From positions 10,844 to 74,843 of the forward strand of contig DASZFO010000312.1 in assembly GCA_035939775.1 (NCBI GenBank): a stretch of 64,000 nucleotides of DNA. The letters run 5' to 3'. The notes beneath the pieces were generated by a model. It made no database searches and was not told the DNA's origin. It was given only the letters and a program-made list of their open reading frames with translations. Source of the stretch: Pirellulales bacterium (lineage in GTDB: Bacteria; Planctomycetota; Planctomycetia; Pirellulales; DATAWG01). Shown piece by piece: positions 1 to 64,000 of the stretch (positions are counted from its first letter, which is position 1; each line of letters starts with the position of its first letter). The translations under genes and the position numbers were made by a program.

Positions 1-175
1 GCGTCAAGCATTTTGACGCCAACGCCGAAAGATTTTGGAAGATTCTTTCGGTGCAGAGACAGGTGGGAAACGGATTCTGTTCGCCGGATTTGATTCGCCC
101 AACATCTCCCGTTTAGAATTGGCATATACCACTTTACGATAATGACTTACGGCAGACCACCGGCATTTGGACTAT

Positions 176-1372
176 TCACCCCGGCGTCCGGCTGAGCGAG
201 AAAATGGGCAGCAATAACGACATGGCAATTCCGCCAACCACCACTCCCATGACCGTGATCATGATCGGTTCGATCATGCTGGTCACGGTTCTGAGCGACG
301 ATTCGACCTCATGATCGTAATACGTGCTCACTCGCTCCAACACAATATCCAACTTACCGGTCTCTTCGCCGGTCGAGATCATCTGGACCAGCATCGGGGG
401 GAAGAGCGGGTTGCCGGCCAGTGCCTCACAGATCTGTTTGCCGCACGTGACCTGGTCGAGCACCTGCAGCCACAGCCGTTCATAGTAGAAATTCCCCGCC
501 ACGTCGGCGCAGAGGCGAATCGCATCGAGCACGGGAACGCCGCTCGCCACCATGGTGCCCAGCGTGCGAATGCTGCGGCTGATAATCACTTTGCGCAGCA
601 TGGCCCCGCTGAGCGGAGCGTGAATCTTGAATCCGTCCCAGATTTGCTTTCCCCGCTCGGTTCGTTTCCCGAACAAGAACCCCGCCGCGAGCGCTACACA
701 ACCGGCAAGCCAGAACGGCCAGTAATCGATCAGCACGTTGGATAGGCCCATCATGAACACGGTCGAGCTGGGCAACTGAATCCCGCGGCGGTTGAAGAGC
801 GGAGTGAATTTCGGCAGCACATACGTCAACAGGAAGATCGTCACGGCCACGGCGACGACCAACATCACGGTCGGGTAGGCCAGCGCGGCGCGGACCTTGA
901 GTCGCGTGTCCAATTCCTTGCGAAGGTAGCCGGCAATCCGGTCGAGCATTTGGCCGAGCGTGCCGGTTGCTTCGCTGGCGCGAACGAGCGAGACGTAGGT
1001 CTTATCGAACAGCTTCGGATACTTGGCCAGCGCGGTGGAGAAATCATCTCCCGATTCGACGACCGATTTGAGATCCGCGAGCACTCGGCGGAGGCTCGGA
1101 TTCTGCTCCTGGCCAAGAATTCCGCCGAGTGCGGCCGAGAGCGTAATGCCCGTGTCGACCATCACGGCCAACTGGCTGGTGACGTAGATGATTTCGTTCT
1201 TCGTCACGCGGCGCGGAAACAGCCCGCCGTCGTCCAGTTCGTCGAGCTTCAAGATGAGAAAGCCGTTGCGGCGGAGTTGCAGCGTGGCCTCATCGACACC
1301 GGCGGCCTCGAGCTGGCCGTCGACGACGTTTCCCAGCGTATCGCGGATGCGGTATTGGAAGGTCATGGTCAT
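176..1372 (-). CDS. pilC: Type II secretion system F family / type IV pilus platform protein PilC
   Basis: 398 aa; QLAVMVDTGITL, EATGTLGQML, ALAYP, GEETGKLD and IEP motifs with three TM segments typical of GspF/PilC. Confidence 0.93.
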   Translation of the reverse strand: MTMTFQYRIRDTLGNVVDGQLEAAGVDEATLQLRRNGFLILKLDELDDGGLFPRRVTKNEIIYVTSQLAVMVDTGITLSAALGGILGQEQNPSLRRVLADLKSVVESGDDFSTALAKYPKLFDKTYVSLVRASEATGTLGQMLDRIAGYLRKELDTRLKVRAALAYPTVMLVVAVAVTIFLLTYVLPKFTPLFNRRGIQLPSSTVFMMGLSNVLIDYWPFWLAGCVALAAGFLFGKRTERGKQIWDGFKIHAPLSGAMLRKVIISRSIRTLGTMVASGVPVLDAIRLCADVAGNFYYERLWLQVLDQVTCGKQICEALAGNPLFPPMLVQMISTGEETGKLDIVLERVSTYYDHEVESSLRTVTSMIEPIMITVMGVVVGGIAMSLLLPIFSLSRTPG

Positions 1373-1431
1373 GGCAGACTTAGGACCTCTTCTCTTTCGT
1401 GCACTGGCGGCGTGTTTCGCGGCAGCGCGGA

Positions 1432-1460
1432 GCGGACGGCACGCGGAGTTTGCCTGCTAC
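1432..1460 (-). repeat. GTAG-family REP-like palindrome
   Basis: Minus strand reads GTAGCAGGCAAACTCCGCGTGCCGTCCGC directly after the pilB stop: GTAG tetranucleotide followed by an imperfect GGCA...TGCC hairpin. Confidence 0.55.
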
Positions 1461-1461
1461 T

Positions 1462-3192
1462 TTACATTGCACTTTCGGCCGCGGCCTCGCGCGTTTCTCC
1501 GGCCACGTGGAACACTTCCTCGACCGTCGTGATCCCCTCGCGGACTTTGCGGAAGCCATCTTGGCGGAGCGTGACCATTCCGCGCCGGCGGGCCAATTCT
1601 TCGAGCGTCTGGAGCGGCGCCCTCGAGGCGATCGCGTCGCGCAGCTCTTCATTGAGCAGCAGCAATTCGTGGATGCCGATCCGCCCGCTAAAGCCCGTGT
1701 TGCGGCAATGCCGGCAACCAACTCCGCGGAAGAACTCGGGAATCTCGCAGCCCATCCGTTCCAGCGCCTTGCGAACTGTCCGCGGCGGCTCGTAGCTCTG
1801 CCGGCATTTCGAGCAGGTTCGCCGCACGAGCCGCTGCGCCAACACGGCGTTCAGCGCGGCGGCGATCAAATACGGCTCGACACCCATGTTGACCAGCCGA
1901 GTGACGGCCGAGCAGGCACTATTCGTGTGCAAGGTGCTGAAAACCAGATGGCCGGTGAGCGCCGCTTGAATCGCGGTTCGAGCGGTTTCCTCGTCGCGGA
2001 TTTCGCCGACCATAATCACATCGGGATCTTGCCGCAAAAGCGTTCGCAGGGCCTTGGAAAACGTCAGCCCGACCTTCTCCTGCACCTGGAATTGGTTGAT
2101 CAACGGCAGATGGTATTCAATCGGGTCCTCGACCGTGCAAATGTTGTTGTCCATCGAGCTGATCGAGTTGAGCGCGGCGTAAAGCGTGGTCGATTTGCCG
2201 CTGCCGGTCGGGCCGGTGACGAGAATAATCCCGTTTGGAGCGCGGATCGATTCCTGAAAGTCCGTCAACACGTCCTCGAGAAACCCGAGGTCCTGCAGAT
2301 TGAGCGAGACGCTCTTGGTGTCGAGAATTCGGATGACCGTCTTTTCCCCGCGCGTCGTGGGGAACGTGCTGACGCGGAGGTCGATCTTGCGGCTGTCGAG
2401 CATCACGTGAACGCGGCCATCTTGTGGCAACCGGCGCTCGCTGATATCCATCGAAGCCATGATCTTGATACGGCTGGTCACGGCCCCGAGCAAGTGCAGA
2501 GGGACCTCGAGAGTTTTGTACAGCCGCCCATCCACCCGGTTGCGCACGCGCAGGCAGCGCTCCGCCGGCTCGATCTGAATATCGCTCGCGCCCTCCTTGG
2601 CGGCCGAGTAGATGATGAAATTCACGAGGCGGATCACCGGCGATTGGCCGGCGATCTCCTCGACGTCGCCGATATCTTCGATCGCCTCCTCGATCAAATG
2701 GACGTCGGCCGCCTCGGAGTCTTCGATGATGTCGTCGATGACGAACACCTTCGAATTCGGCAGGCCCGTGAGCATCCGGCGGATGTCGCGGGGCGTGGCG
2801 GCGACGATCTGGATTTGCCGCCGCGTGACGTTACGCAACTCCTCGATCAAGAATAGATTCGACGGTTCGGCGACGGCGACGGTCAGCGTGTCGCGCACCA
2901 GGAACAGCGGCAAGACGAGATTCGCTTCGATGTAGTCGCGCGGCAGAATCTCGACGACGTTGGGATCGTACAGCCGCGTCTCGAGCTTGGCATAGGGCAC
3001 GCCATATTCGGCCGCCAGACACTCGACGATCTGCTCCTCGGTGCAGACGTCCAATTCGACGAGGATTTCACCGAGCAACTTCCCTTCGCTGCTCCCCTGC
3101 TGATGGGAAAGCGCTTGCTCGAGCGCATCGATCGACAAATATCCTCTGTCGAGCAGCAGCGTGCCGAGGCGTTGTGGCGCTTCGATGGACAT
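1462..3192 (-). CDS. pilB: GspE/PilB assembly ATPase with N-terminal MshEN-type domain
   Basis: ERRLPQDGR, Walker A GPTGSGKST, TVEDPIEY, LRQDPDVIMVGEIRD, TGHLVFSTLHTN, two CxxC pairs; start placed at ATG 3192 (MSIEAPQRLG) rather than 3270. Confidence 0.93.
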   Translation of the reverse strand: MSIEAPQRLGTLLLDRGYLSIDALEQALSHQQGSSEGKLLGEILVELDVCTEEQIVECLAAEYGVPYAKLETRLYDPNVVEILPRDYIEANLVLPLFLVRDTLTVAVAEPSNLFLIEELRNVTRRQIQIVAATPRDIRRMLTGLPNSKVFVIDDIIEDSEAADVHLIEEAIEDIGDVEEIAGQSPVIRLVNFIIYSAAKEGASDIQIEPAERCLRVRNRVDGRLYKTLEVPLHLLGAVTSRIKIMASMDISERRLPQDGRVHVMLDSRKIDLRVSTFPTTRGEKTVIRILDTKSVSLNLQDLGFLEDVLTDFQESIRAPNGIILVTGPTGSGKSTTLYAALNSISSMDNNICTVEDPIEYHLPLINQFQVQEKVGLTFSKALRTLLRQDPDVIMVGEIRDEETARTAIQAALTGHLVFSTLHTNSACSAVTRLVNMGVEPYLIAAALNAVLAQRLVRRTCSKCRQSYEPPRTVRKALERMGCEIPEFFRGVGCRHCRNTGFSGRIGIHELLLLNEELRDAIASRAPLQTLEELARRRGMVTLRQDGFRKVREGITTVEEVFHVAGETREAAAESAM

Positions 3193-3204
3193 GAGGATCG
3201 CGGC

Positions 3205-3330
3205 TCGGGATTCGGGATTCGAATAACCTATTGCCCTGCAGGCAGTCGCATACAAGTCTTGGTGTTCCACATCGATCTGGAGCGATTCCGTTCGGCCTCT
3301 CCGAACCCGAATCCCCCGTCCCTAGCCCCT
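3205..3330. repeat. Inverted pair of short heptamer arrays
   Basis: TCGGGAT x2 at 3205-3218 faces degenerate CCGAACC/CGAATCC units at ~3300-3317. Confidence 0.45.
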
Positions 3331-3651
3331 GAAGCTTTTTACCGCGTCGATCACGCTTTCGAAAACTTCGAGTTGCTGATCGAGTCGCGTGATTTCCAGA
3401 ATCTTGCGATTGACGCCGTTAGTCGTAGCAATCTTCAAATCGCCCTCGTTAGTGCGAAGCTGGTCTTGCGCGTCGAGAAACGCCGTCAGTCCCGCGCTCT
3501 CGAGCAACTCGGTGCCGTCGAGGTCGAGGACGATCCGCGATTGGCCGAGCCCCGCACAAAAGCCGATCAGGGCTGCCGCTTGCTCTTCGCCGACTTCGTC
3601 CGGGGCATGCACCACGGCCACGTTGCCGAACACTTCAGTGGGAAGATTCAT
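3322..3651 (-). CDS. STAS-domain protein (anti-sigma factor antagonist type)
   Basis: MNLPTEVFGNVAVV...IVLDLDGTELLESAGL...ILEITRLD; ATG at 3651 overlaps the regulator stop. Confidence 0.85.
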   Translation of the reverse strand: MNLPTEVFGNVAVVHAPDEVGEEQAAALIGFCAGLGQSRIVLDLDGTELLESAGLTAFLDAQDQLRTNEGDLKIATTNGVNRKILEITRLDQQLEVFESVIDAVKSFRG

Positions 3652-4127
3652 AAGCGGCGGCGCCTCGGCGGAGCGCTTGCCGCATCCTCGGCAGACAATG
3701 GGTGCTCGCTGACGGGCGCGAGAGAAGCATGGCCGCGACCGCCGGCGTCCGAATCCGTCTGCTGTAAACCCTGTTCGACGGTGCGCAGCAGCTCCCGCGG
3801 ACTGAAGGGCTTGACCATCAGCTTGAAAAGGCCGTATTTCTCGGTGCTCTCGGCCGGTGATAGCTCGAAACCTTTGGCCGTCAGCATGATGATCGGCAAA
3901 TGGCGCGTGAGCGGGCTCCCGCGAATCCGCCGGCAAAGTCCGAAGCCGTCAAGCAAGGGCATTTGCAGGTCGGTGACCACCAGATCGGGCAGGCAGCGCT
4001 CGATCTCGCGCCAGGCGTCTTCGCCATTGCTGGCGCAGCGCACCTTGAGTCCGGCTCCCTTGAGCTTGAACTCCGCTGCCCGCAGGATCGCGATCTCATC
4101 GTCGCAAAGCAAAATCTGCTTGGTCAT
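3648..4127 (-). CDS. Single-domain (CheY-like) response regulator
   Basis: ILLCDDE, phosphoacceptor in DLVVTDLQMP, IIMLTAKG, KPFSP; no output domain. Confidence 0.9.
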   Translation of the reverse strand: MTKQILLCDDEIAILRAAEFKLKGAGLKVRCASNGEDAWREIERCLPDLVVTDLQMPLLDGFGLCRRIRGSPLTRHLPIIMLTAKGFELSPAESTEKYGLFKLMVKPFSPRELLRTVEQGLQQTDSDAGGRGHASLAPVSEHPLSAEDAASAPPRRRRL

Positions 4128-4179
4128 TTCACACCTTATCCTTCAACCGATCGCGCCCTCGGCCGTGTCGCACCGTCGC

Positions 4180-5703
4180 TTAAACAAGCTGGGCGGCGGC
4201 CGGGAGCGAAACCGTGAACATGCTTCCGGCGCCCGGCGTGCTTTCGACCGCGATTCGGCCGCCATGCACGTCTTCGACGATGTGCTTCGCCAGCGGCAGC
4301 CCGAGGCCGGTTCCCTGAGCCATGCCTCGATCCTTCTTGACGCGGTAAAACTTCTCGAACACCTTCACTTTGTCGTCTTCGCTCAGCCCAACCCCCGTGT
4401 CGTTCACCTCGAACGCGACCTGGTCGTCGACTGTCCGGCTGCGCAACGTGACCGCGCCTCCCGTGGGAGTGTACTTGATCGCATTGGAAAGCAAATTGAT
4501 CGCGGCCTGCATGAGCATGTCTCGGTCGGCGAGCACGGCGAGATACATTGGGCTGAATTCGGCGGCGAGCTGGATCTGCTTCGCAACGGCCGAAGGTCGG
4601 ACAATATCGAGCGCCTCGCCGAGCAGTTCATTCAACGAAATGCTCTTCTTCGAGACGTCGATGACGCCCGCTTCGATGCGGGCTATGTTGAGTAGATTGT
4701 CGATCAGCCGTTGCAAGCGATTGGCCTGGCCGTCGATCACACTGAGGAAGTCCTCGCGGATCGCCGAATCCGCCGGATCGCAATCGGCCAGCAATTCCAC
4801 ATACGCCTTGATCCCCGACAGCGGCGACTTCATTTCATGGCTCACAGCCGAGACAAACTCCGCATAGCGCTTCTGGCCCGATTTGAGTTCGCTGATGTCG
4901 CGGAGCACGGCGAAGGCCCCCGGTGACGGCTTGCTGAACGCGCCGCCGCGATCATCGAGTGCGAGACTTCGCGCGACGATGGCAAACCACCGTGAATTCC
5001 CGGCGTCGTCCAGCAACTCAACCTCGCCGGTTCGCTGGGAAGGGGCCTTCCTCCGTCGCGTCTCAGTCAGCAGATCCACAAGTCGTTCGCAGCGGAGCAA
5101 GCTTGCCAACGGCTTTCCCGTCGAGGGTTTTCCCTCGATTAGAAATAGCTTCTCGGCGCTGGCGTTGGCCAGAATCAGCTCGTCAAACGCGTTGATCGCC
5201 AGCAGCGGCTGCGGCAAATCGACGAGCATCGTTTCGAGCTGCTTTTGGCGGGCCGCGTTGCGTCGCAGCCGAATCTCGAGCGCTGACCGCGCTTGCTCGG
5301 ATTCGCGCAACCGTTCGGCGAGGGCGCCGAACCGCTCGGCCGAATTCCGCGTCACCGCAAACCAGGGATTTGTCGGCGGCAAGGCAGCTTCGACCGACAT
5401 CGCGGCCTGGGACAGCTCGCGCGCGTCCATGCGGCTGAGTTGGTCAACGTATTGGAGGGCCTTCCGCTGGGCGCGCGTCACATGACGACCCCAAAGAAAG
5501 GCCGAGCCGGCCGCAAAGACGAATCCCAACCCAAAGGCGCGTTCGCGGATCGATAGCTGCGATTGTCCCGGCAGAATCAGGCACCCGAACCAGAGCGCAA
5601 ACCAGGCGACAACCACCGCGGTCGCCAACGACAGGAGGGCCTTGCCCTTGGTGTCGGGGCGCTGGGCAATGTGATTGTGAGATTCAGGAGAGTGGTCTGT
5701 CAT
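4180..5703 (-). CDS. Membrane sensor histidine kinase with PAS-like domain
   Basis: Two N-terminal TM segments; H-box SHEMKSPL, N-box NLLSNAIKY, DTGVGL, FEKFYRV, GTGLGL. Confidence 0.92.
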   Translation of the reverse strand: MTDHSPESHNHIAQRPDTKGKALLSLATAVVVAWFALWFGCLILPGQSQLSIRERAFGLGFVFAAGSAFLWGRHVTRAQRKALQYVDQLSRMDARELSQAAMSVEAALPPTNPWFAVTRNSAERFGALAERLRESEQARSALEIRLRRNAARQKQLETMLVDLPQPLLAINAFDELILANASAEKLFLIEGKPSTGKPLASLLRCERLVDLLTETRRRKAPSQRTGEVELLDDAGNSRWFAIVARSLALDDRGGAFSKPSPGAFAVLRDISELKSGQKRYAEFVSAVSHEMKSPLSGIKAYVELLADCDPADSAIREDFLSVIDGQANRLQRLIDNLLNIARIEAGVIDVSKKSISLNELLGEALDIVRPSAVAKQIQLAAEFSPMYLAVLADRDMLMQAAINLLSNAIKYTPTGGAVTLRSRTVDDQVAFEVNDTGVGLSEDDKVKVFEKFYRVKKDRGMAQGTGLGLPLAKHIVEDVHGGRIAVESTPGAGSMFTVSLPAAAQLV

Positions 5704-5844
5704 TGGCGCACGTCGGGAAACACGGCATCGATTCGGTTACGCAGCATCTCGCCAACGAGCGCGAAGCTCCCGCCGAGTCGACTGCCCTGGCCGACCCCGC
5801 AGCACGAGCTGTGGGCGCGAGTCTCTATCGGCGCTCGGTGCGCG

Positions 5845-6924
5845 TCAATCGGGCCGGTTACCGTAGCGCGGGTCGAGCCGGGCCGCCTCGTCAAAATGTC
5901 GACGAGCGGCGTCCGCTTCGCCCAGCCGGGCTAGGGTCGAGCCCATTAAAAAGTAGGCCAGGGCATTGGACTTGTCCAACACGAGGGCCCGGCCCAAAGA
6001 AACCCGCGCCGCAGTAAAATCTCCATGCCGGTACTGCGCCATTCCCAGCACGCGGTAGAGCGCTGACGAATCGGGGAAGTTTCGAAGCGCGGCGGTCGCG
6101 ATCTCGATGGCCGCTTCCGGTCGATCCTCGCGCAACGCATAGACCGTCGCGTCCAGCGGAATCTGCGAGTCATCCGGATGAGCATTGGCCGACTGATAAA
6201 ATGCGGCCAGCCGGTTGCGAACCGCCGAGTCGGAATCGGCGGATTCACCGTCCCCTCCCGCACAGTCCGACTTCCCGTCAGAAACGGCGCGGTCAAGGCG
6301 ATCGGGAGTGTTGATGCTTCCAACGTGACCGTCAGGGGGCGGCAGCGTGGCCTTGAGTGCCGCCTGATAGCTCGCCTGATAGGCTTCTTCCCGAGGGGCT
6401 AATTGCGCTGCCTTCTCGTAATGGGGCAAGGCGTCGGCCATTCCTCCCAATGCGTCGAGCGCCAGGGCCGCTTCGTAATGGGCTTGCGCGTCGTTGGCGT
6501 GCGCGACTAAGACATGCCGAGCCCGATCGAGCGCCTGCTTTGGCTTGTCGTCGAATAGGTCTAATTGAGCCGCCAGTAACTGGGCCTCGCGATGGTCGGG
6601 ATTCCGGGCCAGGAGCGACGTGAGCGCCTCGCGGCAGCCGGTTGCATCTCCTTGTTGCCAGCGGCTCAATCCGGCCTGATATTGGGCTCGATCCCGTTGT
6701 TGGTCGAATTCGGCGGCGACCATCTTTCGGCGCTGCTCGCGCTGCTCGGCCACGCTTGGCGAAGCCGGTTTAGCAGACGATGTTTCACTGGCCGGCTTGT
6801 TTGCGGGGTCGTTCGGCGAGGTCTTGCTCGCATCGACCGTCGCGCAACCGGCGATCGCCGTCAGAAAAGCTGACAGAATCAGGCTGCGGCTATGAGCGAT
6901 GCGAGAACAGAGACGACGGCTCAT
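5845..6924 (-). CDS. TPR-repeat lipoprotein (possible pilotin/secretin accessory)
   Basis: Start ATG 6924 overlaps the secretin stop (ATGA); lipobox-like LTAIAGC; several TPR-like helical repeats. Confidence 0.75.
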   Translation of the reverse strand: MSRRLCSRIAHSRSLILSAFLTAIAGCATVDASKTSPNDPANKPASETSSAKPASPSVAEQREQRRKMVAAEFDQQRDRAQYQAGLSRWQQGDATGCREALTSLLARNPDHREAQLLAAQLDLFDDKPKQALDRARHVLVAHANDAQAHYEAALALDALGGMADALPHYEKAAQLAPREEAYQASYQAALKATLPPPDGHVGSINTPDRLDRAVSDGKSDCAGGDGESADSDSAVRNRLAAFYQSANAHPDDSQIPLDATVYALREDRPEAAIEIATAALRNFPDSSALYRVLGMAQYRHGDFTAARVSLGRALVLDKSNALAYFLMGSTLARLGEADAARRHFDEAARLDPRYGNRPD

Positions 6925-9179
6925 GGGGACTCGAAGTAATGCGGCCGTTCGATGCTCGTGCTGCTGCCGGGAACACCCGGATCCATTGGATGCTGCGGCA
7001 GCAGTGGCGAGATGAGTTGCTCGGCAGCGGGATGCTGCAGATCGTTCAGAATCCAAGGCGGAGTGGTTTGGCCGTCGAGCGCTCGCGCATCGCCGACAGG
7101 GACGGGAAACTTAACCGCCGTGTGCTCGTCGAAATGATTGCCGGTCAGGATGTCGCTGCGCAGCTCGATGGCGGCTCGACTTAGCGGATCGTAATGGATC
7201 GACAAATCGATGAACCGCAGTGCAGTCGCCTGATCGCCGGCCGCCCAGGCTTGCTGGGCCAGTCGGTAGTGTTGCCGCCCGAGGTATCGTTTGCCGATCG
7301 GGCTCATCTGATCGGCATAAATGGCCTGGCGGCGATGGAAGTCGGCGGCGCCCTTGGACCCTTCGGCACAGGCCTCGGCGTCGTAGATGATGTGCGGCGT
7401 GATCAGCACGAGAATCTCGCTCTTCTGCGTATGATCGGTTTTTTGGCGAAACAGGAATCCGACTCCCGGCAGGCTTCCCAATAGCGGAATCTGGGTGACG
7501 TTGCTCGCCAAGTCTTCGCGCATCAGCCCTCCGATGATGACTGTCGCTCCGTCGCGGACCATAACGTTGGTCGTCACCTGAGTGACGTCCTTTTCCGGCA
7601 ACGTGAAACCGCTTTCGATCTTCACCTGGCCGGTGGAGAGTTCGGGATGAACCTCCATCCGGATCAAGCCGTCGGAGGAGATGAACGGGCGGAGGCGGAG
7701 CTGCGCGCCGACTTCCAGGAAATTGACATTCTGCGCCGTGCTCGTCTCCGTCACCGTGCTGCTGATATAGCCCAACTGGGAGCCAATCAGAATCTCGGCC
7801 TTGTGCTTGTTGACGCAGGTGAGTCGCGGCGTGGCGATGACGTTCGTGTCGCCGACGGTTTCGAGCGCTTGCAGAAACAGGCTCAGGCTCGAATCCAGAA
7901 AGGCGAAGTTCAAGCCGCCGTTGCTCACGTCGACGTTCGCCAGGCTCGACGGCGGATTGCCGCTGGTGAGCTTGATATGGGCGTTGTCGCGCAGCGCCTG
8001 GAAATTGATGCCGAAGGAGTTCTGGTCGTCCAGCTTGACGCTCAGAATCATCGCTTCGATGGCGACTTGCATCGGGCGCTTGTCGACCTCCGCGACGACC
8101 TGGTCTACTTGCGCCAGCACCGATTCATAATCGCGCACGAGCACCGATTCGCCGCCGGCAAACGTGTCGCCGCCGGCCTTCGTGTTATCGACCGCGATGC
8201 CCGTTTCCGCCGGAGGCGTCTTGCTGATCGTGCCGATGTCTCGCGTCAAGAGGGGCGTGATGAGCGCTTCCAAGTCGGTCGCGCGGACGTAGTTGGTTTG
8301 GTATACCCGCGTGCCGATTTTATCGAGCGACTGTTCGAGGTCCTGAAAATCCTTGGCCGTGCCGACGTAGATCATGGTGCCGTGCCGGCGCGTGACGTAG
8401 CCAGTCGATTTGAGGATCGCGGCCAATGCCGTTTGAATATCGACGTCGTGCAACGAGGCGGAGACTTTTCCCTTGACGGTGTTGCTCGGCAGGATGTTGA
8501 GATTGCCTTCGCGACTGATGAGTTCCAGGACGTCGCGGATATCGGCGTCCTGAAAATCGAGCGAAAGATGGTCGTCCCCTTCGCCGGATTTCGTGATTCT
8601 CGGTTTGGCCTTTGCGGACGGACCAGCCGGCGACAGGGGTCGCGCCCCCGGGCCGTTTTGGAGTGCCGGTGCATCCTGGTTTCGACCGCTTGCCGCTGGT
8701 TTTTCGACGGGCTCGGCGTTTGGCGAGTCCTTGCTGTTCTGCTCGAGCAGATCGCGCAGCTCGTCAAGACCTTCGCGCACCTTTTGCCGCGCCTCCGGGC
8801 TTCCTGGCGCCGGAACCTGTTGCTCGATCGCAGGCGATGGTTCTTCCGTCATGGCCAGCGATGGACCGTCTGCATTGGTGGCCGACGCCGATTCGGGCGG
8901 TTGAAGATCGGACCGATCGGCAGGCTGCAACGAATGCACCTCGACAAGCGGCGCCGGCTGGGCGACGAGATAGCGGCCGTTAGGAGCCGGTTCGCCCGCG
9001 AAAACCTCGTCGCGCGCTCCGGCTGGAAGCGGCACGGCGGTTTCGCCGGTCGCGCCGGCAGCCGTGTGCGATTTCGGGGCGCCACCCGGCGCCGGATCTG
9101 AAAGCGCGACGCAGATCGCCGCGCCGACTCCGGCGGCAGCAAAAATCCCTAACAGGAGCAACCGCGGAAATCTACTCAT
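6921..9179 (-). CDS. pilQ: Secretin (PilQ/GspD family)
   Basis: SLDFQDADIRDVL N-domain, QVAIEAMI, GATVIIGGL, IPLLGSLPGVGFLF, LVLITPHI. Confidence 0.9.
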   Translation of the reverse strand: MSRFPRLLLLGIFAAAGVGAAICVALSDPAPGGAPKSHTAAGATGETAVPLPAGARDEVFAGEPAPNGRYLVAQPAPLVEVHSLQPADRSDLQPPESASATNADGPSLAMTEEPSPAIEQQVPAPGSPEARQKVREGLDELRDLLEQNSKDSPNAEPVEKPAASGRNQDAPALQNGPGARPLSPAGPSAKAKPRITKSGEGDDHLSLDFQDADIRDVLELISREGNLNILPSNTVKGKVSASLHDVDIQTALAAILKSTGYVTRRHGTMIYVGTAKDFQDLEQSLDKIGTRVYQTNYVRATDLEALITPLLTRDIGTISKTPPAETGIAVDNTKAGGDTFAGGESVLVRDYESVLAQVDQVVAEVDKRPMQVAIEAMILSVKLDDQNSFGINFQALRDNAHIKLTSGNPPSSLANVDVSNGGLNFAFLDSSLSLFLQALETVGDTNVIATPRLTCVNKHKAEILIGSQLGYISSTVTETSTAQNVNFLEVGAQLRLRPFISSDGLIRMEVHPELSTGQVKIESGFTLPEKDVTQVTTNVMVRDGATVIIGGLMREDLASNVTQIPLLGSLPGVGFLFRQKTDHTQKSEILVLITPHIIYDAEACAEGSKGAADFHRRQAIYADQMSPIGKRYLGRQHYRLAQQAWAAGDQATALRFIDLSIHYDPLSRAAIELRSDILTGNHFDEHTAVKFPVPVGDARALDGQTTPPWILNDLQHPAAEQLISPLLPQHPMDPGVPGSSTSIERPHYFESP

Positions 9180-9207
9180 GTGTCTTCCGTGACAACCTTC
9201 CTCATTG

Positions 9208-9915
9208 CTAATTCCCGCCGCGTCGCGATTTGTCGTCGTTTAGTCGCACGTCTCTGCTCGGTTTCCGATCGCCATTCGAGGCCAGTTCGTCGCCCGGCAG
9301 AGCCAGTCGGTATTGCTTCCCTTTGCGCTCCAAAACGATCTCGCGAGGTCGAATCTCAACAAGTCGAAAGCTCCCAGCGCCATGCAAAGCGGGGATAAGA
9401 TCTCCTTCCTCGAAGACCTCTTTTCCGATTAGGGCCATCCTCTTTCCCAGTCCGACGATCGTGCTTATCAACACGATGCCGGCGTCGGCTGGGCTCAATT
9501 CGGCATCTCCGGGTGTGGCCCGCGGCGGGTTGGCTCGGATCAACTCGTTCCTCGATGAAGCGAACGGGTCTCGTCCAATCCCCAATTCGGTGGCCGGGGC
9601 CATTCGAGGATCCTGCTCCATCCAGGTAACTAACTGTCGCCATGGTCGCGTGGGGTTTTGGCCATTGCCGATCGACACTGTCGTGCCGGCCGTGACCGCG
9701 GGCTGGTTGCCCGATGCTGGCGCGGCTGACGATTTAATTGCGGCCGTCGCCGGGGCCTTGGCAGTTTTCGGATTCAGTTCCGGTTTGCCAAACCATTTTG
9801 CCGCCAGCGGCGCCCAAAACCACAACGCGACGACCGACCCTATGGCCAGAACGATGGCCTTTTTCGGGTTCGTCGCGACCTCGCGACGCACCTTGTATAC
9901 AAAGCGGGAACTCAC
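9208..9915 (-). CDS. Single-TM protein in PilP/GspC position
   Basis: TM segment, GRDPF motif and C-terminal ALIG...FRLVEIRPREIVL beta domain; lies between pilO and the secretin; GTG 9915 chosen for upstream GGAAAGG. Confidence 0.55.
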   Translation of the reverse strand: MSSRFVYKVRREVATNPKKAIVLAIGSVVALWFWAPLAAKWFGKPELNPKTAKAPATAAIKSSAAPASGNQPAVTAGTTVSIGNGQNPTRPWRQLVTWMEQDPRMAPATELGIGRDPFASSRNELIRANPPRATPGDAELSPADAGIVLISTIVGLGKRMALIGKEVFEEGDLIPALHGAGSFRLVEIRPREIVLERKGKQYRLALPGDELASNGDRKPSRDVRLNDDKSRRGGN

Positions 9916-9995
9916 GGAATCGCGCCTTTCCGGTCGAAGCAGGCAATGCATTGCCCAATCCGGCCCCTCTAATATCGGCCCAACACCGGTCTTAC

Positions 9996-10550
9996 CTAAT
10001 CGGAATTCTCCGATTTACCAGCAAAAACCACCAATCTCATTTCACATTTCATCTTTTGCCCAGTTTCGCGCAACGCCTCGAAACGCACATCGTCAAGCCA
10101 CATCCGCTCGGGCAATCCTTCCAATCCAGCTAGCAACCGACAGATTTCGACGAAACTCCCCTTCGCGGCGAACACGACCGGAACGACGCGCAATGTATCG
10201 AGTTCCACTTCGGGTTGTGGCTCGATCCGCGTCGTCCCAGCGCCGGCGACGTCGGCCTGTTTCGTGATTCGACCGAGAAGCGCCGAGAACGTACCATGCG
10301 TCGGCAGGCGCTGTCGCGAGCTGGTCGTATACTCCCTGGTGCGTTCGAGTTCTGACTGATTTTGAGCGAGGGCGATTGTGAGCGACGTGGCATGCGTGAT
10401 GTAGCTTTCATCGTTGCGAATCTCGTCGCGCAGCGACTTGATCGCTCGAGCGGTCGGAAAGAACGAAACCAGCAAATATAGAACTGTGGCAGCGGCGAGT
10501 GAAATGGTCACCGTCCAACTGCCGTATCGTGGTTGAGATTTCTTTCGCAT
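9996..10550 (-). CDS. pilO: PilO-like pilus alignment protein
   Basis: N-terminal TM, coiled coil, RLP...LL, KGSFVEICRLLAGLEGLPERM; downstream of pilN. Confidence 0.75.
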   Translation of the reverse strand: MRKKSQPRYGSWTVTISLAAATVLYLLVSFFPTARAIKSLRDEIRNDESYITHATSLTIALAQNQSELERTREYTTSSRQRLPTHGTFSALLGRITKQADVAGAGTTRIEPQPEVELDTLRVVPVVFAAKGSFVEICRLLAGLEGLPERMWLDDVRFEALRETGQKMKCEMRLVVFAGKSENSD

Positions 10551-10570
10551 AGATCAGAGAGAAAAGATCG

Positions 10571-10667
10571 GAAAAAGGAGATAAGTCCAACTAAGTCGGC
10601 GAATGAAGGGGCGCCGAATTCGCCGGCAGCGTTGCCGTCGACTTAATTGGACTTATCCCCTTTTTCG
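10571..10667. repeat. Inverted repeat pair spanning the pilN stop
   Basis: GAAAAAGGAGATAAGTCCAA (10571-10590) vs TTGGACTTATCCCCTTTTTC (~10647-10666): 19/20 complementary. Confidence 0.55.
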
Positions 10668-11364
10668 ACACCGGTTCCGGACCGCCGGGTTGACCGTAGC
10701 CGGGGCGCACGCCGAGCTGCGCCGAGAATCGCCAAGTTCTTTGTCGCTCTTCTTGATTCGCTTCCAGCGAAGTCAGCTCGACTTTTGCGAACAGCTTCGC
10801 TTCGCCGAGCGTTACGAGATAGCGCTGCAACGCCGCGGTGTCGCTCGTGATGCCGGACAGCACGAGAATCGTTTCGCGCGAGATGGTTTCGTCGCGGAGC
10901 TGCCGCAGATCGCGCTCGGCCGGTTCGAGCTTCTTGGCTTCCGCGTCGTCCTGCTTCTTGCCTCCCAAGCGCGCCGCGGGCGAATCGCTCGTGGAATTCG
11001 AACGGCGCAAAATGTGGATTTCACGGAGCGTCACGCAATCGGGCAGGCGAGAAAGGGCGGCAGTCAGTAGCTGGGTCCGGGGCCATGGATGCCGCAGATA
11101 AGTGAATAGCTCGGCTTGTTTGGTCGCGGATTTCAATTCCGACTGCATCGCCGCCATCTTGAGTGAAAGCGCCTCGGCTTGCTCATATTCGGGTTTCAAT
11201 TCGTCGAGTTGCCGGGCCGTTTGCCGATACAGAACCTGCTGATAAAGGAAGCTGCAAACGAGCGCCGCGGCGAATCCGCCGCCGATCAGAAGCCGCCAGA
11301 CGTTCGCCTTGCGATGGACCGTCTGCTCGCGATAGGAATTCGGAAGGAAGTCGATGTCTGGCAT
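10591..11364 (-). CDS. pilN: PilN-domain protein
   Basis: MPDIDFLP start motif (INLLP-like PilM-binding peptide), TM, coiled coil, LPDCVTL, LFAKVEL. Confidence 0.75.
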   Translation of the reverse strand: MPDIDFLPNSYREQTVHRKANVWRLLIGGGFAAALVCSFLYQQVLYRQTARQLDELKPEYEQAEALSLKMAAMQSELKSATKQAELFTYLRHPWPRTQLLTAALSRLPDCVTLREIHILRRSNSTSDSPAARLGGKKQDDAEAKKLEPAERDLRQLRDETISRETILVLSGITSDTAALQRYLVTLGEAKLFAKVELTSLEANQEERQRTWRFSAQLGVRPGYGQPGGPEPVSKKGISPIKSTATLPANSAPLHSPT

Positions 11365-11384
11365 GGCTCGCGCTTTTTCTCCTC

Positions 11385-12446
11385 TTAGTCCTCGGCGATG
11401 TCGCGCAGCGCCAGCCCGGTGGCGACGTCCCATTGGCCTTTGCGGCCGGTTTGGAGCGCGATCTCATAGCTTCGCAGCGGATCGCCAAGTTCGCACTTCA
11501 AGTCCATGCGAGCGGAGATCAGGTCCACCAGAGTCGGCGTCGCTTCTCCGCCGCTGATCACGATCCGCGATAGAGGCTGTCCTCGGAATGTGACGCTGTG
11601 GTAGCGGGCGCAGAGCGACAATTCGCTGGACAGCCGTTCGACGACGGGGCGAGTGGCTTCGGCGACGCTGCGCGCGATCTCCGGGTCTTGCTGATCCACG
11701 CGCCGATCGCCGTTGTGGCGCCGTAGCGCGGCAGCCTCGGAGAGCGGCATGTCCAGATGCCGCGAGACTGCCTCATCCAAATGACGTCCGCCGACATCGA
11801 CATACTTGATGAACAGCACGTCGGTGCCTTTTGCGATCACTACGACCGTGTTTGCCGCGCCCAGGTGCGCCAACAGCACGCGTTGCTGTTGATCCTCGTC
11901 GCGTCGATATTGTTTCGCATAGCAACGAAGCAAGGCCGCCGGCTCGACATCGACGGCTGCCACGCGCAGTCCGGCCTCTTCGACGGCCGCGAGCGCATCG
12001 CCCAGCCTCGCGCGGTGACAGGCGAGCAGGATCACCTCGCGCTTGCTCACCTCTCCCTGGCGAACGTCGGCGGCCTCGATAAAACGCACCTCCGCATCGT
12101 CGATGGCAAACGGCACGCGCCCAGCCGCCTCGTGGCGGACGATCTTTTCCATTTCATCGGCGGGCACTTTCGCCACCCGCACGTTTTGCACGAACAATTC
12201 CGGCGCCCCGAGACCGATGACCACGTCACGGCCGCGAAAATGTCTCCCTTCGCGAGCCTGTCGAATCGCCGCGACGACCTGCCGCCAGCGGACCGCCGGC
12301 GTCACCTCTTCAGCCGCCGGCAAATCCCAGCGCACGGCATCCACCACGCGGCTCCGATCCGTACTGAACTGGATCAACTTCACGCAATGGCTGCCGATAT
12401 CGAGACCGATCGGCCCAGGGCGGCGTGATTTCAGGCGGCGGATCAT
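11385..12446 (-). CDS. pilM: PilM actin-like pilus assembly protein
   Basis: IGLDIGSHCVKL, AVDVEPAAL, HLGAANT, VGGRHLD, ISGGEA, VATGLALR; start refined to ATG 12446. Confidence 0.88.
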   Translation of the reverse strand: MIRRLKSRRPGPIGLDIGSHCVKLIQFSTDRSRVVDAVRWDLPAAEEVTPAVRWRQVVAAIRQAREGRHFRGRDVVIGLGAPELFVQNVRVAKVPADEMEKIVRHEAAGRVPFAIDDAEVRFIEAADVRQGEVSKREVILLACHRARLGDALAAVEEAGLRVAAVDVEPAALLRCYAKQYRRDEDQQQRVLLAHLGAANTVVVIAKGTDVLFIKYVDVGGRHLDEAVSRHLDMPLSEAAALRRHNGDRRVDQQDPEIARSVAEATRPVVERLSSELSLCARYHSVTFRGQPLSRIVISGGEATPTLVDLISARMDLKCELGDPLRSYEIALQTGRKGQWDVATGLALRDIAED

Positions 12447-12524
12447 GCCAACGAATCCGTGGTTCCGCGTGTTCGGAGAGAATTGCATAACAAGTGCCGT
12501 CGCGGGCGGATTCATGACGAACTC

Positions 12525-14546
12525 TCACAATCCGATGGAGTGCAAGACACTGGTTATGACCTTGCCGAGTCCATTGCTGCCGGATTTTGAGTTCGTGCTT
12601 CCGGTACTGGTGCTGGTGCTCGAAGTGCCGCCTACCGGCGCAGTGGCGGTGCCAGTCGAGGTGCTGTTGACGGTGGCCTGAGTGGTCGCGGTCGTTCCGG
12701 AGGTTGTACCGGAGCTACCAGTGCTCGAAGTCCCACTAACCGGCGCGGTTGCGGTTTCAGTCGAGGTGCTGTTGACAGTGGTCTTAGTGGGCCCGGTCGT
12801 TCCGGAGGTTGTACTGGGGCTACCAGTGCTCGAAGTCCCACTAACCGGCGCGGTTGCGGTTTCAGTCGAGGTGCTGTTGGCAGTGGGTTGAGTGGTCGCC
12901 GTGGTTCCCGAGCTTATGCTCGTCGTGCCAGCGCTCGAGGTCCCGCTAACCGGCGCGGTGGCGGTTCCAGTCGAGGTGCTGTTGACTGCGGTTTGAGTGG
13001 TCGCCGTGGTTCCCGAGTTCGTGCTAGTGCTGCCGGTACTCAAAGTCCCGCTGACTGTCGCGGCAGCCGTTCCGGTCAAGTCGGCGCTGGCACTGACTTG
13101 AGCGGTCAGCGCGGTCCCGGAGGTTGTGGTGGTGTTGCCACTGCTCGAAGTCCCACTGACCGGCGCGGTGGCGATTGCCGTCGTTCCGGAGCCGGTGCTG
13201 ATGCTGCCAGTGCTCGAAGTCTCGCTGACCGGCACGGTGGCGGTTCCAGTCGAGGCGGTGTTGGTGGCAGTGGCTTGGGTGGTGGTCGGCGTGGTTCCGG
13301 AGCTGGTGCTGATGCTGCCGGTGCTCGAAGTCCCGCTCGTTTGCGAATTGACCGTTGCGGACAGGCCCACGCCGGCCGTGATTTGATTGGCTTGCGCGTT
13401 GGCCGCGGCGCCGTTAGCGCTGCCGCCGCTTCCGTTTGATGTTCCGCTGGTACTCGACGTCGAGTTTCCTGACAATCCCACGTCGGCGGAGATTTGAGCG
13501 GTTAGCCCGCCGCTTGAGTTCCCATTTGAACCGCCGCTCGTTGAATTCCCATCGACCTTCGCATCGGCGGAGACCGTCAAGCCGATTTCGAGGCCATCTT
13601 CAGCCGATGCCGTACTTCCCGAGCTTCCGTTGGCGATGCCGTTGCTCGAAGTTCCATCGACCGGCGCAATGGCGGCTCCCAACAAATCGGCACTGGTGCT
13701 GGTTTGAGCGGCCACTTTGTTCCCGGCACTTTGGCTGCCATCATCGTTGCTCGAAGTGCCACTGACGAGTGCCTTGACCGTTCCGGACAAGGCTTCGCCG
13801 ATGTTGGTTTGCGCGGTAATCGTGCTAGTCGAGTTGCCGCCGAGCGACGAACCGATGTCGCTGGGCGAAGAGCCGCCGACCAGCGCCGATCCGAGACTCG
13901 AGTTGACGCCCGTGCTCGAAACGCTGTTCGTGCTAGTCGTCGCGGCACTTCCAGTCGACGTGGGCGCCGACGCGATCGGCGGCGCGGCGCCTTGAAAACT
14001 GCCGATACTCGCGATACCCGTGACCGGATTGACAGAGATGGAGATATACCGCTCCGCGTTTCCTTCGGCAGCCGCCAACCAGATCACGGCCGGCTGCGTT
14101 TGGGTTGTCGCCCCGACCGGCCCGAATTCGACCGACGTGGTTTCGACCGGCTGAGGCGCGAGCGTCTGCACGTCGTAAAGTGCGACCGGTATTCCGATGT
14201 GCGGCAGATTCGCCAGCCGGACCACGTATTGGCTGGCCGAATCCTGCGACGATTGAAATGGCGAAGGAGGCAGCGTCGTCAGCGATGCGTTGTTGCCGCT
14301 GTACGATAGCGTGTACCGATTGTTTTGCGGATCGAACTGGAATTGATAGCGGTCGTTGTTCACCATCGCCAGACTGCGGCCGTACGCCAGATCGGCGGCC
14401 ACGATTTGCGCGGCCGAAGTCAATTGGTCGTGCACGCTGGGTGTGGCATTGGGCATCAAGGCCAGCGCCAAGATGCTCATCAGCACCACCACGATCAGGA
14501 CTTCGACGAGTGTGAAACCGGTGGAAGATCGTGGTCGGTGCGGCAT
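12525..14546 (-). CDS. FimT/GspH-like prepilin fused to a long Ser/Thr/Gly-rich repeat tail
   Basis: Class III signal STG|FTLVEVLIVVVLMSIL; ~190-aa pilin-like domain ending near VNPVTGIASIG; ~480-aa low-complexity tail; 673 aa from ATG 14546. Confidence 0.8.
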   Translation of the reverse strand: MPHRPRSSTGFTLVEVLIVVVLMSILALALMPNATPSVHDQLTSAAQIVAADLAYGRSLAMVNNDRYQFQFDPQNNRYTLSYSGNNASLTTLPPSPFQSSQDSASQYVVRLANLPHIGIPVALYDVQTLAPQPVETTSVEFGPVGATTQTQPAVIWLAAAEGNAERYISISVNPVTGIASIGSFQGAAPPIASAPTSTGSAATTSTNSVSSTGVNSSLGSALVGGSSPSDIGSSLGGNSTSTITAQTNIGEALSGTVKALVSGTSSNDDGSQSAGNKVAAQTSTSADLLGAAIAPVDGTSSNGIANGSSGSTASAEDGLEIGLTVSADAKVDGNSTSGGSNGNSSGGLTAQISADVGLSGNSTSSTSGTSNGSGGSANGAAANAQANQITAGVGLSATVNSQTSGTSSTGSISTSSGTTPTTTQATATNTASTGTATVPVSETSSTGSISTGSGTTAIATAPVSGTSSSGNTTTTSGTALTAQVSASADLTGTAAATVSGTLSTGSTSTNSGTTATTQTAVNSTSTGTATAPVSGTSSAGTTSISSGTTATTQPTANSTSTETATAPVSGTSSTGSPSTTSGTTGPTKTTVNSTSTETATAPVSGTSSTGSSGTTSGTTATTQATVNSTSTGTATAPVGGTSSTSTSTGSTNSKSGSNGLGKVITSVLHSIGL
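12616..13330. repeat. 105-bp (35-aa) coding tandem repeat
   Basis: GTGCTCGAAG-like anchors at 12616, 12721, 12826, 12931, 13036, 13141 (exact 105-bp period), then 13210 and 13321 (69 and 111 bp). Confidence 0.9.
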
Positions 14547-14551
14547 GGCGT

Positions 14552-14803
14552 CTATTGCTTCTTGTCCAGCGAGATCAGCACCTTGAGGTTGCCCGAACGC
14601 AATAGCGCGTTCTGGTCCTTCAATTCGGCGACGATCTCTTTGAGTTGGGCGATCATCTCGGCCCGCTGTTCGACCGAATTGGCGAACGGCTGCGAATCCT
14701 CGGGAGGCGCGGCGGTGGTGGGCCGATAGAAACCTAGCATACAAAGTCCCAGGACGTTGATCGCGACGAGGATTCCGAACCGGACTCTTGTGACGGTTTT
14801 CAT
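14552..14803 (-). CDS. Small exported/membrane coiled-coil hypothetical protein
   Basis: 83 aa; hydrophobic N-terminus, PFANSVEQRAEMIAQLKEI; fills the gap between co-oriented operon genes. Confidence 0.65.
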   Translation of the reverse strand: MKTVTRVRFGILVAINVLGLCMLGFYRPTTAAPPEDSQPFANSVEQRAEMIAQLKEIVAELKDQNALLRSGNLKVLISLDKKQ

Positions 14804-14825
14804 GGTTACGACTCCCGAAATCGTG

Positions 14826-16436
14826 TCAGATATTGTCGGTCCACGAGAGCAATTCCCAGCGCAGGCCGCCGTCCCCGCTGGCTGGGACGTAGACCGGCCC
14901 CGAAAGGTCCTGCCATTGGTTGAGCAGTAAAGTCGGGTCTGGCTTTACGGTCAAGAGCGGATTTGAATTCAGGCCGAACGCCGACAGATACGTTGGGAAG
15001 TAGAGGACGCGGGTCGGTAGCAATAGCTGAGCTTGGAACGCCGTATATAGGGTGTTCCACATACTCGCGCTCAGTTGCCATTCACTTCGGCCGTGGATCG
15101 CGATATCGCCGCCGGCAATCAGATGGCCGCTCAGCGCGACGCCATTCGACTGAGAGCCTGAATCGATTGTTGCCGCGCCCCCGGCGATGATGATTCCCGC
15201 AATGCTGGCGCCGACGCCCGACGCGCAATGAAAATTGCCATTGGCGACAATCGCCGGCAGCCGGACGGGCGCCGAACTTCCGGCCAGCGCCGGCAAATTG
15301 AACGGAACGAAGTTGATGCCGGCGCCGCCAATGTTCACGGCGCCGCCGCTGATCAGCGTGCCGCTGATCGTAACGTTGTTGCCGATCGTCACGTCGGAAC
15401 CGCTGAAGAAGATTCCGAGCGGATTGGTCACCGGATCGGGGGCGAAATTCGCGCCGGAAATCGTCGAAGAGACTTGTCCGACGTTGTAAACCGGCCCCCC
15501 CGGATAAATCTGATATGTGGTCAATTGGTTCGGCAGCGGAATTGGAGCACTCGAAGCAATTTGAATGTCGGTCGTCGTCACTCCCAATTGAGACGTCAGC
15601 AGAGCCAGCGTTGCAGCGTCGGTGGCGCTCGTGGGCAAGGAGATGTTGCCGACCAGCGGCCGATTGTCCGGCAGTTGCGCCAACCGCATGGCGTTGAGAT
15701 CGCCCAAATAGCGCTGCTCCGCCGAGGCGCTCCAGAGGTAATCCTGGCCGAGCTGCACGCCCCCCTGCGCCAGAAGCGGTCCTTGCATTTGGCAGGGCGG
15801 ATTCACGATGAGCTTCCCGCTCCCATTTTGATAGACCACGTATTGCAACATCGTATTCCAGTTGGCCGGCTGCGGGCCGAGCTGTTTGGCGACGAGGTGC
15901 ATCACGGCGCGCACGCGATAGCTCGCCTGCTGGCCGGATTGCAGCGCATTGGCCGAGTAACCGGTCGAGACGAGCGTCACGCGGTAGGGTTGATTGGGAT
16001 CATTGGCCGCGAGCGTCGGATCGCCGGCCGTGAAGTTCACCGAGTAGCTGTCCTGATTGCTCAACGGGCCGGCCATCGTAGTATTGACCCCACTCCAGCC
16101 GGTCACGCTCATCTTTTGCATCGCGACTAGCAATCCCGTAACGGCTGCCTGGCGGGCTTGAGTGCGCTGATTGGTGTTAGCCTGAATCTGAATCACGGTG
16201 GCCTGCGAACGCAGCAGCGAATAAGCAGTGGCCAACGCAATCGCAATCACGGCCATCACGACGACGATCGCCATCCCACGGCGATCTCGTTCGCGCCGCC
16301 CGCGCAAGGGGGTGCCACTGCTGGCTTGCCAGCAGTGAAGCTCTGATCTCGGCATGCCTCCGACACTGCTGGACAAGCCAGCAGTGGCACCGAGCGAAGC
16401 GCTTGTCGAGCCCGATGTTTGGCCAATGCTCATCAT
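14826..16436 (-). CDS. PilX/GspK-like minor pilin-associated protein
   Basis: RRG|MAIVVVMAVIAI leader, QARQAAVTGL, VSTG; Gly/Ile-rich beta-helix-like C-terminal part; ATG 16436 overlaps the upstream stop. Confidence 0.7.
   Translation of the reverse strand: MMSIGQTSGSTSASLGATAGLSSSVGGMPRSELHCWQASSGTPLRGRRERDRRGMAIVVVMAVIAIALATAYSLLRSQATVIQIQANTNQRTQARQAAVTGLLVAMQKMSVTGWSGVNTTMAGPLSNQDSYSVNFTAGDPTLAANDPNQPYRVTLVSTGYSANALQSGQQASYRVRAVMHLVAKQLGPQPANWNTMLQYVVYQNGSGKLIVNPPCQMQGPLLAQGGVQLGQDYLWSASAEQRYLGDLNAMRLAQLPDNRPLVGNISLPTSATDAATLALLTSQLGVTTTDIQIASSAPIPLPNQLTTYQIYPGGPVYNVGQVSSTISGANFAPDPVTNPLGIFFSGSDVTIGNNVTISGTLISGGAVNIGGAGINFVPFNLPALAGSSAPVRLPAIVANGNFHCASGVGASIAGIIIAGGAATIDSGSQSNGVALSGHLIAGGDIAIHGRSEWQLSASMWNTLYTAFQAQLLLPTRVLYFPTYLSAFGLNSNPLLTVKPDPTLLLNQWQDLSGPVYVPASGDGGLRWELLSWTDNI
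16311..16391. repeat. REP-like doublet (GGTGCCA family) inside a coding N-terminus
   Basis: GGTGCCACTGCTGGCTTGCCAGCAGTG...CACTGCTGGACAAGCCAGCAGTGGCACC: two internal hairpins in inverted orientation; 81 bp. Confidence 0.75.
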
Positions 16437-17227
16437 GGTATCCCGTAACAGAAAACGGCCGAGCCGAGAAACGGAATCGCCGTTTCGCCGGCCGAATTGC
16501 CGATCACCCAGCTCGCGCCCGGCATCAATTGAATTTCGCCGCGGAGCCAAACTTGCCGCATCCCCTTGCTGGAACCATAGATGCCGACCGGCCAGGGGAG
16601 ATTATTCCACGTGACCGTGCCCGCCGTGTATCTCGACCAATCAGCGGCCGACGGAGTCAATGTGACGACGAATCGCGCCGCCGCCCGCTGCCCAACGCTG
16701 CCGCTCGGCATGAGCGCGACGCGGACAAGATCGGTGAGCACGACTTTATTGGTCGCCGTGCTCGTCTTCAGACCGTCGATCAAACTCTTGAGGGCCACGG
16801 GATCGGTCGCCGGTAACTGACGGGTGTCGCCGGGGGCCGTCATTTGAACGAAGTTATTCAACGCCGCCGAATCGGGGCAGAAGACGGTCAACTCCTGCAC
16901 AAGCGGCGGGCCGGCCGGATTGGCCGGGGCGCCGTTCGGATGCCAAATGACGACCGTGTCGGGAAATGTCGAGCTTCCATCCGTATCCGGGACGACCCAT
17001 ACGCCGGGGTAAATGAGCGTGCCATAGGCCTCGTTCACAGCTCGATCGATGCGGTCGAAACTGGTTCGAGCATGCTCCGTTGCCGTGCCATAACCTTGGC
17101 CGTATTCGTTGGCCAGTTGCACGGAATGCGCCGCCGCGGCTAGCGCTCCCATGACGATCGCCATGATGATCGTGGCGAATGTCAGCTCGATGAGCGTCAA
17201 ACCGGCGCGTTTAGGAATTTGGGACAT
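16433..17227 (-). CDS. Prepilin-type minor pilin (PilW/GspJ-like)
   Basis: KRAG|LTLIELTFATIIMAIVMGAL class III signal. Confidence 0.8.
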   Translation of the reverse strand: MSQIPKRAGLTLIELTFATIIMAIVMGALAAAAHSVQLANEYGQGYGTATEHARTSFDRIDRAVNEAYGTLIYPGVWVVPDTDGSSTFPDTVVIWHPNGAPANPAGPPLVQELTVFCPDSAALNNFVQMTAPGDTRQLPATDPVALKSLIDGLKTSTATNKVVLTDLVRVALMPSGSVGQRAAARFVVTLTPSAADWSRYTAGTVTWNNLPWPVGIYGSSKGMRQVWLRGEIQLMPGASWVIGNSAGETAIPFLGSAVFCYGIP

Positions 17228-17849
17228 ACGCAAATACCCGGCGCAACGTCAAAACCGGCCGCAAGGCGCCCGATTGATCTTGGATCGAAATATGGACCTC
17301 CACCGCCCGATAATTGCTCGTTTGGCCGGCGGTTAACCGGTTCGATAGATTCGCCGAATCGACGTAGTAGACCTCGACGCTCTGTTGCCAATTGGCGAAA
17401 TACGCGGCAGCTTGCAAGCTCGGATCCCGCTGGCCTCCCGCGCCGTCGTCGGTGCCAAGTTGAATCCCCCACGGGTCAAGGGCCGGCATTGAGGAGAGGC
17501 CGTTATAGGCCGCTAAATTCGTAAACTCGCTTCGTCCCGGCCCGGCCGATTCGCCCGTTGTCGGCGCGAGCGGCGAATCGTACGGATTTGTGGCAACCTT
17601 GGCGTATCGCTTGCCCGCCATCTCGTCCATCAACTGCTGCGCCAGACCCAAGGCGACGGTCTGCTCCAGCGCGCTGGTCGTCGATTGCAGCGACGCGCTG
17701 ACGCCGAGCAGGATCGCGGCGCCGGCCATCGCGGTGATCGAGACCGCGACCATCGACTCGACGAACGTAAAGCCGTCCCGGCGGCCGCTAGAGGCCAGTG
17801 GCCAGGGGCCAGAGGCCAGGACTGGGGCAGAAGGAACGTGAGGCGTCAT
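17211..17849 (-). CDS. Prepilin-type minor pilin (PilV/GspI-like)
   Basis: RRDG|FTFVESMVAVSI, ALGLAQQLMDEM. Confidence 0.8.
   Translation of the reverse strand: MTPHVPSAPVLASGPWPLASSGRRDGFTFVESMVAVSITAMAGAAILLGVSASLQSTTSALEQTVALGLAQQLMDEMAGKRYAKVATNPYDSPLAPTTGESAGPGRSEFTNLAAYNGLSSMPALDPWGIQLGTDDGAGGQRDPSLQAAAYFANWQQSVEVYYVDSANLSNRLTAGQTSNYRAVEVHISIQDQSGALRPVLTLRRVFAYVPNS
17793..17820. repeat. Heptamer array GGCCAGN x4 within the prepilin leader
   Basis: ggccagt-ggccagg-ggccaga-ggccagg, encoding LASGPWPLAS. Confidence 0.7.
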
Positions 17850-17885
17850 CGGCGCGCTGCTTCCGAGGGCTTCGGGCGACTCGAA

Positions 17886-17913
17886 AACCTACGTCACTCA
17901 GCGCGACTGTCAA
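17886..17913 (-). promoter_or_regulatory. Candidate sigma70-type promoter of the pilus operon
   Basis: Minus strand TTGACA-N16-TAGGTT, ~35 nt upstream of ATG 17849. Confidence 0.45.
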
Positions 17914-18022
17914 ACGCCGTGCAATCGTCACGAAGCGTGGAATCGCGAGGCAGAGCCTCGCAGTCGGTGAGTTCCCAGGCAGAGCCTGAGAACTAGAACG
18001 AAGCGCCAGTTGGAGATTTCTT

Positions 18023-18046
18023 TCGTACTTGGTACTTCGTACTTGG
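18023..18046. repeat. Heptamer array T(C/G)GTACT x3
   Basis: tcgtact-tggtact-tcgtact directly after the nadC stop. Confidence 0.6.
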
Positions 18047-18047
18047 C

Positions 18048-18971
18048 TTAGAGCCAATCGAGTCCGACGTCGAACCACGCGGCCGAATGTGTCAGCGCGC
18101 CGACGCTGATCCGATCGACGCCTGTGCGTGCGATCTGGCCGACCGTTTCCAACTGAATTCCTCCAGAGGCTTCCAGCTCGACGCGCGGCGCGGCTGCATC
18201 GCGCAAGCGAACGGCGGCGCGAAGATCGTCGAGCGACATATTATCGAGCAGCACGATATCTGGTTCCTCGGAAAGCAACTCGGTTAGTTGATCGAGCGTA
18301 TCCACTTCGACTTCCACAATCATCGGCTCGGGTCGATCGGGAAATGCGGTGGCGAGAAACTGCTTCGCGCGGCGCACCGCCTCAGCGGGCGTGAAGCGCT
18401 CCCCGCCTCGGGCTTCCGCGCCGAACATCAGGTGGTTGTCTTTGATGAGCACCGCCTCGAACAAACCGAGCCGATGATTGCGGCCACCTCCGCAGCGAAC
18501 TGCGTACTTTTCCAACCGTCGCCAGCCGGGCATCGTCTTTCGCGTGTCATAGATCCTTGCTTTCGTTCCGGCAACCGCATCGACGTAACGTCGCGTAAGT
18601 GAAGCGATGCCGGAGAGACGACCGACAATGTTTAGCACCAGCCGTTCGCAGGTCAATAGATTTCGAGCGGGACCGGCGAGCAGGGCCAGCCGGGCGCCGG
18701 CAGAAACCGCGGTTCCATCGGCGCGGTCGTTGGCCAAATCAACCCGCGAGTCGGTTTCCGCCAGCGCCAATCGCGCGGCGGGCAGGCCGGCCACGACGCC
18801 CGTCTGCCGGGCGACCATCGCCGCCCGACCCATCGACTCCGAAGGCACGAGCGCCACGGTGGTCCAATCATGTTGCCGTTCGAGGTCTTCTTGAACGGCC
18901 CATTGGACGAGCCGCCGGCACTCCGCCTCCGCCGCGGCGTCCCATTCGACTTGTTGGAAATCTCTAGCCAT
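18048..18971 (-). CDS. nadC: Nicotinate-nucleotide diphosphorylase (carboxylating)
   Basis: DTRKT, NHRLGLFEAVLIKDNH, EVEVD, LLDNM, EASGGI, ISVGALTHS. Confidence 0.95.
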   Translation of the reverse strand: MARDFQQVEWDAAAEAECRRLVQWAVQEDLERQHDWTTVALVPSESMGRAAMVARQTGVVAGLPAARLALAETDSRVDLANDRADGTAVSAGARLALLAGPARNLLTCERLVLNIVGRLSGIASLTRRYVDAVAGTKARIYDTRKTMPGWRRLEKYAVRCGGGRNHRLGLFEAVLIKDNHLMFGAEARGGERFTPAEAVRRAKQFLATAFPDRPEPMIVEVEVDTLDQLTELLSEEPDIVLLDNMSLDDLRAAVRLRDAAAPRVELEASGGIQLETVGQIARTGVDRISVGALTHSAAWFDVGLDWL

Positions 18972-19028
18972 TGTTCGTTTGCCGGTTTGGTATACTATCT
19001 GGTGCTGATACCCCAGACTGCCGAAAAC

Positions 19029-19463
19029 ATGTCCCAGACGCCCACGAGCGAATCGAATCCGGATCGTCCACCACGCACATTATTGCGGCGGGCGGATCAA
19101 CTGGGAATCGCCGTCTTGACGCTAATCGCCCTCGTTACCATCAGTGGGTACTGGCTCAATCAGGCGGTACTCTCACATCGGGTGATCGACCTCGATAAAG
19201 CCGCGCCGCGCGATCCGATGTTTCGAGTGGACGTGAATTCCGCGGACTGGCCCGAGTTGGCCCAGTTGCCGGAAATCGGCGAAACGCTCGCGCGGCAGAT
19301 CGTCGCCTGGCGCGAAGCACACGGGCCGTTCAAGGATGTGAGCGATTTGCACCGCATCAAGGGGATTGGCCCCAAGAAATTTGAGGCAATTCGGCCCTTC
19401 CTGCGTCCACTCGGACCAACTCCGCCAGCGGCCGATCGCTCGATTGCCGATGAGCGGCGGTGA
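19029..19463 (+). CDS. comEA: ComEA-family helix-hairpin-helix DNA-binding membrane protein
   Basis: TM segment then VDVNSAD...LPEIGETLA...GPF...IKGIGPKKFE; extended -10-like TGGTATACT at ~18988. Confidence 0.75.
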   Translation: MSQTPTSESNPDRPPRTLLRRADQLGIAVLTLIALVTISGYWLNQAVLSHRVIDLDKAAPRDPMFRVDVNSADWPELAQLPEIGETLARQIVAWREAHGPFKDVSDLHRIKGIGPKKFEAIRPFLRPLGPTPPAADRSIADERR

Positions 19464-19515
19464 GTCGCGATTTCGCGCCCGGTAGTCAGGGGCTTGCCCC
19501 ATTCACTATGCTTGA

Positions 19516-21591
19516 ATGATGGAATTCCAACTCGTCAGTCCGTTCCAGCCCGCCGGGGACCAGCCCGAGGCGATCGCGGCCCTAGCGGCCGGGATTCGCG
19601 AGGGCCGCCGCGCGCAGGTCTTGATGGGCGTGACCGGCTCGGGCAAGACGTTCACGATGGCCAACGTGATCCAGCAATTCCAGCGGCCGACGTTGGTGCT
19701 GTCGCACAACAAAACGCTCGCCGCCCAGCTCTATAGCGAGTTCAAGGAATTCTTCCCGCACAATGCCGTTCACTATTTCGTCAGTTATTACGACTATTAT
19801 CAGCCCGAAGCGTACATCCCGCAGCGCGACATCTATATCGAAAAAGACGCCTCGATCAATCAAGAGATCGATCGCCTGCGGCTGGCGGCCACGAGCGCGC
19901 TGGTCAGCCGCCGCGATGTGATCATCGTGGCCAGCGTCTCCTGCATCTACGGCTTGGGATCGCCCGAGGACTACCGGGCGATGATGGTCGGGCTGCGCCG
20001 CGGGCAGCAGATTGACCGCGACGAAATGCTCCGCAAGCTGGTCGATGTGCAATATGAACGGAACGATATCGATTTTCAGCGCGGCAAATTCCGGGTGCGC
20101 GGCGATTGCGTCGAACTCTGGCCCTCTTACGAGGAATACGCGCTGCGGATCGAGTTCTGGGGAGACGAGGTCGAGCAGCTTTCGATCATCAACCCTACGA
20201 GCGGCGAGACGATCGAGAAGCAAGAGCAACTGTTTATTTATCCGGCCAAACACTTCGTGCTGCCGGAGGAACGCGTCGCCGCCGCGATCGACTCGATCAA
20301 GCAAGAACTCGACGAACGGCTCAATCAACTCCGCGATCAGAACAAGCTGCTCGAAGCCCAACGGCTCAGCGCCCGCACGCGGTTCGACATCGAAATGATG
20401 CAGGAAGTGGGCTATTGCCCAGGGATCGAAAACTACAGCCGTCCGCTCAGCGGCCGCCCGCCTGGTTCGTGCCCCGACACGCTGTACAGCTTTTTCCCCG
20501 AGGACTTCTTGTTTTTCGTGGACGAATCGCACGTCACCTGTCCGCAGGTCCGCGGGATGTTCAACGGCGACCACAATCGCAAGGTGACGCTCGTCGAGCA
20601 TGGCTTCCGGCTGCCGAGCGCGCTCGACAATCGACCGCTCAAGTTCGAGGAATGGGAGCAGAAGATCAACCAGGTGGTTTTCGTCTCGGCCACGCCGGGC
20701 CCTTATGAACTGGAGCGGACCGGCGGGGAATTCGTCGAACAGGTGATCCGCCCGACCGGGCTGCTCGATCCGGTCATCGAAGTTCGCCCGGCGCGCGGGC
20801 AGGTCCCGCATTTGCTCGAGCAGATCAAAGAGCGGGCGGCAGCCGGCGAGCGGGTGCTCGTCACCACGCTGACGAAGCGGCTGGCCGAAGATTTGTCGTT
20901 CTACCTCGGCGAGCAGCGGATTCGGTGTAAGTGGCTGCACAGCGATTTGGATGCCTTCGAGCGCGTCGAATTGCTCCGCGATTTGCGTTCCGGGCGATTC
21001 GATGCGCTGGTGGGAGTGAATCTCTTGCGCGAGGGTCTCGACCTGCCCGAGGTGTCGCTGGTGGCGATTCTCGATGCCGACAAGGAGGGCTTTCTGAGGA
21101 GCGAGACCTCGCTGATGCAAACGATCGGCCGAGCAGCACGGCACATCAATGCCAAGGTCGTCCTTTATGCCGACACGGTGACCGTATCCATGCAGCGGGC
21201 GATCGAGGAAACGGGCCGCCGCCGCGCGTTGCAAGAGGAATACAATCAGAAGCATGGCATCACGCCGACCTCCATCCGCAAGAGCATTCGAGCCGGCATC
21301 GAAGCGGAAGCGGCGGCCCATGCCCGAGCCAATGCCGCCGTCGGCCGGACCGATGACGCCCAGTACATCACCGAAGAATATCTTTCCGAGCTAGAGGCCG
21401 AGATGTATGAAGCTTCGGAGAACCTCGACTTCGAGCGCGCCGCGGCGATTCGCGATCAGATCAGCAAGCTTCGTGATTCGATCGGAAAGACGGTCGGCGA
21501 AGTCGATTGGCGCAGCCAGCGCGGCGACGGCAAGGACTCCAAGGGCCGCAAAGGACGTTCCCGCGTCCCGCACCCGAAAAAGCGCGCTTGA
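19516..21591 (+). CDS. uvrB: Excinuclease ABC subunit B
   Basis: [46 protein letters not shown]-terminal UVR motif FERAAAIRD. Confidence 0.97.
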
Positions 21592-21592
21592 G

Positions 21593-24500
21593 TTAAATGC
21601 GGCCGGCAGTTACTCGTTCGGCGTCGAGCGAGGACATGGCCGGACGGGCGGTGGCGATCGATTGGCGAGTTGGCGTCGCTAGAGGCACATCGTCGGGCGA
21701 GAGTTGCATGGGATCGGCGCCTAGCGCGCCAAGCAATTCGTCCAAATAGCGAGACGAGCGAACTCGCGACAGCTCGGCGTCGGCCCGCTGCCGCCGCTGC
21801 GCCAAGTCGAGCGAACCGGAGACCCGGCTAGAACCATGTTGTGCGATGAATTGGTCCAGATAGTCGATGTGCCGTTTCCACAGAGCGATGTCGCGATCTT
21901 GCTTGGTCTTCAGACGTTCGCGATACCAGGCGCTCTGGAGCAGATAGTCGCGGGTGAACATCCGCCGTAACGACGCGTCGTGAATGTCGCCCGCCGAGCC
22001 GTCGCCGGCGGCCATGATTTTCAGCAAGGCCTGAAGAGGCGGACAGGCCATTTCAAACGAGCCGTCGTCGAAGTATCGCTTGGCGACGCGCTCGTGGGCT
22101 TCCGTGATGTACTTCACTCCGTCGGCAAAGGCGTCGAGGTCTTGCGTTTCGGGCCGCAAGATCGCATCGTCGAACACCTTCGCCGGATTGTCGAACACGC
22201 GGCCGAAATACAAGTGCACGAAGCGCTGCGTGATCCGGTATCCCAACCGGCTGACTAGCACTCGTTCCCCGCCGTGGTCGAAATCCGAGAGGGGTTCGAG
22301 CAATCCCTCGCGAATCAGTTGCGCTGGATCGCGTTCGGAAGGAGTCAGGCGGCACCAGATTTCCGGGACAAGCAGGCTCAGATCGTGATCGACGCGCACC
22401 TGCGAGCCGATATGCCCGGCGGCCGTCGAGAACCCGGCCAGCCCCGTAAGGATCATACTGACCAAGGCGTTGTTGAGATCGATGATCGGCAAGAGCGCGT
22501 TGAAGGGGCCTTTGGTCAATGCGCCTTCGCTGCCGGCGGCGGTGGTCGAGGGGCTCTTGCCGGTCAGCGAGCAGATGAAATCCATGAAGAGTTCGGGCAG
22601 CTCCTGGTAGTGGATCGGATTATAGACGGCCAGGCTGCGGATGCCGCGGGTTCGGTCCGGCGGATTGTTGCGTCGTCCGAGAAGAACCGCGTTGACCGGC
22701 TGCAAGACCGCCTTGTCGGCCGGAATCGCTCGGAACAGCCGAGTCCCCATTTCGGCCACGTAACGGTTGATCGGCCTCACCATGTCGGGCCGGTCTTGCA
22801 GATAGCGGGGATTCTGCGACGGCTTTCCATCGACCAACCGCGGCGCTGAAGAGCAGGCCACATAGCCGCTGCCATCGTCAATCACCGATCGCAGCAGCCG
22901 TTTCATCGGCTCGGTGAACTTCTCCAAATCGACGACGTATTGGGCCATTTCGTCGACCTGTTCGCAGGAGATCGGTTCGAAATTGGAGATGAAGTTATCC
23001 GGCCGGGCCAGATCGGCTTCGGTTTGTCGATCCAATCCGCGATGGACGGCCTCGTCCGGCCGCTGAAACAGCCGATATTCGCAATTCGCGACAAACTTGT
23101 AACTCACGGCTTGATAGAGCGGATTGAGATGGGCCAATGCGTGCGCCGGCACCACCACCGAGGCCGAGATGTCATCTTCGGTTTGAATCTTCTCGGCGGC
23201 GGCGAAGTCTTGCCGCAGCTTGAAAGTGCGCCAGGCGAGCGAGGCGTCGAGCCCCACGCGGAGATACGTGCCCGCCAGCTTGCGGTCGCGATATTTCAAC
23301 TCGTTTCCCGGCGAGCCGTTGACGATGTCGACGCTGAAATGGCGGCGCCAATCGTCGCTCCATTCGGGCTTCTGAAACCGTTTGATGATGAACACCAGGG
23401 CATAGATGTAGCTGGGGATCGAGTGCAACCAGGCGTTGTATTCCTCGTTGTAATCCGGCGAGGGAGTCAGCAGCTTGATGACGCTCCCCAAGGTGCGATT
23501 GGGATCGAGAACTTTGCGGCTAGGCCGTGCGGCGTATGCGGGGCGCTGCGGCAGGTCCGGATGATGGCGGGTGGAATAGTCCTTATCGAATATCTCTTCG
23601 ACCACTTCCAGGTCGTGCTCCAGGTTGGCGACGAAAATCGGGCCGTACAACATATAGTCGACCAACGACTTGCTGATCTCGCTTTTGCCGCCGCCGCTGA
23701 CCGTGCAGGGCTTGTGGCAGAAGGTCCCCTCGCCGACGGTCCCGATCAGTCGCCAGGTCGGCGTTTCGGGATGTTTTTCCATGCGCAGTTTATAGCCCGA
23801 CGGCGTCATATAGACTTTGCCGGGCAGTAGCGGGATGGAATGCTGACGGCCGTCTTTCGTCCAAGTCACCTGCTGCTCGTGCAGGCTGGCCCGCGCTTCT
23901 TCCGGAATGTAGATCAGGTCCGGATGGTTGCGGTCGATCCCATATCCTTCGGCGCGGACGCGGATGAACGAGGCGTAGTCGCGGGCGACATCGGCAAATG
24001 TCCGGCCGTTGTAGCGGAGGCTGTCCGCTTCGAATTCGTCCCCCAAATTGTAGCTGGGAAAGGCCACCGCCCCGCCGGCATGTTCTTCCTCGACGTTGCC
24101 ATAGAGGTTGGCCGCGTAGCTGATTTGGGTCTTCACTTCCTTCTTGCAATAGCCGAAATAGTTGTCGGCGATGAGCGTGACGATCACTCCCGCGTCCGTG
24201 CGGCAGGTCAACTTGAACGGCACCCCGTCGTTGTAACGCTCGGCCTCATCTTCCCAGCACATGCCATCCCGCTTTTGCCGGTCGGTGGCTTCGGAAACGT
24301 GCGGCAAACCGAGTTCCCGTTTTGTCGCGGCCGTCAAATGGGGCGCGAGGATGACGGCGCCGGTGTGGCCCGTCCAATGCTCGACGTCCAATCCCGCGTC
24401 GTTCTCCGGCAGAAAAGCATCCCCCGCGTTGCCGAAAATCGACTCGACGAAATCGAGGTTGCTGACGAGGCCGCCCGGCGCGAAAAAACGAATCTCCATT

Positions 24501-25174
24501 CGCTTTTCGGACACCACTCCCGGAACGACCGGACAAACGATCGGCCGCAGCAGCAAGGAGACGAAAGTGCGTGCCGGCTGGCGCTGGTTCGCGGTGAACG
24601 GCAGGATGAGCAAATCGTCCGGCGGATGAAAAGCGTGCTGGAACAACAGGGCAAAGACACATTTGGGGACCGCCTTCTTATCCGCCGGAATCGGAAGTCC
24701 CCCTTCGACGACATGAAATGTTCCCACGGTCGTCCGGCGGTCGTTGTGCGGATTGTGCAACACCCCATTCTTGACGCGATAAGATTGCACCAGATCATTG
24801 CCGAACGTGTCGCTGTCGATCGGCAACGAGAGTTCGCGAGCGACACCATGCCGATCGAGCATCAGCGCTCGCTCCGGCAATCTGAGTCCGCCGGCTGGGG
24901 CCACGTCCGCAAAGTGCTCTCGCAGAAACGCTTCGATCCGACGGTCGGCAGGGCAGCGCGCATCCTCGACCAGTTTCAGCCGCTCGCAATAGCTGGCCAG
25001 CAGCTTCTCCGCGTCGGCAGAGATTTCCGACACGTCGCCGAGAGCCGCCGCCGGCAATCCGCTCGCGATCAATTGCAAATTGATGTATTGCCGAAGCCGC
25101 TTCTTCCGCTCGGCAAAATCGGCAAGCGCCGCGCCGCTAGCGAAGCCCAATGCGTGCGATAAGTCGTGATTCAT
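21593..25174 (-). CDS. Probable PPi-dependent phosphoenolpyruvate carboxykinase
   Basis: ~1190 aa; [54 protein letters not shown] match my recollection of the PPi-type PEPCK family; start refined to ATG 25174. Confidence 0.72.
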
Positions 25175-25404
25175 GAATCCGAGGATCGATGACTCGGTAG
25201 CGATGGCAGGAGTCGAAACTCGTTTAGCAAATGCCGCGCCGCGCTCGTCAAGGGAATGGAATGTTCGCAATGTCGATAGGCGGCCATGCGCATCCCGTCT
25301 GAAGCGATTCGAACCCGTTTCATTGGTCTGGGACTACTTGCGAGGCGGCTCGATCGCGATTCGGGCGAATAAAGGGGAACCGTCAATTGCCGTCCGTCCC
25401 AAAG

Positions 25405-25421
25405 GGGGCACGGCGTTTGCG
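25405..25421 (+). promoter_or_regulatory. Candidate sigma54 (-24/-12) promoter
   Basis: GGGGCACGGCGTTTGCG: GG-CAC-N5-TTGC with the exact GG-N10-GC spacing, ~210 nt upstream of the ATP-grasp gene. Confidence 0.5.
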
Positions 25422-25630
25422 TCTAAAACGCCGGATTGTCAAACACGGCGGAAATGCTGCTCTTTCTGCCCACGATCTCGCCGCGCGGTGCCCAATTGCC
25501 GGGCATACGTTGCGATGGTGCCTCAACCGAGCGCGCTGGTGGCTTTACAGATGCGCCTGGCCGTGGTCCAACTACGGATTGCCGACGGATGGCAGGAGGC
25601 AGTGAATAGGGCGGAAGGCGGAGGATAGTT

Positions 25631-27121
25631 ATGGATTTTGATCGGTACGACACCGATGGTTTTTACGACGAGATGTACGATGCCGGCGGCCAGCCTCGGC
25701 CGCGTGGCGAGCAGTTGGCTAGCCGGCTCCGTTCGCTTTCAACCGGCGAACTCGAGCGCCGCCAGAAGGCGGCGGACCTCGCGCTACTCAACATGGGAAT
25801 CACGTTCAACGTCTACGGTCACGAGGCGGGAACGGAAAAAATCTGGCCCTTCGACATCGTTCCCCGGATCATTGAAGCCGACGAATGGACTTACGTCGAG
25901 CGCGGCCTGAAGCAGCGAATCCACGCGCTGAATCTGTTCATCGACGATCTCTACAACGATCAGAAGATCATTCGCGACAAGCGGATTCCCGATTGGCTCA
26001 TCGGCTCGGGCATGGCCTTCCTCAAGCCGTGCGCCGGGCTGAAACCGCCGCGCGGCATCTGGTGCCACATCACGGGGACCGATCTGGTCCGCAACGGCGA
26101 CGGTCAGATCTACGTGCTCGAAGACAATCTCCGCTGCCCTTCTGGCGTTTCCTACGTATTGGAAAACCGTGAGGTGATGAAACGCACTTTCCCGCAGCTT
26201 TTCGAGGGGCAGTCGATCCTGCCGGTCGAAGACTACACGGAACGGCTTCTGGAGATGCTGCAATACATCACCCCGAGTGGCCCGCGCGAGCCGAATGTCG
26301 TTCTATTGACGCCCGGCATTTATAACTCGGCCTATTTCGAGCATTGCTTCCTCGCCCAGCAAATGGGGATCGAGCTGGTGCAGAGCGCCGACCTCACGGT
26401 GGCGGATGGCTTCGTGTGGATGCGAACGACGCAGGGGTTGGAGAGGGTCGACGTGATTTATCGGCGAGTGAACGACGAGTTCATCGATCCGCTGGCGTTT
26501 CGGCCGGATTCCGTGCTTGGCGTGCCGGGTTTGATCGACGTCTACCGCGAGGGGCGCGTGGCGCTGGCAAATGCGCCGGGCACGGGGATCGCCGACGACA
26601 AGGCCGTCTACGCCTTCGTGCCTCAGATCATCAAGTATTATCTGAACGAGGATGAAATCCTGCCGAACGTTCCATCGTTCGTTTGCGGTGACGCGGATCA
26701 ATGCCAGCACGTGCTGCTGAACATCGACAAGCTGGTGATCAAGCCGGCCAACGAATCCGGCGGGTACGGGATTTTGCTCGGTCCACGGGCGGCGCAGGAA
26801 GAATTGGACCGCTACCGCGACTTGATTCGCGCGAACCCGCGGAACTATATCGCTCAGCCGATGCTCTCGCTCTCGCGCGTGCCGACGATCGTCGACGATC
26901 ATCTGGAAGGGCGCCACGTCGATCTGCGGCCGTATATCTTGTACGGCGAAGAGATTTACGTGCTGCCCGGGGGGCTGACCCGCGTCGCGCTCAAGAAAGG
27001 CTCACTCGTCGTGAACTCCTCGCAAGGAGGCGGCAGTAAAGACACCTGGGTTCTAAAGAATGGCAACGGCGCCGATAAGCATTATTCATCTCAGCCGGCG
27101 GCATTATTCGCGAGCAGTTGA
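25631..27121 (+). CDS. Circularly permuted type 2 ATP-grasp protein (DUF404/DUF407)
   Basis: [70 protein letters not shown]. Confidence 0.93.
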
Positions 27122-27195
27122 AAGCGAGTCAATCGTCAAGGGACGCCGGTCCCTCGTTTCCCTGTCTCCAGTCCCTAGCCCCCAGTCCCTTTCTC

Positions 27196-28209
27196 GTGCT
27201 TAGTCGCGTCGCCGATTCGATCTTCTGGATGAGCCGCTATATCGAGCGAGCGGAAAACGTCGCGCGGTTTGTCGATGTGAATCTGAATCTCACGCTCGAC
27301 CTCGGCGCGGATGGCGGCGAACAATGGGCGCCGCTGGTGTTCACCACGGGAGATCACGCCAGCTTCGAAGAGCGATTCGGCAAGCCGACTCAGCAGAACG
27401 TCATTCAGTTTCTTTCGTTCGACGAGCGGAATCCCAATTCGATTCTGTCGTGCCTGCGCATCGCCCGCGAAAACGCCCGCACGGTGCGCGAAATGATCTC
27501 CTCGCCCATGTGGGAGGAGTTGAACAAGTTTTATTTGATGGTTCGCTCGGAAGCGGCAGGACGACTGGCCACGGACGCACCGTATGACTTCTTCAATCAG
27601 ATTAAATTGTCCAGCCATCTGCTGGAAGGCGTCACCGACGCGACCATGTCGCACGGCGAGCCGTGGCATTTTGGCCGAATGGGACGGCTCGTGGAGCGAG
27701 CCGATAAGACATCGCGAATTCTTGATGTAAAGTATTTTGTGCTCCTGCCCAGCGTCACCGAGGTTGGCACGCCGCTCGACACGATCCAGTGGTCGGCCCT
27801 GTTGGAGTCGGCAAGCGCCCTCGAGATGTATCGCAAGCGGTACGGCCGGATTACGCCGACCAACGTGGCCGAGTTCCTGATGCTCGACCGCGAGTTTCCG
27901 CGGGCGATGCACTTCTGCCTGTTGAGGGCGGAGGAATCGTTGTTAGCGATTACGGGCAGCTTGCGCGGCACGTTTCGCACGACTGCCGAGCAGCAGCTTG
28001 GCCGCTTGCGATCGGAACTCGACTACGCCCACATTGACGATATCATCCGCGACGGACTTCATGAATTCATCGACCGCTTCCAAACGCGGCTGAACCAGGC
28101 GGGCGAAGCGATTTCGGAGACGTTTTTCGGGATGCACCCCGTGCCCGCGGCGCGAGACAGCCGCGGAAGATCGCGGTCGAACGGCGCGCAGATACAAACA
28201 CAAAGTTAA
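27196..28209 (+). CDS. Alpha-E domain protein (DUF403)
   Basis: GTG start; LSRVADSIFWMSRYIERAENVAR, ARENAR, ERADKTSRILDVKY; Gln-containing tail AQIQTQS. Confidence 0.92.
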   Translation: MLSRVADSIFWMSRYIERAENVARFVDVNLNLTLDLGADGGEQWAPLVFTTGDHASFEERFGKPTQQNVIQFLSFDERNPNSILSCLRIARENARTVREMISSPMWEELNKFYLMVRSEAAGRLATDAPYDFFNQIKLSSHLLEGVTDATMSHGEPWHFGRMGRLVERADKTSRILDVKYFVLLPSVTEVGTPLDTIQWSALLESASALEMYRKRYGRITPTNVAEFLMLDREFPRAMHFCLLRAEESLLAITGSLRGTFRTTAEQQLGRLRSELDYAHIDDIIRDGLHEFIDRFQTRLNQAGEAISETFFGMHPVPAARDSRGRSRSNGAQIQTQS

Positions 28210-28222
28210 TGCGAAATCAACT

Positions 28223-31200
28223 ATGTCGATCCGAGTCGCGCTGAATCACAAGACGCACTATGAGTACGATCGCTCGATCGCGCTGTTTCCGCAGATCGTC
28301 CGGCTGCGGCCCGCGCCGCATTGCCGCACGCCGATCCTGAGCTACTCGCTGAAGGTCCTGCCGAAGAACCATTTCGTGAATTGGCAGCAGGACCCGCACG
28401 GCAACTTTCTGGCGCGGTTTGTATTTCTCGAGAAGGCCCGCGAGTATTCCGTCGAAGTCGATCTGGTGGCCGAGATGACGGTCATCAATCCGTTCGACTT
28501 CTTCCTCGAGCCGTCGGCCGAGGAGTTTCCATTTACCTACGAATCGTGGCTAGCGGAGGAATTGAAGCCGTTCTTGACGACGCTGCCGGTCGGGCCAAGG
28601 CTGAGCGACTATTTGGCCGACGTGAATCGAGCGAAGGTTCGCTCGGTCGATTTTCTGGTGCGGCTCAATCGAGAATTGCACGAGCGGATCAAGTATGTGA
28701 TCCGCATGGATCCGGGGGTGCAGAAGCCGGAGGAGACGCTCACGCTCGGCAGTGGGTCGTGCCGCGATTCGGCCTGGCTATTAGTCCAGATTCTGCGAAA
28801 TCTGGGGCTCGCGGCGCGTTTCGTCTCGGGCTATTTGATCCAGCTCACCGCCGACGTGAAATCGCTGGACGGCCCCGTCGGGCCGGCACAGGACTTCACC
28901 GATCTGCATGCTTGGACGGAAGTGTATTTGCCTGGCGCGGGTTGGATTGGACTAGATCCCACGTCCGGTCTATTTGCCGGTGAAGGGCACATTCCGCTGG
29001 CATGCACTCCGGAACCGGCGAGCGCCGCCCCTGTGAGCGGCGGCTTGGAGGCCTGCGAGTCCAAGTTCCATTTCACGATGTCGGTCGCGCGGATTCACGA
29101 AGACCCGCGGGTGACCAAGCCCTATACCGAATCGCAATGGCAGGAGATCGAATCGCTCGGGCATCGCATCGACGCGGAGTTCGAGGCCGGGGCGGTGCGA
29201 CTGACGATGGGTGGCGAGCCGACCTTCGTCTCGATCGACGACATGGACGGCGCGGAATGGAACACCGCGGCCGTCGGCCCGAACAAGCGAAAGCTGGCCG
29301 GCGACCTCATCAAGCGCTTGCGGCGGCGATTTGCCCCGGGCGGGCTGCTGCATTATGGACAAGGAAAATGGTATCCGGGCGAATCATTGCCGCGATGGGC
29401 CTTTAGTTGCTATTGGCGGCGCGACGGCGAGCCGATCTGGTCGAATCCGGATTTGATTGCCGACGAACGGATCAACTACGGATACGGCCAGGGCGAGGCG
29501 AAGGTGTTCGTCGATGCGCTAGCTGCCCGGCTCGGCGTTTCGGCCGATCTTGCGATCCCGGCTTACGAAGATGTCTGGCATTATCTTTGGAAGGAGCGGC
29601 GGCTGCCGACCAATGTCGATCCGCTGGAATCGAAGCTCGACGATCCAGGCGAGCGAGCGCGGCTGGCCAAGATTTTTCAGCAGGGATTGGATCACGTCGT
29701 GGGCTATGCCTTGCCGCTGCGCCGCGACCCGACTGCGGAGGGCCCGCGATGGACGAGCGGCCCGTGGTTCCTCCGCCGCGAGCACATGTTCTTGATTCCC
29801 GGGGATTCGGCGATGGGATTCCGTCTGCCGCTGGATTCGCTCCCTTGGTCTGCGCCCGCGGACCGGCAGTTTGCTGAAGCCCTCGATCCGCTGGCTCCGC
29901 GCGGGCCATTGCCCAAGGCGAGCGAGCTTTCTCGGCAACTGCGCGATGCGGCGGCGCGGCCTCACGCGTATCCGCGGCCCGAGCTGGCTCATGTTCAAAG
30001 CACTCTCCTATTGACGAGCGCGCATCGCCAGCGGCAGCCGGCGCGGGCAGTTCGACTGTCGTCGAGTGGCGAGACCGTCGCGCTCCAAGCCGATGTTTTT
30101 CAAGAGGCAGCCGTCGGTGACGAAGGGACTGGCTCGCAGGAGACGAACGGCCATCCGGAAGACAACGGGCAGTTCCCTTCGGCCGCGACGATGCACGAAT
30201 CGCGCTCGTCGTCATTGCCAGCGACCGGCGAATCGGCGCCCAACGTCGTCCGCACTGCACTGTGCGTCGAGCCGCGCGAGGGACGGCTGCACGTGTTCAT
30301 GCCGCCGCTGATCGATCTCGAGGACTATCTGGCGCTCGCCGCGGCGATCGAGGAAACGGCGGCCGAACTGTCGCTCCCGGTGGTGATCGAAGGTTATCTG
30401 CCGCCGCACGACCATCGCATCAATAACCTCAAGGTGACCCCCGATCCGGGCGTGATCGAGGTGAACGTTCAGCCGGGCCACAACTGGGACGAGCTGGTGA
30501 AGATCACGACCGGTCTATACCACGACGCACGCCAGTCGCGGCTCGGCACCGAAAAATTCATGCTCGATGGGCGGCATACCGGCACGGGTGGCGGCAATCA
30601 CGTGGTGCTCGGTGGCCCGACGGCGGCCGACAGCCCTTTCCTCCGCCGGCCCGACCTGCTCCGCTCGCTCTTGGCATATTGGAACAATCACCCGTCGCTA
30701 TCGTATCTCTTCTCGGGCATATTCATCGGCCCAACGAGCCAATCGCCGCGAATCGACGAAGCTCGGCACGATAGCCTCTATGAACTCGAAACCGCCTTTC
30801 AGCAAGTTCCCGAAGGGCAGCCCTCTCCGCCCTGGCTGATCGATCGCGTCTTCCGCAACTTGCTCACCGATCTAACGGGCAACACGCATCGCGCCGAGTT
30901 CTGCATCGACAAGCTGTTTTCGCCCGATTCGTCGTCGGGCCGGCTGGGGCTAGTCGAATTCCGCGCATTCGAAATGCCGCCGCATTCCCGCATGAGCCTC
31001 ACGCAACAGTTGCTACTGAGAGCGCTCGTGGCCCGGTTCTGGCGCGAGCCGTATCGTCGGCGACTGGTGCGCTGGGGGACGATCCTGCACGATCGGTTCA
31101 TGCTGCCGCACTTCGTCGCCGAGGATTTCGCCGACGTGATCGCCGAGTTGCGGCAGGCCGGCTATCCGCTCGAGCCGGAATGGTTCGCCCCGCATCTGGA

Positions 31201-31747
31201 ATTCCGCCTCCCGCTTTATGGGCAGATTGCCTGCGCCGGGCTTAACTTGGAGCTTCGCGCGGCGATCGAGCCGTGGAACGTGTTGGGAGAAGAACCGGCG
31301 GGGGGCGCCACGGCGCGCTACGTCGATTCGTCGGTCGAGCGGCTGCAAGTGAAGGTGAGCGGAATGACCGACTCGCGGCACTTAGTCACTTGCAACGGCC
31401 GCCGCGTGCCGCTGCACCCGACGGGGACGGCGGGACAGTTCGTGGCCGGAGTGCGCTACCGGGCCTGGCAGCCGCCGAATTGCCTCCATCCGCGAATTCC
31501 CGTTCACACGCCGCTGGTGTTCGACATCTTCGATTCTTGGTCCAATCGCTCGCTCGGCGGCTGCACCTGGCATGTATCGCATCCCGGCGGACGGCATTAC
31601 GAGCATTTCCCCGTCAACGCCAACGAAGCCGAAAGCCGCCGCGCCGCCCGCTTCTTCAAAATGGGCCACACCCCAGGCCCCATGCCCCCGCCGCGCGAAG
31701 AGTACAGCCGCGAATTCCCGCTGACGCTCGACTTGCGGCGGAGCTAA
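28223..31747 (+). CDS. Transglutaminase-family protein fused to DUF2126 (putative amidoligase)
   Basis: Triad GSCRD / DLHAW / LDPTSG; LTMGGEPTFVS, TPDPGVIEVN, HTGTGGGNH, GNTHRAEFCIDKL, EFRAFEMPPH. Confidence 0.92.
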   Translation: MSIRVALNHKTHYEYDRSIALFPQIVRLRPAPHCRTPILSYSLKVLPKNHFVNWQQDPHGNFLARFVFLEKAREYSVEVDLVAEMTVINPFDFFLEPSAEEFPFTYESWLAEELKPFLTTLPVGPRLSDYLADVNRAKVRSVDFLVRLNRELHERIKYVIRMDPGVQKPEETLTLGSGSCRDSAWLLVQILRNLGLAARFVSGYLIQLTADVKSLDGPVGPAQDFTDLHAWTEVYLPGAGWIGLDPTSGLFAGEGHIPLACTPEPASAAPVSGGLEACESKFHFTMSVARIHEDPRVTKPYTESQWQEIESLGHRIDAEFEAGAVRLTMGGEPTFVSIDDMDGAEWNTAAVGPNKRKLAGDLIKRLRRRFAPGGLLHYGQGKWYPGESLPRWAFSCYWRRDGEPIWSNPDLIADERINYGYGQGEAKVFVDALAARLGVSADLAIPAYEDVWHYLWKERRLPTNVDPLESKLDDPGERARLAKIFQQGLDHVVGYALPLRRDPTAEGPRWTSGPWFLRREHMFLIPGDSAMGFRLPLDSLPWSAPADRQFAEALDPLAPRGPLPKASELSRQLRDAAARPHAYPRPELAHVQSTLLLTSAHRQRQPARAVRLSSSGETVALQADVFQEAAVGDEGTGSQETNGHPEDNGQFPSAATMHESRSSSLPATGESAPNVVRTALCVEPREGRLHVFMPPLIDLEDYLALAAAIEETAAELSLPVVIEGYLPPHDHRINNLKVTPDPGVIEVNVQPGHNWDELVKITTGLYHDARQSRLGTEKFMLDGRHTGTGGGNHVVLGGPTAADSPFLRRPDLLRSLLAYWNNHPSLSYLFSGIFIGPTSQSPRIDEARHDSLYELETAFQQVPEGQPSPPWLIDRVFRNLLTDLTGNTHRAEFCIDKLFSPDSSSGRLGLVEFRAFEMPPHSRMSLTQQLLLRALVARFWREPYRRRLVRWGTILHDRFMLPHFVAEDFADVIAELRQAGYPLEPEWFAPHLEFRLPLYGQIACAGLNLELRAAIEPWNVLGEEPAGGATARYVDSSVERLQVKVSGMTDSRHLVTCNGRRVPLHPTGTAGQFVAGVRYRAWQPPNCLHPRIPVHTPLVFDIFDSWSNRSLGGCTWHVSHPGGRHYEHFPVNANEAESRRAARFFKMGHTPGPMPPPREEYSREFPLTLDLRRS

Positions 31748-31808
31748 GAGCCTATCCGAGAACCGCCTAGGACTGTCCCCTTTGCCCAGGCGGTTCTCGG
31801 ATAGGCTC
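31748..31808. mobile_element. 61-bp MITE-like element with TAA target duplication
   Basis: Perfect 21-bp IRs GAGCCTATCCGAGAACCGCCT / AGGCGGTTCTCGGATAGGCTC, flanked by TAA at 31745-31747 (the upstream stop codon) and 31809-31811. Confidence 0.65.
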
Positions 31809-31932
31809 TAAGGCACGGACGCGTGACCGGCGGGACAATCCGGAAGCAAATCAATAGAGATCGGATTCGTTGAGTGACTCAGTATCGAATCGATGACGTT
31901 GCGGACGGCTTGCGCCGGCTTTTTCGGATGCC

Positions 31933-32283
31933 CTATCGAAGCGGAAGATAGAAAACGCTGTTGCGCGCCTCGTCGGGCCTCGCACAAAACGATATCAGTT
32001 CCAAATCTTCGATGACCTCACCGACGCCCGGGCCCAATTGGTGGCAATAAATGACTGCAATGAAATCGCGCTAAGCGGCATGCCACTTGGCCGCGATTGC
32101 CAAAAGATCTTCGTCTTGCGTAAACAGCAGCCGATCGAGTTGCATGGTTCGCGCCAACAGAGTGTCGTCGTCATGCTCTCCGGTTCCATCCTCTTGCGAG
32201 GTCACGACATCAACCGCGCGGCGGCGAAGTCCTTCCGTGATCGCCCGCGGCACGTGCACGTCCATGTACAGCCCGAACGGCAT
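31933..32283 (-). pseudogene. DUF5615 PIN-like toxin interrupted by an in-frame TAG
   Basis: MPFGLYMDVHV...LFTQDEDLL...WHAA* then in frame RDFIAVIYCHQLGPGVGEVIEDLELI...NSVFYLPLR*; internal stop at 32071-32073. Confidence 0.8.
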
Positions 32284-32284
32284 C

Positions 32285-32599
32285 TCAGATTCCCTTCTCG
32301 GTGCGACGGCGCAGTAATTCCTCCCTGGAAACGGGTTGTGCGGGTCGGGTCGAGTCGTTGGCTGCGGCGGACGCCTTCGTCTCGGCGACCATCGATTCGT
32401 AATGGTCGTAGAAATACGTCAACACAGCGTAGACCTCCTCGGGCCGCAGGTCGGGATGCTGTCGCAGCAACTCCTCCGCCGTCCAGCCGTGGTGGTAATG
32501 CTCGGCGGCCAAATGGCTCACCTTGTACCGCGTTTTGCCAATGCGAGCCGTACCATCGGCGCCCAGGGTCAGATGCGGGTAGTGTGCGGACGTTGCCAT
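32285..32599 (-). CDS. DUF433 antitoxin-like protein
   Basis: ARIGKTRYKV, GWTAEEL...HPDLRPEEVYAVLTYFYDH; directly upstream of the PIN-like gene. Confidence 0.85.
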   Translation of the reverse strand: MATSAHYPHLTLGADGTARIGKTRYKVSHLAAEHYHHGWTAEELLRQHPDLRPEEVYAVLTYFYDHYESMVAETKASAAANDSTRPAQPVSREELLRRRTEKGI

Positions 32600-32723
32600 A
32601 GTTCAAGGCTCCCACGATTCAAGTCGGCGTGCGGAACGGCGCCTGGCTCTTATTGACGCCATCGTCACATTGTATCCTCCTGCCAGCCAAGAGCGAACGT
32701 CGATTGGCATCCGGGCCACCATT

Positions 32724-32831
32724 GTTGCGGCGCGGTCTCCCGACCGTGACGCATCTGCGACCGCATCTCGGATATGGGAATTGGGAGACCTTCGGTCGGG
32801 GTCTGTGCGGGGTCAGGAGACCCGCGCAAAA
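32724..32831. repeat. Degenerate GGAGACC-type palindromic repeat
   Basis: GCGCGGTCTCCCGACC...GGGAGACCTTCGGTCGG...GGTCAGGAGACCCGCGC; complementary ends. Confidence 0.5.
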
Positions 32832-32855
32832 CCTGCGCACCCTCGGCGACAGTTT

Positions 32856-33683
32856 TTATCCGGTGAGTGTGCCAGGCGGGACTTCGTCGGTCCAGACCTT
32901 GAAAGTCTGGAGCTGATTCGCGCCGAAGATTGTCGTGAGGGCGACGTCTGCGGCGTCGCGGCCCCGCGCCATCAACACCCGGCCAATGCGCGGCGTATTG
33001 TTTCGCGCATCGAAGGCGTACCACTGTCCGCCCAAGTAGGCCTCGAACCAAGCGCTGATGTCCATCGGATAAGGCGCGGCGGGCACTCCAATGTCACCGA
33101 GATAGCCGGTGCAGTACCGCGCGGGAATGTTCAGCGTCCGGCAAAATGTGATCGCCAGGTGCATGTAGTCGCGGCAAACTCCGATGCGCTCGCGGTATGC
33201 ATCCAGCCCGGTCCGATCGACTCGCGCTTGTTGGTAATCGAAGCGAATGTGCTGATGGACGAAGCTGCAGATCGCTTGCACGCGCTGCCAGCCGGGTTGA
33301 TACCGGCCGAACAGATTCCAACTGAGGTCCTTGAGTTCGCTGTCGACCTCGCAATAACGGCTGGCCAGCAGGAACTGCAACGTTTCATGTGGCAAATCTT
33401 GCACTTCTTGCTGCGGTGCATTCGGGACTTGCAAGTCGGGCAGGCCGCAGTCGTCGACGATCGCATCGTTGCGAAACAGCACTCGCCCGGCCGGGGCAAC
33501 GACGCGGCCACACCGGTTCCCGTAACAATCGGTGTAGTCCGTGACCGGCAGCCACGGTTCTGACTCAAGCCGCTCGGGCTTTCTAATGGTCGGCGAGCGC
33601 GACGGATGCAGGTATAGCATCAGCACGACGGCCGCCGGACGCGGAAAGGTAAATGCAACTTCGCAACCGACTCGGATGAGCAT
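32856..33683 (-). CDS. Transglutaminase-family protein
   Basis: MLIRVGCE, FLLASRYCE, GVCRDYMHLAITFCR, NIPARY, FDARNNTPRIGR, GRDAADV; start refined to ATG 33683. Confidence 0.9.
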   Translation of the reverse strand: MLIRVGCEVAFTFPRPAAVVLMLYLHPSRSPTIRKPERLESEPWLPVTDYTDCYGNRCGRVVAPAGRVLFRNDAIVDDCGLPDLQVPNAPQQEVQDLPHETLQFLLASRYCEVDSELKDLSWNLFGRYQPGWQRVQAICSFVHQHIRFDYQQARVDRTGLDAYRERIGVCRDYMHLAITFCRTLNIPARYCTGYLGDIGVPAAPYPMDISAWFEAYLGGQWYAFDARNNTPRIGRVLMARGRDAADVALTTIFGANQLQTFKVWTDEVPPGTLTG

Positions 33684-33898
33684 GGACTCCCGATCCAATG
33701 CCGCCCAGGATTCAAGGCAATAATATAACGAGTCGCGGAAGGTCGCGACCACCGAAATTGCCGCCTCCAAGATCGCCGGTTGCCTTGGTGGTGATCGCCG
33801 ATTGCGGTATTGTAGGTGTGCGCGGACCGCGCGGCAATCCGCGGCGATCATCTTTGCGTGGCAGCTCGAGAATGCCCGGTCGTGAGGTAAGAAGGTAA

Positions 33899-34519
33899 AT
33901 GGCCATCCATTATGTGTTCGCTTATGGCAGCCTGATCAACTCCGAGAGCCGAGCTAGAACCGGTGGGTCGGGCGTGGCGATTCCGGCCCGAGTCACGGGA
34001 GTCCAACGGGCTTGGAACTTCGTCGATCGAGAGTCCGGAATGACGGCGCTGGGCGTCGTGCGTCGCGACGAATCGGTGACGAACGGGACACTCGTAGCGG
34101 TTCGCTCGGCCGACTTGCCGCTGTTCGATCGACGAGAGCGAGGATATACGCGGACGAGATTGGAACGCGCGCGTGTCGTTGGCTGGAACGGACAGGAAGT
34201 CGTGGAAGACCCGATTTGGATTTATCTTCCCAACGAGCCTGGATGGCCCTCGAAGGATAGCCCCATCGCACAATCCTATGTCGATGTGGTGTTGGCCGGA
34301 TGCCTGGAGGTGGGTGCCGCCTTTGCTGCCGAGTTTGTGCGGACCACGACGAACTGGGACTATCCGTGGATTGACGACCGATCGACGCCGAGATACGCGC
34401 GCGCCATGCAGAACGTTTCGCGCGCCAAGCACCTCGAAATGGACAGAATACTTTTAGAGAACGGCGATCTCCTGCAAGGTCGGGGCCCACTTTTTCCCCC
34501 AGCCCCCGAATTTGGTTGA
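33899..34519 (+). CDS. Gamma-glutamylcyclotransferase-family protein
   Basis: YVFAYGSLIN, FDRRERGY, QSYVDVVL. Confidence 0.8.
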   Translation: MAIHYVFAYGSLINSESRARTGGSGVAIPARVTGVQRAWNFVDRESGMTALGVVRRDESVTNGTLVAVRSADLPLFDRRERGYTRTRLERARVVGWNGQEVVEDPIWIYLPNEPGWPSKDSPIAQSYVDVVLAGCLEVGAAFAAEFVRTTTNWDYPWIDDRSTPRYARAMQNVSRAKHLEMDRILLENGDLLQGRGPLFPPAPEFG

Positions 34520-34774
34520 CGACCTTGCGCGCGGGCAACTAGAATGGCGCGCGTTCATCGGAAGAACCGTCACGACGCGAACGGAGATTGAGGACTTGCC
34601 GGCGGCCGTTCAGGCCGCTTTGCGCCGGGGACGCTTGAGTCTCGGGTCGCTCGGCGGGTTCGCTGCCTTACGCTCGGCGAGACTTCAACGGCATTGCGGG
34701 GCGAAGTCCTTCGTCGGAGTTTAGGAGTTGGGCCGGGCGGGTCACGCGGGCGAGCTTCTGATTCGGAGGCGGCT

Positions 34775-36904
34775 ATGGACCTAAAGCAGGGCACGATGTG
34801 CCAACGCTCAGCCCGCGCATCGCTTCGCGCCGCCGCCATCGTTGCCGTCGTCGCGATCGTTTGCTGGCTGGCGATTCATGCGCACGCCCAAGTCGCCATC
34901 ATGGCGACCGCCGAGGCGACGCCGGACGATCAGGCCAACGCATCCAAGGGGTTTGCGGTTCTCAGGGCCGACAGCAAAATCGTCGAATTGATTGAAGACT
35001 TCAATCGCTACGCCGGTAAGAAATCGTGGGAACTTGCCTTTCGCGCCCTGAACTCGATCGACGAGGCCAACAACCGGGGCATGGTCCCGGCCGGCGACGG
35101 CTTTCTGGTGCCCGTCCGAGCCCGAGTGAAACAATGTCTGCTCCTACTTCCGCCCGAGGGGCGCGAAGCGTATCGGCTGTTCAACGACTCCGCCGCCAAG
35201 CAGCTTTGGGACCGCGTGCAAGACACTCGCGTCCGGATGCCGTCCGACGAGCTGGAGAAGCTGCGCAAGCTCGTTGAAGTCTATTTCCTGACGAGGGTCG
35301 GTGACTTGGCGGCCGATCGGCTGGGGGACGCGCTATTCGAGCAAGGCAACTTCGCCGGCGCGGAACAGATGTGGCGGCTCGTCGTCGAAACCTATCCCGA
35401 TAGCCAATTGCCGATTGCCAAGCTGCAGGTCAAGCGCTGCGCCGCTCTTTCGCAGCTCGGCCGCCGCGATGCGCTGACCGCAGTCGCGGCCCAGGTGCGT
35501 GAGCAGTATGCCGATCAGAAGGTGACGATCGGCGGGCAGGAAGTTGCCGCCGCGGAATTCGCCGAGTCGCTTCTCTCCGGCGGATCGCAAAGCCAGGCGA
35601 AGCCGTCTGCCGATGCCAAGGTGATCCAGTTGCCTGCCGCCGACGAGCCCGTCTGGCAGGTTCGCGTCGTCGGCCCCAACCTGACTGGGATAACCGATCC
35701 TCAAACGGGAATGCCGATGAGTTCGTCGAACCTTCGCACCGTTCCCGGCAGTGCCGTGGACGACAAGCGGTTTTACGGAAATTGGCTGGGAACGATCTAC
35801 GCGGCCGACTTGGAAACGGGAAAGATGCTGTGGCGCACGGGCAAATTCACCGACGCGACCCAACAGGTGACCAATTATCTTCAGCAGGGAGTGTCGCTCG
35901 ATAGTTTCTACTTGGTTTCCGCCGGCAGCAAGCTGCTCGCCATGCGTCAGGGATCGAAGAACCTGCTCGGTGAGCTGCTCGGCGGCCAATCGGGGCAAGA
36001 CAACAATCTGCACCTCGAATGTTTGGATGCCGCTTCGGGCAAGACGGTTTGGAGCATTCGCGGACTGGGGCAAACGATTGTCTCCGTCCCTTACGTCGTG
36101 GATGGCGTCGCGTATGCTGCCGCCATTGCGGCCAACAATTCGACCATGAACTTGGTTGCGATCAGCATGACTACGGGGCAATTGCAGTGGCAGGTGCAGC
36201 TCGGGACTCCGCAAAACACCAGAAATTGGCGCGGTGGCTTGACCTTCGGCGGCCCGAGCATGCTCGCCGTCGGTGGAATGCTGTACGTGGCGACGAACAA
36301 CGGCGCGTTTCTGGCCATCGACCTGGCCAGCCATCAGGTGGAATGGGCGCTTAAGCACGATACTAAGCCTCCCACGGACAACCAGCGATTCTGGTTCAAC
36401 GGCATGATGGTGACTCCGGTGGAAGCCCCGGGCACGCTGCTCGACGACAACGGAGTGTTTTATCTGAAGGACGGCTCGGCGAGTTTGCTCTACGCGCTCG
36501 ATCCTACGGCACCGAGCGTTAAGTGGAAACGGCCGATTTCCGCCGACGAATCGGTTGCCGCGATCGATGGACAAACGGCCTATCTTCTGGGGCATGAGTT
36601 GTCGGCGCTCGATCTGAAATCGCGAAAGCTGCTTTGGAGCACCAAGATTCCCGGCGAGAACGTCGCACTCAAGCCGCTGGCATGCCCCGAGCACGTCTTC
36701 GTGCCGACGGCCCGCGGAATCTTCGATATCGATCCTGCCAATGGCGATATCCGCCGCGTGTTCCGCGGCGCGGATCGCGAGTCGGGCCTCTGCCGGTTAT
36801 TGCTGGCCGGCGACAAGCTGATCGGGATCAGCGACACGGCGGTGACGGCCTATCCGATCCGGCGCGAGAAGACGACCAAGCTGAACTCGCAGGCGACGAA
36901 ATAG
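34775..36904 (+). CDS. Exported TPR + PQQ-like beta-propeller (BamB-like) protein
   Basis: Signal peptide; helical N-half; repeated ADLETGKMLW, LDAASGKTVW, LDLKSRKLLW blades; RBS GGAGG before ATG 34775. Confidence 0.78.
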   Translation: MDLKQGTMCQRSARASLRAAAIVAVVAIVCWLAIHAHAQVAIMATAEATPDDQANASKGFAVLRADSKIVELIEDFNRYAGKKSWELAFRALNSIDEANNRGMVPAGDGFLVPVRARVKQCLLLLPPEGREAYRLFNDSAAKQLWDRVQDTRVRMPSDELEKLRKLVEVYFLTRVGDLAADRLGDALFEQGNFAGAEQMWRLVVETYPDSQLPIAKLQVKRCAALSQLGRRDALTAVAAQVREQYADQKVTIGGQEVAAAEFAESLLSGGSQSQAKPSADAKVIQLPAADEPVWQVRVVGPNLTGITDPQTGMPMSSSNLRTVPGSAVDDKRFYGNWLGTIYAADLETGKMLWRTGKFTDATQQVTNYLQQGVSLDSFYLVSAGSKLLAMRQGSKNLLGELLGGQSGQDNNLHLECLDAASGKTVWSIRGLGQTIVSVPYVVDGVAYAAAIAANNSTMNLVAISMTTGQLQWQVQLGTPQNTRNWRGGLTFGGPSMLAVGGMLYVATNNGAFLAIDLASHQVEWALKHDTKPPTDNQRFWFNGMMVTPVEAPGTLLDDNGVFYLKDGSASLLYALDPTAPSVKWKRPISADESVAAIDGQTAYLLGHELSALDLKSRKLLWSTKIPGENVALKPLACPEHVFVPTARGIFDIDPANGDIRRVFRGADRESGLCRLLLAGDKLIGISDTAVTAYPIRREKTTKLNSQATK

Positions 36905-36935
36905 AGTCATCGTGTTGGCGATCCAGGAGCGACCT

Positions 36936-37808
36936 ATGAACAAGCAGCTACAGATTCTGCAACTCACTCGAATCGCTCGCTGGCTGGCAAGGCCGATTGC
37001 CGCAGTGACGACGCTAGCGATCGTCTCCGCGGCGCTGGCCGACGAGGGGATCGTCGTCCGCGGCAGCGGCTCGGCGACGGGCCGGCCGACGCAAATCGAG
37101 ATGTCGGCAACGCTCAGCGCCGAGGCCGAGTTGGCCGCCGATGCGAGCGTGAAATTTCGCGATGCCAAGAAGCGGGCTCTGGCCGCGATCGCCGGCCTGA
37201 AGAATCCCGACCTCTCGATCGTTCCGGGAGGCGTCTCGGTGGGTAGCGGCGCCGATGCCAACACCCAAATGATGATTATGCGCGGCATGGCGGTGCCGAA
37301 CACGACCCAGAAAGTTCGGCTCACCGAAACCAGTCGCATCGTCCTCGCCCACGCCGATAAACTCGAACCGGATGAGTTGCTCGACAAACTGCTCAAGATT
37401 CTCGACGTGGCCAAGGACGCGGGCTTTCAAATCGGTCCCGCTCCCGCGACAAATTATTTAGAGATGCAGCTCCGCGCCCAGGAAGGGGGCGAGGGAGGCG
37501 CCACGGTGTCGTTCAAGCTGCCCGATAGCACGGCCCTGCGCGAGAAGGCTTACGAAGCGGCCATCGACGACTCGCGAACCAAGGCCCAGAAGCTGGCCGA
37601 ATTGTCGCGTGCCAAGCTGGGGCGGATCTTGTCGGTGCATGAGGAGGGATCGGGCAAATCCGATTCCGACGTGGCGCCGATGATCATGTATTTTTACGGC
37701 GCCCTGGGGAACAAAGGTGCGGCGGAGGACAAGTCGCTCTCCAACTCGACCTCCGGCGATCTTACGCTGCACGTCAATTTGACCGTGCAATTCGAAATGG
37801 CAAAGTAG
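36936..37808 (+). CDS. SIMPL (DUF541/BP26) domain protein, paralogue 1
   Basis: Signal peptide; IVVRGSGSATGRP, LREKAYEAAIDDSRTKAQKLA, KLGRILSV, LTVQFEM. Confidence 0.78.
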   Translation: MNKQLQILQLTRIARWLARPIAAVTTLAIVSAALADEGIVVRGSGSATGRPTQIEMSATLSAEAELAADASVKFRDAKKRALAAIAGLKNPDLSIVPGGVSVGSGADANTQMMIMRGMAVPNTTQKVRLTETSRIVLAHADKLEPDELLDKLLKILDVAKDAGFQIGPAPATNYLEMQLRAQEGGEGGATVSFKLPDSTALREKAYEAAIDDSRTKAQKLAELSRAKLGRILSVHEEGSGKSDSDVAPMIMYFYGALGNKGAAEDKSLSNSTSGDLTLHVNLTVQFEMAK

Positions 37809-37844
37809 ATTCAAATTGATGCTTGAATAAGAAGGGACGGGCAG

Positions 37845-38693
37845 ATGAGTAAGCGCTCTCGAAATCTCGCCCGCAATTGCGCCGTGTACTTGCTCGCAAA
37901 TACGCTCTTGGCGCTTTCTGTCGCGTCGGAGGCTCGCGCCGCGCAGGGCGTGGAAGGGATCGTCGTGCAAAGTACCGGCTCTGCCTCCGCCCGCCCGACT
38001 CAGGTCGAGATGTCGGCGAAACTTGCCGCCGATGCGGAACTGGCCGCTGACGCGGCCGTCAAATTCCACGACGCCAAGAAACGCGCCCTCGCGGCGTTAG
38101 CCGCGTTGAAAAACTCCGATCTGTCGGTGACTCCCGGCGGCGTTACCGTCGCCGCTAGCCTCGATGCGAATTCCCAGCAGATGTTGGCGATGCGCGGCAT
38201 CTCGGCCGGAACGACGAACCAGAAGGTGCGGATCGCAGAGACCAATCGCATTGTGCTGGCCCATGCCGACCAACTCGAACCGGAAGAATTGCTGGCGAGC
38301 CTGCTGAAGATTCTCGATGTCGCCAAGGACGCTGGTTTCCAGTTCACCTTGCCGCCAACGAACGACTATTACGAGATGCAAGCCCGGGCGCAAGAGGGGC
38401 AGGTGGTTTTTTTGTTCAAGCTCCCCGATAGCACTATTTTGCGCAAGAAGGCGTACAAGGCCGCCATCGAGGATGCGAAAGCCAAGGCCCAAGAATTGGC
38501 CGACCTATCTTCGACCAAGTTGGGGCGCATCTTATCCGTGGTAGAGGGACCGGGAGGCAACATGCAGAGGGTTGTTTACTACAACTCGGCGATGAATCAA
38601 GCCGGCGGCGACGACAATGCGCTTACGAGCGTTTCCTCCGCAGAGGTCACGCTGCGGGTCAATCTGACCGTGCAATTCGAGATCGCGAAATGA
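37845..38693 (+). CDS. SIMPL (DUF541/BP26) domain protein, paralogue 2
   Basis: Same motif set (AAIEDAKAKAQELA, KLGRILSV, LTVQFEI); clearly homologous to the preceding gene. Confidence 0.78.
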   Translation: MSKRSRNLARNCAVYLLANTLLALSVASEARAAQGVEGIVVQSTGSASARPTQVEMSAKLAADAELAADAAVKFHDAKKRALAALAALKNSDLSVTPGGVTVAASLDANSQQMLAMRGISAGTTNQKVRIAETNRIVLAHADQLEPEELLASLLKILDVAKDAGFQFTLPPTNDYYEMQARAQEGQVVFLFKLPDSTILRKKAYKAAIEDAKAKAQELADLSSTKLGRILSVVEGPGGNMQRVVYYNSAMNQAGGDDNALTSVSSAEVTLRVNLTVQFEIAK

Positions 38694-38719
38694 GTTTTGT
38701 GGAGAGTAAAGGAGTAAAC

Positions 38720-39763
38720 ATGAAATCCATCTGCGGAACTCTGCTGGCCATCTCCGTCCTGTATATCGGCGCATCGTCCGCGCTGGCTCAAGACATCCTT
38801 CCCAAACACATCACGCCGCAAGCGCAAACCGCCATCAAGAAGGGCCTCGATTTCCTGGCCAAAACCCACAGCGAAGACGGCTCGTTCTCCGGCGACCCAG
38901 GCGGCCAGGCCTATCCCGTGGCCATGACGGCGCTCGCCGGCATGGCCTTCTTGGCCAACGGCAACACCCCGTCGCGCGGTCCTTACTCCGACCACGTCGC
39001 CAAGATCGTCGAATATCTGACGAACAACGGCCAGCCGAGCGGACTGATCAGCAGTGCTTCACAGGAGCAAGGCATCTCGATGCACGGGCATGGCTTCGCG
39101 CTGCTATTTCTAGCTTCCTGTTACGGCATGGAGACCAACGACCGGATGCGCGACCGGATGAAAAAGGTCATCAACAAAGCCATTCACTTGACGGCCAGCT
39201 CCTCGTCGAACGGCGGTTGGTCTTATACTCCCGGCACCGGGGACGAAGGCTCGGTGACCGTGACGCAGATCCAAGGCCTCCGCGCGGCGAGCAACGCCGG
39301 TTTCACGGTCCCCAAGGGGGCCATCGAAGGAGGCGTTCACTATTTGGAAATGTGCAAGACGCCGGAGGGAGGCATCTGCTACCAGCTTGGCTTCAACAGT
39401 GGACCGCGCCTGCCGATTTCCGCCGCCGCGATTGCCACGCTGTACAACGCCGGTGAATACGATTCGAAGCTGGCCGACTCGTGTCTGGCGTATGTCAGCC
39501 AACAGTTCGAAGTCCACAAAGGCACGTTCGACAAAGGGGGCGGGCACAACTACTACACCCATCTCTACGCCGCCCAGGGCTTCTACCAGGCCGGCGACAA
39601 ATACTGGGACGGCTACTTCCCCGGCGCCCGCGATCAACTGATTAAACTGCAGTCCGGCGACGGTTCCTGGCCCGGCGACTTCATCGGCCAGACCTACGGC
39701 ACGAGCATCGCCTTGATTATCTTGCAGCTTCCTTACAAGTATCTGCCCATTTATCAGCGCTAG
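38720..39763 (+). CDS. Secreted prenyltransferase/squalene-oxidase-repeat (alpha/alpha barrel) protein
   Basis: Signal peptide ..SALA; QW-like repeats GLDFLAKTHSEDGSF, NGGWSY, LQSGDGSW; C-terminal YLPIYQR. Confidence 0.8.
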   Translation: MKSICGTLLAISVLYIGASSALAQDILPKHITPQAQTAIKKGLDFLAKTHSEDGSFSGDPGGQAYPVAMTALAGMAFLANGNTPSRGPYSDHVAKIVEYLTNNGQPSGLISSASQEQGISMHGHGFALLFLASCYGMETNDRMRDRMKKVINKAIHLTASSSSNGGWSYTPGTGDEGSVTVTQIQGLRAASNAGFTVPKGAIEGGVHYLEMCKTPEGGICYQLGFNSGPRLPISAAAIATLYNAGEYDSKLADSCLAYVSQQFEVHKGTFDKGGGHNYYTHLYAAQGFYQAGDKYWDGYFPGARDQLIKLQSGDGSWPGDFIGQTYGTSIALIILQLPYKYLPIYQR

Positions 39764-39773
39764 AGGAGTTTCC

Positions 39774-40829
39774 GTGACCACCGAGATCGAAACTGAAGAA
39801 GACCTCGCCGGACTCGAGCGGCTCCGCTCGGCACGCGATTCGATTCGCCAGCAGATGGCCGGCACCATCGTCGGTCAGGAAGATGTGGTCGAGCAATTGC
39901 TCGTTTGCCTCTTCGCCCGCGGCCACTGCATCCTCGAAGGGGTGCCTGGGCTGGCCAAGACGTTGATGATCCGCACGCTCGCTCAGTGCATGTCGTTGGA
40001 TTTCAATCGCATCCAATTCACGCCCGACCTGATGCCTTCCGACATCACGGGAACGGACGTGATGTACGAGGACCGCGGCTCGGGGGACCGAACTTTCAAA
40101 TTCATCCGCGGACCGATCTTCGCGAACGTGCTTTTGGCCGACGAAATCAACCGCACGCCGCCGAAAACGCAAGCCGCGCTCCTGGAAGGAATGGCCGAGC
40201 GGCAGGTTTCCGTCGGCGGCGAGCGGCATCATTTGCCCGATCCATTCTTCGTGCTCGCCACGCAGAATCCGATCGAGCAGGAAGGGACCTACCCGCTGCC
40301 CGAGGCCCAGTTAGATCGGTTCCTGATGAAGGTGCTCGTCCGCTATCCGAGCGAACACGAAGAGCGGAGCATCTATCGGCTCACTTCGACTGGCAATCCG
40401 GTCGCGCCGACACAGGTGCTCAGCGGCGAGGAGATGCTCGCGCTGCAACGGATCGTACACAAGGTGCCGGTGAGCGATTATTGCGTCAACTATGTGGCGA
40501 ATCTGGTTCGCTCGACTCGGGCCGGCGATCCCAAGGCCCCGCGGTTCATCAAGGACTGGGTGCTTTGGGGAGTCGGGCCGCGCGGCGGGCAATCGCTGAT
40601 CGCGGCGGCGCAGGCTCGAGCCGCGCTCGATGGCCGCCCCGAGGTGGACGTGAGCGATATTCAGGCGATGGTCGCCGCGGTGCTGCGGCATCGGATCGTG
40701 CTCAACTACAACGCCGAGGCCCAGGGGCAAACGGCGGAAACGGTCATTCAAAAACTCGTCGATGCGATTCCGCTCGACCGCGCCGCGGAGCAAGCCCATG
40801 AGCGAATCGGTCACGTACTTAAAGCCTGA
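39774..40829 (+). CDS. moxR: MoxR-family AAA+ ATPase
   Basis: GVPGLAKT, RIQFTPDLMPSDITG, LADEINRTPPKTQAALL, ATQNPIEQEGTYPLPEAQLDRF. Confidence 0.95.
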   Translation: MTTEIETEEDLAGLERLRSARDSIRQQMAGTIVGQEDVVEQLLVCLFARGHCILEGVPGLAKTLMIRTLAQCMSLDFNRIQFTPDLMPSDITGTDVMYEDRGSGDRTFKFIRGPIFANVLLADEINRTPPKTQAALLEGMAERQVSVGGERHHLPDPFFVLATQNPIEQEGTYPLPEAQLDRFLMKVLVRYPSEHEERSIYRLTSTGNPVAPTQVLSGEEMLALQRIVHKVPVSDYCVNYVANLVRSTRAGDPKAPRFIKDWVLWGVGPRGGQSLIAAAQARAALDGRPEVDVSDIQAMVAAVLRHRIVLNYNAEAQGQTAETVIQKLVDAIPLDRAAEQAHERIGHVLKA

Positions 40830-41781
40830 AATCCTTGCCCGGATCGTGCCGCTCGGGTTGCGAGCGCAGCGCGTCGTCGAAGGGACGATGTCGGGGCTGC
40901 ACCGCTCGCCGCTGCACGGGATGAGCGTCGAGTTCGCCGACTACCGCGAATACACGCCCGGCGACGATCTCAAGCGCCTCGATTGGAGAGCCTACGCTCG
41001 CTCGAACCGCTATTATATAAAGCGGTACGAGGAAGAGACGAACTTCCGGGCGACCCTGTTGCTGGATGCCTCCGCGTCGATGCGTTATGGCCGGGCCGCC
41101 GCGCGGGGCGAAGGGGGCTTCACCAAATTCGACTACGCCGCCACGCTCGCCGCCTCGCTGGCCATGCTCTGCGTCAAGCAGCGCGATGCAGTTGGACTCG
41201 CGCTGTTCGACAACGCCGAGCGCTCGTGGCTGCGCCCCTCGGCGGCCCAGTCGCAGATGATCAAGATTCTCGATGCGCTCGAATCGGCCCGCCCCGACCG
41301 CACGACCGATCTCGGACTCGTGCTCAACAAAGTGGCCGCTCAGATCAATGCCCGCGGGCTGGTGATCGTGATCTCCGATCTGCTTTGCGACCTCGACGCG
41401 CTATATCAAGGTCTCGGCCGAGTGCAGCATCAAGGTCATGACGTTCTCATCTTTCACGTGTTGGACGAGGAAGAGATCGAATTGCCGTTCAACGACTCGG
41501 TGCTGTTTCGCGATATCGAAGGGAGCGAGGAGATCTTCGCCGAGCCGTGGGCCTTTCGCCAGGAATATAAGCGGGCAATGGAGGATTTCATCGACGACGT
41601 CGGCAACCGCTGCCGCGCGGCCGGGATCGACTACACGCTCTTGACGACGTCCGATGATTTGGGGCAAGGGATGGCCCGCTATCTGCACCAGCGGCAGAGC
41701 ATGGCAGGCCGGCGGATCGGCAAAATCACGTCCTCGTCTCACGAATATGCCGCCCCCCCGCCGCACGGAGGCGAGGCATGA
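40798..41781 (+). CDS. DUF58 (vWA-like) protein
   Basis: GLHRS, EFADYREYTPGDD, LDW, DASASM MIDAS-like, VISD; start ATG 40798. Confidence 0.9.
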   Translation: MSESVTYLKPEILARIVPLGLRAQRVVEGTMSGLHRSPLHGMSVEFADYREYTPGDDLKRLDWRAYARSNRYYIKRYEEETNFRATLLLDASASMRYGRAAARGEGGFTKFDYAATLAASLAMLCVKQRDAVGLALFDNAERSWLRPSAAQSQMIKILDALESARPDRTTDLGLVLNKVAAQINARGLVIVISDLLCDLDALYQGLGRVQHQGHDVLIFHVLDEEEIELPFNDSVLFRDIEGSEEIFAEPWAFRQEYKRAMEDFIDDVGNRCRAAGIDYTLLTTSDDLGQGMARYLHQRQSMAGRRIGKITSSSHEYAAPPPHGGEA

Positions 41782-43916
41782 CTTTTATGGCCGGATCGCT
41801 GCTCGGCGGGCTGGTGCTGGCCTCCGTGCCGATCATCATCCACATCCTGAATCGGCGACGGTTCCAGATCATCGATTGGCCGCCGATGAAATATCTCAAG
41901 CTCACGCTCAAGCGGAACCGCCGCCGCATCCGCATCGAGCAGATGATCCTGCTGGCCATGCGCACCCTGGCGGTGATCCTATTGATTCTGGCGATCGCCC
42001 GGCCAGTGATCCCGCAAAACGGGCTGGCCGCACTCTTTCCCGGCCGCAGTCGAACGAGCCACTTGATCGTGATCGACGATTCGCTCTCGATGGGCTACAC
42101 GACGGCCGGGCGCTCGGCCTTTCAGGTCGCGCAAAATGCAGCCGCCGATTTGCTCAAACTGGCCGGTACGCAGGACAGCGTGACGCTCATGGTAACATCC
42201 GCGCCGGATCGGCCGCTTGTGCGCGACGGCAGCTTGCAAGATGCCGCGAAGTTTTCCGACCTTGTCGCCGGGCTTTCGCTCACCGACACGCCGAGCAACT
42301 GGGCCGTGACGCTCGACGGCGTGAATGCGGCCCTCTCGACCGCCATCTATTCCGATAAGGAGGTCGTGATAATCACCGACCTGCGGCGCTCCGGATGGTC
42401 GAAAGACGTGACCCGCGTGGCCAACGACCTGGCAGCCGAGCGAATTCCGCTGCGGATTCTCGACGTCGGAGATCGCCGGACGGATAACGTCGCGCTGATG
42501 AAGTTCGAGTTGGAAGATGCGATTCCCTTGCCCGATCAGCCGATCCATCTGGCGGCCGAAATCCGCAACCACACGGCCGCCACGATCGCCGGCGCGCAGG
42601 CCACGCTCAGCGTCGATCGCGACAGCCGGCCAGTGCTGCTCCCCGATCTGCCCTCGGGCGCGAGCACGAATGTGCCGCTCACGCTGACGCTCGACTCGCC
42701 CGGACCGCACGCGATTTCGCTCGCGTTGGGGAAAGACGCACTGCCGCAGGACGACGTGCGGTATCTGAGCCTCGAAGTCCGCCCCACCGTCTCCGTGCTG
42801 CTGATCGACGGTGCGCCGTCGGCGCAAAAGTTCGAGTCGGAAACCGATTTCTTGGCGCTGGCCTATTCGGTTGGCGCTCGGCCGTGGAGCGTGGAGCGGA
42901 TCAGCCAATTCGATCCGCGGCGGTTGGTTCCCGGCGCGGCCGATGTGCCCGACGTGTTGGTGCTGGCGAACGTCGCATCGTTGACGGCCGAGCAGGCCGC
43001 GGCCGTCGAGCGGCTCGTGCAACGCGGGATGGGACTGATGATCTTCAGCGGCGATCTGGTCGACGTGGACCTGTACAACCAACGGCTCTATCGCGATGGC
43101 CGCGGCGCATTGCCGGCGAAGCTCGATCGACCGGTCGATACGCCCGCCACGGGGATCGTCGTCGAAAAGGATCCGCAGTCTCCCTTGGCTCCGCTGGCCA
43201 AGCTGGTTCCGGAGTCGCTGGCCCGGATTCATGCCAACCAGTATACGACGGTCCAATTCAGTACGCCGCCGCCGGAAGGCGTGAGCGTGTTGGCACGCTG
43301 GAACAATTCCGAGAATCCGCCCGCCGTGGTGCAAAAGGTGTTCGGCAAGGGGCGCGTGCTGCTCTTCACCTGCACGGCAGGCAAGAAATGGACCGATTGG
43401 CCCCTCGATCCGACCTATCTGCTCGCGGTTCGCTCGGCGGCCCTGGCGATTGCCCGCAGCCAGGAAGCCGGCGGCGCGATCGCGGCCGGCGAGGCGATTC
43501 GCGTGCCGCTCGACAATAACCAGGCGGCCCTCGATCCGAAGATGACGATTCCGGGCAAGACCGCGCCCGATTCGGTCGAGATCGAGAAGCCCTCGCCGAA
43601 CTCGAGCTTGCTGCGCTACGGCAAAACTTACCACTCGGGGATTTACACGCTCTCGTGGCGCGATGAGCGGTCGAACCCTCGTTCGCTGCGCTTCGCCGTC
43701 AATCCGCCGCCGAGCGAAAGCGATCTCGATCCGCTCTTGGAACCTCAACTGACCGAGCTGCTCGGCAATCTCAAGCCGACCATCCAGCGCTACGACACGA
43801 GCGGCGCAAGCCTCAGCACCCCGCCTCGCGAAATCTGGCGCCCGCTGGCCACGATGCTGCTGGGGCTGCTAGGGTTGGAAGCAGTCTTCGCCGTCTGGGT
43901 GGGAAGAGAACGATAG
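41778..43916 (+). CDS. BatA N-terminal + vWA + GATase-like membrane protein
   Basis: PIIIHILNRRR, LAIARP, DDSLSM MIDAS, ITD, C-terminal ESDL and TM (EIWRPL...EAVF). Confidence 0.85.
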   Translation: MTFMAGSLLGGLVLASVPIIIHILNRRRFQIIDWPPMKYLKLTLKRNRRRIRIEQMILLAMRTLAVILLILAIARPVIPQNGLAALFPGRSRTSHLIVIDDSLSMGYTTAGRSAFQVAQNAAADLLKLAGTQDSVTLMVTSAPDRPLVRDGSLQDAAKFSDLVAGLSLTDTPSNWAVTLDGVNAALSTAIYSDKEVVIITDLRRSGWSKDVTRVANDLAAERIPLRILDVGDRRTDNVALMKFELEDAIPLPDQPIHLAAEIRNHTAATIAGAQATLSVDRDSRPVLLPDLPSGASTNVPLTLTLDSPGPHAISLALGKDALPQDDVRYLSLEVRPTVSVLLIDGAPSAQKFESETDFLALAYSVGARPWSVERISQFDPRRLVPGAADVPDVLVLANVASLTAEQAAAVERLVQRGMGLMIFSGDLVDVDLYNQRLYRDGRGALPAKLDRPVDTPATGIVVEKDPQSPLAPLAKLVPESLARIHANQYTTVQFSTPPPEGVSVLARWNNSENPPAVVQKVFGKGRVLLFTCTAGKKWTDWPLDPTYLLAVRSAALAIARSQEAGGAIAAGEAIRVPLDNNQAALDPKMTIPGKTAPDSVEIEKPSPNSSLLRYGKTYHSGIYTLSWRDERSNPRSLRFAVNPPPSESDLDPLLEPQLTELLGNLKPTIQRYDTSGASLSTPPREIWRPLATMLLGLLGLEAVFAVWVGRER

Positions 43917-43921
43917 GCGAC

Positions 43922-44102
43922 CGCAGATGAACTCAACGAAGAGAACCGCAGATGAACGCAGATGAACACAGATTGAAGTTATGTCGCGGCGGCGGCGCCG
44001 CCGTCGAATCAGTAACAAATCCGTGTCGGGGCACCCGCGCCAGCGGGTCGGCGTCCATCTGCGGTCGCTTTGTCTTCTTGGCGTTCTTGGCGTCTTGGCG
44101 GT
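43922..44102. repeat. Intergenic 10-mer/9-mer repeat cassette
   Basis: CGCAGATGAA x3-4 (43922-43977), inverted CATCTGCG (~44056), TCTTGGCGT x3 (44076-44102). Confidence 0.65.
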
Positions 44103-44112
44103 AAACAAAACG

Positions 44113-46548
44113 ATGTCGGAAAGCTTGTTGCGATATCTGCTGAATGTCGAGCCGGCCCCTTGGACCGAAGGGGGCGAGATGCGCCTGGGCTGGCTCAATC
44201 TGCCGCAGCACGATTTCGCGCTGTTGCTGCTCTTGGGTATTGTCGCCGCGGCGGCCGCGATTCTCTATCTCTACCATCGCGAAGGCCGAATGCTCTCGCG
44301 ATTTGCCCGGCTGTCGCTCGCCGCCCTGCGATTCCTGACGCTCGCCGGCGTGCTCGCGATGCTGCTCGAGCCGGCGATCATCTTCACCAAGCGCGAAACG
44401 ATCCCCTCGCGCCTTCTGGTGCTGGTGGACGACTCCGAGAGCCTGGATTTCAAGGATGCCTACGTCGACGCCGGCCAAGCCAAGCGGATTGCCGATGCGC
44501 TCCAGCTCAAATCGGTCGACGCGCTGCGCGAGCAAACCCGGCTCAAGCTCGCCGAGCGGGCCTTCGAGCGCGGACTGCTGACCAAGCTCGCGGAGAATGG
44601 CGATCGCGTCGTCACGCGCCACGATTTTTCCGGCCAGCTTTTCGATCCGCAACCCGCCGCCGAGTCAACGAGATCAACCTTGGCGGCGTCCACCCGCGAC
44701 CGCAGCACCACCGGCATCGGCACCGCGGTCAAGCAGGCGCTGGCCGCCTATCGCGGTCAGCCGCTGGCCGGGATGCTGATCGTCACCGACGGCCAATCGA
44801 ACACGGGCGAGCCAGTGAACAAGGCCGCCGAAGCCGCCGCGGCCGAAGGCGTTCCGCTAGTGGCCCTCGCCGTCGGCACGCCCGAAGGGCCGCGCAACGC
44901 CGCGATCACGAAGATCGACGTCAGCCCGGTCGTCTTCGTTCGCGACACGAATCAGGCCCATGTGATCGTTAATTCCCGCGGGATGGCCGGGCAGCCGGCC
45001 AATGTCGTGTTCGAGCGGCAATCCGAGGGAGGCGCGTGGGAAGAAATCGGCCGCAAGCCGGTCGTGCTCGAAGAATCGGGCACGGTGCAGACCGTCACCT
45101 TCGATTTCAAGGAAGACCGCCCGACGAAGCTCGTCCTGCGGGCGACGATTCAAGACGCCGGTCCGGAGCTGACCACCGCCGACAACGTCCAGCTTGCCGA
45201 GGTCCGCGTCATCCGGCAGAAGATCAAGGTGCTGTTCGTCTCGGGGCATTCGTTTCCGGAGTTCGAGTTCATCCGCAACATGCTGCTCCGCGACAACGCC
45301 CTTTCCGCCGGCATCTGGCTGCAAACGGCCGAGAAGGATTACACGCAGCCCGGCACGCCCGGCATCAAGCGGCTGCCGATCAATAGCGAGGAGTTAAACG
45401 ACTTCGATTGCGTGATCCTCTACGATCCCGATCCGGCGCTCTGGCCGGAGGCGTTCCCACAGATGCTGGTCGATTTCGTCGGCAAGGCGGGAGGCGGCTT
45501 GATCTATGTGGCCGGCGAGCGGTTCACCAAGGATTTCTTCGATCGGCCCGACGATCCCAATTCCGTTTGGCTGCCGCTCTTGCCGGTGGTCTCCGAGCCG
45601 GGACTATTCCGCACTGATGTTACCGCCAAGCTGAGCGCGAAGAACGCCTGGAAGCTCGAGATCAGTCCCGAAGGTCATGCCGATCCGGTCTTTCAATTCG
45701 CCGAAAAGCCGGAGGAAAACGATCGCATCCTCTCGGCCTTGCCCGGCATGTTCTGGCATTATCCGGTGACGAGGGCCAAAGCGGGAGCGACCGTGCTCGC
45801 CCGCCACGCCGATCCGCGGATGCGGAACGAATACGGCAATCACGTGCTCTTGGCCACGCAATTGGTCGGGCCGGGGCGGAGCTTCTTCGTCGGCTTCGAT
45901 TCGACCTATCGCTGGCGCTATCTCGACGAGCAGACGTTCGACGGCTTCTGGGCCCGGATGATCGATCGCGCCGGCCGCTCGAAGCAGCTCGGTGGCCGCT
46001 ATCCGTATTCGCTCTCGACCGATCGGGCCGGCTATCGCCCCGGCTCGCAGGTAACACTGACCGCGCGGTTCGAGAACCCGAACGACAAGGACGCCGGGCT
46101 GGATCAGATGCACGGCGAAGTCGAATTGCCCGACGCCCCGCCGCTCTCCATCACGCTCTCGCCGCGCAAGAACGATTCGACCGCCTTCGAGGCCACGTTT
46201 CCAGTGAGCAAGGCGGGACCGCATTTCGTCAAAGTCTGGGCTGGCGACCCCGACGCGAAACAAATGATCCGCGCCGCGACGCTCGAATTCCCCGTCGAGC
46301 TGCCAAACCTCGAATACGACCAGCCGACGCTGAACCTGCCGGTGCTGCAAGGCCTGGCCAAAGCAACCGGCGGCGCGGTCTTCGACCTTTCCGAGATCGA
46401 CCAAATCCCCGACGCATTCAAAATCAAACGGATCGCCCGAGTGCTCGAAGACCGCCAACCGATCTTCAACGCCCCGCTCCTATTCGGCTTCGTCCTGCTC
46501 TGCCTATTCGTGGAATGGGTCTTGCGCAAAAAATGCCGGCTGATCTGA
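44113..46548 (+). CDS. Membrane vWA + glutamine-amidotransferase-like domain protein
   Basis: Two N-terminal TMs, LVDDSESL, IVTDGQSN, FDCVILYD, GGGLIYVAG, YRWR, C-terminal TM EWVLRKK; start refined to ATG 44113. Confidence 0.8.
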   Translation: MSESLLRYLLNVEPAPWTEGGEMRLGWLNLPQHDFALLLLLGIVAAAAAILYLYHREGRMLSRFARLSLAALRFLTLAGVLAMLLEPAIIFTKRETIPSRLLVLVDDSESLDFKDAYVDAGQAKRIADALQLKSVDALREQTRLKLAERAFERGLLTKLAENGDRVVTRHDFSGQLFDPQPAAESTRSTLAASTRDRSTTGIGTAVKQALAAYRGQPLAGMLIVTDGQSNTGEPVNKAAEAAAAEGVPLVALAVGTPEGPRNAAITKIDVSPVVFVRDTNQAHVIVNSRGMAGQPANVVFERQSEGGAWEEIGRKPVVLEESGTVQTVTFDFKEDRPTKLVLRATIQDAGPELTTADNVQLAEVRVIRQKIKVLFVSGHSFPEFEFIRNMLLRDNALSAGIWLQTAEKDYTQPGTPGIKRLPINSEELNDFDCVILYDPDPALWPEAFPQMLVDFVGKAGGGLIYVAGERFTKDFFDRPDDPNSVWLPLLPVVSEPGLFRTDVTAKLSAKNAWKLEISPEGHADPVFQFAEKPEENDRILSALPGMFWHYPVTRAKAGATVLARHADPRMRNEYGNHVLLATQLVGPGRSFFVGFDSTYRWRYLDEQTFDGFWARMIDRAGRSKQLGGRYPYSLSTDRAGYRPGSQVTLTARFENPNDKDAGLDQMHGEVELPDAPPLSITLSPRKNDSTAFEATFPVSKAGPHFVKVWAGDPDAKQMIRAATLEFPVELPNLEYDQPTLNLPVLQGLAKATGGAVFDLSEIDQIPDAFKIKRIARVLEDRQPIFNAPLLFGFVLLCLFVEWVLRKKCRLI

Positions 46549-46583
46549 CGGCGCGGGTCAATGCCAATGCCGGGGAATAGGAC

Positions 46584-47117
46584 TCAGGGTGACTTCGGCT
46601 GCTCTGTCAAACTCTGATAAATCGCGCGGAAATCGTCTTGGGTCTCGTCCCAATGCGACGGTGTTGTCCACGTATTAACTTGGTTCCAGCGTGTGGTAGT
46701 TTCAATATACGTGTCCAAGAATCTCACCTTGACGTTTTTCGTCGTCCCGCTTACTTCGTATTGAATTGCGTCCGCGCCGTTTATTTTAAGTTCCTTTGGT
46801 CCTGTCTCAGTGCGATCCTCAATCTTTTTCTTCTCGCGCGCCATTCTCATGGTCGCATCCGCGTACTCCCTCAGTGACTTGAATTTAAGGTCTCCCTTCG
46901 GTTCGCTGATTACAACTAGAAATGCCCCTTTGTCTGGCGACTTCGCCTGAATATGTCGTTCGAGCACACCGGCCAAAACCGTGGTTTCCCACCCTTCCGG
47001 CAAAATGATTTGCACTCGTTTGTCCTTGCTTTGGAGAACCTTCGAATCGTCTGCCCCCGATGCGATACAGCCCAAAAACAACAACGCCGGAATCGCCATT
47101 GAGAATCGTCTAGTCAT
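46584..47117 (-). CDS. Exported hypothetical protein (PsbP/DcrB-like fold suspected)
   Basis: Signal/lipobox-like MTRRFSMAIPALLFLGC; LPEGWE, INGADAIQY, FRAIYQSL; visibly AT-richer than its neighbours. Confidence 0.6.
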   Translation of the reverse strand: MTRRFSMAIPALLFLGCIASGADDSKVLQSKDKRVQIILPEGWETTVLAGVLERHIQAKSPDKGAFLVVISEPKGDLKFKSLREYADATMRMAREKKKIEDRTETGPKELKINGADAIQYEVSGTTKNVKVRFLDTYIETTTRWNQVNTWTTPSHWDETQDDFRAIYQSLTEQPKSP

Positions 47118-47355
47118 TTGATCCACCGAGTTCCTTTCAGAACAGAGTCGGCTGCTGGGGCGATGGTGAAGTTGTAGGCCTTGCAATCCTACTGAATTGA
47201 ACGCCTGATTCCGCAAGGGATTGTCATTTTTTTTGGCCGATCGCGGGCATTCTTTTTGCGCCCTAAACCCAAGGGCCGTTCTTCTGGTGCAGCAATTCGG
47301 ATGCCGTGGCTCGAGTAAACACAGTTCAGAACGATTTATTAATTCGCGATTACTC

Positions 47356-47586
47356 CTAGGCTCCCCCCGAGGCGGCTTCCACGTCAATAATGAACTCCGT
47401 GCCCGCCTCCGTCGGAATCGCGTCGCCCGCCTCACGGCAGTCGTCAATATAAAGTTCCATCGCTTCGCGGGCATTGTCGAGCACCTCGGCCCGCGTGTCT
47501 ACCTGACTGATGCAACCGGGCGGCGTCGCAGCGCTGACGACGTATCGGCCGTCTTGCTCCTGCTCCAAAGCAACTGTGTATCGCAG
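47356..47586 (-). CDS. hicB: Orphan HicB-like antitoxin, possibly decaying
   Basis: (CTG)RYTVALEQEQDGRYVVS..PGCISQVDTRAEVLDNAREAMELY; start is CTG behind GGAGAAG; no HicA seen. Confidence 0.65.
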   Translation of the reverse strand: MRYTVALEQEQDGRYVVSAATPPGCISQVDTRAEVLDNAREAMELYIDDCREAGDAIPTEAGTEFIIDVEAASGGA

Positions 47587-47643
47587 TCGATTCTTCTCCG
47601 GCGTTTGGCTGGACCGATATCTGCGCCGAGTATTCTACCTTGT

Positions 47644-47786
47644 GACGCGGCCGGCGGCCACGCGGCGACAGGCAACTCGTCTCTGCCCCAACGGGGCTAC
47701 GCCCTCCAGGCATACTCGGCGTAGGCCGAGGCGGCCAACGCCGGGCTGGAGGGCGCAACGAGTTTTCATAGAAGGAACGCCGCGTC
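47644..47786. other. Nested long hairpin (structured RNA or REP-derived element)
   Basis: Pairs 47644-51/47779-86, 47674-80/47758-64, 47700-09/47746-55, plus side hairpin GCCCCAACGGGGC at 47685-97. Confidence 0.5.
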
Positions 47787-47926
47787 AACGCACAAAAAAA
47801 AGGGGACGCGACGGGCGCGAACTGCATTTTGCGGCGGATGCCATTCCGGGTCCGCGCCCTGCGGTTCCGAATCCGCTCTTGTTCAATCGCATTTTTGTCT
47901 CGAAATTTCCGGTCCGCGGCGCGGCG

Positions 47927-47936
47927 TGGTATAACT
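47927..47936 (+). promoter_or_regulatory. Extended -10 element, probable leaderless promoter
   Basis: TGGTATAACT a few nt upstream of ATG 47944; no SD sequence. Confidence 0.45.
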
Positions 47937-47943
47937 CCAGGCT

Positions 47944-50112
47944 ATGGCAACGATCGATTCACTATCGCTCGCCGAGCTGCCGCGAATGCAATCCGAGCTT
48001 GTCGCGCGGCTGGTGCGGGTTCGCCGGCGCGTGCGGCTGCGGCTGGTGATCGAGGGGCTGGCGATCGTGCTGGCGGAAGCGGCGGGCCTCGCGCTGTTCA
48101 CGTTTTGGGCCGATCATGCATTTCGACTCGGCGTGGGGGCGCGAATCGGGCTGTTGATCGTCGCCGCCGGCATCCTACTCGTCGAAGCTTGGCGGCGGAT
48201 CTTCGCGCCGTTGCTGATACCGCTGGGGCTAGTGGCGCTGGCTGGGGCGATCGGCCGCAAGACGCACGCCGGCGACGACGGCGATTTGGGGGGACGCGTT
48301 GCCTCTGTCCTGGAACTGCCGGCGCTGCTCGCTGGCCGCACTGCGCCCAGCGCCGCGATGATCGAGCGAGCAGTGCGCCATCGTCACGAGGCGCTAGCGC
48401 GCGTCGATTTCGGCGCCGCGCTCGATCATGCGCGGCTCCGCAAAATGCTAATGCTACTGCTGGCGGCTGTTTTGATCCCGACGTCGCTCGTCGTTGTATT
48501 TCCCGATATGGCGAGCCTCTGGGCGCGGCGGCTGTTTCTCGCCTCGCGCGAGCCGTGGCCGCAAAATACCTACCTGCGAGTCACCGATGACCGCAATGGC
48601 CGAATCCAAGCGCCGCGCGGAGAGCCGTATGTGCTGCGGGCAAGCGCTCGCGACGGGAGCCTAGCCCCCGAGAAGATTCTGCTCACGATCCGCGGCAACG
48701 ATAAGACGAGCGTGCTGATGAAGCAATTCGGCGACAACGATTTCCGCCACGATTTCGCCGTCATCGAGCAGCCGCTCGAATTGGAGTTGGAAGGAGGAGA
48801 CTCCGATTACGGGCCGGTGCTGCTCGATCCGGTCGATCGCCCGCGGATCGTCGGCCTGGAGTTGCAGGCCCAGCACCCGCGGCAAGCAGCGGCCGAGAAG
48901 CACAACTTCAACGGGGGCGACGCCGATCTGAGCTTTCTCGTGAAGACCAAGCTCGCGCTGGGGATCGTTGCGAACGTGCCGCTTCGCGAGCTGCGATTAA
49001 AGTCGCAATCGGCGCATCCGAAGCCGGCCGACCTACGGCGGCTCGACGCGATGAACTATGTCGTTGAATGGATCCAGCAAGGCCCCGCGAAGTTCGATCT
49101 GGAGTTGGTCGCGGAAGACTCGGGATTGGTCTCGCTGCCCGTCCCCGTGAGCATTGGTCTCAAGGTGGATCAGCCGCCGCGCGTGACGATGGCGTATAGC
49201 GGAGTCCGCCAACGGATCACGCCGCAGGCGAAGATTCCGCTGGCGATCGACGCCCGCGACGACTACGGCCTGGCCGCGGTCGGACTGACGATCAAAGACG
49301 AAACTCCCGATCCGATCGATCCAGCAAAACTCGTCGCCCGCAGCTCGCCGCAGCCGCTCTTTCCCGCGAACGGCGCCGCGCCGCCAAAGCCCGACGCGCT
49401 GCCGCCGCAATTGCAGCTCAAACAGACAGTCGACGTGGCGCCAGAAAAGCTGGCCCCCGGTTCGTTCATTTCGGTAACAGCCGAGGCGACCGACGACTGC
49501 TACACCGGCCGTCAGATGAGCCATTCGCGAACGGTCATTTTCGGCATCGTTTCGCCCGAGGATTTGTTCCGTGAGATTCTGCTGCGACAGCAGGCCGAGC
49601 GGATCAAGTTCCGCAAGCAAGAGGAAGAAGCGGAGAAGATTCGCGATCTGATCCAATCGGCCGCCGACGCCAAGCAAGTTGGCGAGATCGCTCGCCGCCA
49701 TCGCGCGTTGCAGCTTGAAACGCTGCGGATCACCACCGTGCTGAACGAATCGCTGACCGAGATCAAGCTGAACGGCCTCGGTTCGCCCGAATCGCATGCC
49801 CTGATGGAGCGCAACGTGCTCGCGCCGCTCAAGGCATTGGCAGACGAGCTGATCGGCCCGCAAACGTCCGCGATGGACGGGCTTGCTCCGGCCAGCGGCG
49901 CGGCGCCCGATCCGGGCAAGATTCGTGCTGCGTTGGATCGGCAGGAGCAGATCGTCAGCCGCATGAAGACGATCCTCCTGCAGATGGCCCAATGGGATAG
50001 CTTTGTCGACGTGCTCAATCAGCTCGACCAGATCATCAAGCTGGAAACGGGCATCAAGGACGGCAGCCAGCAGCTTCAGAAGAAAGAAACCGAAGGTTTG
50101 TTTGACAAATAA
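47944..50112 (+). CDS. Membrane protein with Ig-like and coiled-coil regions (DUF4175-like member of MoxR/vWA clusters)
   Basis: Three N-terminal TMs, PWPQNT, DQPPRV, ARDDYGL, C-terminal coiled coil. Confidence 0.65.
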   Translation: MATIDSLSLAELPRMQSELVARLVRVRRRVRLRLVIEGLAIVLAEAAGLALFTFWADHAFRLGVGARIGLLIVAAGILLVEAWRRIFAPLLIPLGLVALAGAIGRKTHAGDDGDLGGRVASVLELPALLAGRTAPSAAMIERAVRHRHEALARVDFGAALDHARLRKMLMLLLAAVLIPTSLVVVFPDMASLWARRLFLASREPWPQNTYLRVTDDRNGRIQAPRGEPYVLRASARDGSLAPEKILLTIRGNDKTSVLMKQFGDNDFRHDFAVIEQPLELELEGGDSDYGPVLLDPVDRPRIVGLELQAQHPRQAAAEKHNFNGGDADLSFLVKTKLALGIVANVPLRELRLKSQSAHPKPADLRRLDAMNYVVEWIQQGPAKFDLELVAEDSGLVSLPVPVSIGLKVDQPPRVTMAYSGVRQRITPQAKIPLAIDARDDYGLAAVGLTIKDETPDPIDPAKLVARSSPQPLFPANGAAPPKPDALPPQLQLKQTVDVAPEKLAPGSFISVTAEATDDCYTGRQMSHSRTVIFGIVSPEDLFREILLRQQAERIKFRKQEEEAEKIRDLIQSAADAKQVGEIARRHRALQLETLRITTVLNESLTEIKLNGLGSPESHALMERNVLAPLKALADELIGPQTSAMDGLAPASGAAPDPGKIRAALDRQEQIVSRMKTILLQMAQWDSFVDVLNQLDQIIKLETGIKDGSQQLQKKETEGLFDK

Positions 50113-50169
50113 CCCCGGATGGGGGACAATGCTCGGGAACTCTTCAACTCTCGGCTAAGGAGGTGTCGG

Positions 50170-51582
50170 ATGAAGGCCATCTCGCGGCTTGCATTGGGGT
50201 TGATTGGTCTGGCGGCAGTTCTTGCCGCGGGCGCTCGGGGCGCGACGGATGACAAATCCGTCAGCGAGACCGACAAACTGCAATTCACTCAGAAGCAGGT
50301 ACAGGCGCTGATGCAGGAACTGCAAGAGCGCATGTTCCGTCTAGCCGACCTGACTAAGCAAGCCGAGCCCGACAACTCGACTCGCTTGCTGCTCGCGCTC
50401 CGCAAGGCCCGCGAGCAATTGATCGTCGAGGAGATGAAGGAGATTCTGGAAACGCTTAGCAAGCGAGACCTCACGAAGGCGACCGGCGACACCAAGGAAG
50501 TGCTCGTCAAGCTCGACGAGTTGAAGAAGCTGCTCATCGCCACCGATCTGGAATTGCAGCTTCAGCTCGAGCGGCTGCGACAGTTGCAGGCCGCGATCCG
50601 CCAGCTCGATCAGGCGATCAAGGTCGAGAAGCAGCAAAAGGGCGAATCCGCTCGGCTCGCCGAGTTGATGAAGAAGGGAAGCGAGGTCAAGCCGCAATCG
50701 CTCGACAAGGCCAAGCAAGACGAGGCCGCCAATCGCAAGCGGACCGACGGGGTCGCCGGCGCGGTGAAGGCGCTCGGCGGGCTCGATCCGGCCGTTCAGT
50801 CGCTCACGTCGTCCGGTCAATCGATGTCGGGCGCTGAAGGGAGCCTTGGCAGCGGTAAGCCGGGCGACGCCGAGATGCGGCAATCCGACGCCGTGAAGAA
50901 GCTCGCGGAGGCGCGAGCCCTGCTCGAGAAGGAGCGGCAGAAAGTGCTGCAGGAACTCGAGCAGCAGGTCAAGCGCGTGGTGATCGACAACTTACAGGAA
51001 ATGCTCGACCGCCAGACCGCCATCCGCCGCACGACCGAACGCCTCTCGCCGAAACTGGCGAAAGCGCGCGAGGCGCTAATCCAGCTCCAGCAACTTGCCC
51101 CGGCCGAGCAGCGCGTGGCCGCAATTTGCCAGCAGACGCTCGAACTGGTGACCGAGACGGAATTCAGCGTGGCGCTGCCTCCGGCGCTCGAATCGCTCGA
51201 GAAAAACATGCTCTTGGTGAGCGGCAATCTGGCCGGCGGCCGCGGCGACGAACGGATAATCGAAACGGAAGTGGCCATCGAGCAGGATTTGAAGGATTTA
51301 TTAGAGACCTTCAAGGAAATGCCGACCTTCGCCGGCCAATGCGATTCGCAGTGCAGCGGCTGCAAGGGAAACATGAACAAGCTGCTCGCTGAACTCAAGG
51401 TGGTTCGCATGATGCAGTCGCGGGTGAACAAGGGAACGGTCGACGCCAACGGAGAGGCCCGCCGAGCGGCGGCGGTGGCCGAACTGCCGAGCGAACTGCG
51501 CGAGAAGATCGGCAAACTCCGCGACGGCGAGGAGACGACTCGCGACGCCGTGGATCGACTGCACCAGCGATTTGCCGAGTGA
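50170..51582 (+). CDS. Exported coiled-coil protein
   Basis: RBS AAGGAGG before ATG 50170; signal peptide; long heptad helices; CDSQCSGC near the C-terminus; LAELKVVRMMQSRVN. Confidence 0.7.
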   Translation: MKAISRLALGLIGLAAVLAAGARGATDDKSVSETDKLQFTQKQVQALMQELQERMFRLADLTKQAEPDNSTRLLLALRKAREQLIVEEMKEILETLSKRDLTKATGDTKEVLVKLDELKKLLIATDLELQLQLERLRQLQAAIRQLDQAIKVEKQQKGESARLAELMKKGSEVKPQSLDKAKQDEAANRKRTDGVAGAVKALGGLDPAVQSLTSSGQSMSGAEGSLGSGKPGDAEMRQSDAVKKLAEARALLEKERQKVLQELEQQVKRVVIDNLQEMLDRQTAIRRTTERLSPKLAKAREALIQLQQLAPAEQRVAAICQQTLELVTETEFSVALPPALESLEKNMLLVSGNLAGGRGDERIIETEVAIEQDLKDLLETFKEMPTFAGQCDSQCSGCKGNMNKLLAELKVVRMMQSRVNKGTVDANGEARRAAAVAELPSELREKIGKLRDGEETTRDAVDRLHQRFAE

Positions 51583-51604
51583 CCTTAGTTAAGGAGAACC
51601 GATC

Positions 51605-52252
51605 ATGAATTGCGCGAGAAATAGACGGATTTTCGATACCGCGATCGCGTCCGCGACGACTCTTTTTGCCGTCGGAGTTTGGTCCACCGCCGCGATCCAC
51701 GCGGCGGAGGCAGACTCTCCGAAGATTTCCGCAGTCCAGCGGGTCGCGCATGATTTTGATCTGGTCCCCAAGCTGCTCTCGGCGGCGAAAGGGCGCTCGG
51801 AAAGCGATCCGCTCAAGACGATCTCGCGGCGGATGACCGTGGTTCACGGCGACCTGAGCGAGTTTGAAACCGACGAGCCGGTGCAGACTCGGGAGAAGCA
51901 GGTCGTCAGGTCGCTCGACGAGCTGATCGCCGCTCTGGAGCGGCACTGCAACGGCCTCGGCCGCGGAAACCGCCCGAACGGCGGCCGTAGAGACTCGGTG
52001 ATCGCCAGCGGCAATCCGGCGTTTGGCGCGCTGCACGGAGTGGATGCCAACGCGCGGCAATGGGGCCAGCTTCCCGCAAAGCTCCGCAGCGAAATCCTCC
52101 AGTCGAAGACCGATGGGTTCCCACCGGGCTACGAAGCCTTGCTGCAAAGCTACTATCAGCAGCTTGCCGAGGAAAAATCGCTCGACGACAAGCCAGTCAG
52201 CGCGCCGGCGAGCGATTCCAAGCCAGGCGATCCAACGCCCGCCACGAAGTGA
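51605..52252 (+). CDS. Exported hypothetical protein
   Basis: RBS AAGGAG; signal peptide; WGQLPAKLRSEILQ...FPPGYEALLQSYYQQLA. Confidence 0.7.
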   Translation: MNCARNRRIFDTAIASATTLFAVGVWSTAAIHAAEADSPKISAVQRVAHDFDLVPKLLSAAKGRSESDPLKTISRRMTVVHGDLSEFETDEPVQTREKQVVRSLDELIAALERHCNGLGRGNRPNGGRRDSVIASGNPAFGALHGVDANARQWGQLPAKLRSEILQSKTDGFPPGYEALLQSYYQQLAEEKSLDDKPVSAPASDSKPGDPTPATK

Positions 52253-52282
52253 ACTAGTGGAGCTTCAAAGCTCTGATGTTTT

Positions 52283-52359
52283 GGGTGCCATGCCCACGGC
52301 TCGGCGTGGGCATGAGTTGCATCGAGTCATGGCCACTCAGGGCATGGGCCATGGCACCC
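52283..52359. repeat. REP-like doublet (GGGTGCCATG family), copy 1
   Basis: GGGTGCCATG...CATGGCACCC termini with two internal hairpins. Confidence 0.75.
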
Positions 52360-52405
52360 GCCAAATTCAAATTGATGCTCCAATACTGCTGAACGAGAGC
52401 GTTGA

Positions 52406-53884
52406 ATGATTTTCCAATCTCATACTTATGGCTGCAGGAGAAAGGCAGTCGCGACCGCCGCAACGATGGTCGTCGCGATCTCTGGGAATTGGTTTTGTCC
52501 GCAGGCGGCTGGCGCGGACGCGGCCGCCGCGACTCCCGCGCATTCGATTCCCGGTCCAACGGTCAATCTCAGCGTCACGGAATGGGTCGTGTTCGTGGCC
52601 GACGCGGCGAACCCGCAGTTGAACGCCCGGAACCTGTTCCACGACAGCCTTCCGCAATTCGCCGAGGATTTGCGGAAGGCCGACTCAGCCGATAAAGACC
52701 ATCCTTCCGAACCCGGTCCGATCGGCTTGATCCGCTTTTCCGCCGACGGACCGCTCGACAAGGATGCCACGTTCGATGTGCAGCTTAGCTTCAAGCAGGG
52801 GCGAGCGCTCGGGCATTGGCCACGGGCGAAGGTCCGTTCGGCCGGTCTGCTGTGGCAAGACGTGCATCTCGCGCCGGACAAAGGAGAGCCGCGAAAGCTG
52901 GCGGAAAAATCGTGGCTAGCCGATCTTCGCGGCGGTGGGCTGCCGCTGTTGTTCGGCTCGACGCGCGAGTCGTTTCTGCTCTACGACGTGGAGTTTCCGT
53001 ATTCTCTGACGATGCAAGTCAAGGCCGCCGAGGGGGGCAAGTATTCGGTCGCCCACGGAATGGACGCACCGCTCCACGATTTGACGTTCTACAAGCGCGG
53101 TGCCGAGAAACATTGGCGAACGGCCAACCTTCCGAGCCTAGCCAAGGCCGATGGTTTTCCGAAGCAAGCGGCGGCGGCGCCGGCCGCAAAGACGGAGTCG
53201 GCGAGCAACATTGCTCCGGCAGGGACACGAACCGTCGTAATGCAGAAAGTCGCCGCGGGCGGCGTAGTCATCGCTTCGTCGAAGGTCGCCAACCCACAAG
53301 CCCCCAATATCGTCTCCGCTCCCGCTTCGACGCCTTCGGTGGTAACAAAGCCGATCAAGGGGACCGAGATCGCGCTGGGGCCCGCCGCGGAGACCGATGA
53401 GACGGTGCTGGCCCCTTGGCGGGCGAAGTTGGCCGACGCGGGTGTTTTGCCGGCCGATCGGGAAGTGGTCCTCAAGATTCTGGCTCGGCAGGCCCTCGAT
53501 TCCAATCGGTTGACCGCCGTCTATCGAATGGACCCAGCGGAATTGGATCGCATCCTGCCGCTGGAGGTCGTGCCGCAGCCGAAGAAGGTCTCGCGGATCG
53601 CGCTGGTCGTCGTTCGGGGCATAGACCCGGCGATCGGCGACGAGCTGGATCAATTGGTCAAGAAGCTCGGCGATCCATCTTGGAAGACGCGCGAGGCGGC
53701 GACCACGGAGATCAAGAAGCTGGGGGTTCGCGCCAAATCGCGGCTCGAGGAGGCGGCGAAGAGCAAAGACGCCGAAGTCGCCTATCGCGCCGAGCAATTG
53801 CTGGCGGGCATTTCAACCGACGCCGACCAATCGATGGACAGCACCGTGACCGGCGCCGTCCAAGCCATTGGCGGATTCTTCTAG
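52406..53884 (+). CDS. Exported protein with C-terminal HEAT-like repeat
   Basis: EWVVF motif; LVKKLGDPSWKTREAAT...DAEVAYRAEQLL; exact start uncertain. Confidence 0.65.
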   Translation: MIFQSHTYGCRRKAVATAATMVVAISGNWFCPQAAGADAAAATPAHSIPGPTVNLSVTEWVVFVADAANPQLNARNLFHDSLPQFAEDLRKADSADKDHPSEPGPIGLIRFSADGPLDKDATFDVQLSFKQGRALGHWPRAKVRSAGLLWQDVHLAPDKGEPRKLAEKSWLADLRGGGLPLLFGSTRESFLLYDVEFPYSLTMQVKAAEGGKYSVAHGMDAPLHDLTFYKRGAEKHWRTANLPSLAKADGFPKQAAAAPAAKTESASNIAPAGTRTVVMQKVAAGGVVIASSKVANPQAPNIVSAPASTPSVVTKPIKGTEIALGPAAETDETVLAPWRAKLADAGVLPADREVVLKILARQALDSNRLTAVYRMDPAELDRILPLEVVPQPKKVSRIALVVVRGIDPAIGDELDQLVKKLGDPSWKTREAATTEIKKLGVRAKSRLEEAAKSKDAEVAYRAEQLLAGISTDADQSMDSTVTGAVQAIGGFF

Positions 53885-53907
53885 GAAGCTTGAAGGTGAT
53901 CTCGGAT

Positions 53908-53985
53908 GGGTGCCATGGCCACTGCCCCGAGTGGCCTTGCGCCAGCTCAGTTCCATGCCGACCCAAAGCTGTGGGCATGGCACCC
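53908..53985. repeat. REP-like doublet (GGGTGCCATG family), copy 2, inverted relative to copy 1
   Basis: Reverse complement aligns arm by arm with 52283-52359. Confidence 0.75.
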
Positions 53986-54016
53986 GACGTTTCCGAATAG
54001 CACGTTCTTCTAGATC

Positions 54017-55144
54017 CTACTCCGCCAGCAATTTGTCGATCTTCGCCGCGGTGTCTTCCCTCGCGTCGATGAATCGGAGCACTCCCTTCTTATCCACGAG
54101 GAACATCGTGGGGATTCCGCCGACTCCCCATTGCGCGGCCAGCGGGTGCCACGGCTCCTTTTCCGTCTGCGACTCTTCGCGCAACTGCGGCCAAGTCATG
54201 TCCTTGTCCTTGATGAACGTATTGACCGTGTCGTCGTCGCTATCGCAATCCAAGCCGACGATCTCGAACCCCTTGGAGTGATACGTCTTGTAAAGCTCCT
54301 TGATCCGCGGGATTTCGGCGTTGCACGGCCCGCACCAGGTCGCCCAAAAGTCGATGAGCACCACCTTGCCCTTCCAATCGGCGGAAGTAAGCGTTTTGCC
54401 GGTGCTGGTGCGTCCGGCGGCGGCTAGCGGCTTGCCGATCAGCTCGCGCTGGGCTCCGTTTGGGTCGAGTTCGGTGGCGAGCTGCTTGGCCTTTTCGCTC
54501 GTCATCACCTTGCGCAAGACAGCCACGGCTTCCATCGCCACGTCGTCGTTGGCCGGCCCGACGCTGGCCATGACGGCGAGCGTCAGTGCGACCTTTTCGC
54601 TGGCTGGGTTGGCCTTGGCGACGGCGGTGAAGTCGGTCAAGATTTTCTCCTGAGCTTCGGCATTCTTCGAGCCGAGCCACCACTTGCTCAGGACCAGCGC
54701 CGCTTTGGCCGCAAGCGCATTGCTTCCGCCGGCGGCGGTCTTTTCCAAGATCGCCGTCGCGGCATCATCTCCAAGCGTCGCGAGCATCGCCAGATACTGG
54801 CAGCGATCGTCTTCCAATCCCTGTCGCTCGTCAGCATCCTTCTGCGCCGCGGCCAGCTCCTTGAGCAGATCGGCCGTCTGCTGCAATAGGGGCCGCACCT
54901 TCGGGCCATCCTGCTTGCGGAAATCGGCGTCGGTGATCGACGAGATCGAAGGCATCACCGCATCCAACTTCTCCTTGGTCGCGCTCAGCTCGGCGAGGAT
55001 CGCCTTTTCGTCGCGATCTTTCGCCGCGACAGTATCCTTGGCTGCCGGCTCCTTCGCGGCCTGGTCATCCGCGCGGACGGCCACCGCCCCGATTGTCAAT
55101 ACGAGCAAGAATCCCCACGCCATCGTTTTCCGTTTACGGATCAT
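54017..55144 (-). CDS. TlpA-family thiol-disulfide oxidoreductase (exported)
   Basis: KGKVVLIDFWATWCGPC, GIPTMFLVDKKG; signal peptide; start refined to ATG 55144 (GAGG upstream). Confidence 0.9.
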   Translation of the reverse strand: MIRKRKTMAWGFLLVLTIGAVAVRADDQAAKEPAAKDTVAAKDRDEKAILAELSATKEKLDAVMPSISSITDADFRKQDGPKVRPLLQQTADLLKELAAAQKDADERQGLEDDRCQYLAMLATLGDDAATAILEKTAAGGSNALAAKAALVLSKWWLGSKNAEAQEKILTDFTAVAKANPASEKVALTLAVMASVGPANDDVAMEAVAVLRKVMTSEKAKQLATELDPNGAQRELIGKPLAAAGRTSTGKTLTSADWKGKVVLIDFWATWCGPCNAEIPRIKELYKTYHSKGFEIVGLDCDSDDDTVNTFIKDKDMTWPQLREESQTEKEPWHPLAAQWGVGGIPTMFLVDKKGVLRFIDAREDTAAKIDKLLAE

Positions 55145-55283
55145 AGATATCCTCTCGATTCGATTGATGACTTCCACCGCGCCGCGCGGACCGACAGCTT
55201 GACAATTATAGCAGTTCGGGCAAAGAAGGCCCTATGGTTTGTTGACTCGTGATAATATCACCACTCCTCAGCGTCATTTATTT

Positions 55284-55354
55284 ACCACAAAGGACACCGA
55301 GAACAGGAAGGGGGCACGATGGAGTCACTTTGTGTCCTTCGTGCCCTTCGTGGT
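55284..55354. repeat. Inverted 9-mer repeat cassette
   Basis: ACCACAAAGGACAC... facing ...GTGTCCTTCGTGCCCTTCGTGGT. Confidence 0.55.
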
Positions 55355-55389
55355 TCTACGATCCGGAGGTGATAGGCGTCCGCGTTGGC

Positions 55390-57711
55390 TCATCCTGGTT
55401 TTGCTGGCACGAGTTGGCTGTGGATCAGGAGGAATTTCTTATCTCCGGCCGCTGAAGCGAACAGGACCGTGGCGGCGCGTTTGGGGCCCGTGCCGCCGAT
55501 GGCGATGATCTTGCCGAGGCCATAGTCAGGATGCCGCACCACCATGCCTTGCTCGAATTGATCGGGCGAGATGGCCTGTTTGGCGGCCGCCGGCGCGACC
55601 GGTTCTTCGACCATCGCCGCGGCCGTCGTTAGCCGGATGCGCGATAGGCTGGGCGGGCTGAATTCGATGTCGGCCGAGCCGCCCGCCTCGGTGTCGTCGC
55701 CCATCGAGCCGTCGTCCTCATGGTGATGGCGCTGGTCGTGGTGGTCGTCAGCTTCATGTTGCTGGCCGCCCCAGCTTGGATCGGGGAAGAGCATCTCGGC
55801 CGATTCCAGTTCTTCGTGCGGCAACTCGAGCAGGAATTGACTGGGGACCGACATCCGTTGCGCGCCGCGGAAATCGCGATATCGAGACAGGCTCAGGTGC
55901 AATTCCTCGCGCGCCCGCGTGATCCCGACGAACAGCAGCCGCCGCTCCTCCTCGAGTTCCTCGGGCGATTGCCGGCTCCGCTCGTGCGGCAAGAGCCCCT
56001 CTTCCACGGCAATCACGAACACCACGGGGAATTCCAGACCCTTGGCGGCGTGCATCGTCATCAGCGTCACGCGGTCGTCGTCCGCCTCCCAGGCGTCGGT
56101 GTCGTTCACGAGGCAGGCCTGCTCGAGGAAGTTTTCGAGCCGGTTCTCTCCCGGATTCTGCTCGTCGAACTCGTGCGCGGCCGTGATCAATTCCTCGATG
56201 TTGGCCAGCCGTTCCTGATCGGCTTCGTCGTCGGAATCCTTGAGCGCCTGCTGATAGCCCGATTCGGCGAGCACTTGCCGCATGATCTCCTGCACGGAAC
56301 CGGTGCTGGACAGCGACAAGCGGTCGTACATCGCGACGAACTTGGCCACGGCCACGGCGGCGCGCTTGTTGAGCGACTCGATCAATCCCGCCTCGCGGGC
56401 GGCGTCGAGCAGCGGCTTGCCCCGGCGGGCGGCGTGGTCCACAAGCTGCTGGATCGTGGAGCGGCCAATTCCCCGCGGCGGCGTATTGATGATCCGCAGC
56501 AGGGCCACGTTGTCGCGCGGGTTGTTCAGAAGGTGCAGGTAGGCCAGGATGTCTTTGATCTCCTTGCGCTGATAGAACTCCAGTCCGTTGACCATCTGAT
56601 ACGGAACAGCGAATTCGCGCAGGGCGAATTCCAGCGACCGCGACAAGGCGTTGACGCGGTAGAAAATCGCGAAATCGCGCGGCCGCCGCCGGCCGGCAAG
56701 CACATCCTCGGAAATCCGCTGGGCGATCGCCTCGGCCTCGACCTTCTGCGTCACATAGGTAACCAGTCGCACCGGCCGCCCTTCGTCGTTCTCCGTGAAG
56801 AGCCGCTTCAACTTGCGCTTGACGTTGTGGGCGATCAGATGATCGGCCACGCGGAGGATTCGCTGCGTGCTGCGGTAATTCTGCTCGAGCCGCACGACTT
56901 GCACGTGCGGGAAATCCTTCTCGAAATCGAGGATGTTGTTCAGGTTCGCTCCCCGCCAGCCGTAGATCGATTGGTCGGGGTCGCCGGTGACCGCCAGGTT
57001 CGGATAATCGGCCGACAGGGCCCGGACGATCATGTACTGCGCCAGGTTCGTGTCCTGATATTCATCGACAAGGATGTAGCGATAGCGGGCGTCCAGGTGA
57101 CGCCGCACTTCGGCGTTCTCGCGCAGCAGCGTGGCAATATGCAACAGCAGGTCGTCGAAATCCACCGCGCTCGAGGCCAGCAACCGCGCCTGATAGGCCG
57201 GATAGACCTGGCCAACGATATGGCCGAGCGGGCTGCCGGCGCGCGGCTCGTACTGGTCGGGCGCGATTAGATGGTTTTTGGCCCAGCTTATGGCCGCCTG
57301 GATGCGCTCGGGCGTGACGTGCGTGAGTTCGAGGTCGAGGGCTTCCAGCGTGTGCCGCAGCGCTTTGTGGCTGTCGTCGGTGTCGTAGATCGTGTAGTTT
57401 TCGGTCAGCCCCACGAGCGGCGCGTATTGCCGCAGCAGTCGGGCGCAGAAGCGATGAAACGTGCTCAGCCAAACGTTCGCCCCAGGGGCCAAGAGCGCTA
57501 CGCGGCGCTTCATCTCGTCCGCAGCCTTGTTCGTGAAGGTCAGGGCGAGAATCTGATAGCTCGGCACGCCGCGAGCGAGCAGATAGGCGATCCGATGCGT
57601 GATGACCCGCGTCTTGCCGCTCCCCGGTCCGGCTAGGATCAGCAGCGGCCCGTCTCCATGCCGGACCGCCTCCTGCTGCGGTGGGTTCAGTGATTCCAAT
57701 AGGTGTTCCAA
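55390..57711 (-). CDS. pcrA: ATP-dependent DNA helicase PcrA/UvrD
   Basis: LAGPGSGKT, TFTNKAA, VDEYQDTN, GDPDQSIYGWRGA, LEQNYRS, HAAKGLEF, EEERRLLFVGITRA, C-terminal Tudor-like HPDYGLG; TTG start. Confidence 0.93.
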   Translation of the reverse strand: MEHLLESLNPPQQEAVRHGDGPLLILAGPGSGKTRVITHRIAYLLARGVPSYQILALTFTNKAADEMKRRVALLAPGANVWLSTFHRFCARLLRQYAPLVGLTENYTIYDTDDSHKALRHTLEALDLELTHVTPERIQAAISWAKNHLIAPDQYEPRAGSPLGHIVGQVYPAYQARLLASSAVDFDDLLLHIATLLRENAEVRRHLDARYRYILVDEYQDTNLAQYMIVRALSADYPNLAVTGDPDQSIYGWRGANLNNILDFEKDFPHVQVVRLEQNYRSTQRILRVADHLIAHNVKRKLKRLFTENDEGRPVRLVTYVTQKVEAEAIAQRISEDVLAGRRRPRDFAIFYRVNALSRSLEFALREFAVPYQMVNGLEFYQRKEIKDILAYLHLLNNPRDNVALLRIINTPPRGIGRSTIQQLVDHAARRGKPLLDAAREAGLIESLNKRAAVAVAKFVAMYDRLSLSSTGSVQEIMRQVLAESGYQQALKDSDDEADQERLANIEELITAAHEFDEQNPGENRLENFLEQACLVNDTDAWEADDDRVTLMTMHAAKGLEFPVVFVIAVEEGLLPHERSRQSPEELEEERRLLFVGITRAREELHLSLSRYRDFRGAQRMSVPSQFLLELPHEELESAEMLFPDPSWGGQQHEADDHHDQRHHHEDDGSMGDDTEAGGSADIEFSPPSLSRIRLTTAAAMVEEPVAPAAAKQAISPDQFEQGMVVRHPDYGLGKIIAIGGTGPKRAATVLFASAAGDKKFLLIHSQLVPAKPG

Positions 57712-58007
57712 TGAGGCGTCCTTCTGCGGCTGTTATTGAACCTTCTATCAGCATGATAGAGCAAGTCGGCTCCGCGCTTAAGTGCTATCGCTGCTAGCAC
57801 TTCAATTCTTCGCACCGACAGAAAAAAAGGTAGGCAAAACGGCGCGGATTGATATACTACGACCTCATCGGAAGCTCCGCGAGAATGTGGACAGGAGATA
57901 TTGGAAGGGAGTCCGGCAACGGCTAAAGGGATCTCGCCGGCTCAACTTTCAGCCTTCTCTCTCGCGCAGCATAGGACTCTGCAACGTACCCAGGGAGGGA
58001 ACAAGTC

Positions 58008-58280
58008 GTGACGCGCATTCCTTTGAACCACGTCGCCGGGCAAGCCAAGGATCTAAGAGAGCGACTCGAAATGAGCACGGCCGAGATCGGCCTCACGGTC
58101 CGCACGACCAATTGCCTTGAAGAAAAAGGCATCTTCACCGTGAACGATCTCTTGCACTCGACCCGCGAAGACCTGCTCAGCATCTCCAACTTCGGCGAGA
58201 AAACGCTGGAGGAGGTCTATTTGGCGCTGGAGCGGATCGGCTTCTACCGCAAGACGAAGCGAGAAACCGTCGGCGTTTAA
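58008..58280 (+). CDS. Stand-alone RNA polymerase alpha-subunit C-terminal domain protein
   Basis: 90 aa; LTVRTTNCLEEKGIFTVNDLL...LLSISNFGEKTLEEV; GTG start with GGAGG; no alpha N-terminal domain. Confidence 0.85.
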   Translation: MTRIPLNHVAGQAKDLRERLEMSTAEIGLTVRTTNCLEEKGIFTVNDLLHSTREDLLSISNFGEKTLEEVYLALERIGFYRKTKRETVGV

Positions 58281-58504
58281 GCGCGGGGGCGGTTCGTAGG
58301 CCAGCGATACCCTCCGTCTGCGGCCGGACAGTCGCGGGCGATGCGTTTTGTGCCCGGTCACCCGTTTTTTCGCCGCCCGAGTGACGGTAAACTCAAGGGC
58401 TGTGAATCGGAGTGCGGGGCTTGCGCGGAGGATCCGCCCCCGATTCGTTTGCAGCCCGTGGGGCCGGCGGCGAGTCTGTCGCTGGCGAAGAATCGGGGAT
58501 CGTC

Positions 58505-59863
58505 GTGGCCGCCCGCTCGTTTCGGATGTATGGCAAGAAGCGCGGCCATCGCCGCACTGGCTCCAGCGCTTGGGGGAGCTTGGGCGAGGCGGTCGTGTTC
58601 GTCTTCTTTCTCGCGCTGGGCAGCGTGTTCCTTGTGCTGCTGCTGCGAATGCCGGTGCTGCCCGAGTGGCGGGCGAATCACGATTTCGTGCAGACAACCG
58701 GGACCGTTCTCGAAAAACGCGTCGGTGAAACGCCGGGGCTCGATGGCACCAGCTACCGCGCCGAGATTCTCATTCGGTACGCAGTCGGCGAGAAGCAATA
58801 CGAAGCGTTGACCTTCGATATTACGTTCGATTCTCCTTGGGCCTATTCGAGCAATCGCGAGTCGCGGCAGGCGGAGATCGATCAATTCAAGATCGCCACG
58901 CCCTGCGACGTTTGGTACGACCCGAAGGCCCCGGCGACGGCCGTCGTCGTGCGCGGCTATAGCGGCTGGCTCTGGTCGCTGTTGCTGCTTCCCGGTTCGT
59001 TCATCATCATCGGCGGCGCGGGGCTGATTTTTGCGCTGTTGCACTGGGGAAAGTCGCCGGAGCATTTGGCGGCGGCGACGCAATTGGCCGCGCGGCTGGA
59101 ACTGTTCGAGGAATCGACCCCGCTGGCCAAAGACTATCCGCATGTGCCGCGCGACGCCAATCTCACGAACAGCCCCGGCACACGGCTTAAATACCGTTTG
59201 CCGATCAATACGGTGCGGGGTTGGAAGCTGCTTGCAGCGACGTTCATCTGTTTCTGCTGGAACGGGATCGTCGTGGGATTCGTTGTGATGGCCCTGCCGA
59301 ACAGAGCGAGCGGCGAGGCGATGGAAACCCCGTCGCCGACGAACTGGTGGCTGTTGCTGTTCACATTGCCGTTCTTGCTCGTCGGGCTGGGGATGATTTA
59401 CTTTCTGGTCCGGCAGGTGCTGATCGCAACCGGTCTAGGCCCGACGCAACTGGAAATCTCCGATCATCCGTTGCTCCCCGGCCGGCATTACGATCTGTTT
59501 CTCTCGCAGGCCGGCCGGCTGATGATCGATTCGCTTGAGGTCGATCTCGTATGCGATGAGCAGGCGACATACCGGCAAGGGACCGACACTCGCACGGAGC
59601 AGCGGCGCGTGTGCCGGCAGCGCGTGTTCGATCGCCGCAAGTTCGAGATTCCTCAAGGGATGCCGTTCGAGCAGCAGTGCCGGATCGAGATCCCCGCCGA
59701 CGCGATGCACTCCTTCTCGTCGGACCACAACGAGGTGCAATGGAAGTTCGTCGTTCGCGGCGAGATCGGCGGCTGGCCCAAATACGAACGGAGCTTTCCG
59801 ATCGTCGTGTTTCCCAGGCCGGCGGCGATAAGTACGAAGTACGAAGTACAAAGTGCGAAATAG
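58505..59863 (+). CDS. DUF3592 membrane protein with C-terminal arrestin-like beta domain
   Basis: TM, TTGTVL, VWYDPKAPATAVV, further TMs, IPADAMHSF..NEVQWKFVVRG; GTG 58505 estimated. Confidence 0.7.
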   Translation: MAARSFRMYGKKRGHRRTGSSAWGSLGEAVVFVFFLALGSVFLVLLLRMPVLPEWRANHDFVQTTGTVLEKRVGETPGLDGTSYRAEILIRYAVGEKQYEALTFDITFDSPWAYSSNRESRQAEIDQFKIATPCDVWYDPKAPATAVVVRGYSGWLWSLLLLPGSFIIIGGAGLIFALLHWGKSPEHLAAATQLAARLELFEESTPLAKDYPHVPRDANLTNSPGTRLKYRLPINTVRGWKLLAATFICFCWNGIVVGFVVMALPNRASGEAMETPSPTNWWLLLFTLPFLLVGLGMIYFLVRQVLIATGLGPTQLEISDHPLLPGRHYDLFLSQAGRLMIDSLEVDLVCDEQATYRQGTDTRTEQRRVCRQRVFDRRKFEIPQGMPFEQQCRIEIPADAMHSFSSDHNEVQWKFVVRGEIGGWPKYERSFPIVVFPRPAAISTKYEVQSAK

Positions 59864-59970
59864 GAGCCGCGATTGGGCTATAATCGTTGGGGAAAGAACG
59901 ATCGACCAGGTTGCGTCTTCAGGTCCAGCTTTCGTGGTTTATTCGTACTTCGCACTTCGTACTTTGTACT
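59830..59970. repeat. Inverted heptamer arrays
   Basis: AAGTACG-type x4 (59830-59857) facing TCGTACT-type x4 (59943-59970). Confidence 0.8.
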
Positions 59971-59977
59971 TGATATC

Positions 59978-60376
59978 ATGGAGCCGTTGATCAGCATTAC
60001 GCTCGACAGGCACCAACAAGTTCATCAACCGGGGCAAACGCTGCGCGGCGAATATCAGATCGATGCGATCGATCCGGCTGAGATTCGAGCGGTGGAGTTG
60101 TCGGTGCTGTGGTACACCGAGGGAAAGGGGGACGAAGACCTCGCCGTTCATTATTTCGAGCGGCTCACGGCCGAAGACATGCTTGCCACCAGTCTGCACG
60201 AATTGCGCCGCTTTCAAACGGAGCTGCCCAATAGCCCGCTGAGCTACGAGGGGGTGCTGGTGAAGATTCGTTGGTGCGTGCGGGTGCGGGTGTTCTTGCA
60301 AAGTGGGAAGGATTTCCTCGGGGAGCGCGGATTTCAATTAGGCGAAGTGCCCTACGCCCAGGCGGTCTTGCCATGA
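59978..60376 (+). CDS. Small arrestin-N/Spo0M-like hypothetical protein
   Basis: PGQTLRG, LSVLWYTEGKGDED, LPNSPLSYEG, IRWCVRVR. Confidence 0.55.
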   Translation: MEPLISITLDRHQQVHQPGQTLRGEYQIDAIDPAEIRAVELSVLWYTEGKGDEDLAVHYFERLTAEDMLATSLHELRRFQTELPNSPLSYEGVLVKIRWCVRVRVFLQSGKDFLGERGFQLGEVPYAQAVLP

Positions 60377-61098
60377 CTCGATTCAGCGATTCAGAATCTG
60401 TCCAAGAACGGCTGGCCGAAACGGGGGCCGAAAGGGGGGCAGTCCCCTTTTGTTCCGACGACCATCGCGGCGACGATGCCAGCACAAAAGGGAACAGTCC
60501 CCCAGTCAACCCGTTCGCAACGCGATACGTGCGCCCTGGGGCGATTCCGTTTCTGTTTCCGCGGTCGGTCGATGCAACGCGACTTGTCGCGCGGCTGCGA
60601 GATTTCGGCTGGCGCGGCGCGATCATCGGCCCGCATGGAAGCGGCAAATCGACGCTCTTGGAATCGCTGCGGCCCGAATTGCATCGGGTGGGTCGCCGCA
60701 TCGTGAGCGCTGGTTTGCATGATGGTGAACGATCATTGCCGCGAGCGTTTCTTGACTCGCAGCCGTGGAATCCGGGTACGGTCCTGGTTGTCGACGGTTA
60801 CGAACAACTGAGCGTGTGGAATCGTTGGCGGCTCGAGCGGCACTGTCGCCGCGACGGTTGTGGGCTGCTCGTCACCTCGCATCACCCCACGCGGCTTCCC
60901 GAGCTGTATCGAACGGGTGCTAGTTGCGAATTGCTCGAGCTGGTGGTCGAGTACTTGTTGGAAGATAACTGGAAACTGATTTCATCCGCCGACGTCCGCC
61001 GAGCGCATTCATTTCATGGCGAGAACGTGCGCGAGGCTCTGTTCGCGCTTTACGATTTGCACGAGATCCGCTCCCGGATGGAGTTGGCGCGATTGTAG
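60373..61098 (+). CDS. Small P-loop AAA-type ATPase
   Basis: ATGA overlap; NPF motif, Walker A GPHGSGKST, Walker B VLVVDGYEQL, GENVREALF. Confidence 0.75.
   Translation: MTRFSDSESVQERLAETGAERGAVPFCSDDHRGDDASTKGNSPPVNPFATRYVRPGAIPFLFPRSVDATRLVARLRDFGWRGAIIGPHGSGKSTLLESLRPELHRVGRRIVSAGLHDGERSLPRAFLDSQPWNPGTVLVVDGYEQLSVWNRWRLERHCRRDGCGLLVTSHHPTRLPELYRTGASCELLELVVEYLLEDNWKLISSADVRRAHSFHGENVREALFALYDLHEIRSRMELARL
60431..60502. repeat. AGTCCCC/AAAAGGG palindromic element in frame in the ATPase N-terminus
   Basis: AAAGGGGGGCAGTCCCCTTTTGT...ACAAAAGGGAACAGTCCCC; related core GACTGTCCCCTTT in the 31748 MITE loop. Confidence 0.55.
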
Positions 61099-61502
61099 GG
61101 ATTGCGGGCTTTGCGCCGACGATTCGTCTCTTCTCCGCTGGCGCGGCCAGCCTGCGCCGTAGCTGAGTTTGCCGGAATTCGGCCCTCGATCGCTGTCGTT
61201 CGGGCACGGAATTCTCGTGAATTCCGCTACGATCCTGCCGCCGCGTTGCCGTGTGCGTGCAATCGCAAACTACACTTGCACAAGCTATCGCTCGGCGGCG
61301 CACGCCAGCATTGCGGAGCGCGTTGCCAATCGGTGGCTCGCGCCGTTTAGCTGCGCGGCGCACTTTGCGCCGACAGCAGCAGCAGCGCAGAACTAATCTT
61401 CTTCCAAATTGCGTTTTGACTTCAGAGATTCGTTGACACGACCGGGGCCCACCGGTCTAACAAACAGAGAGCATCTCTATCCTCTTCTCGCGGAGTGTCG
61501 TC

Positions 61503-62621
61503 ATGTCGCCATTCAAAAATCGTTCGATTCTCGCCATCTCGTGCATCGCGCTCACGCTGGCGCTTCCTGCCGAAACGCAGGCGTGCTGGTTGACCCATTG
61601 TTTCGCGCCCGCGGCGCCGGCCGCGCCCGCCCTGCAACAGGTGAATTACGTGCCGCAGACAAGTTACCGCACCGTTTATAGTCCGGTTGCGGTGACGAGC
61701 TATCGGCCGATTACGACCGCCGATCCTTGCACGGGCTGTCCAGTGACTTCGCTCGCGCCTGTGACGACATACGTGCAGCGGCCGGTGGTGGTTCCCTACA
61801 CGACATATCGCCCGGTGATCACCACGGTAATGATGCCGCCGGTCGCGCCGGCTTGTCCGTGTTCCACTTGCTCGTCGTGCGCGACGGGTGCCTGTGCCGC
61901 GCCAACATTGGCGTATTACGCGCCGCCTGCGGTCGCCGCGCCGGCGCCAAGCTGCGGATGCGGCGCCTCGGCGGCGGGCCCGCCAACGAGTTCGTATTAC
62001 GCGCCGCAAACGGCGAGCTATTACGCGCCTGCGACCACACGCTACTACGCGCCGCAGACTTCGAGCTACTACGCGCCCGCGCCGTCCGCCACGACGAGTT
62101 ACTATGCGCCCCCGGCGGCCGGTTCGACGACCACGTATTACTCGCCGAGCTACTCCACGACCGCACCGTCCGCCGCGACGACCAACCCACCGATAAGCAG
62201 CTATTACAACGGCTATCCGTCGTATGTGTCGCCAGGACCGGTGAACTTTGGCTCGCCTTCCTCGCCCGGCGCGGGCGCGTCGACCGGTGCGCCGACGCTG
62301 CCGAATTCGGGCAACTCGTCGGCAACGGGGTCAGGATCAACGCAGGTGCAGAAACCTGCCGACAGTAGTAACCCTCCGCCGGAAGCTCCGAAGCAAGCGC
62401 CGATTCCGGACAGCAAGGACCCGGCCAAGGCGAATTCAACCGGAATCCTCAAATACTCGGAGCCGGAAGGCCGGACAACGTCGATGCCGATCATGCGACC
62501 TTGGTCGTACACCGCGGTCAATTGGCCCCGCGTGACAACCGCCTCGACGGTCCGCCCGGCAATGGGGGTCGCGCCGGCGGCGGAAGCCGGCGATGGCGAT
62601 GCCTGGCACGCGGCCCGATAG
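61503..62621 (+). CDS. Secreted Tyr/Thr/Val/Pro/Cys-rich low-complexity protein
   Basis: Signal peptide ..ETQA; YTV-rich segment, Cys clusters, YYAP repeats; RBS GGAG. Confidence 0.75.
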   Translation: MSPFKNRSILAISCIALTLALPAETQACWLTHCFAPAAPAAPALQQVNYVPQTSYRTVYSPVAVTSYRPITTADPCTGCPVTSLAPVTTYVQRPVVVPYTTYRPVITTVMMPPVAPACPCSTCSSCATGACAAPTLAYYAPPAVAAPAPSCGCGASAAGPPTSSYYAPQTASYYAPATTRYYAPQTSSYYAPAPSATTSYYAPPAAGSTTTYYSPSYSTTAPSAATTNPPISSYYNGYPSYVSPGPVNFGSPSSPGAGASTGAPTLPNSGNSSATGSGSTQVQKPADSSNPPPEAPKQAPIPDSKDPAKANSTGILKYSEPEGRTTSMPIMRPWSYTAVNWPRVTTASTVRPAMGVAPAAEAGDGDAWHAAR

Positions 62622-62678
62622 CCCGATCGCGGCTCCCATGAACTGATCGCCGAACTCCAGCGTTCGGAGACCCACGCG

Positions 62679-62713
62679 ACCCATTCTGCCGATGCGGCAG
62701 AATGGGTTTTTTA
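62679..62713 (+). terminator. Rho-independent terminator
   Basis: ACCCATTCTGCCG-atg-CGGCAGAATGGGT followed by a T tract. Confidence 0.85.
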
Positions 62714-62741
62714 TTTGCCGTCGATCGTCAATAATCACGGC

Positions 62742-63734
62742 ATGGCCACCAATCTCACTCCGCAATACCACAAGGCTGAGGAGCAGTATCGTCGCGCGGC
62801 GACGACCGAGGAGGAGCTGCACTGGTTGGAGATCATGTATCGCGAGATGCCGAAGCACAAGGCGTCCGAAAAGCTCCAGTCCGAACTCAAGCAGAAGATC
62901 AGCCGCACGAAGAAGGACTTGGACGCCGAGCGCAAAACGGCCCACAAAGGCCAAAGCGTTCGCGTGCCTCGGCAAGGAGCCGGGACAGCAATCGTGCTTG
63001 GCGGCCCCAACAGTGGCAAGAGCCAGTTGATCGCCGCGCTTACGAGGGCCAAACCGGAAATCGCGCCGTATCCCTTCACGACCCGCGCGCCGCTTCCCGG
63101 CATGATGCCCTGGGAAGACGTGATGGTGCAGATGATCGACACGCCGCCGATCACGCGCGATTATCTCGAGTCGTACATGCAGGGACTGATTCGCGGCGCC
63201 GACTTGGCGCTGCTCCTGGTCGATCTGGGGAGCGACGATGGCATCGACCAACTGCAAGAATTGCTCGATCGGCTGAATCAGACGAAAACGCGTCTGGGAA
63301 AGATTTCGCGTCTCGACGAGAACGATCTCGGCGTTTCGTACACGGCTACGCTGCTCGTGCCGAACAAGATCGATCTTCCCGAGGCCGCCGATCGGCTGAA
63401 AATGCTGCATGAGCTATGTCCCTTGGAGTTTCCCGAGCTTCCGATCTCCGCCGCGCACGGCCAGGGTCTCGAGCGATTGCGCGGCGCCGTTTTTCAATCC
63501 CTCGACGTGATACGCGTCTACACGAAGCTGCCGACGGCAAAGGAAGCCGATTTCGAGCGTCCCTTCACGATCCCCCGCGGCCATACACTGCAAGATGTTG
63601 CGGAGTTGGTTCGCAAGGATTTCGCCGAGCATCTGAAGTTTGCCAAGATTTGGGGAACCGGCGTCCACGACGGGACGGTTGTCAAAAGGGACCACGTGAT
63701 GCACGATAAGGACGTGGTGGAATTGCACACGTAG
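62742..63734 (+). CDS. OBG/DRG-like GTPase with C-terminal TGS domain
   Basis: MATNLTPQY, PKHKASEK, GGPNSGKS, PYPFTT, DTPP, NKID, IRVYTK, DKDVVELH. Confidence 0.85.
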   Translation: MATNLTPQYHKAEEQYRRAATTEEELHWLEIMYREMPKHKASEKLQSELKQKISRTKKDLDAERKTAHKGQSVRVPRQGAGTAIVLGGPNSGKSQLIAALTRAKPEIAPYPFTTRAPLPGMMPWEDVMVQMIDTPPITRDYLESYMQGLIRGADLALLLVDLGSDDGIDQLQELLDRLNQTKTRLGKISRLDENDLGVSYTATLLVPNKIDLPEAADRLKMLHELCPLEFPELPISAAHGQGLERLRGAVFQSLDVIRVYTKLPTAKEADFERPFTIPRGHTLQDVAELVRKDFAEHLKFAKIWGTGVHDGTVVKRDHVMHDKDVVELHT

Positions 63735-63735
63735 G

Positions 63736-63885
63736 GGCCAGAGACCGGGGGCCAGAGGCCAGAAGGCGCGCGGAGATCGAGTGTTATGCCTTTTTTGGGA
63801 ATCTTGGGAACATCTGACGTTCCTCGTAGTGCCGACCTTCGTTCGGCATGCTTTTCTGGCCCCCGGCCTCTGGCCCCCGGCCTCT
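63736..63885. repeat. Inverted heptamer arrays
   Basis: GGCCAGA-type x4 (63736-63763) facing TCTGGCC/CCCGGCC x4 (63855-63882). Confidence 0.75.
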
Positions 63886-63889
63886 TCCT

Positions 63890-64000
63890 ATGACCAACTC
63901 CGAAATCGCAAGTGCCTTCGAGCAGATCGCCGACCTGCTGGAATTCCAGGGGGCGAATGCGTTTCGCGTGCGCGCGTATCGCAATGCCGGTCGGACGCTG
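63890..64000 (+). CDS. polX: DNA polymerase X family protein, 5' part (runs off the window)
   Basis: [37 protein letters not shown]. Confidence 0.85.

Follow-up and report, generated by a model that had tools for sequence, protein, structure and literature searches.

A FimU-class minor pilin with a long repeat-built C-terminal tail encoded in a soil planctomycete genome

A minor pilin gene of an uncultured soil planctomycete (order Pirellulales) encodes a protein of 673 aa in which a FimU/GspH-type head is followed by a Ser/Thr-rich tail more than twice its length. We tentatively read this tail of about 490 residues, at a little short of even confidence, as a lengthy and largely extended spacer, which would keep a conserved amphipathic helix at its end clear of the pilus tip and so provide an arm that contacts surfaces or cells. 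The window, by which we mean the whole stretch of 64,000 nt that was analyzed, contains the gene within a pilus-type cluster (table 1). The reading frame translates with zero internal stops, and each of the other five frames holds 7–24 stops across the tail.

Table 1. Features of the long-tailed pilin gene and its surroundings (window coordinates)
Feature	Position	Strand	Remarks
Long-tailed fimU/gspH-like minor pilin gene	12525..14546	-	673 aa
Class III signal	14454..14546	-	Leader MPHRPRSSTG, G10|F11 cleavage, E15, hydrophobic helix
Pilin head, aa 11-185	13992..14516	-	FimU/GspH fold; pLDDT 83-98 over most
Proximal Ala/Pro/Ser/Thr linker, aa 186-225	13872..13991	-	Brief form also in short-tailed orthologues
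Older repeat units 1-5, aa 226-410	13317..13871	-	25-45 aa each; Leu/Val/Ile-alternating cores
Younger repeat units 6-12, aa 411-645	12612..13316	-	Thr-rich; units 8-12 exactly 35 aa/105 bp
Exact direct repeat of 61 bp	12714-12774 and 12819-12879	.	Within 12714..12879
C-terminal amphipathic segment GLGKVITSVLHSIGL	12528..12572	-	Counterpart of GLTNLIQTILGS in relatives; hydrophobic moment 2.2
Conserved 83-aa ORF, no known family	14552..14803	-	Directly upstream of the long-tailed gene
PilV/GspI-like minor pilin gene	17211-17849	-	Named by weak family matches and gene order
PilW/GspJ-like minor pilin gene	16433-17233	-	Named by weak family matches and gene order
PilX/GspK-like minor pilin gene	14826-16457	-	Named by weak family matches and gene order
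Minor pilin gene group, PilV/W/X-like	14826..17849	-	
PilM, PilN, PilO, PilP/GspB-like and secretin genes	6921..12515	-	
TPR, histidine kinase, response regulator, STAS, PilB/GspE ATPase and PilC/GspF-like platform genes	176..7056	-	Named from sequence and position

The original prediction, made from the DNA letters, described an intact class III signal and a FimT/GspH-type head that runs without a stop into the tail and ends in the amphipathic segment, and all of this holds. The signal scores 29.3 bits against PF07963 (N_methyl; cut-off 21.2) and 21.3 against TIGR02532 (cut-off 16.3), and with its G|F cleavage site, Glu5 and hydrophobic N-terminal helix the protein has the hallmarks of the type IV pilin superfamily. 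In an AlphaFold model of the full-length protein aa 11–190 are mostly of high confidence, and a Foldseek search with the head recovered an alpha-helix and two-sheet fold of the FimU/FimT/GspH type, the best matches being FimU of Pseudomonas aeruginosa (4IPU, E 1.4e-4) and EpsH of Vibrio cholerae (2QV8, E 5.1e-4); all six matches at E ≤ 0.001 are FimU or EpsH structures (target TM 0.56–0.66). Among sequence models, the protein scores 30.9 against TIGR01708, under the cut-off of 80, and does not match PF12019, a model that 13 of the 39 aligned family members match at E ≤ 0.001. The head has no Cys and hence no D-region disulphide. The gene occupies the FimU-like place in a minor pilin operon, beside PilV/W/X-like genes, as it does in the genomes of five relatives, whereas a FimT gene would stand alone. 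FimU and GspH have been proposed as tip adaptors (PMC8897410), and bulky modular pilins have been argued to sit at the filament tip (10.1101/2021.01.27.428410); C-terminal strand addition in tip complexes, as described in PMC13533445, concerns PilK and not FimU.

The tail is of narrow composition. Residues 191–655 comprise 111 Thr, 107 Ser, 65 Gly, 59 Ala, 25 Asn, 24 Val, 15 Leu, 13 Ile, 13 Pro, 12 Gln, 10 Asp, 6 Glu, and 5 Lys and nothing else, so that Ser and Thr make up 218 of 465 positions and Arg, Phe, Trp, Tyr, His, Met, and Cys are absent. When the present tail was mutated at random, freedom from these seven residues was kept in 0 of 2,000 simulations at 5% divergence and in 1.2% of them at 2%. 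The short flexible tail of FimT is basic and binds DNA (PMC8897410), whereas the tail here is acidic, and its net charge of −10 together with the lack of Arg argues against a FimT-like DNA-binding tail. The tail had been called mucin-like; its composition fits that description, which nevertheless misses the low Pro content (13/465) and a strand-like alternation of residues.

The six anchors that had been noted at an exact 105-bp period are present at aa 463, 498, 533, 568, 603, and 638, and Tandem Repeats Finder (TRF) returned a period of 105 with 5.3 copies and 78% matches over 12616–13173; however, the repeats are not confined to these anchors. With borders placed manually at the V-[SD]-G-[TN]-S-S-like anchor that closes each unit, aa 226–645 resolve into 12 related units of 23–45 aa. 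Nine of them share a gap-free 21-aa core, one has a slightly longer core and two are halves, and the hinges between cores vary in length. Among the nine cores, position 4 is Gln in seven, position 15 is Ala or Val in all, and position 19 is Val in eight.

Two claims about the history of the repeats did not hold. The units at 12721 and 12826, held to be nearly identical, agree at 84% over 105 bp with one exact 61-bp block, and the closest pair is instead 12616/12721 at 86%. The recent expansion deduced from them is not supported, given a synonymous divergence of 0.22–0.50 between units, measured over all 10 pairs of the five exact units, in which dN/dS is 0.16–0.60; the excess of synonymous change in two pairs without a common unit is significant (Fisher p 0.0001–0.0006). 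Together with the composition simulations, these values indicate a tail old enough for silent drift and constrained as protein, and they point to selection as the probable source of its sequence pattern.

In the cores, odd positions are Ala, Val, Leu, Ile, or small residues and even positions are polar. In-phase period-2 hydrophobicity of this strength was reached by 0 of 20,000 shuffles, a figure that is overstated because the units are kin; seven of the nine cores show the alternation singly (p < 0.05), and an alignment-free test gave z values of 5.7–8.2, whereas four Ser/Thr-rich segments taken as controls from its own genome gave −1.1 to 0.2. Such strand-like alternation, along with the gap-free alignment of the cores at fixed positions between hinges of variable length, would also be expected if the repeats folded as an ordered beta module, either a stack of hairpins or a solenoid of small residues, whose interior was Ala/Val/Leu and whose outer rows of Thr/Ser/Asn/Gln gave the pilin a rigid adhesive or self-associating surface. 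We regard this as unlikely, although it is the best of the alternatives. A sister clade ends in GVSVDVGGLNINLNL, which has a strand-turn-strand pattern, and the pilin ComZ is described as having a beta-solenoid module (10.1101/2021.01.27.428410). Against such a fold, weakly given the almost complete lack of alignment depth, AlphaFold assigned pLDDT below 50 to the tail in the full-length model and 38 to three units modeled with an 8-row self-alignment. A PDB sequence search with aa 226–673 returned 0 matches at E ≤ 10, the ESM Atlas gave no usable match for aa 290–520 and 460–673, and the tail matches no Pfam or NCBIfam domain; moreover, the younger cores contain Pro. Alternation of Ser/Thr with other residues is typical of extended glycosylated stalks as well. 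The rows of Thr-x-Thr and the small-residue alternation of the younger units resemble the Thr-rich beta-solenoids of ice-binding and ice-nucleating proteins, but the units here are irregular, bear Pro, and have neither a predicted fold nor a sequence match to such proteins. With similarly low confidence one may imagine a self-assembling or folded beta-repeat domain caught under construction, a Thr-faced rod with the conserved helix as its cap that would act as a PilY1-independent tip adhesin. Its origin would then lie in a 40–60-aa Ser/Gly tail with a hydrophobic end, of which a strand-turn-strand unit was duplicated about 12 times on FimU in one soil planctomycete lineage, an improbable course.

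The length of the tail sets this protein apart from its relatives. Minor pilins of this kind are normally short, as the original prediction held, and the orthologues compared are about 190–205 aa. From 212 head-profile matches we set aside the long-tailed protein itself, a pair of PilM fusions, and nine matches that stop short of the head end; among the remaining 200 homologues the median tail is 16 aa and the longest 106 aa, with 10 exceeding 60 aa, versus 488 aa here. The head is matched in 126 of 401 genomes of the order at E ≤ 1e-20, own genome included, and no other stop-to-stop frame in the head-matching genomes of the order exceeds 372 aa; the 47 of the other 125 order genes that were read span 186–239 aa, except for one frameshifted copy in a genome that is 55% complete. 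Outside the order the family is rare (8 of 401 phylum genomes). Among 1.84 billion representatives, the best 150 of 218 strong matches are 135–276 aa, and an alignment query recovered 27 loci, of which 22 have a complete gene of 187–256 aa and 5 are open at a contig end; a query with the single protein found no metagenome loci and one unrelated match in genomes. Searches for homologues of 325–2000 and 435–2000 aa, weak evidence of absence in themselves, found only P0052 and P0053, which we rejected as pilin–PilM fusions resembling frameshift artefacts. The tail itself was matched in 1 of 401 genomes, its own (a floor, set by a stricter first look), where there are no further copies of the tail or of the core profile. 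At this length, the form was seen in one population only.

Phylogenetic analysis placed the long-tailed pilin within a clade of 20 rows (support 100/98), and tail length varies within this closest clade, in agreement with the earlier suggestion of a length-variable tail. Ten of its rows end in LIQTILG(S/I), four in a strand-like GVSVxVGGL..NxL after 37–60 aa, three have motif-free tails of 16–17 aa, and two are PilM fusions. In all, G-x-x-N-L-I-Q-T-I-L-G-(S/I) ends 16 sequences from 6 clusters, which lie at 72–76% head identity and bear Ser/Gly tails of 37–63 aa. The ending GLTNLIQTILGS of these relatives aligns with the end helix GLGKVITSVLHS at all hydrophobic positions, with helical hydrophobic moments of 1.7–1.8 versus 2.2. 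The end motif has thus been retained across a tenfold change in tail length, and the simplest reading of the sequences is that the tail may have expanded internally, between the head and the retained motif. Branching inside the clade is poorly supported; a grouping of the long-tailed pilin with six helix-ending sequences is not rejected (p-AU 0.41), and a sister relation is not demonstrated. The AlphaFold model does not build the end segment as a helix. Most orthologues have no such helix end and others in the 20-row clade end without the motif or in a strand-like pattern, so the helix is dispensable for the core role of the pilin. Two candidate roles for the segment were rejected: among ORFs of at least 150 aa in its own genome the pattern occurs in this ORF alone and is not a genome-wide sorting signal, and it has no transmembrane stretch, which is a feature of PEP-CTERM and GlyGly-CTERM signals.

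Six soil-metagenome runs contain parts of the long-tailed gene, and all six were aligned to the window. Run X1 is possibly the source sample of the window, X2 stems from a different study that sampled the same habitat in the same year, possibly one campaign with the source, and X3 is from a third study (2025). Three X3 pieces align without gaps and differ at 2 of 231 letters (13294–13524), 10 of 294 (13690–13983), and 6 of 664 (14017–14680), which gives an allele about 2% diverged from the window and free of indels. Among the tail differences listed (9 of 12), 4 are synonymous and 5 non-synonymous, whereas those listed for the aligned part of the head (3 of 5) are all synonymous, so constraint on the tail looks looser than on the head. 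Over the repeats, a further X3 piece departs from the window at 36 sites; among the 26 listed, none creates a stop and 18 carry the letter that the window has one 105-bp period onward, a hint that units have exchanged sequence, on the evidence of one contig of depth 3.6.

The looser constraint, together with the restriction of this length to one population, is what would be expected if the tail were tolerated bulk, grown by slippage and selected only to stay polar, soluble, and in frame for export, with no role of its own. Other orthologues bear unrelated acidic or Ser/Gly tails of 50–106 aa, which indicates that the C-terminus tolerates additions. We nevertheless consider this explanation doubtful, because the fixed core length, the in-phase alternation, and dN/dS below 1 exceed what a mere filter on composition would leave, and because the end motif persists whatever the length of the tail.

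The tail may also be O-glycosylated, as its low-complexity serines would allow. O-oligosaccharyltransferases (O-OTases) act on serines in low-complexity regions (PMC9239064), and a planctomycete S-layer with O-glycosylation has been reported (PMC5088730). The genome encodes three Wzy_C proteins above cut-off, one of them with TPR repeats, as well as PMT_2 proteins; searches for Wzy_C_2 (PF11846) and for PilY1 returned no match, nor did they return their controls. A hydrated, possibly glycosylated tail could shield the pilus tip against phages that attach to it, given that phages bind the pilus tip at FimU and that swapped FimU proteins protect (PMC12952977), and the reshuffled mosaic of units in X3 would suit this role. 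We rate it as rather improbable. The cluster contains no glycosyltransferase, and O-antigen ligases carry Wzy_C as well. Strains agree closely in the head, where all three listed differences are synonymous; no relative appeared in viral contigs, and a shield does not require a conserved end helix.

The cluster reads, in order, PilV-like, PilW-like, PilX/GspK-like, the 83-aa ORF, the long-tailed gene, PilM, PilN, PilO, PilP/GspB-like, and secretin, then TPR, histidine kinase, regulator, STAS, PilB/GspE, and PilC-like, and this order is identical in the five other genomes of the planctomycete order examined. PilM, PilN, and PilO match PF11104, PF05137, and PF04350 above the Pfam cut-offs (PilN just above), and the secretin scores 224.8 as PilQ and 196.3 as GspD, with TIGR02515 as its best match yet below its own cut-off. 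On these grounds we place the gene product among the FimU-class minor pilins, in a type IVa-like system, which is a likelier assignment than the pseudopilin originally proposed. In the genome, which is 96% complete, GspG (PF08334/T2SSG) had no match at E ≤ 0.001 in a search that found controls in 2 of 14. The alternative is a type II secretion (T2SS)-like machine in which the tail stays periplasmic and the end helix tethers the pseudopilus to the membrane or recruits cargo. The cluster ATPase, which carries a c-di-GMP-binding motif, scores slightly higher as GspE (591.7) than as PilB (585.3), both below cut-off, the weak matches of the head include GspH, and the PilX-like protein matches GspK. 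No major pilin and no PilT are encoded within the cluster, and the best major-pilin candidate, a 151-aa protein standing alone on contig C111, matches T2SSG weakly (17.4 bits, cut-off 21). These features leave room for a secretion role for the cluster, and with neither major pilin nor PilT in it and an ATPase scoring alike for GspE and PilB, an external pilus is probable rather than certain. Against them stand the PilM/N/O matches, the PilQ-nearer secretin, the unmatched T2SSG, and three PilT/U proteins above cut-off elsewhere in the genome, which may serve another cluster on contig C354, and we judge a T2SS-like machine to be quite improbable. The genome also encodes many DUF1559 prepilin-like proteins, which we take to be a planctomycete trait, and a promoter and terminator scan stayed at chance level.

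The 673-aa frame of head plus tail is confirmed as real. An X2 contig (13461–14639) crosses the head–tail junction at 13992 and, like a second one (12776–13448), shows 0 differences from the window, and X1 depth over the 61-nt block is 13.9 versus 6.4–7.9 in its neighbors, as fits two copies. Although the source is a metagenome-assembled genome of 384 contigs, no listed contig spans the whole gene, and among the pieces listed X1 alone covers the stop codon, it is scarcely conceivable that assembly lost a stop or frameshift after the head or miscounted the repeats, for the junction is spanned, tail pieces of X3 and X6 show no frameshift, and the longest exact repeat is just 61 bp.

The spacer reading can be put as a sequence of steps. 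As known pilus biology would have it, the pilin would be exported, cleaved at G10|F11, and built in beside the PilV/W/X complex at the tip of a pilus of type IVa-like kind, with major pilin and PilT supplied from elsewhere in the genome. Each unit appears from its sequence to combine a Gly/Ser hinge with a 21-aa strand-patterned core, which would make the tail probably semi-ordered rather than a random coil. The contour length per residue is 0.36 nm, and about 470 residues would reach about 170 nm. The tail would have lengthened as units were duplicated in frame and traded sequence with one another, and its end helix would be the part offered to surfaces or cells.

The protein shares with FimU, FimT, and GspH (4IPU, 2QV8; PF12019) the class III signal, the head fold, and the place in the minor pilin operon, and departs from them in its tail, its Cys-free head, and the lack of a PF12019 match. 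The original prediction knew of no described equivalent. In the open-access literature searched on pilins, their tails, and planctomycete surface proteins, which lacks most subscription papers, no report of a low-complexity repeat tail on a FimU/GspH pilin was found, but modular pilins are a described class (10.1101/2021.01.27.428410; Raynaud et al. 2021), including Streptococcus sanguinis PilB and PilC, ETEC CofB, and Thermus thermophilus ComZ, and they likewise join a pilin head to a large extra module, as does this protein with a 185-aa head followed by a C-terminal repeat region of 488 aa. One pilin in their survey, 860 aa long, repeats a single motif 12 times. The modules described there fold as domains for which a structure or a database signature exists, whereas the module here is of low complexity, matches nothing in Pfam, NCBIfam, or the PDB, sits on a FimU-class subunit, and can be traced from the 37–63-aa precursors of relatives. 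We therefore regard the protein as a new variation on modular pilins, a low-complexity repeat module on a FimU-class adaptor. Serine-rich repeat proteins (Fap1, GspB, PsrP) also carry long Ser-rich repeats, read as an extended stalk that projects a binding part, so that the logic of spacer plus binding end is known (PMC7661464). Here, however, the anchor is an N-terminal pilin head and the end a 15-aa helix rather than a globular domain; the protein has no LPxTG anchor, and no accessory Sec or GtfAB was found among the 16 cluster proteins scanned.

FimU/GspH-class subunits are regarded as small adaptors, and this one carries a module about three times its own size without a known domain. Its weight is limited by its coming from one uncultured population known from sequence. 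With short precursors in close relatives, the steps by which low-complexity repeats gave rise to a pilin module can be followed one at a time. If displayed, the tail would probe the limit of the cargo that can pass a secretin and be accommodated by a tip complex, and would offer a concrete candidate for planctomycete fibres, which are poorly understood and have been linked to attachment and polysaccharide binding (PMC8303584).

The FimU-like minor pilin gene is preceded in the cluster by a small ORF encoding 83 aa, which has a hydrophobic stretch at its N-terminus, followed by a likely coiled coil. Scans against Pfam and NCBIfam returned no match for this protein; homologues with 45–64% identity were found in all 11 of the other genomes or contigs examined. 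It is likely a core component, as yet without a name, of this pilus system. Its other neighbor, a PilX/GspK-like protein, did not match any Pfam model and has a large C-terminal region rich in Gly, Val, and Ile, which may be a β-helix module like that of ComZ.

Features in and near the pilus gene cluster
Feature	Position	Strand	Remarks
Histidine kinase, response regulator, and STAS protein	window 1462-5703	-
83-aa ORF	window 14552-14803	-	between PilX-like and FimU-like genes
PilX/GspK-like protein	window 14826-16457	-	about 540 aa
ComEA-like helix-hairpin-helix protein	window 18870-19463	+	opposite strand to cluster
372-aa ORF	window 61461-62618		Pro/Thr/Tyr-rich
24-bp repeat	window 61998-62077		3.3 copies; within 372-aa ORF
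282-aa protein	L059:9354-10202	-	just beyond window, downstream of PilC-like gene

In four sister orthologues of the FimU-like pilin (P0022, P0032, P0065, and P0066), a Ser/Thr/Gly spacer leads into a C-terminal motif, GVSVxVGGL..NxNL, with strict alternation. The motif resembles in pattern the Leu/Val/Ile-alternating cores of the older repeat units 1–5 (aa 226–410) in the tail of the window pilin. In two database proteins, P0052 and P0053, the pilin is fused to PilM; because a cytoplasmic PilM C-terminal to an exported pilin is implausible, these fusions are probably frameshift artefacts. The orthologues at L064/L065 and L075 carry frame breaks that may reflect sequencing error, and both genomes concerned (G004 and G212, respectively) are of low completeness.

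The regulatory genes are located between the secretin gene and the gene for PilB, which bears a c-di-GMP-binding motif, and this arrangement is kept in relatives. Elsewhere in the same genome, contig C354 carries another type IV cluster, which encodes long pilins, PilT, and two PilB-like ATPases. Contig C309 has a Tad-like cluster, and a solitary 151-aa candidate major pilin is encoded on C111. The 282-aa protein has a PEP-CTERM-like C-terminal motif (VPEP-hydrophobic-basic). Roughly 1 kb separates the ComEA-like gene from the start of the cluster, and such a gene is also near the cluster in three of the eight relatives' loci that extend to PilV, which hints that the pilus system may take up DNA.

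Follow-up and report, generated by a model that had tools for sequence, protein, structure and literature searches.

The cmdA–D operon of Rhizobium leguminosarum, reportedly the subject of a study by Vanderlinde in 2011, belongs with the Bat and Mxa operons to a published type of envelope operon, the MoxR–DUF58–BatA/vWA type. In the sections of the reports available to us, work on the Rhizobium gene RL3499 is cited as showing its importance for cell shape and an intact membrane (PMC3893208 and PMC5700661), an enzyme of the periplasm requires MxaR, S, A, C, K, and L to be loaded with Ca2+ (PMC12276312), and NorQ rotates its vWA partner, opening its target (PMC13036017).

The window, by which we mean the whole stretch of 64,000 nucleotides that was analyzed, contains a cluster of this type (Table 1). 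ORF calling revealed 12 plus-strand ORFs within 34775–53884, in agreement with the 12 co-oriented genes of the first-pass annotation and with its convergent TlpA-like gene at the cluster end; the run is not unbroken, because a 1395-bp insert interrupts it. The gaps from the propeller gene to the BatA gene range from −32 to 36 bp, the MoxR and DUF58 genes overlapping by 32 bp. The Pfam/NCBIfam calls comprise PQQ_2 with a weak TPR, two SIMPL domains, an alpha/alpha toroid, AAA_3 (MoxR), DUF58, and BatA/TIGR02226 with vWA, followed by the second vWA and a weak HEAT_2. The GC content of the insert is 0.556, versus 0.623 in the upstream part of the cluster, and the insert is not present in the closest relatives (L046 and G002).

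Table 1. Features of the cluster, in window coordinates.
Feature	Position	Strand	Evidence
Propeller protein, 709 aa, predicted exported: TPR-like helical region and PQQ/BamB-type beta-propeller	34775..36904	+	PF13360 E 5e-22; TPR_6 weak
SIMPL/BP26-family protein, predicted exported, copy 1	36936..37808	+	PF04402 62.5 bits, cut-off 25.2; BP26 4hvz E 1.6e-7 by profile
SIMPL/BP26-family protein, predicted exported, copy 2	37845..38693	+	PF04402; 57% identical to copy 1
Barrel: predicted exported single-domain (alpha/alpha)6 toroid	38720..39763	+	AF2 pLDDT 90.7; Foldseek TM about 0.6
MoxR AAA+ ATPase, Walker A/B intact	39774..40829	+	AAA_3 214 bits; 2r44 E 1e-75; motifs
DUF58, cytoplasmic vWA-type cofactor with MIDAS	40798..41781	+	PF01882 E 5e-44
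BatA-type membrane protein	41778..43916	+	PF07584; TIGR02226 73.6 bits
Second membrane vWA protein, BatA-like plan	44113..46548	+	VWA weak; BatB 3ibs E 3e-6 by profile; start set from orthologues
Lower-GC insert, outside the conserved operon	46549..47943		minus-strand 177-aa ORF and HicB-like ORF
Insert ORF, 177 aa	46584..47117	−	signal-like N-terminus
Insert ORF, HicB-like	47359..47586	−	
Ig-like and coiled-coil protein, predicted membrane-anchored; N-terminal part of split DUF4175-like stalk	47944..50112	+	hhalign to C123 paralogue
Coiled-coil protein, predicted exported; C-terminal part of split DUF4175-like stalk	50170..51582	+	profile match to C123 fused paralogue
Small protein, predicted exported, present in paralogous operons too	51605..52252	+	
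Last protein, predicted exported: mu-homology-like beta domain ~52–408, variable insert loop ~248–326, short HEAT tail	52406..53884	+	
TlpA-like thioredoxin, predicted exported	54017..55144	−	Pfam/NCBIfam; WCGPC motif

The core has the composition of the Cmd/Bat/Mxa class: (i) MoxR carries an AAA_3 domain with intact Walker motifs; (ii) the adjacent DUF58 protein has a MIDAS whose residues (D90, S92, S94, T170, and D194) are invariant in 39 alignment rows; and (iii) BatA has two N-terminal TM helices joined by a basic loop with 11 K/R in 28 residues, then the vWA domain (MIDAS), Ig-like and GATase-like regions, and a C-terminal TM helix, and is accompanied by a second membrane vWA protein. Topology was read from hydrophobic stretches and K/R counts. 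As the first-pass annotation had it, MoxR and DUF58 appear cytoplasmic, their N-termini not being signal-like by eye, and both vWA proteins and the first coiled-coil protein appear membrane-anchored through N-terminal hydrophobic helices with basic loops; the two vWA proteins also have C-terminal hydrophobic helices. The seven signal-like N-termini listed there agree with our judgement by eye; a hydrophobicity heuristic for signal peptides also passed MoxR. This predicted arrangement is compatible with the coupling of an ATPase in the cytoplasm to components in the periplasm.

The census, for which the second membrane vWA gene served as the marker, revealed that the accessory genes travel with the core. 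Of the 17 metagenome loci that include both flanks, 13 have all 11 partner genes (11 of 15 once near-identical loci were merged), and the gene order matched in 6 genomes (G002, G128, G150, G370, G410, and G438) and in plasmid pPL62-3 of the cultured Planctomyces sp. SH-PL62, which holds the whole gene set with several genes frameshifted as deposited. The propeller, SIMPL, barrel, coiled-coil, small, and last genes are conserved with the core in fixed order, the opposite of what the first-pass annotation had named as grounds for refutation. The subfamily operon is patchy (10 of 400 genomes): it is split in 2 of the 10, with a three-way split whose pieces persist, and lacks the NPCBM and last genes in 2 more; it is truncated in G009 and G036. 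The canonical order places an NPCBM gene, found in 20 of 25 loci, between the small-protein gene and the "HEAT" gene; the window has a 153-bp gap at this position, and a different contig, C297, carries the orthologue (57%). The TlpA-like gene neighbors the operon in 2 of 25 loci and in G002; its linkage is confined to the closest relatives and lies outside the conserved unit, so the protein, earlier counted with the system, is probably not a core part.

The wider operon family occurs in 262 of 400 genomes, that is, in most sampled Planctomycetota, and the operon type occurs five times in the source genome. Given these counts and its kinship to the published Cmd/Bat/Mxa operons, the cluster is not the undescribed kind of system for which it was initially put forward as a candidate. 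The paralogues in other planctomycete operons (C123, C89, C235, and C353 of the source genome; G085, G167, G190, and G252) have in common the propeller, toroid, MoxR, DUF58, two vWA proteins, stalk, and small protein, and often NPCBM. In other subfamilies, SIMPL and the mu-homology-like gene are mostly absent (each found in 1 of 20 stretches, not all of which span the whole operon), which indicates that the common machine does not need SIMPL.

The propeller gene is present in 20 of 21 long loci. The protein is not a PQQ dehydrogenase (27 bits versus a cut-off of 480); the adjacent Cys pair of those enzymes is absent from it and was found in 2 of 28 orthologues. The SIMPL twin, taken at first as a feature of the system, lies outside the conserved unit: copy number is one in the closest relatives and 1–3 in others. 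Of 6 further SIMPL loci that were inspected, 3 have a propeller–SIMPL pair away from MoxR, and C52 of the same genome holds a MoxR-less cluster of propeller, SIMPL, NPCBM, PD40, and adaptor; the accessories may therefore function without the ATPase. The barrel is the most conserved exported part (median identity of 61%), with many invariant polar and aromatic residues. Its Foldseek matches are one-domain squalene-hopene-cyclase-like proteins, AprG, and GH76, and its sequence matches are all prenyl/cyclase-type toroids. DxDD, the protonating motif of class II terpene cyclases, occurs in none of 26 orthologues, and the likeness to these enzymes is in fold alone. The very high conservation could mean that the barrel is an enzyme central to a pathway and not a partner.

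The two coiled-coil proteins correspond to one fused paralogue of 1213 aa on C123: the first aligns with residues 14–757 (hhalign 99.7% over 648 columns), and the second matches residues 771–1204 by profile (E 1e-29). None of 35 stalk orthologues matches PF13779 (DUF4175) directly, though they are homologous to paralogues that do, such as that of C89, which passes the cut-off. The alphaproteobacterial cmd operon holds DUF4175 and DUF4159; DUF4159 has no match among the window proteins and in the source genome is found only on C353.

The last protein, earlier called a HEAT protein, deserves this label for a tail of about 70 residues (~409–478; weak HEAT_2) and not for the rest. In the predicted structure, its main domain has the two-lobed beta fold of mu-homology domains throughout. 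Compared with those of AP-1 to AP-4 mu, delta-COP, and the muniscins (Syp1, SGIP1, and FCHo1), it differs by a signal-like N-terminus, helical and variable insertions, the HEAT tail, and an identity of 5–13%, and no mu-domain profile was among its Pfam or PDB-sequence hits. An acidic residue at 59 (85% E/D) and Arg397 (99%) may lie near the cargo residues of mu2, a placement read ungapped from range ends. The insert loop varies from 0 to 327 aa over 146 aligned rows. A scan of 40 relatives, most of them selected for their length, revealed a recognizable module at the loop position in 10 (PDZ twice, LysM twice, ricin lectin, LamG, WD40, CBM4_9, F5/8, and STN) and C-terminal ankyrins in 1. A true periplasmic homologue of the eukaryotic cargo-adaptor domain, which with its swappable glycan- or peptide-binding modules and HEAT tail selects targets for an ATP-driven MoxR/vWA machine with a TPR-propeller and SIMPL ring, seems improbable to us. 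If the fold is confirmed, a domain usually associated with the vesicle coats of eukaryotes also occurs in an exported bacterial family, with consequences for taking it as a signature of eukaryotes.

The genes present, their constant order, the intact motifs of the ATPase and of the MIDAS domains, the joint inheritance of the accessories, and the swapping of modules in the last protein suggest, at roughly even odds, that the products of this conserved subfamily form a machine powered by ATP. It would extend across the inner membrane and remodel or assemble periplasmic protein complexes, with subfamily-specific exported adaptors selecting the targets. By analogy with NorQD, the MoxR hexamer would grip and rotate DUF58, which may bind the conserved basic loops on the cytoplasmic side of BatA, of the second vWA protein, or of the DUF4175-like protein. 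The TM helices would relay the movement to both MIDAS domains in the periplasm and to the coiled-coil stalk; these, as in the Mxa system, might open clients, load them with metal, or assemble them. The propeller and barrel would serve as general partners in the periplasm. SIMPL, which likely forms a ring or cage, may tether this paralogue to specific glycans or peptides, as may the NPCBM protein and the mu-homology-like protein, whose loop carries interchangeable lectin, LysM, or PDZ modules. The exported partners, of which one has a predicted mu-homology-like fold, likely tell the machine its targets. Weighing against this reading are the patchy and in places split or truncated operon, the occurrence of the accessories away from MoxR, and the conservation of the barrel, which may be a pathway enzyme. 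Of the trans-envelope assembly or transport complex proposed at first, the coupling of ATPase to periplasm is compatible with the predicted topology, and transport has less support than assembly or remodeling.

Much of the same evidence can be read in terms of glycans: NPCBM and the lectin/LysM adaptor would bind polysaccharide or peptidoglycan, and MoxR/vWA would energize polymer handling by a periplasmic machine with the barrel as its enzyme. The frequency of NPCBM, the 6 of 10 recognized loop inserts that bind or may bind glycans, and the invariant barrel residues, together with the (alpha/alpha)6 sugar enzymes among the fold matches, favor this reading, which is nevertheless unlikely: the other inserts are peptide binders (PDZ and WD40), the barrel's sequence matches are all of the prenyl/cyclase type, and no sugar transporter or glycoside-hydrolase gene was found in the conserved unit. 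The transport option of the first-pass annotation would be a trans-envelope conduit or a device for secretion, powered by MoxR, with a channel built from the stalk and a ring of SIMPL. It would draw on the long coiled coils and on the SIMPL-family oligomers described in the available part of PMC13759207 (the BP26 16-mer cage and the Cj0034c 9-mer membrane channel); it is improbable, as SIMPL is rare in other subfamilies and the conserved unit includes neither a pore for the outer membrane nor a substrate for export.

Variable extracellular sensors might instead signal threats through MoxR–vWA, as in the ternary conflict systems of Kaur et al. or the actinobacterial Esr pathway, which, in the available text, pairs propeller sensors with MoxR/vWA. 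The hypervariable insert, the patchy spread, the plasmid copy, and a bpMoxR profile above its cut-off (47.8 bits) point in this direction. The AAA_3 score is far higher, the wider family is distributed like a housekeeping one, no kinase, FHA, or effector gene lies in the conserved unit, and the class-defining fusion is lacking (below); we hold this reading to be decidedly improbable. The parts could also make up a coat-like scaffold that shapes membranes from the periplasmic face, with the TPR-propeller, HEAT, and mu-homology-like adaptor as a minimal coat and the AAA+ protein as disassembler. In its favor, one operon combines a mu-homology-like fold with a propeller and with helical repeats, and the portions of the literature covered place membrane-coat-like proteins in planctomycetes. 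The short HEAT tail, the low identity to mu domains, and the absence of the adaptor from most planctomycetes sampled make it very improbable. Eukaryotic coats are also cytosolic, whereas the parts here look exported.

For the very widespread MoxR–DUF58–BatA operons, the subfamily offers a small and constant set of proteins as candidates for periplasmic partners, and the question of clients and coupling is testable because cultured planctomycetes carry the plasmid operon (SH-PL62) or a relative of the last gene (Pan44_54210 of Caulifigura coniformis).

Among described systems, as far as the available sections of the cited papers go, the cluster shares with cmdA–D (RL3499–RL3502, with an MRP-type MoxR; envelope role in Rhizobium; PMC5700661, PMC3893208, and PMC5118466) a MoxR gene with neighboring DUF58 and membrane vWA genes, and differs in its two long BatA-plan vWA proteins, split DUF4175-like stalk, propeller, toroid, SIMPL, and mu-homology-like protein, and in the NPCBM of the subfamily. 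With the Bat operons of Bacteroides, Leptospira, and Borrelia (PMC5700661), it shares MoxR, DUF58, the N-terminal double TM and vWA of BatA, and a second vWA protein that matches BatB (3ibs); the periplasmic partners differ, and BatD and SH3-type genes have no Pfam/NCBIfam match among the window proteins. The SIMPL proteins belong by PF04402 to the SIMPL/BP26/YggE family (4hvz; Cj0034c) and differ from it in their association here with a MoxR operon and a propeller gene. The propeller–vWA fusion that marks the ternary conflict systems in the available part of PMC7159879 does not occur in the window, where the propeller is a separate, predicted exported gene product. The best functional analogue is MxaRSACKL of methylotrophs (PMC12276312), with a MoxR ATPase, several vWA proteins, and a periplasmic target; its client is a PQQ/Ca2+ dehydrogenase, the features of which the window propeller lacks, and since the propeller is not such an enzyme like MxaF, the analogy names no client. 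The cluster is one subfamily of the known MoxR–DUF58–BatA/vWA envelope operon type, related to the published Cmd/Bat/Mxa operons.

The locus carries 12 long plus-strand genes (34775–53884), and a TlpA-like gene ending at 54017 converges on their end, an arrangement recovered by ORF listing and translation just as the first-pass annotation had described it. Profile scans assigned no family to three of the 12 proteins. The Walker A/B motifs of MoxR are intact, as are three DxSxS MIDAS motifs in the locus, and the intergenic gaps from the propeller to the BatA gene range from −32 to 36 bp. Signal peptides were judged by eye, the hydrophobicity heuristic being non-discriminating. The operon is split directly after the second vWA gene by a 1395-bp insert of lower GC that carries two minus-strand ORFs. 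Among the flanking genes, those for Alpha-E and the transglutaminases are not conserved beside the operon in the loci read, and a 516-residue plus-strand ORF without family, which overlies the helicase gene, is likely a shadow frame.

Features of the window locus and its flanks
Feature	Position	Strand	Basis or place
Alpha-E, transglutaminase–DUF2126 fusion, second transglutaminase gene	27118–33851		just upstream
PQQ-type propeller with weak TPR	first of 12 genes	+	profile scans
SIMPL, two genes		+	profile scans
Alpha/alpha toroid (barrel)		+	profile scans
MoxR		+	profile scans (AAA_3, 214 bits)
DUF58		+	profile scans
BatA/TIGR02226 with vWA		+	profile scans
Second vWA protein		+	profile scans
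ORF without family, signal-like N-terminus, low GC	46584–47117	−	within insert
HicB-like antitoxin ORF, CTG start	47359–47586	−	within insert
Coiled-coil protein with Cys-rich patch near C-terminus	50170–51582
Last gene	52406–53884	+	profile scans (weak HEAT match)
UvrD/PcrA-like helicase	55390–57711	−	by eye

The MoxR–DUF58–BatA–vWA core is common: the source genome has five such loci (on C312, which holds the window locus, and on contigs C123, C89, C235, and C353), and the second-vWA profile found matches at E ≤ 1e-60 in 262 of the 400 genomes sampled from the phylum, two candidates being scored per genome. The propeller and a stand-alone toroid gene are present in three of the four paralogous loci outside C312. 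The paralogous operon on C353 (L007:982–6949) adjoins a divergently oriented gene with a DUF4159 domain, after which comes the gene for an LptD-like outer-membrane protein.

Within this family, the window cluster belongs to a real, conserved subfamily. Ten of the 400 genomes scored above 700 bits, the next-best score being 451. SIMPL was found at E ≤ 1e-20 in 20 genomes, including nine of these ten, in all of which it sits between propeller and barrel; in the tenth, the contig ends in the barrel gene. One locus was read in each of six of the 11 other SIMPL genomes: three were propeller–SIMPL pairs without MoxR in the stretch, one lay upstream of the MoxR of a distant operon, and two were short contigs. 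The last gene had full-length matches in 8/10 high scorers and 0/390 remaining genomes; partial matches (C-terminal part or HEAT tail only) occurred in 25 others, some of which are distant full members. Gene order is complete in five of the ten genomes; in one the operon is interrupted by the end of its contig, from two the NPCBM and last genes are missing, and in the remaining two the operon is split at three places.

Metagenome contigs yielded 63 loci, of which 58 had at least 40% identity and five were dropped. The propeller, SIMPL, barrel, and MoxR were each present in 20/21 loci with enough upstream DNA (one block inverted); downstream, the first stalk half was present in 23/25, and the second half, small gene, NPCBM, and last gene each in 20/25, these loci being non-independent, since they were retrieved with this subfamily's patterns and are related by descent. 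Merging near-identical loci changed 20/21 to 18/19 and 20/25 to 16/21. The accessory genes travel with the core, the point of the proposed synteny check, whereas TlpA, previously counted as part of the machine, was linked in only 2/25 loci, although in a few it may lie beyond the 10-kb flank. The twin SIMPL genes are present in the window, but the unbroken operon of G002, a close relative, has a single SIMPL, with NPCBM and TlpA; among 60 close relatives, six carry a SIMPL gene. The whole operon also lies on the 81-kb plasmid pPL62-3 of cultured Planctomyces sp. SH-PL62 (NZ_CP011276.1; L149, L150), where the deposited copy has frameshifts in barrel, MoxR, DUF58, and last gene, reflecting decay or sequencing error.

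The NPCBM orthologue of the source genome is relocated to C297:23392–26073 (−; 893 residues), upstream of an apparent ECF sigma factor and Ser/Thr kinase (by eye). The NPCBM slot also varies in length, because the gene is enlarged to ~1650 residues in L045 (4896–9827; with carboxypeptidase-regulatory/Ig repeats) and L051. A MoxR-less cluster on C52 of the source genome (L005:4505–12866), comprising propeller, SIMPL, NPCBM, PD40-repeat protein, and a mu-like adaptor with a ricin-type lectin insert, is an orphan accessory cassette. Distant mu-like genes occur as three tandem copies in L139 (G317:C84), converging on the end (coiled coil, small gene, NPCBM) of a different MoxR-type operon, and as two in L140 (G261:C341). 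The mu-homology-like exported adaptor of the window locus, encoded by the last gene and predicted from one model with borderline scores, is the part that might surprise a specialist.

Among the exported parts, the barrel is the best conserved (median identity 61% versus 33–39% for the others). Its predicted fold is a single (alpha/alpha)6 toroid, with one-domain cyclase-like proteins, AprG, and GH76 as nearest folds (TM ~0.6). The DxDD motif is absent from 26/26 orthologues, and another acidic motif is common to 25/26; the barrel may be an enzyme or a tight binder.

The first coiled-coil gene and its downstream neighbour align end to end on one 1213-residue paralogue (residues 14–759 and 771–1204, respectively), which matches DUF4175 weakly; another paralogue exceeds the DUF4175 cut-off, and 0/35 orthologues match directly. 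By transitivity, that is to say, because of homology to paralogues matching DUF4175, we read the two genes as a putative split DUF4175-like stalk. The number of Cys in the Cys-rich patch of the 50170–51582 protein ranges from none to nine among orthologues; the patch might explain why TlpA is loosely linked.

Basic-residue counts predict that, in both vWA proteins, the loop joining the N-terminal helix pair is cytoplasmic, as is a stretch of 80 residues in the stalk protein, and that the vWA, Ig-like, GATase-like, and coiled-coil regions are outside. Rotation of the vWA partner by NorQ opens a target (PMC13036017), the Mxa set equips a periplasmic enzyme with Ca2+ (PMC12276312), and SIMPL relatives assemble as cages or rings (PMC13759207). 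By analogy with NorQ and Mxa, MoxR would act on DUF58, DUF58 on the membrane loops, and these on the periplasmic MIDAS domains and stalk, which would remodel or assemble periplasmic clients; SIMPL, NPCBM, and the mu-like protein would form the cassette that gives the subfamily its targeting. We give this chain an even chance. Glycan processing is an unlikely alternative role, a conduit is less probable still, threat sensing ranks slightly below the conduit, and a coat-like scaffold seems very improbable.

The first-pass annotation had called the cluster its best candidate for an undescribed system; it is instead a subfamily of an operon type already known, though unexplained. Published relatives with a role in the envelope or in maturation are Rhizobium cmdA–D and the Bat loci (PMC5700661, PMC3893208, PMC5118466), as well as MxaRSACKL (PMC12276312).
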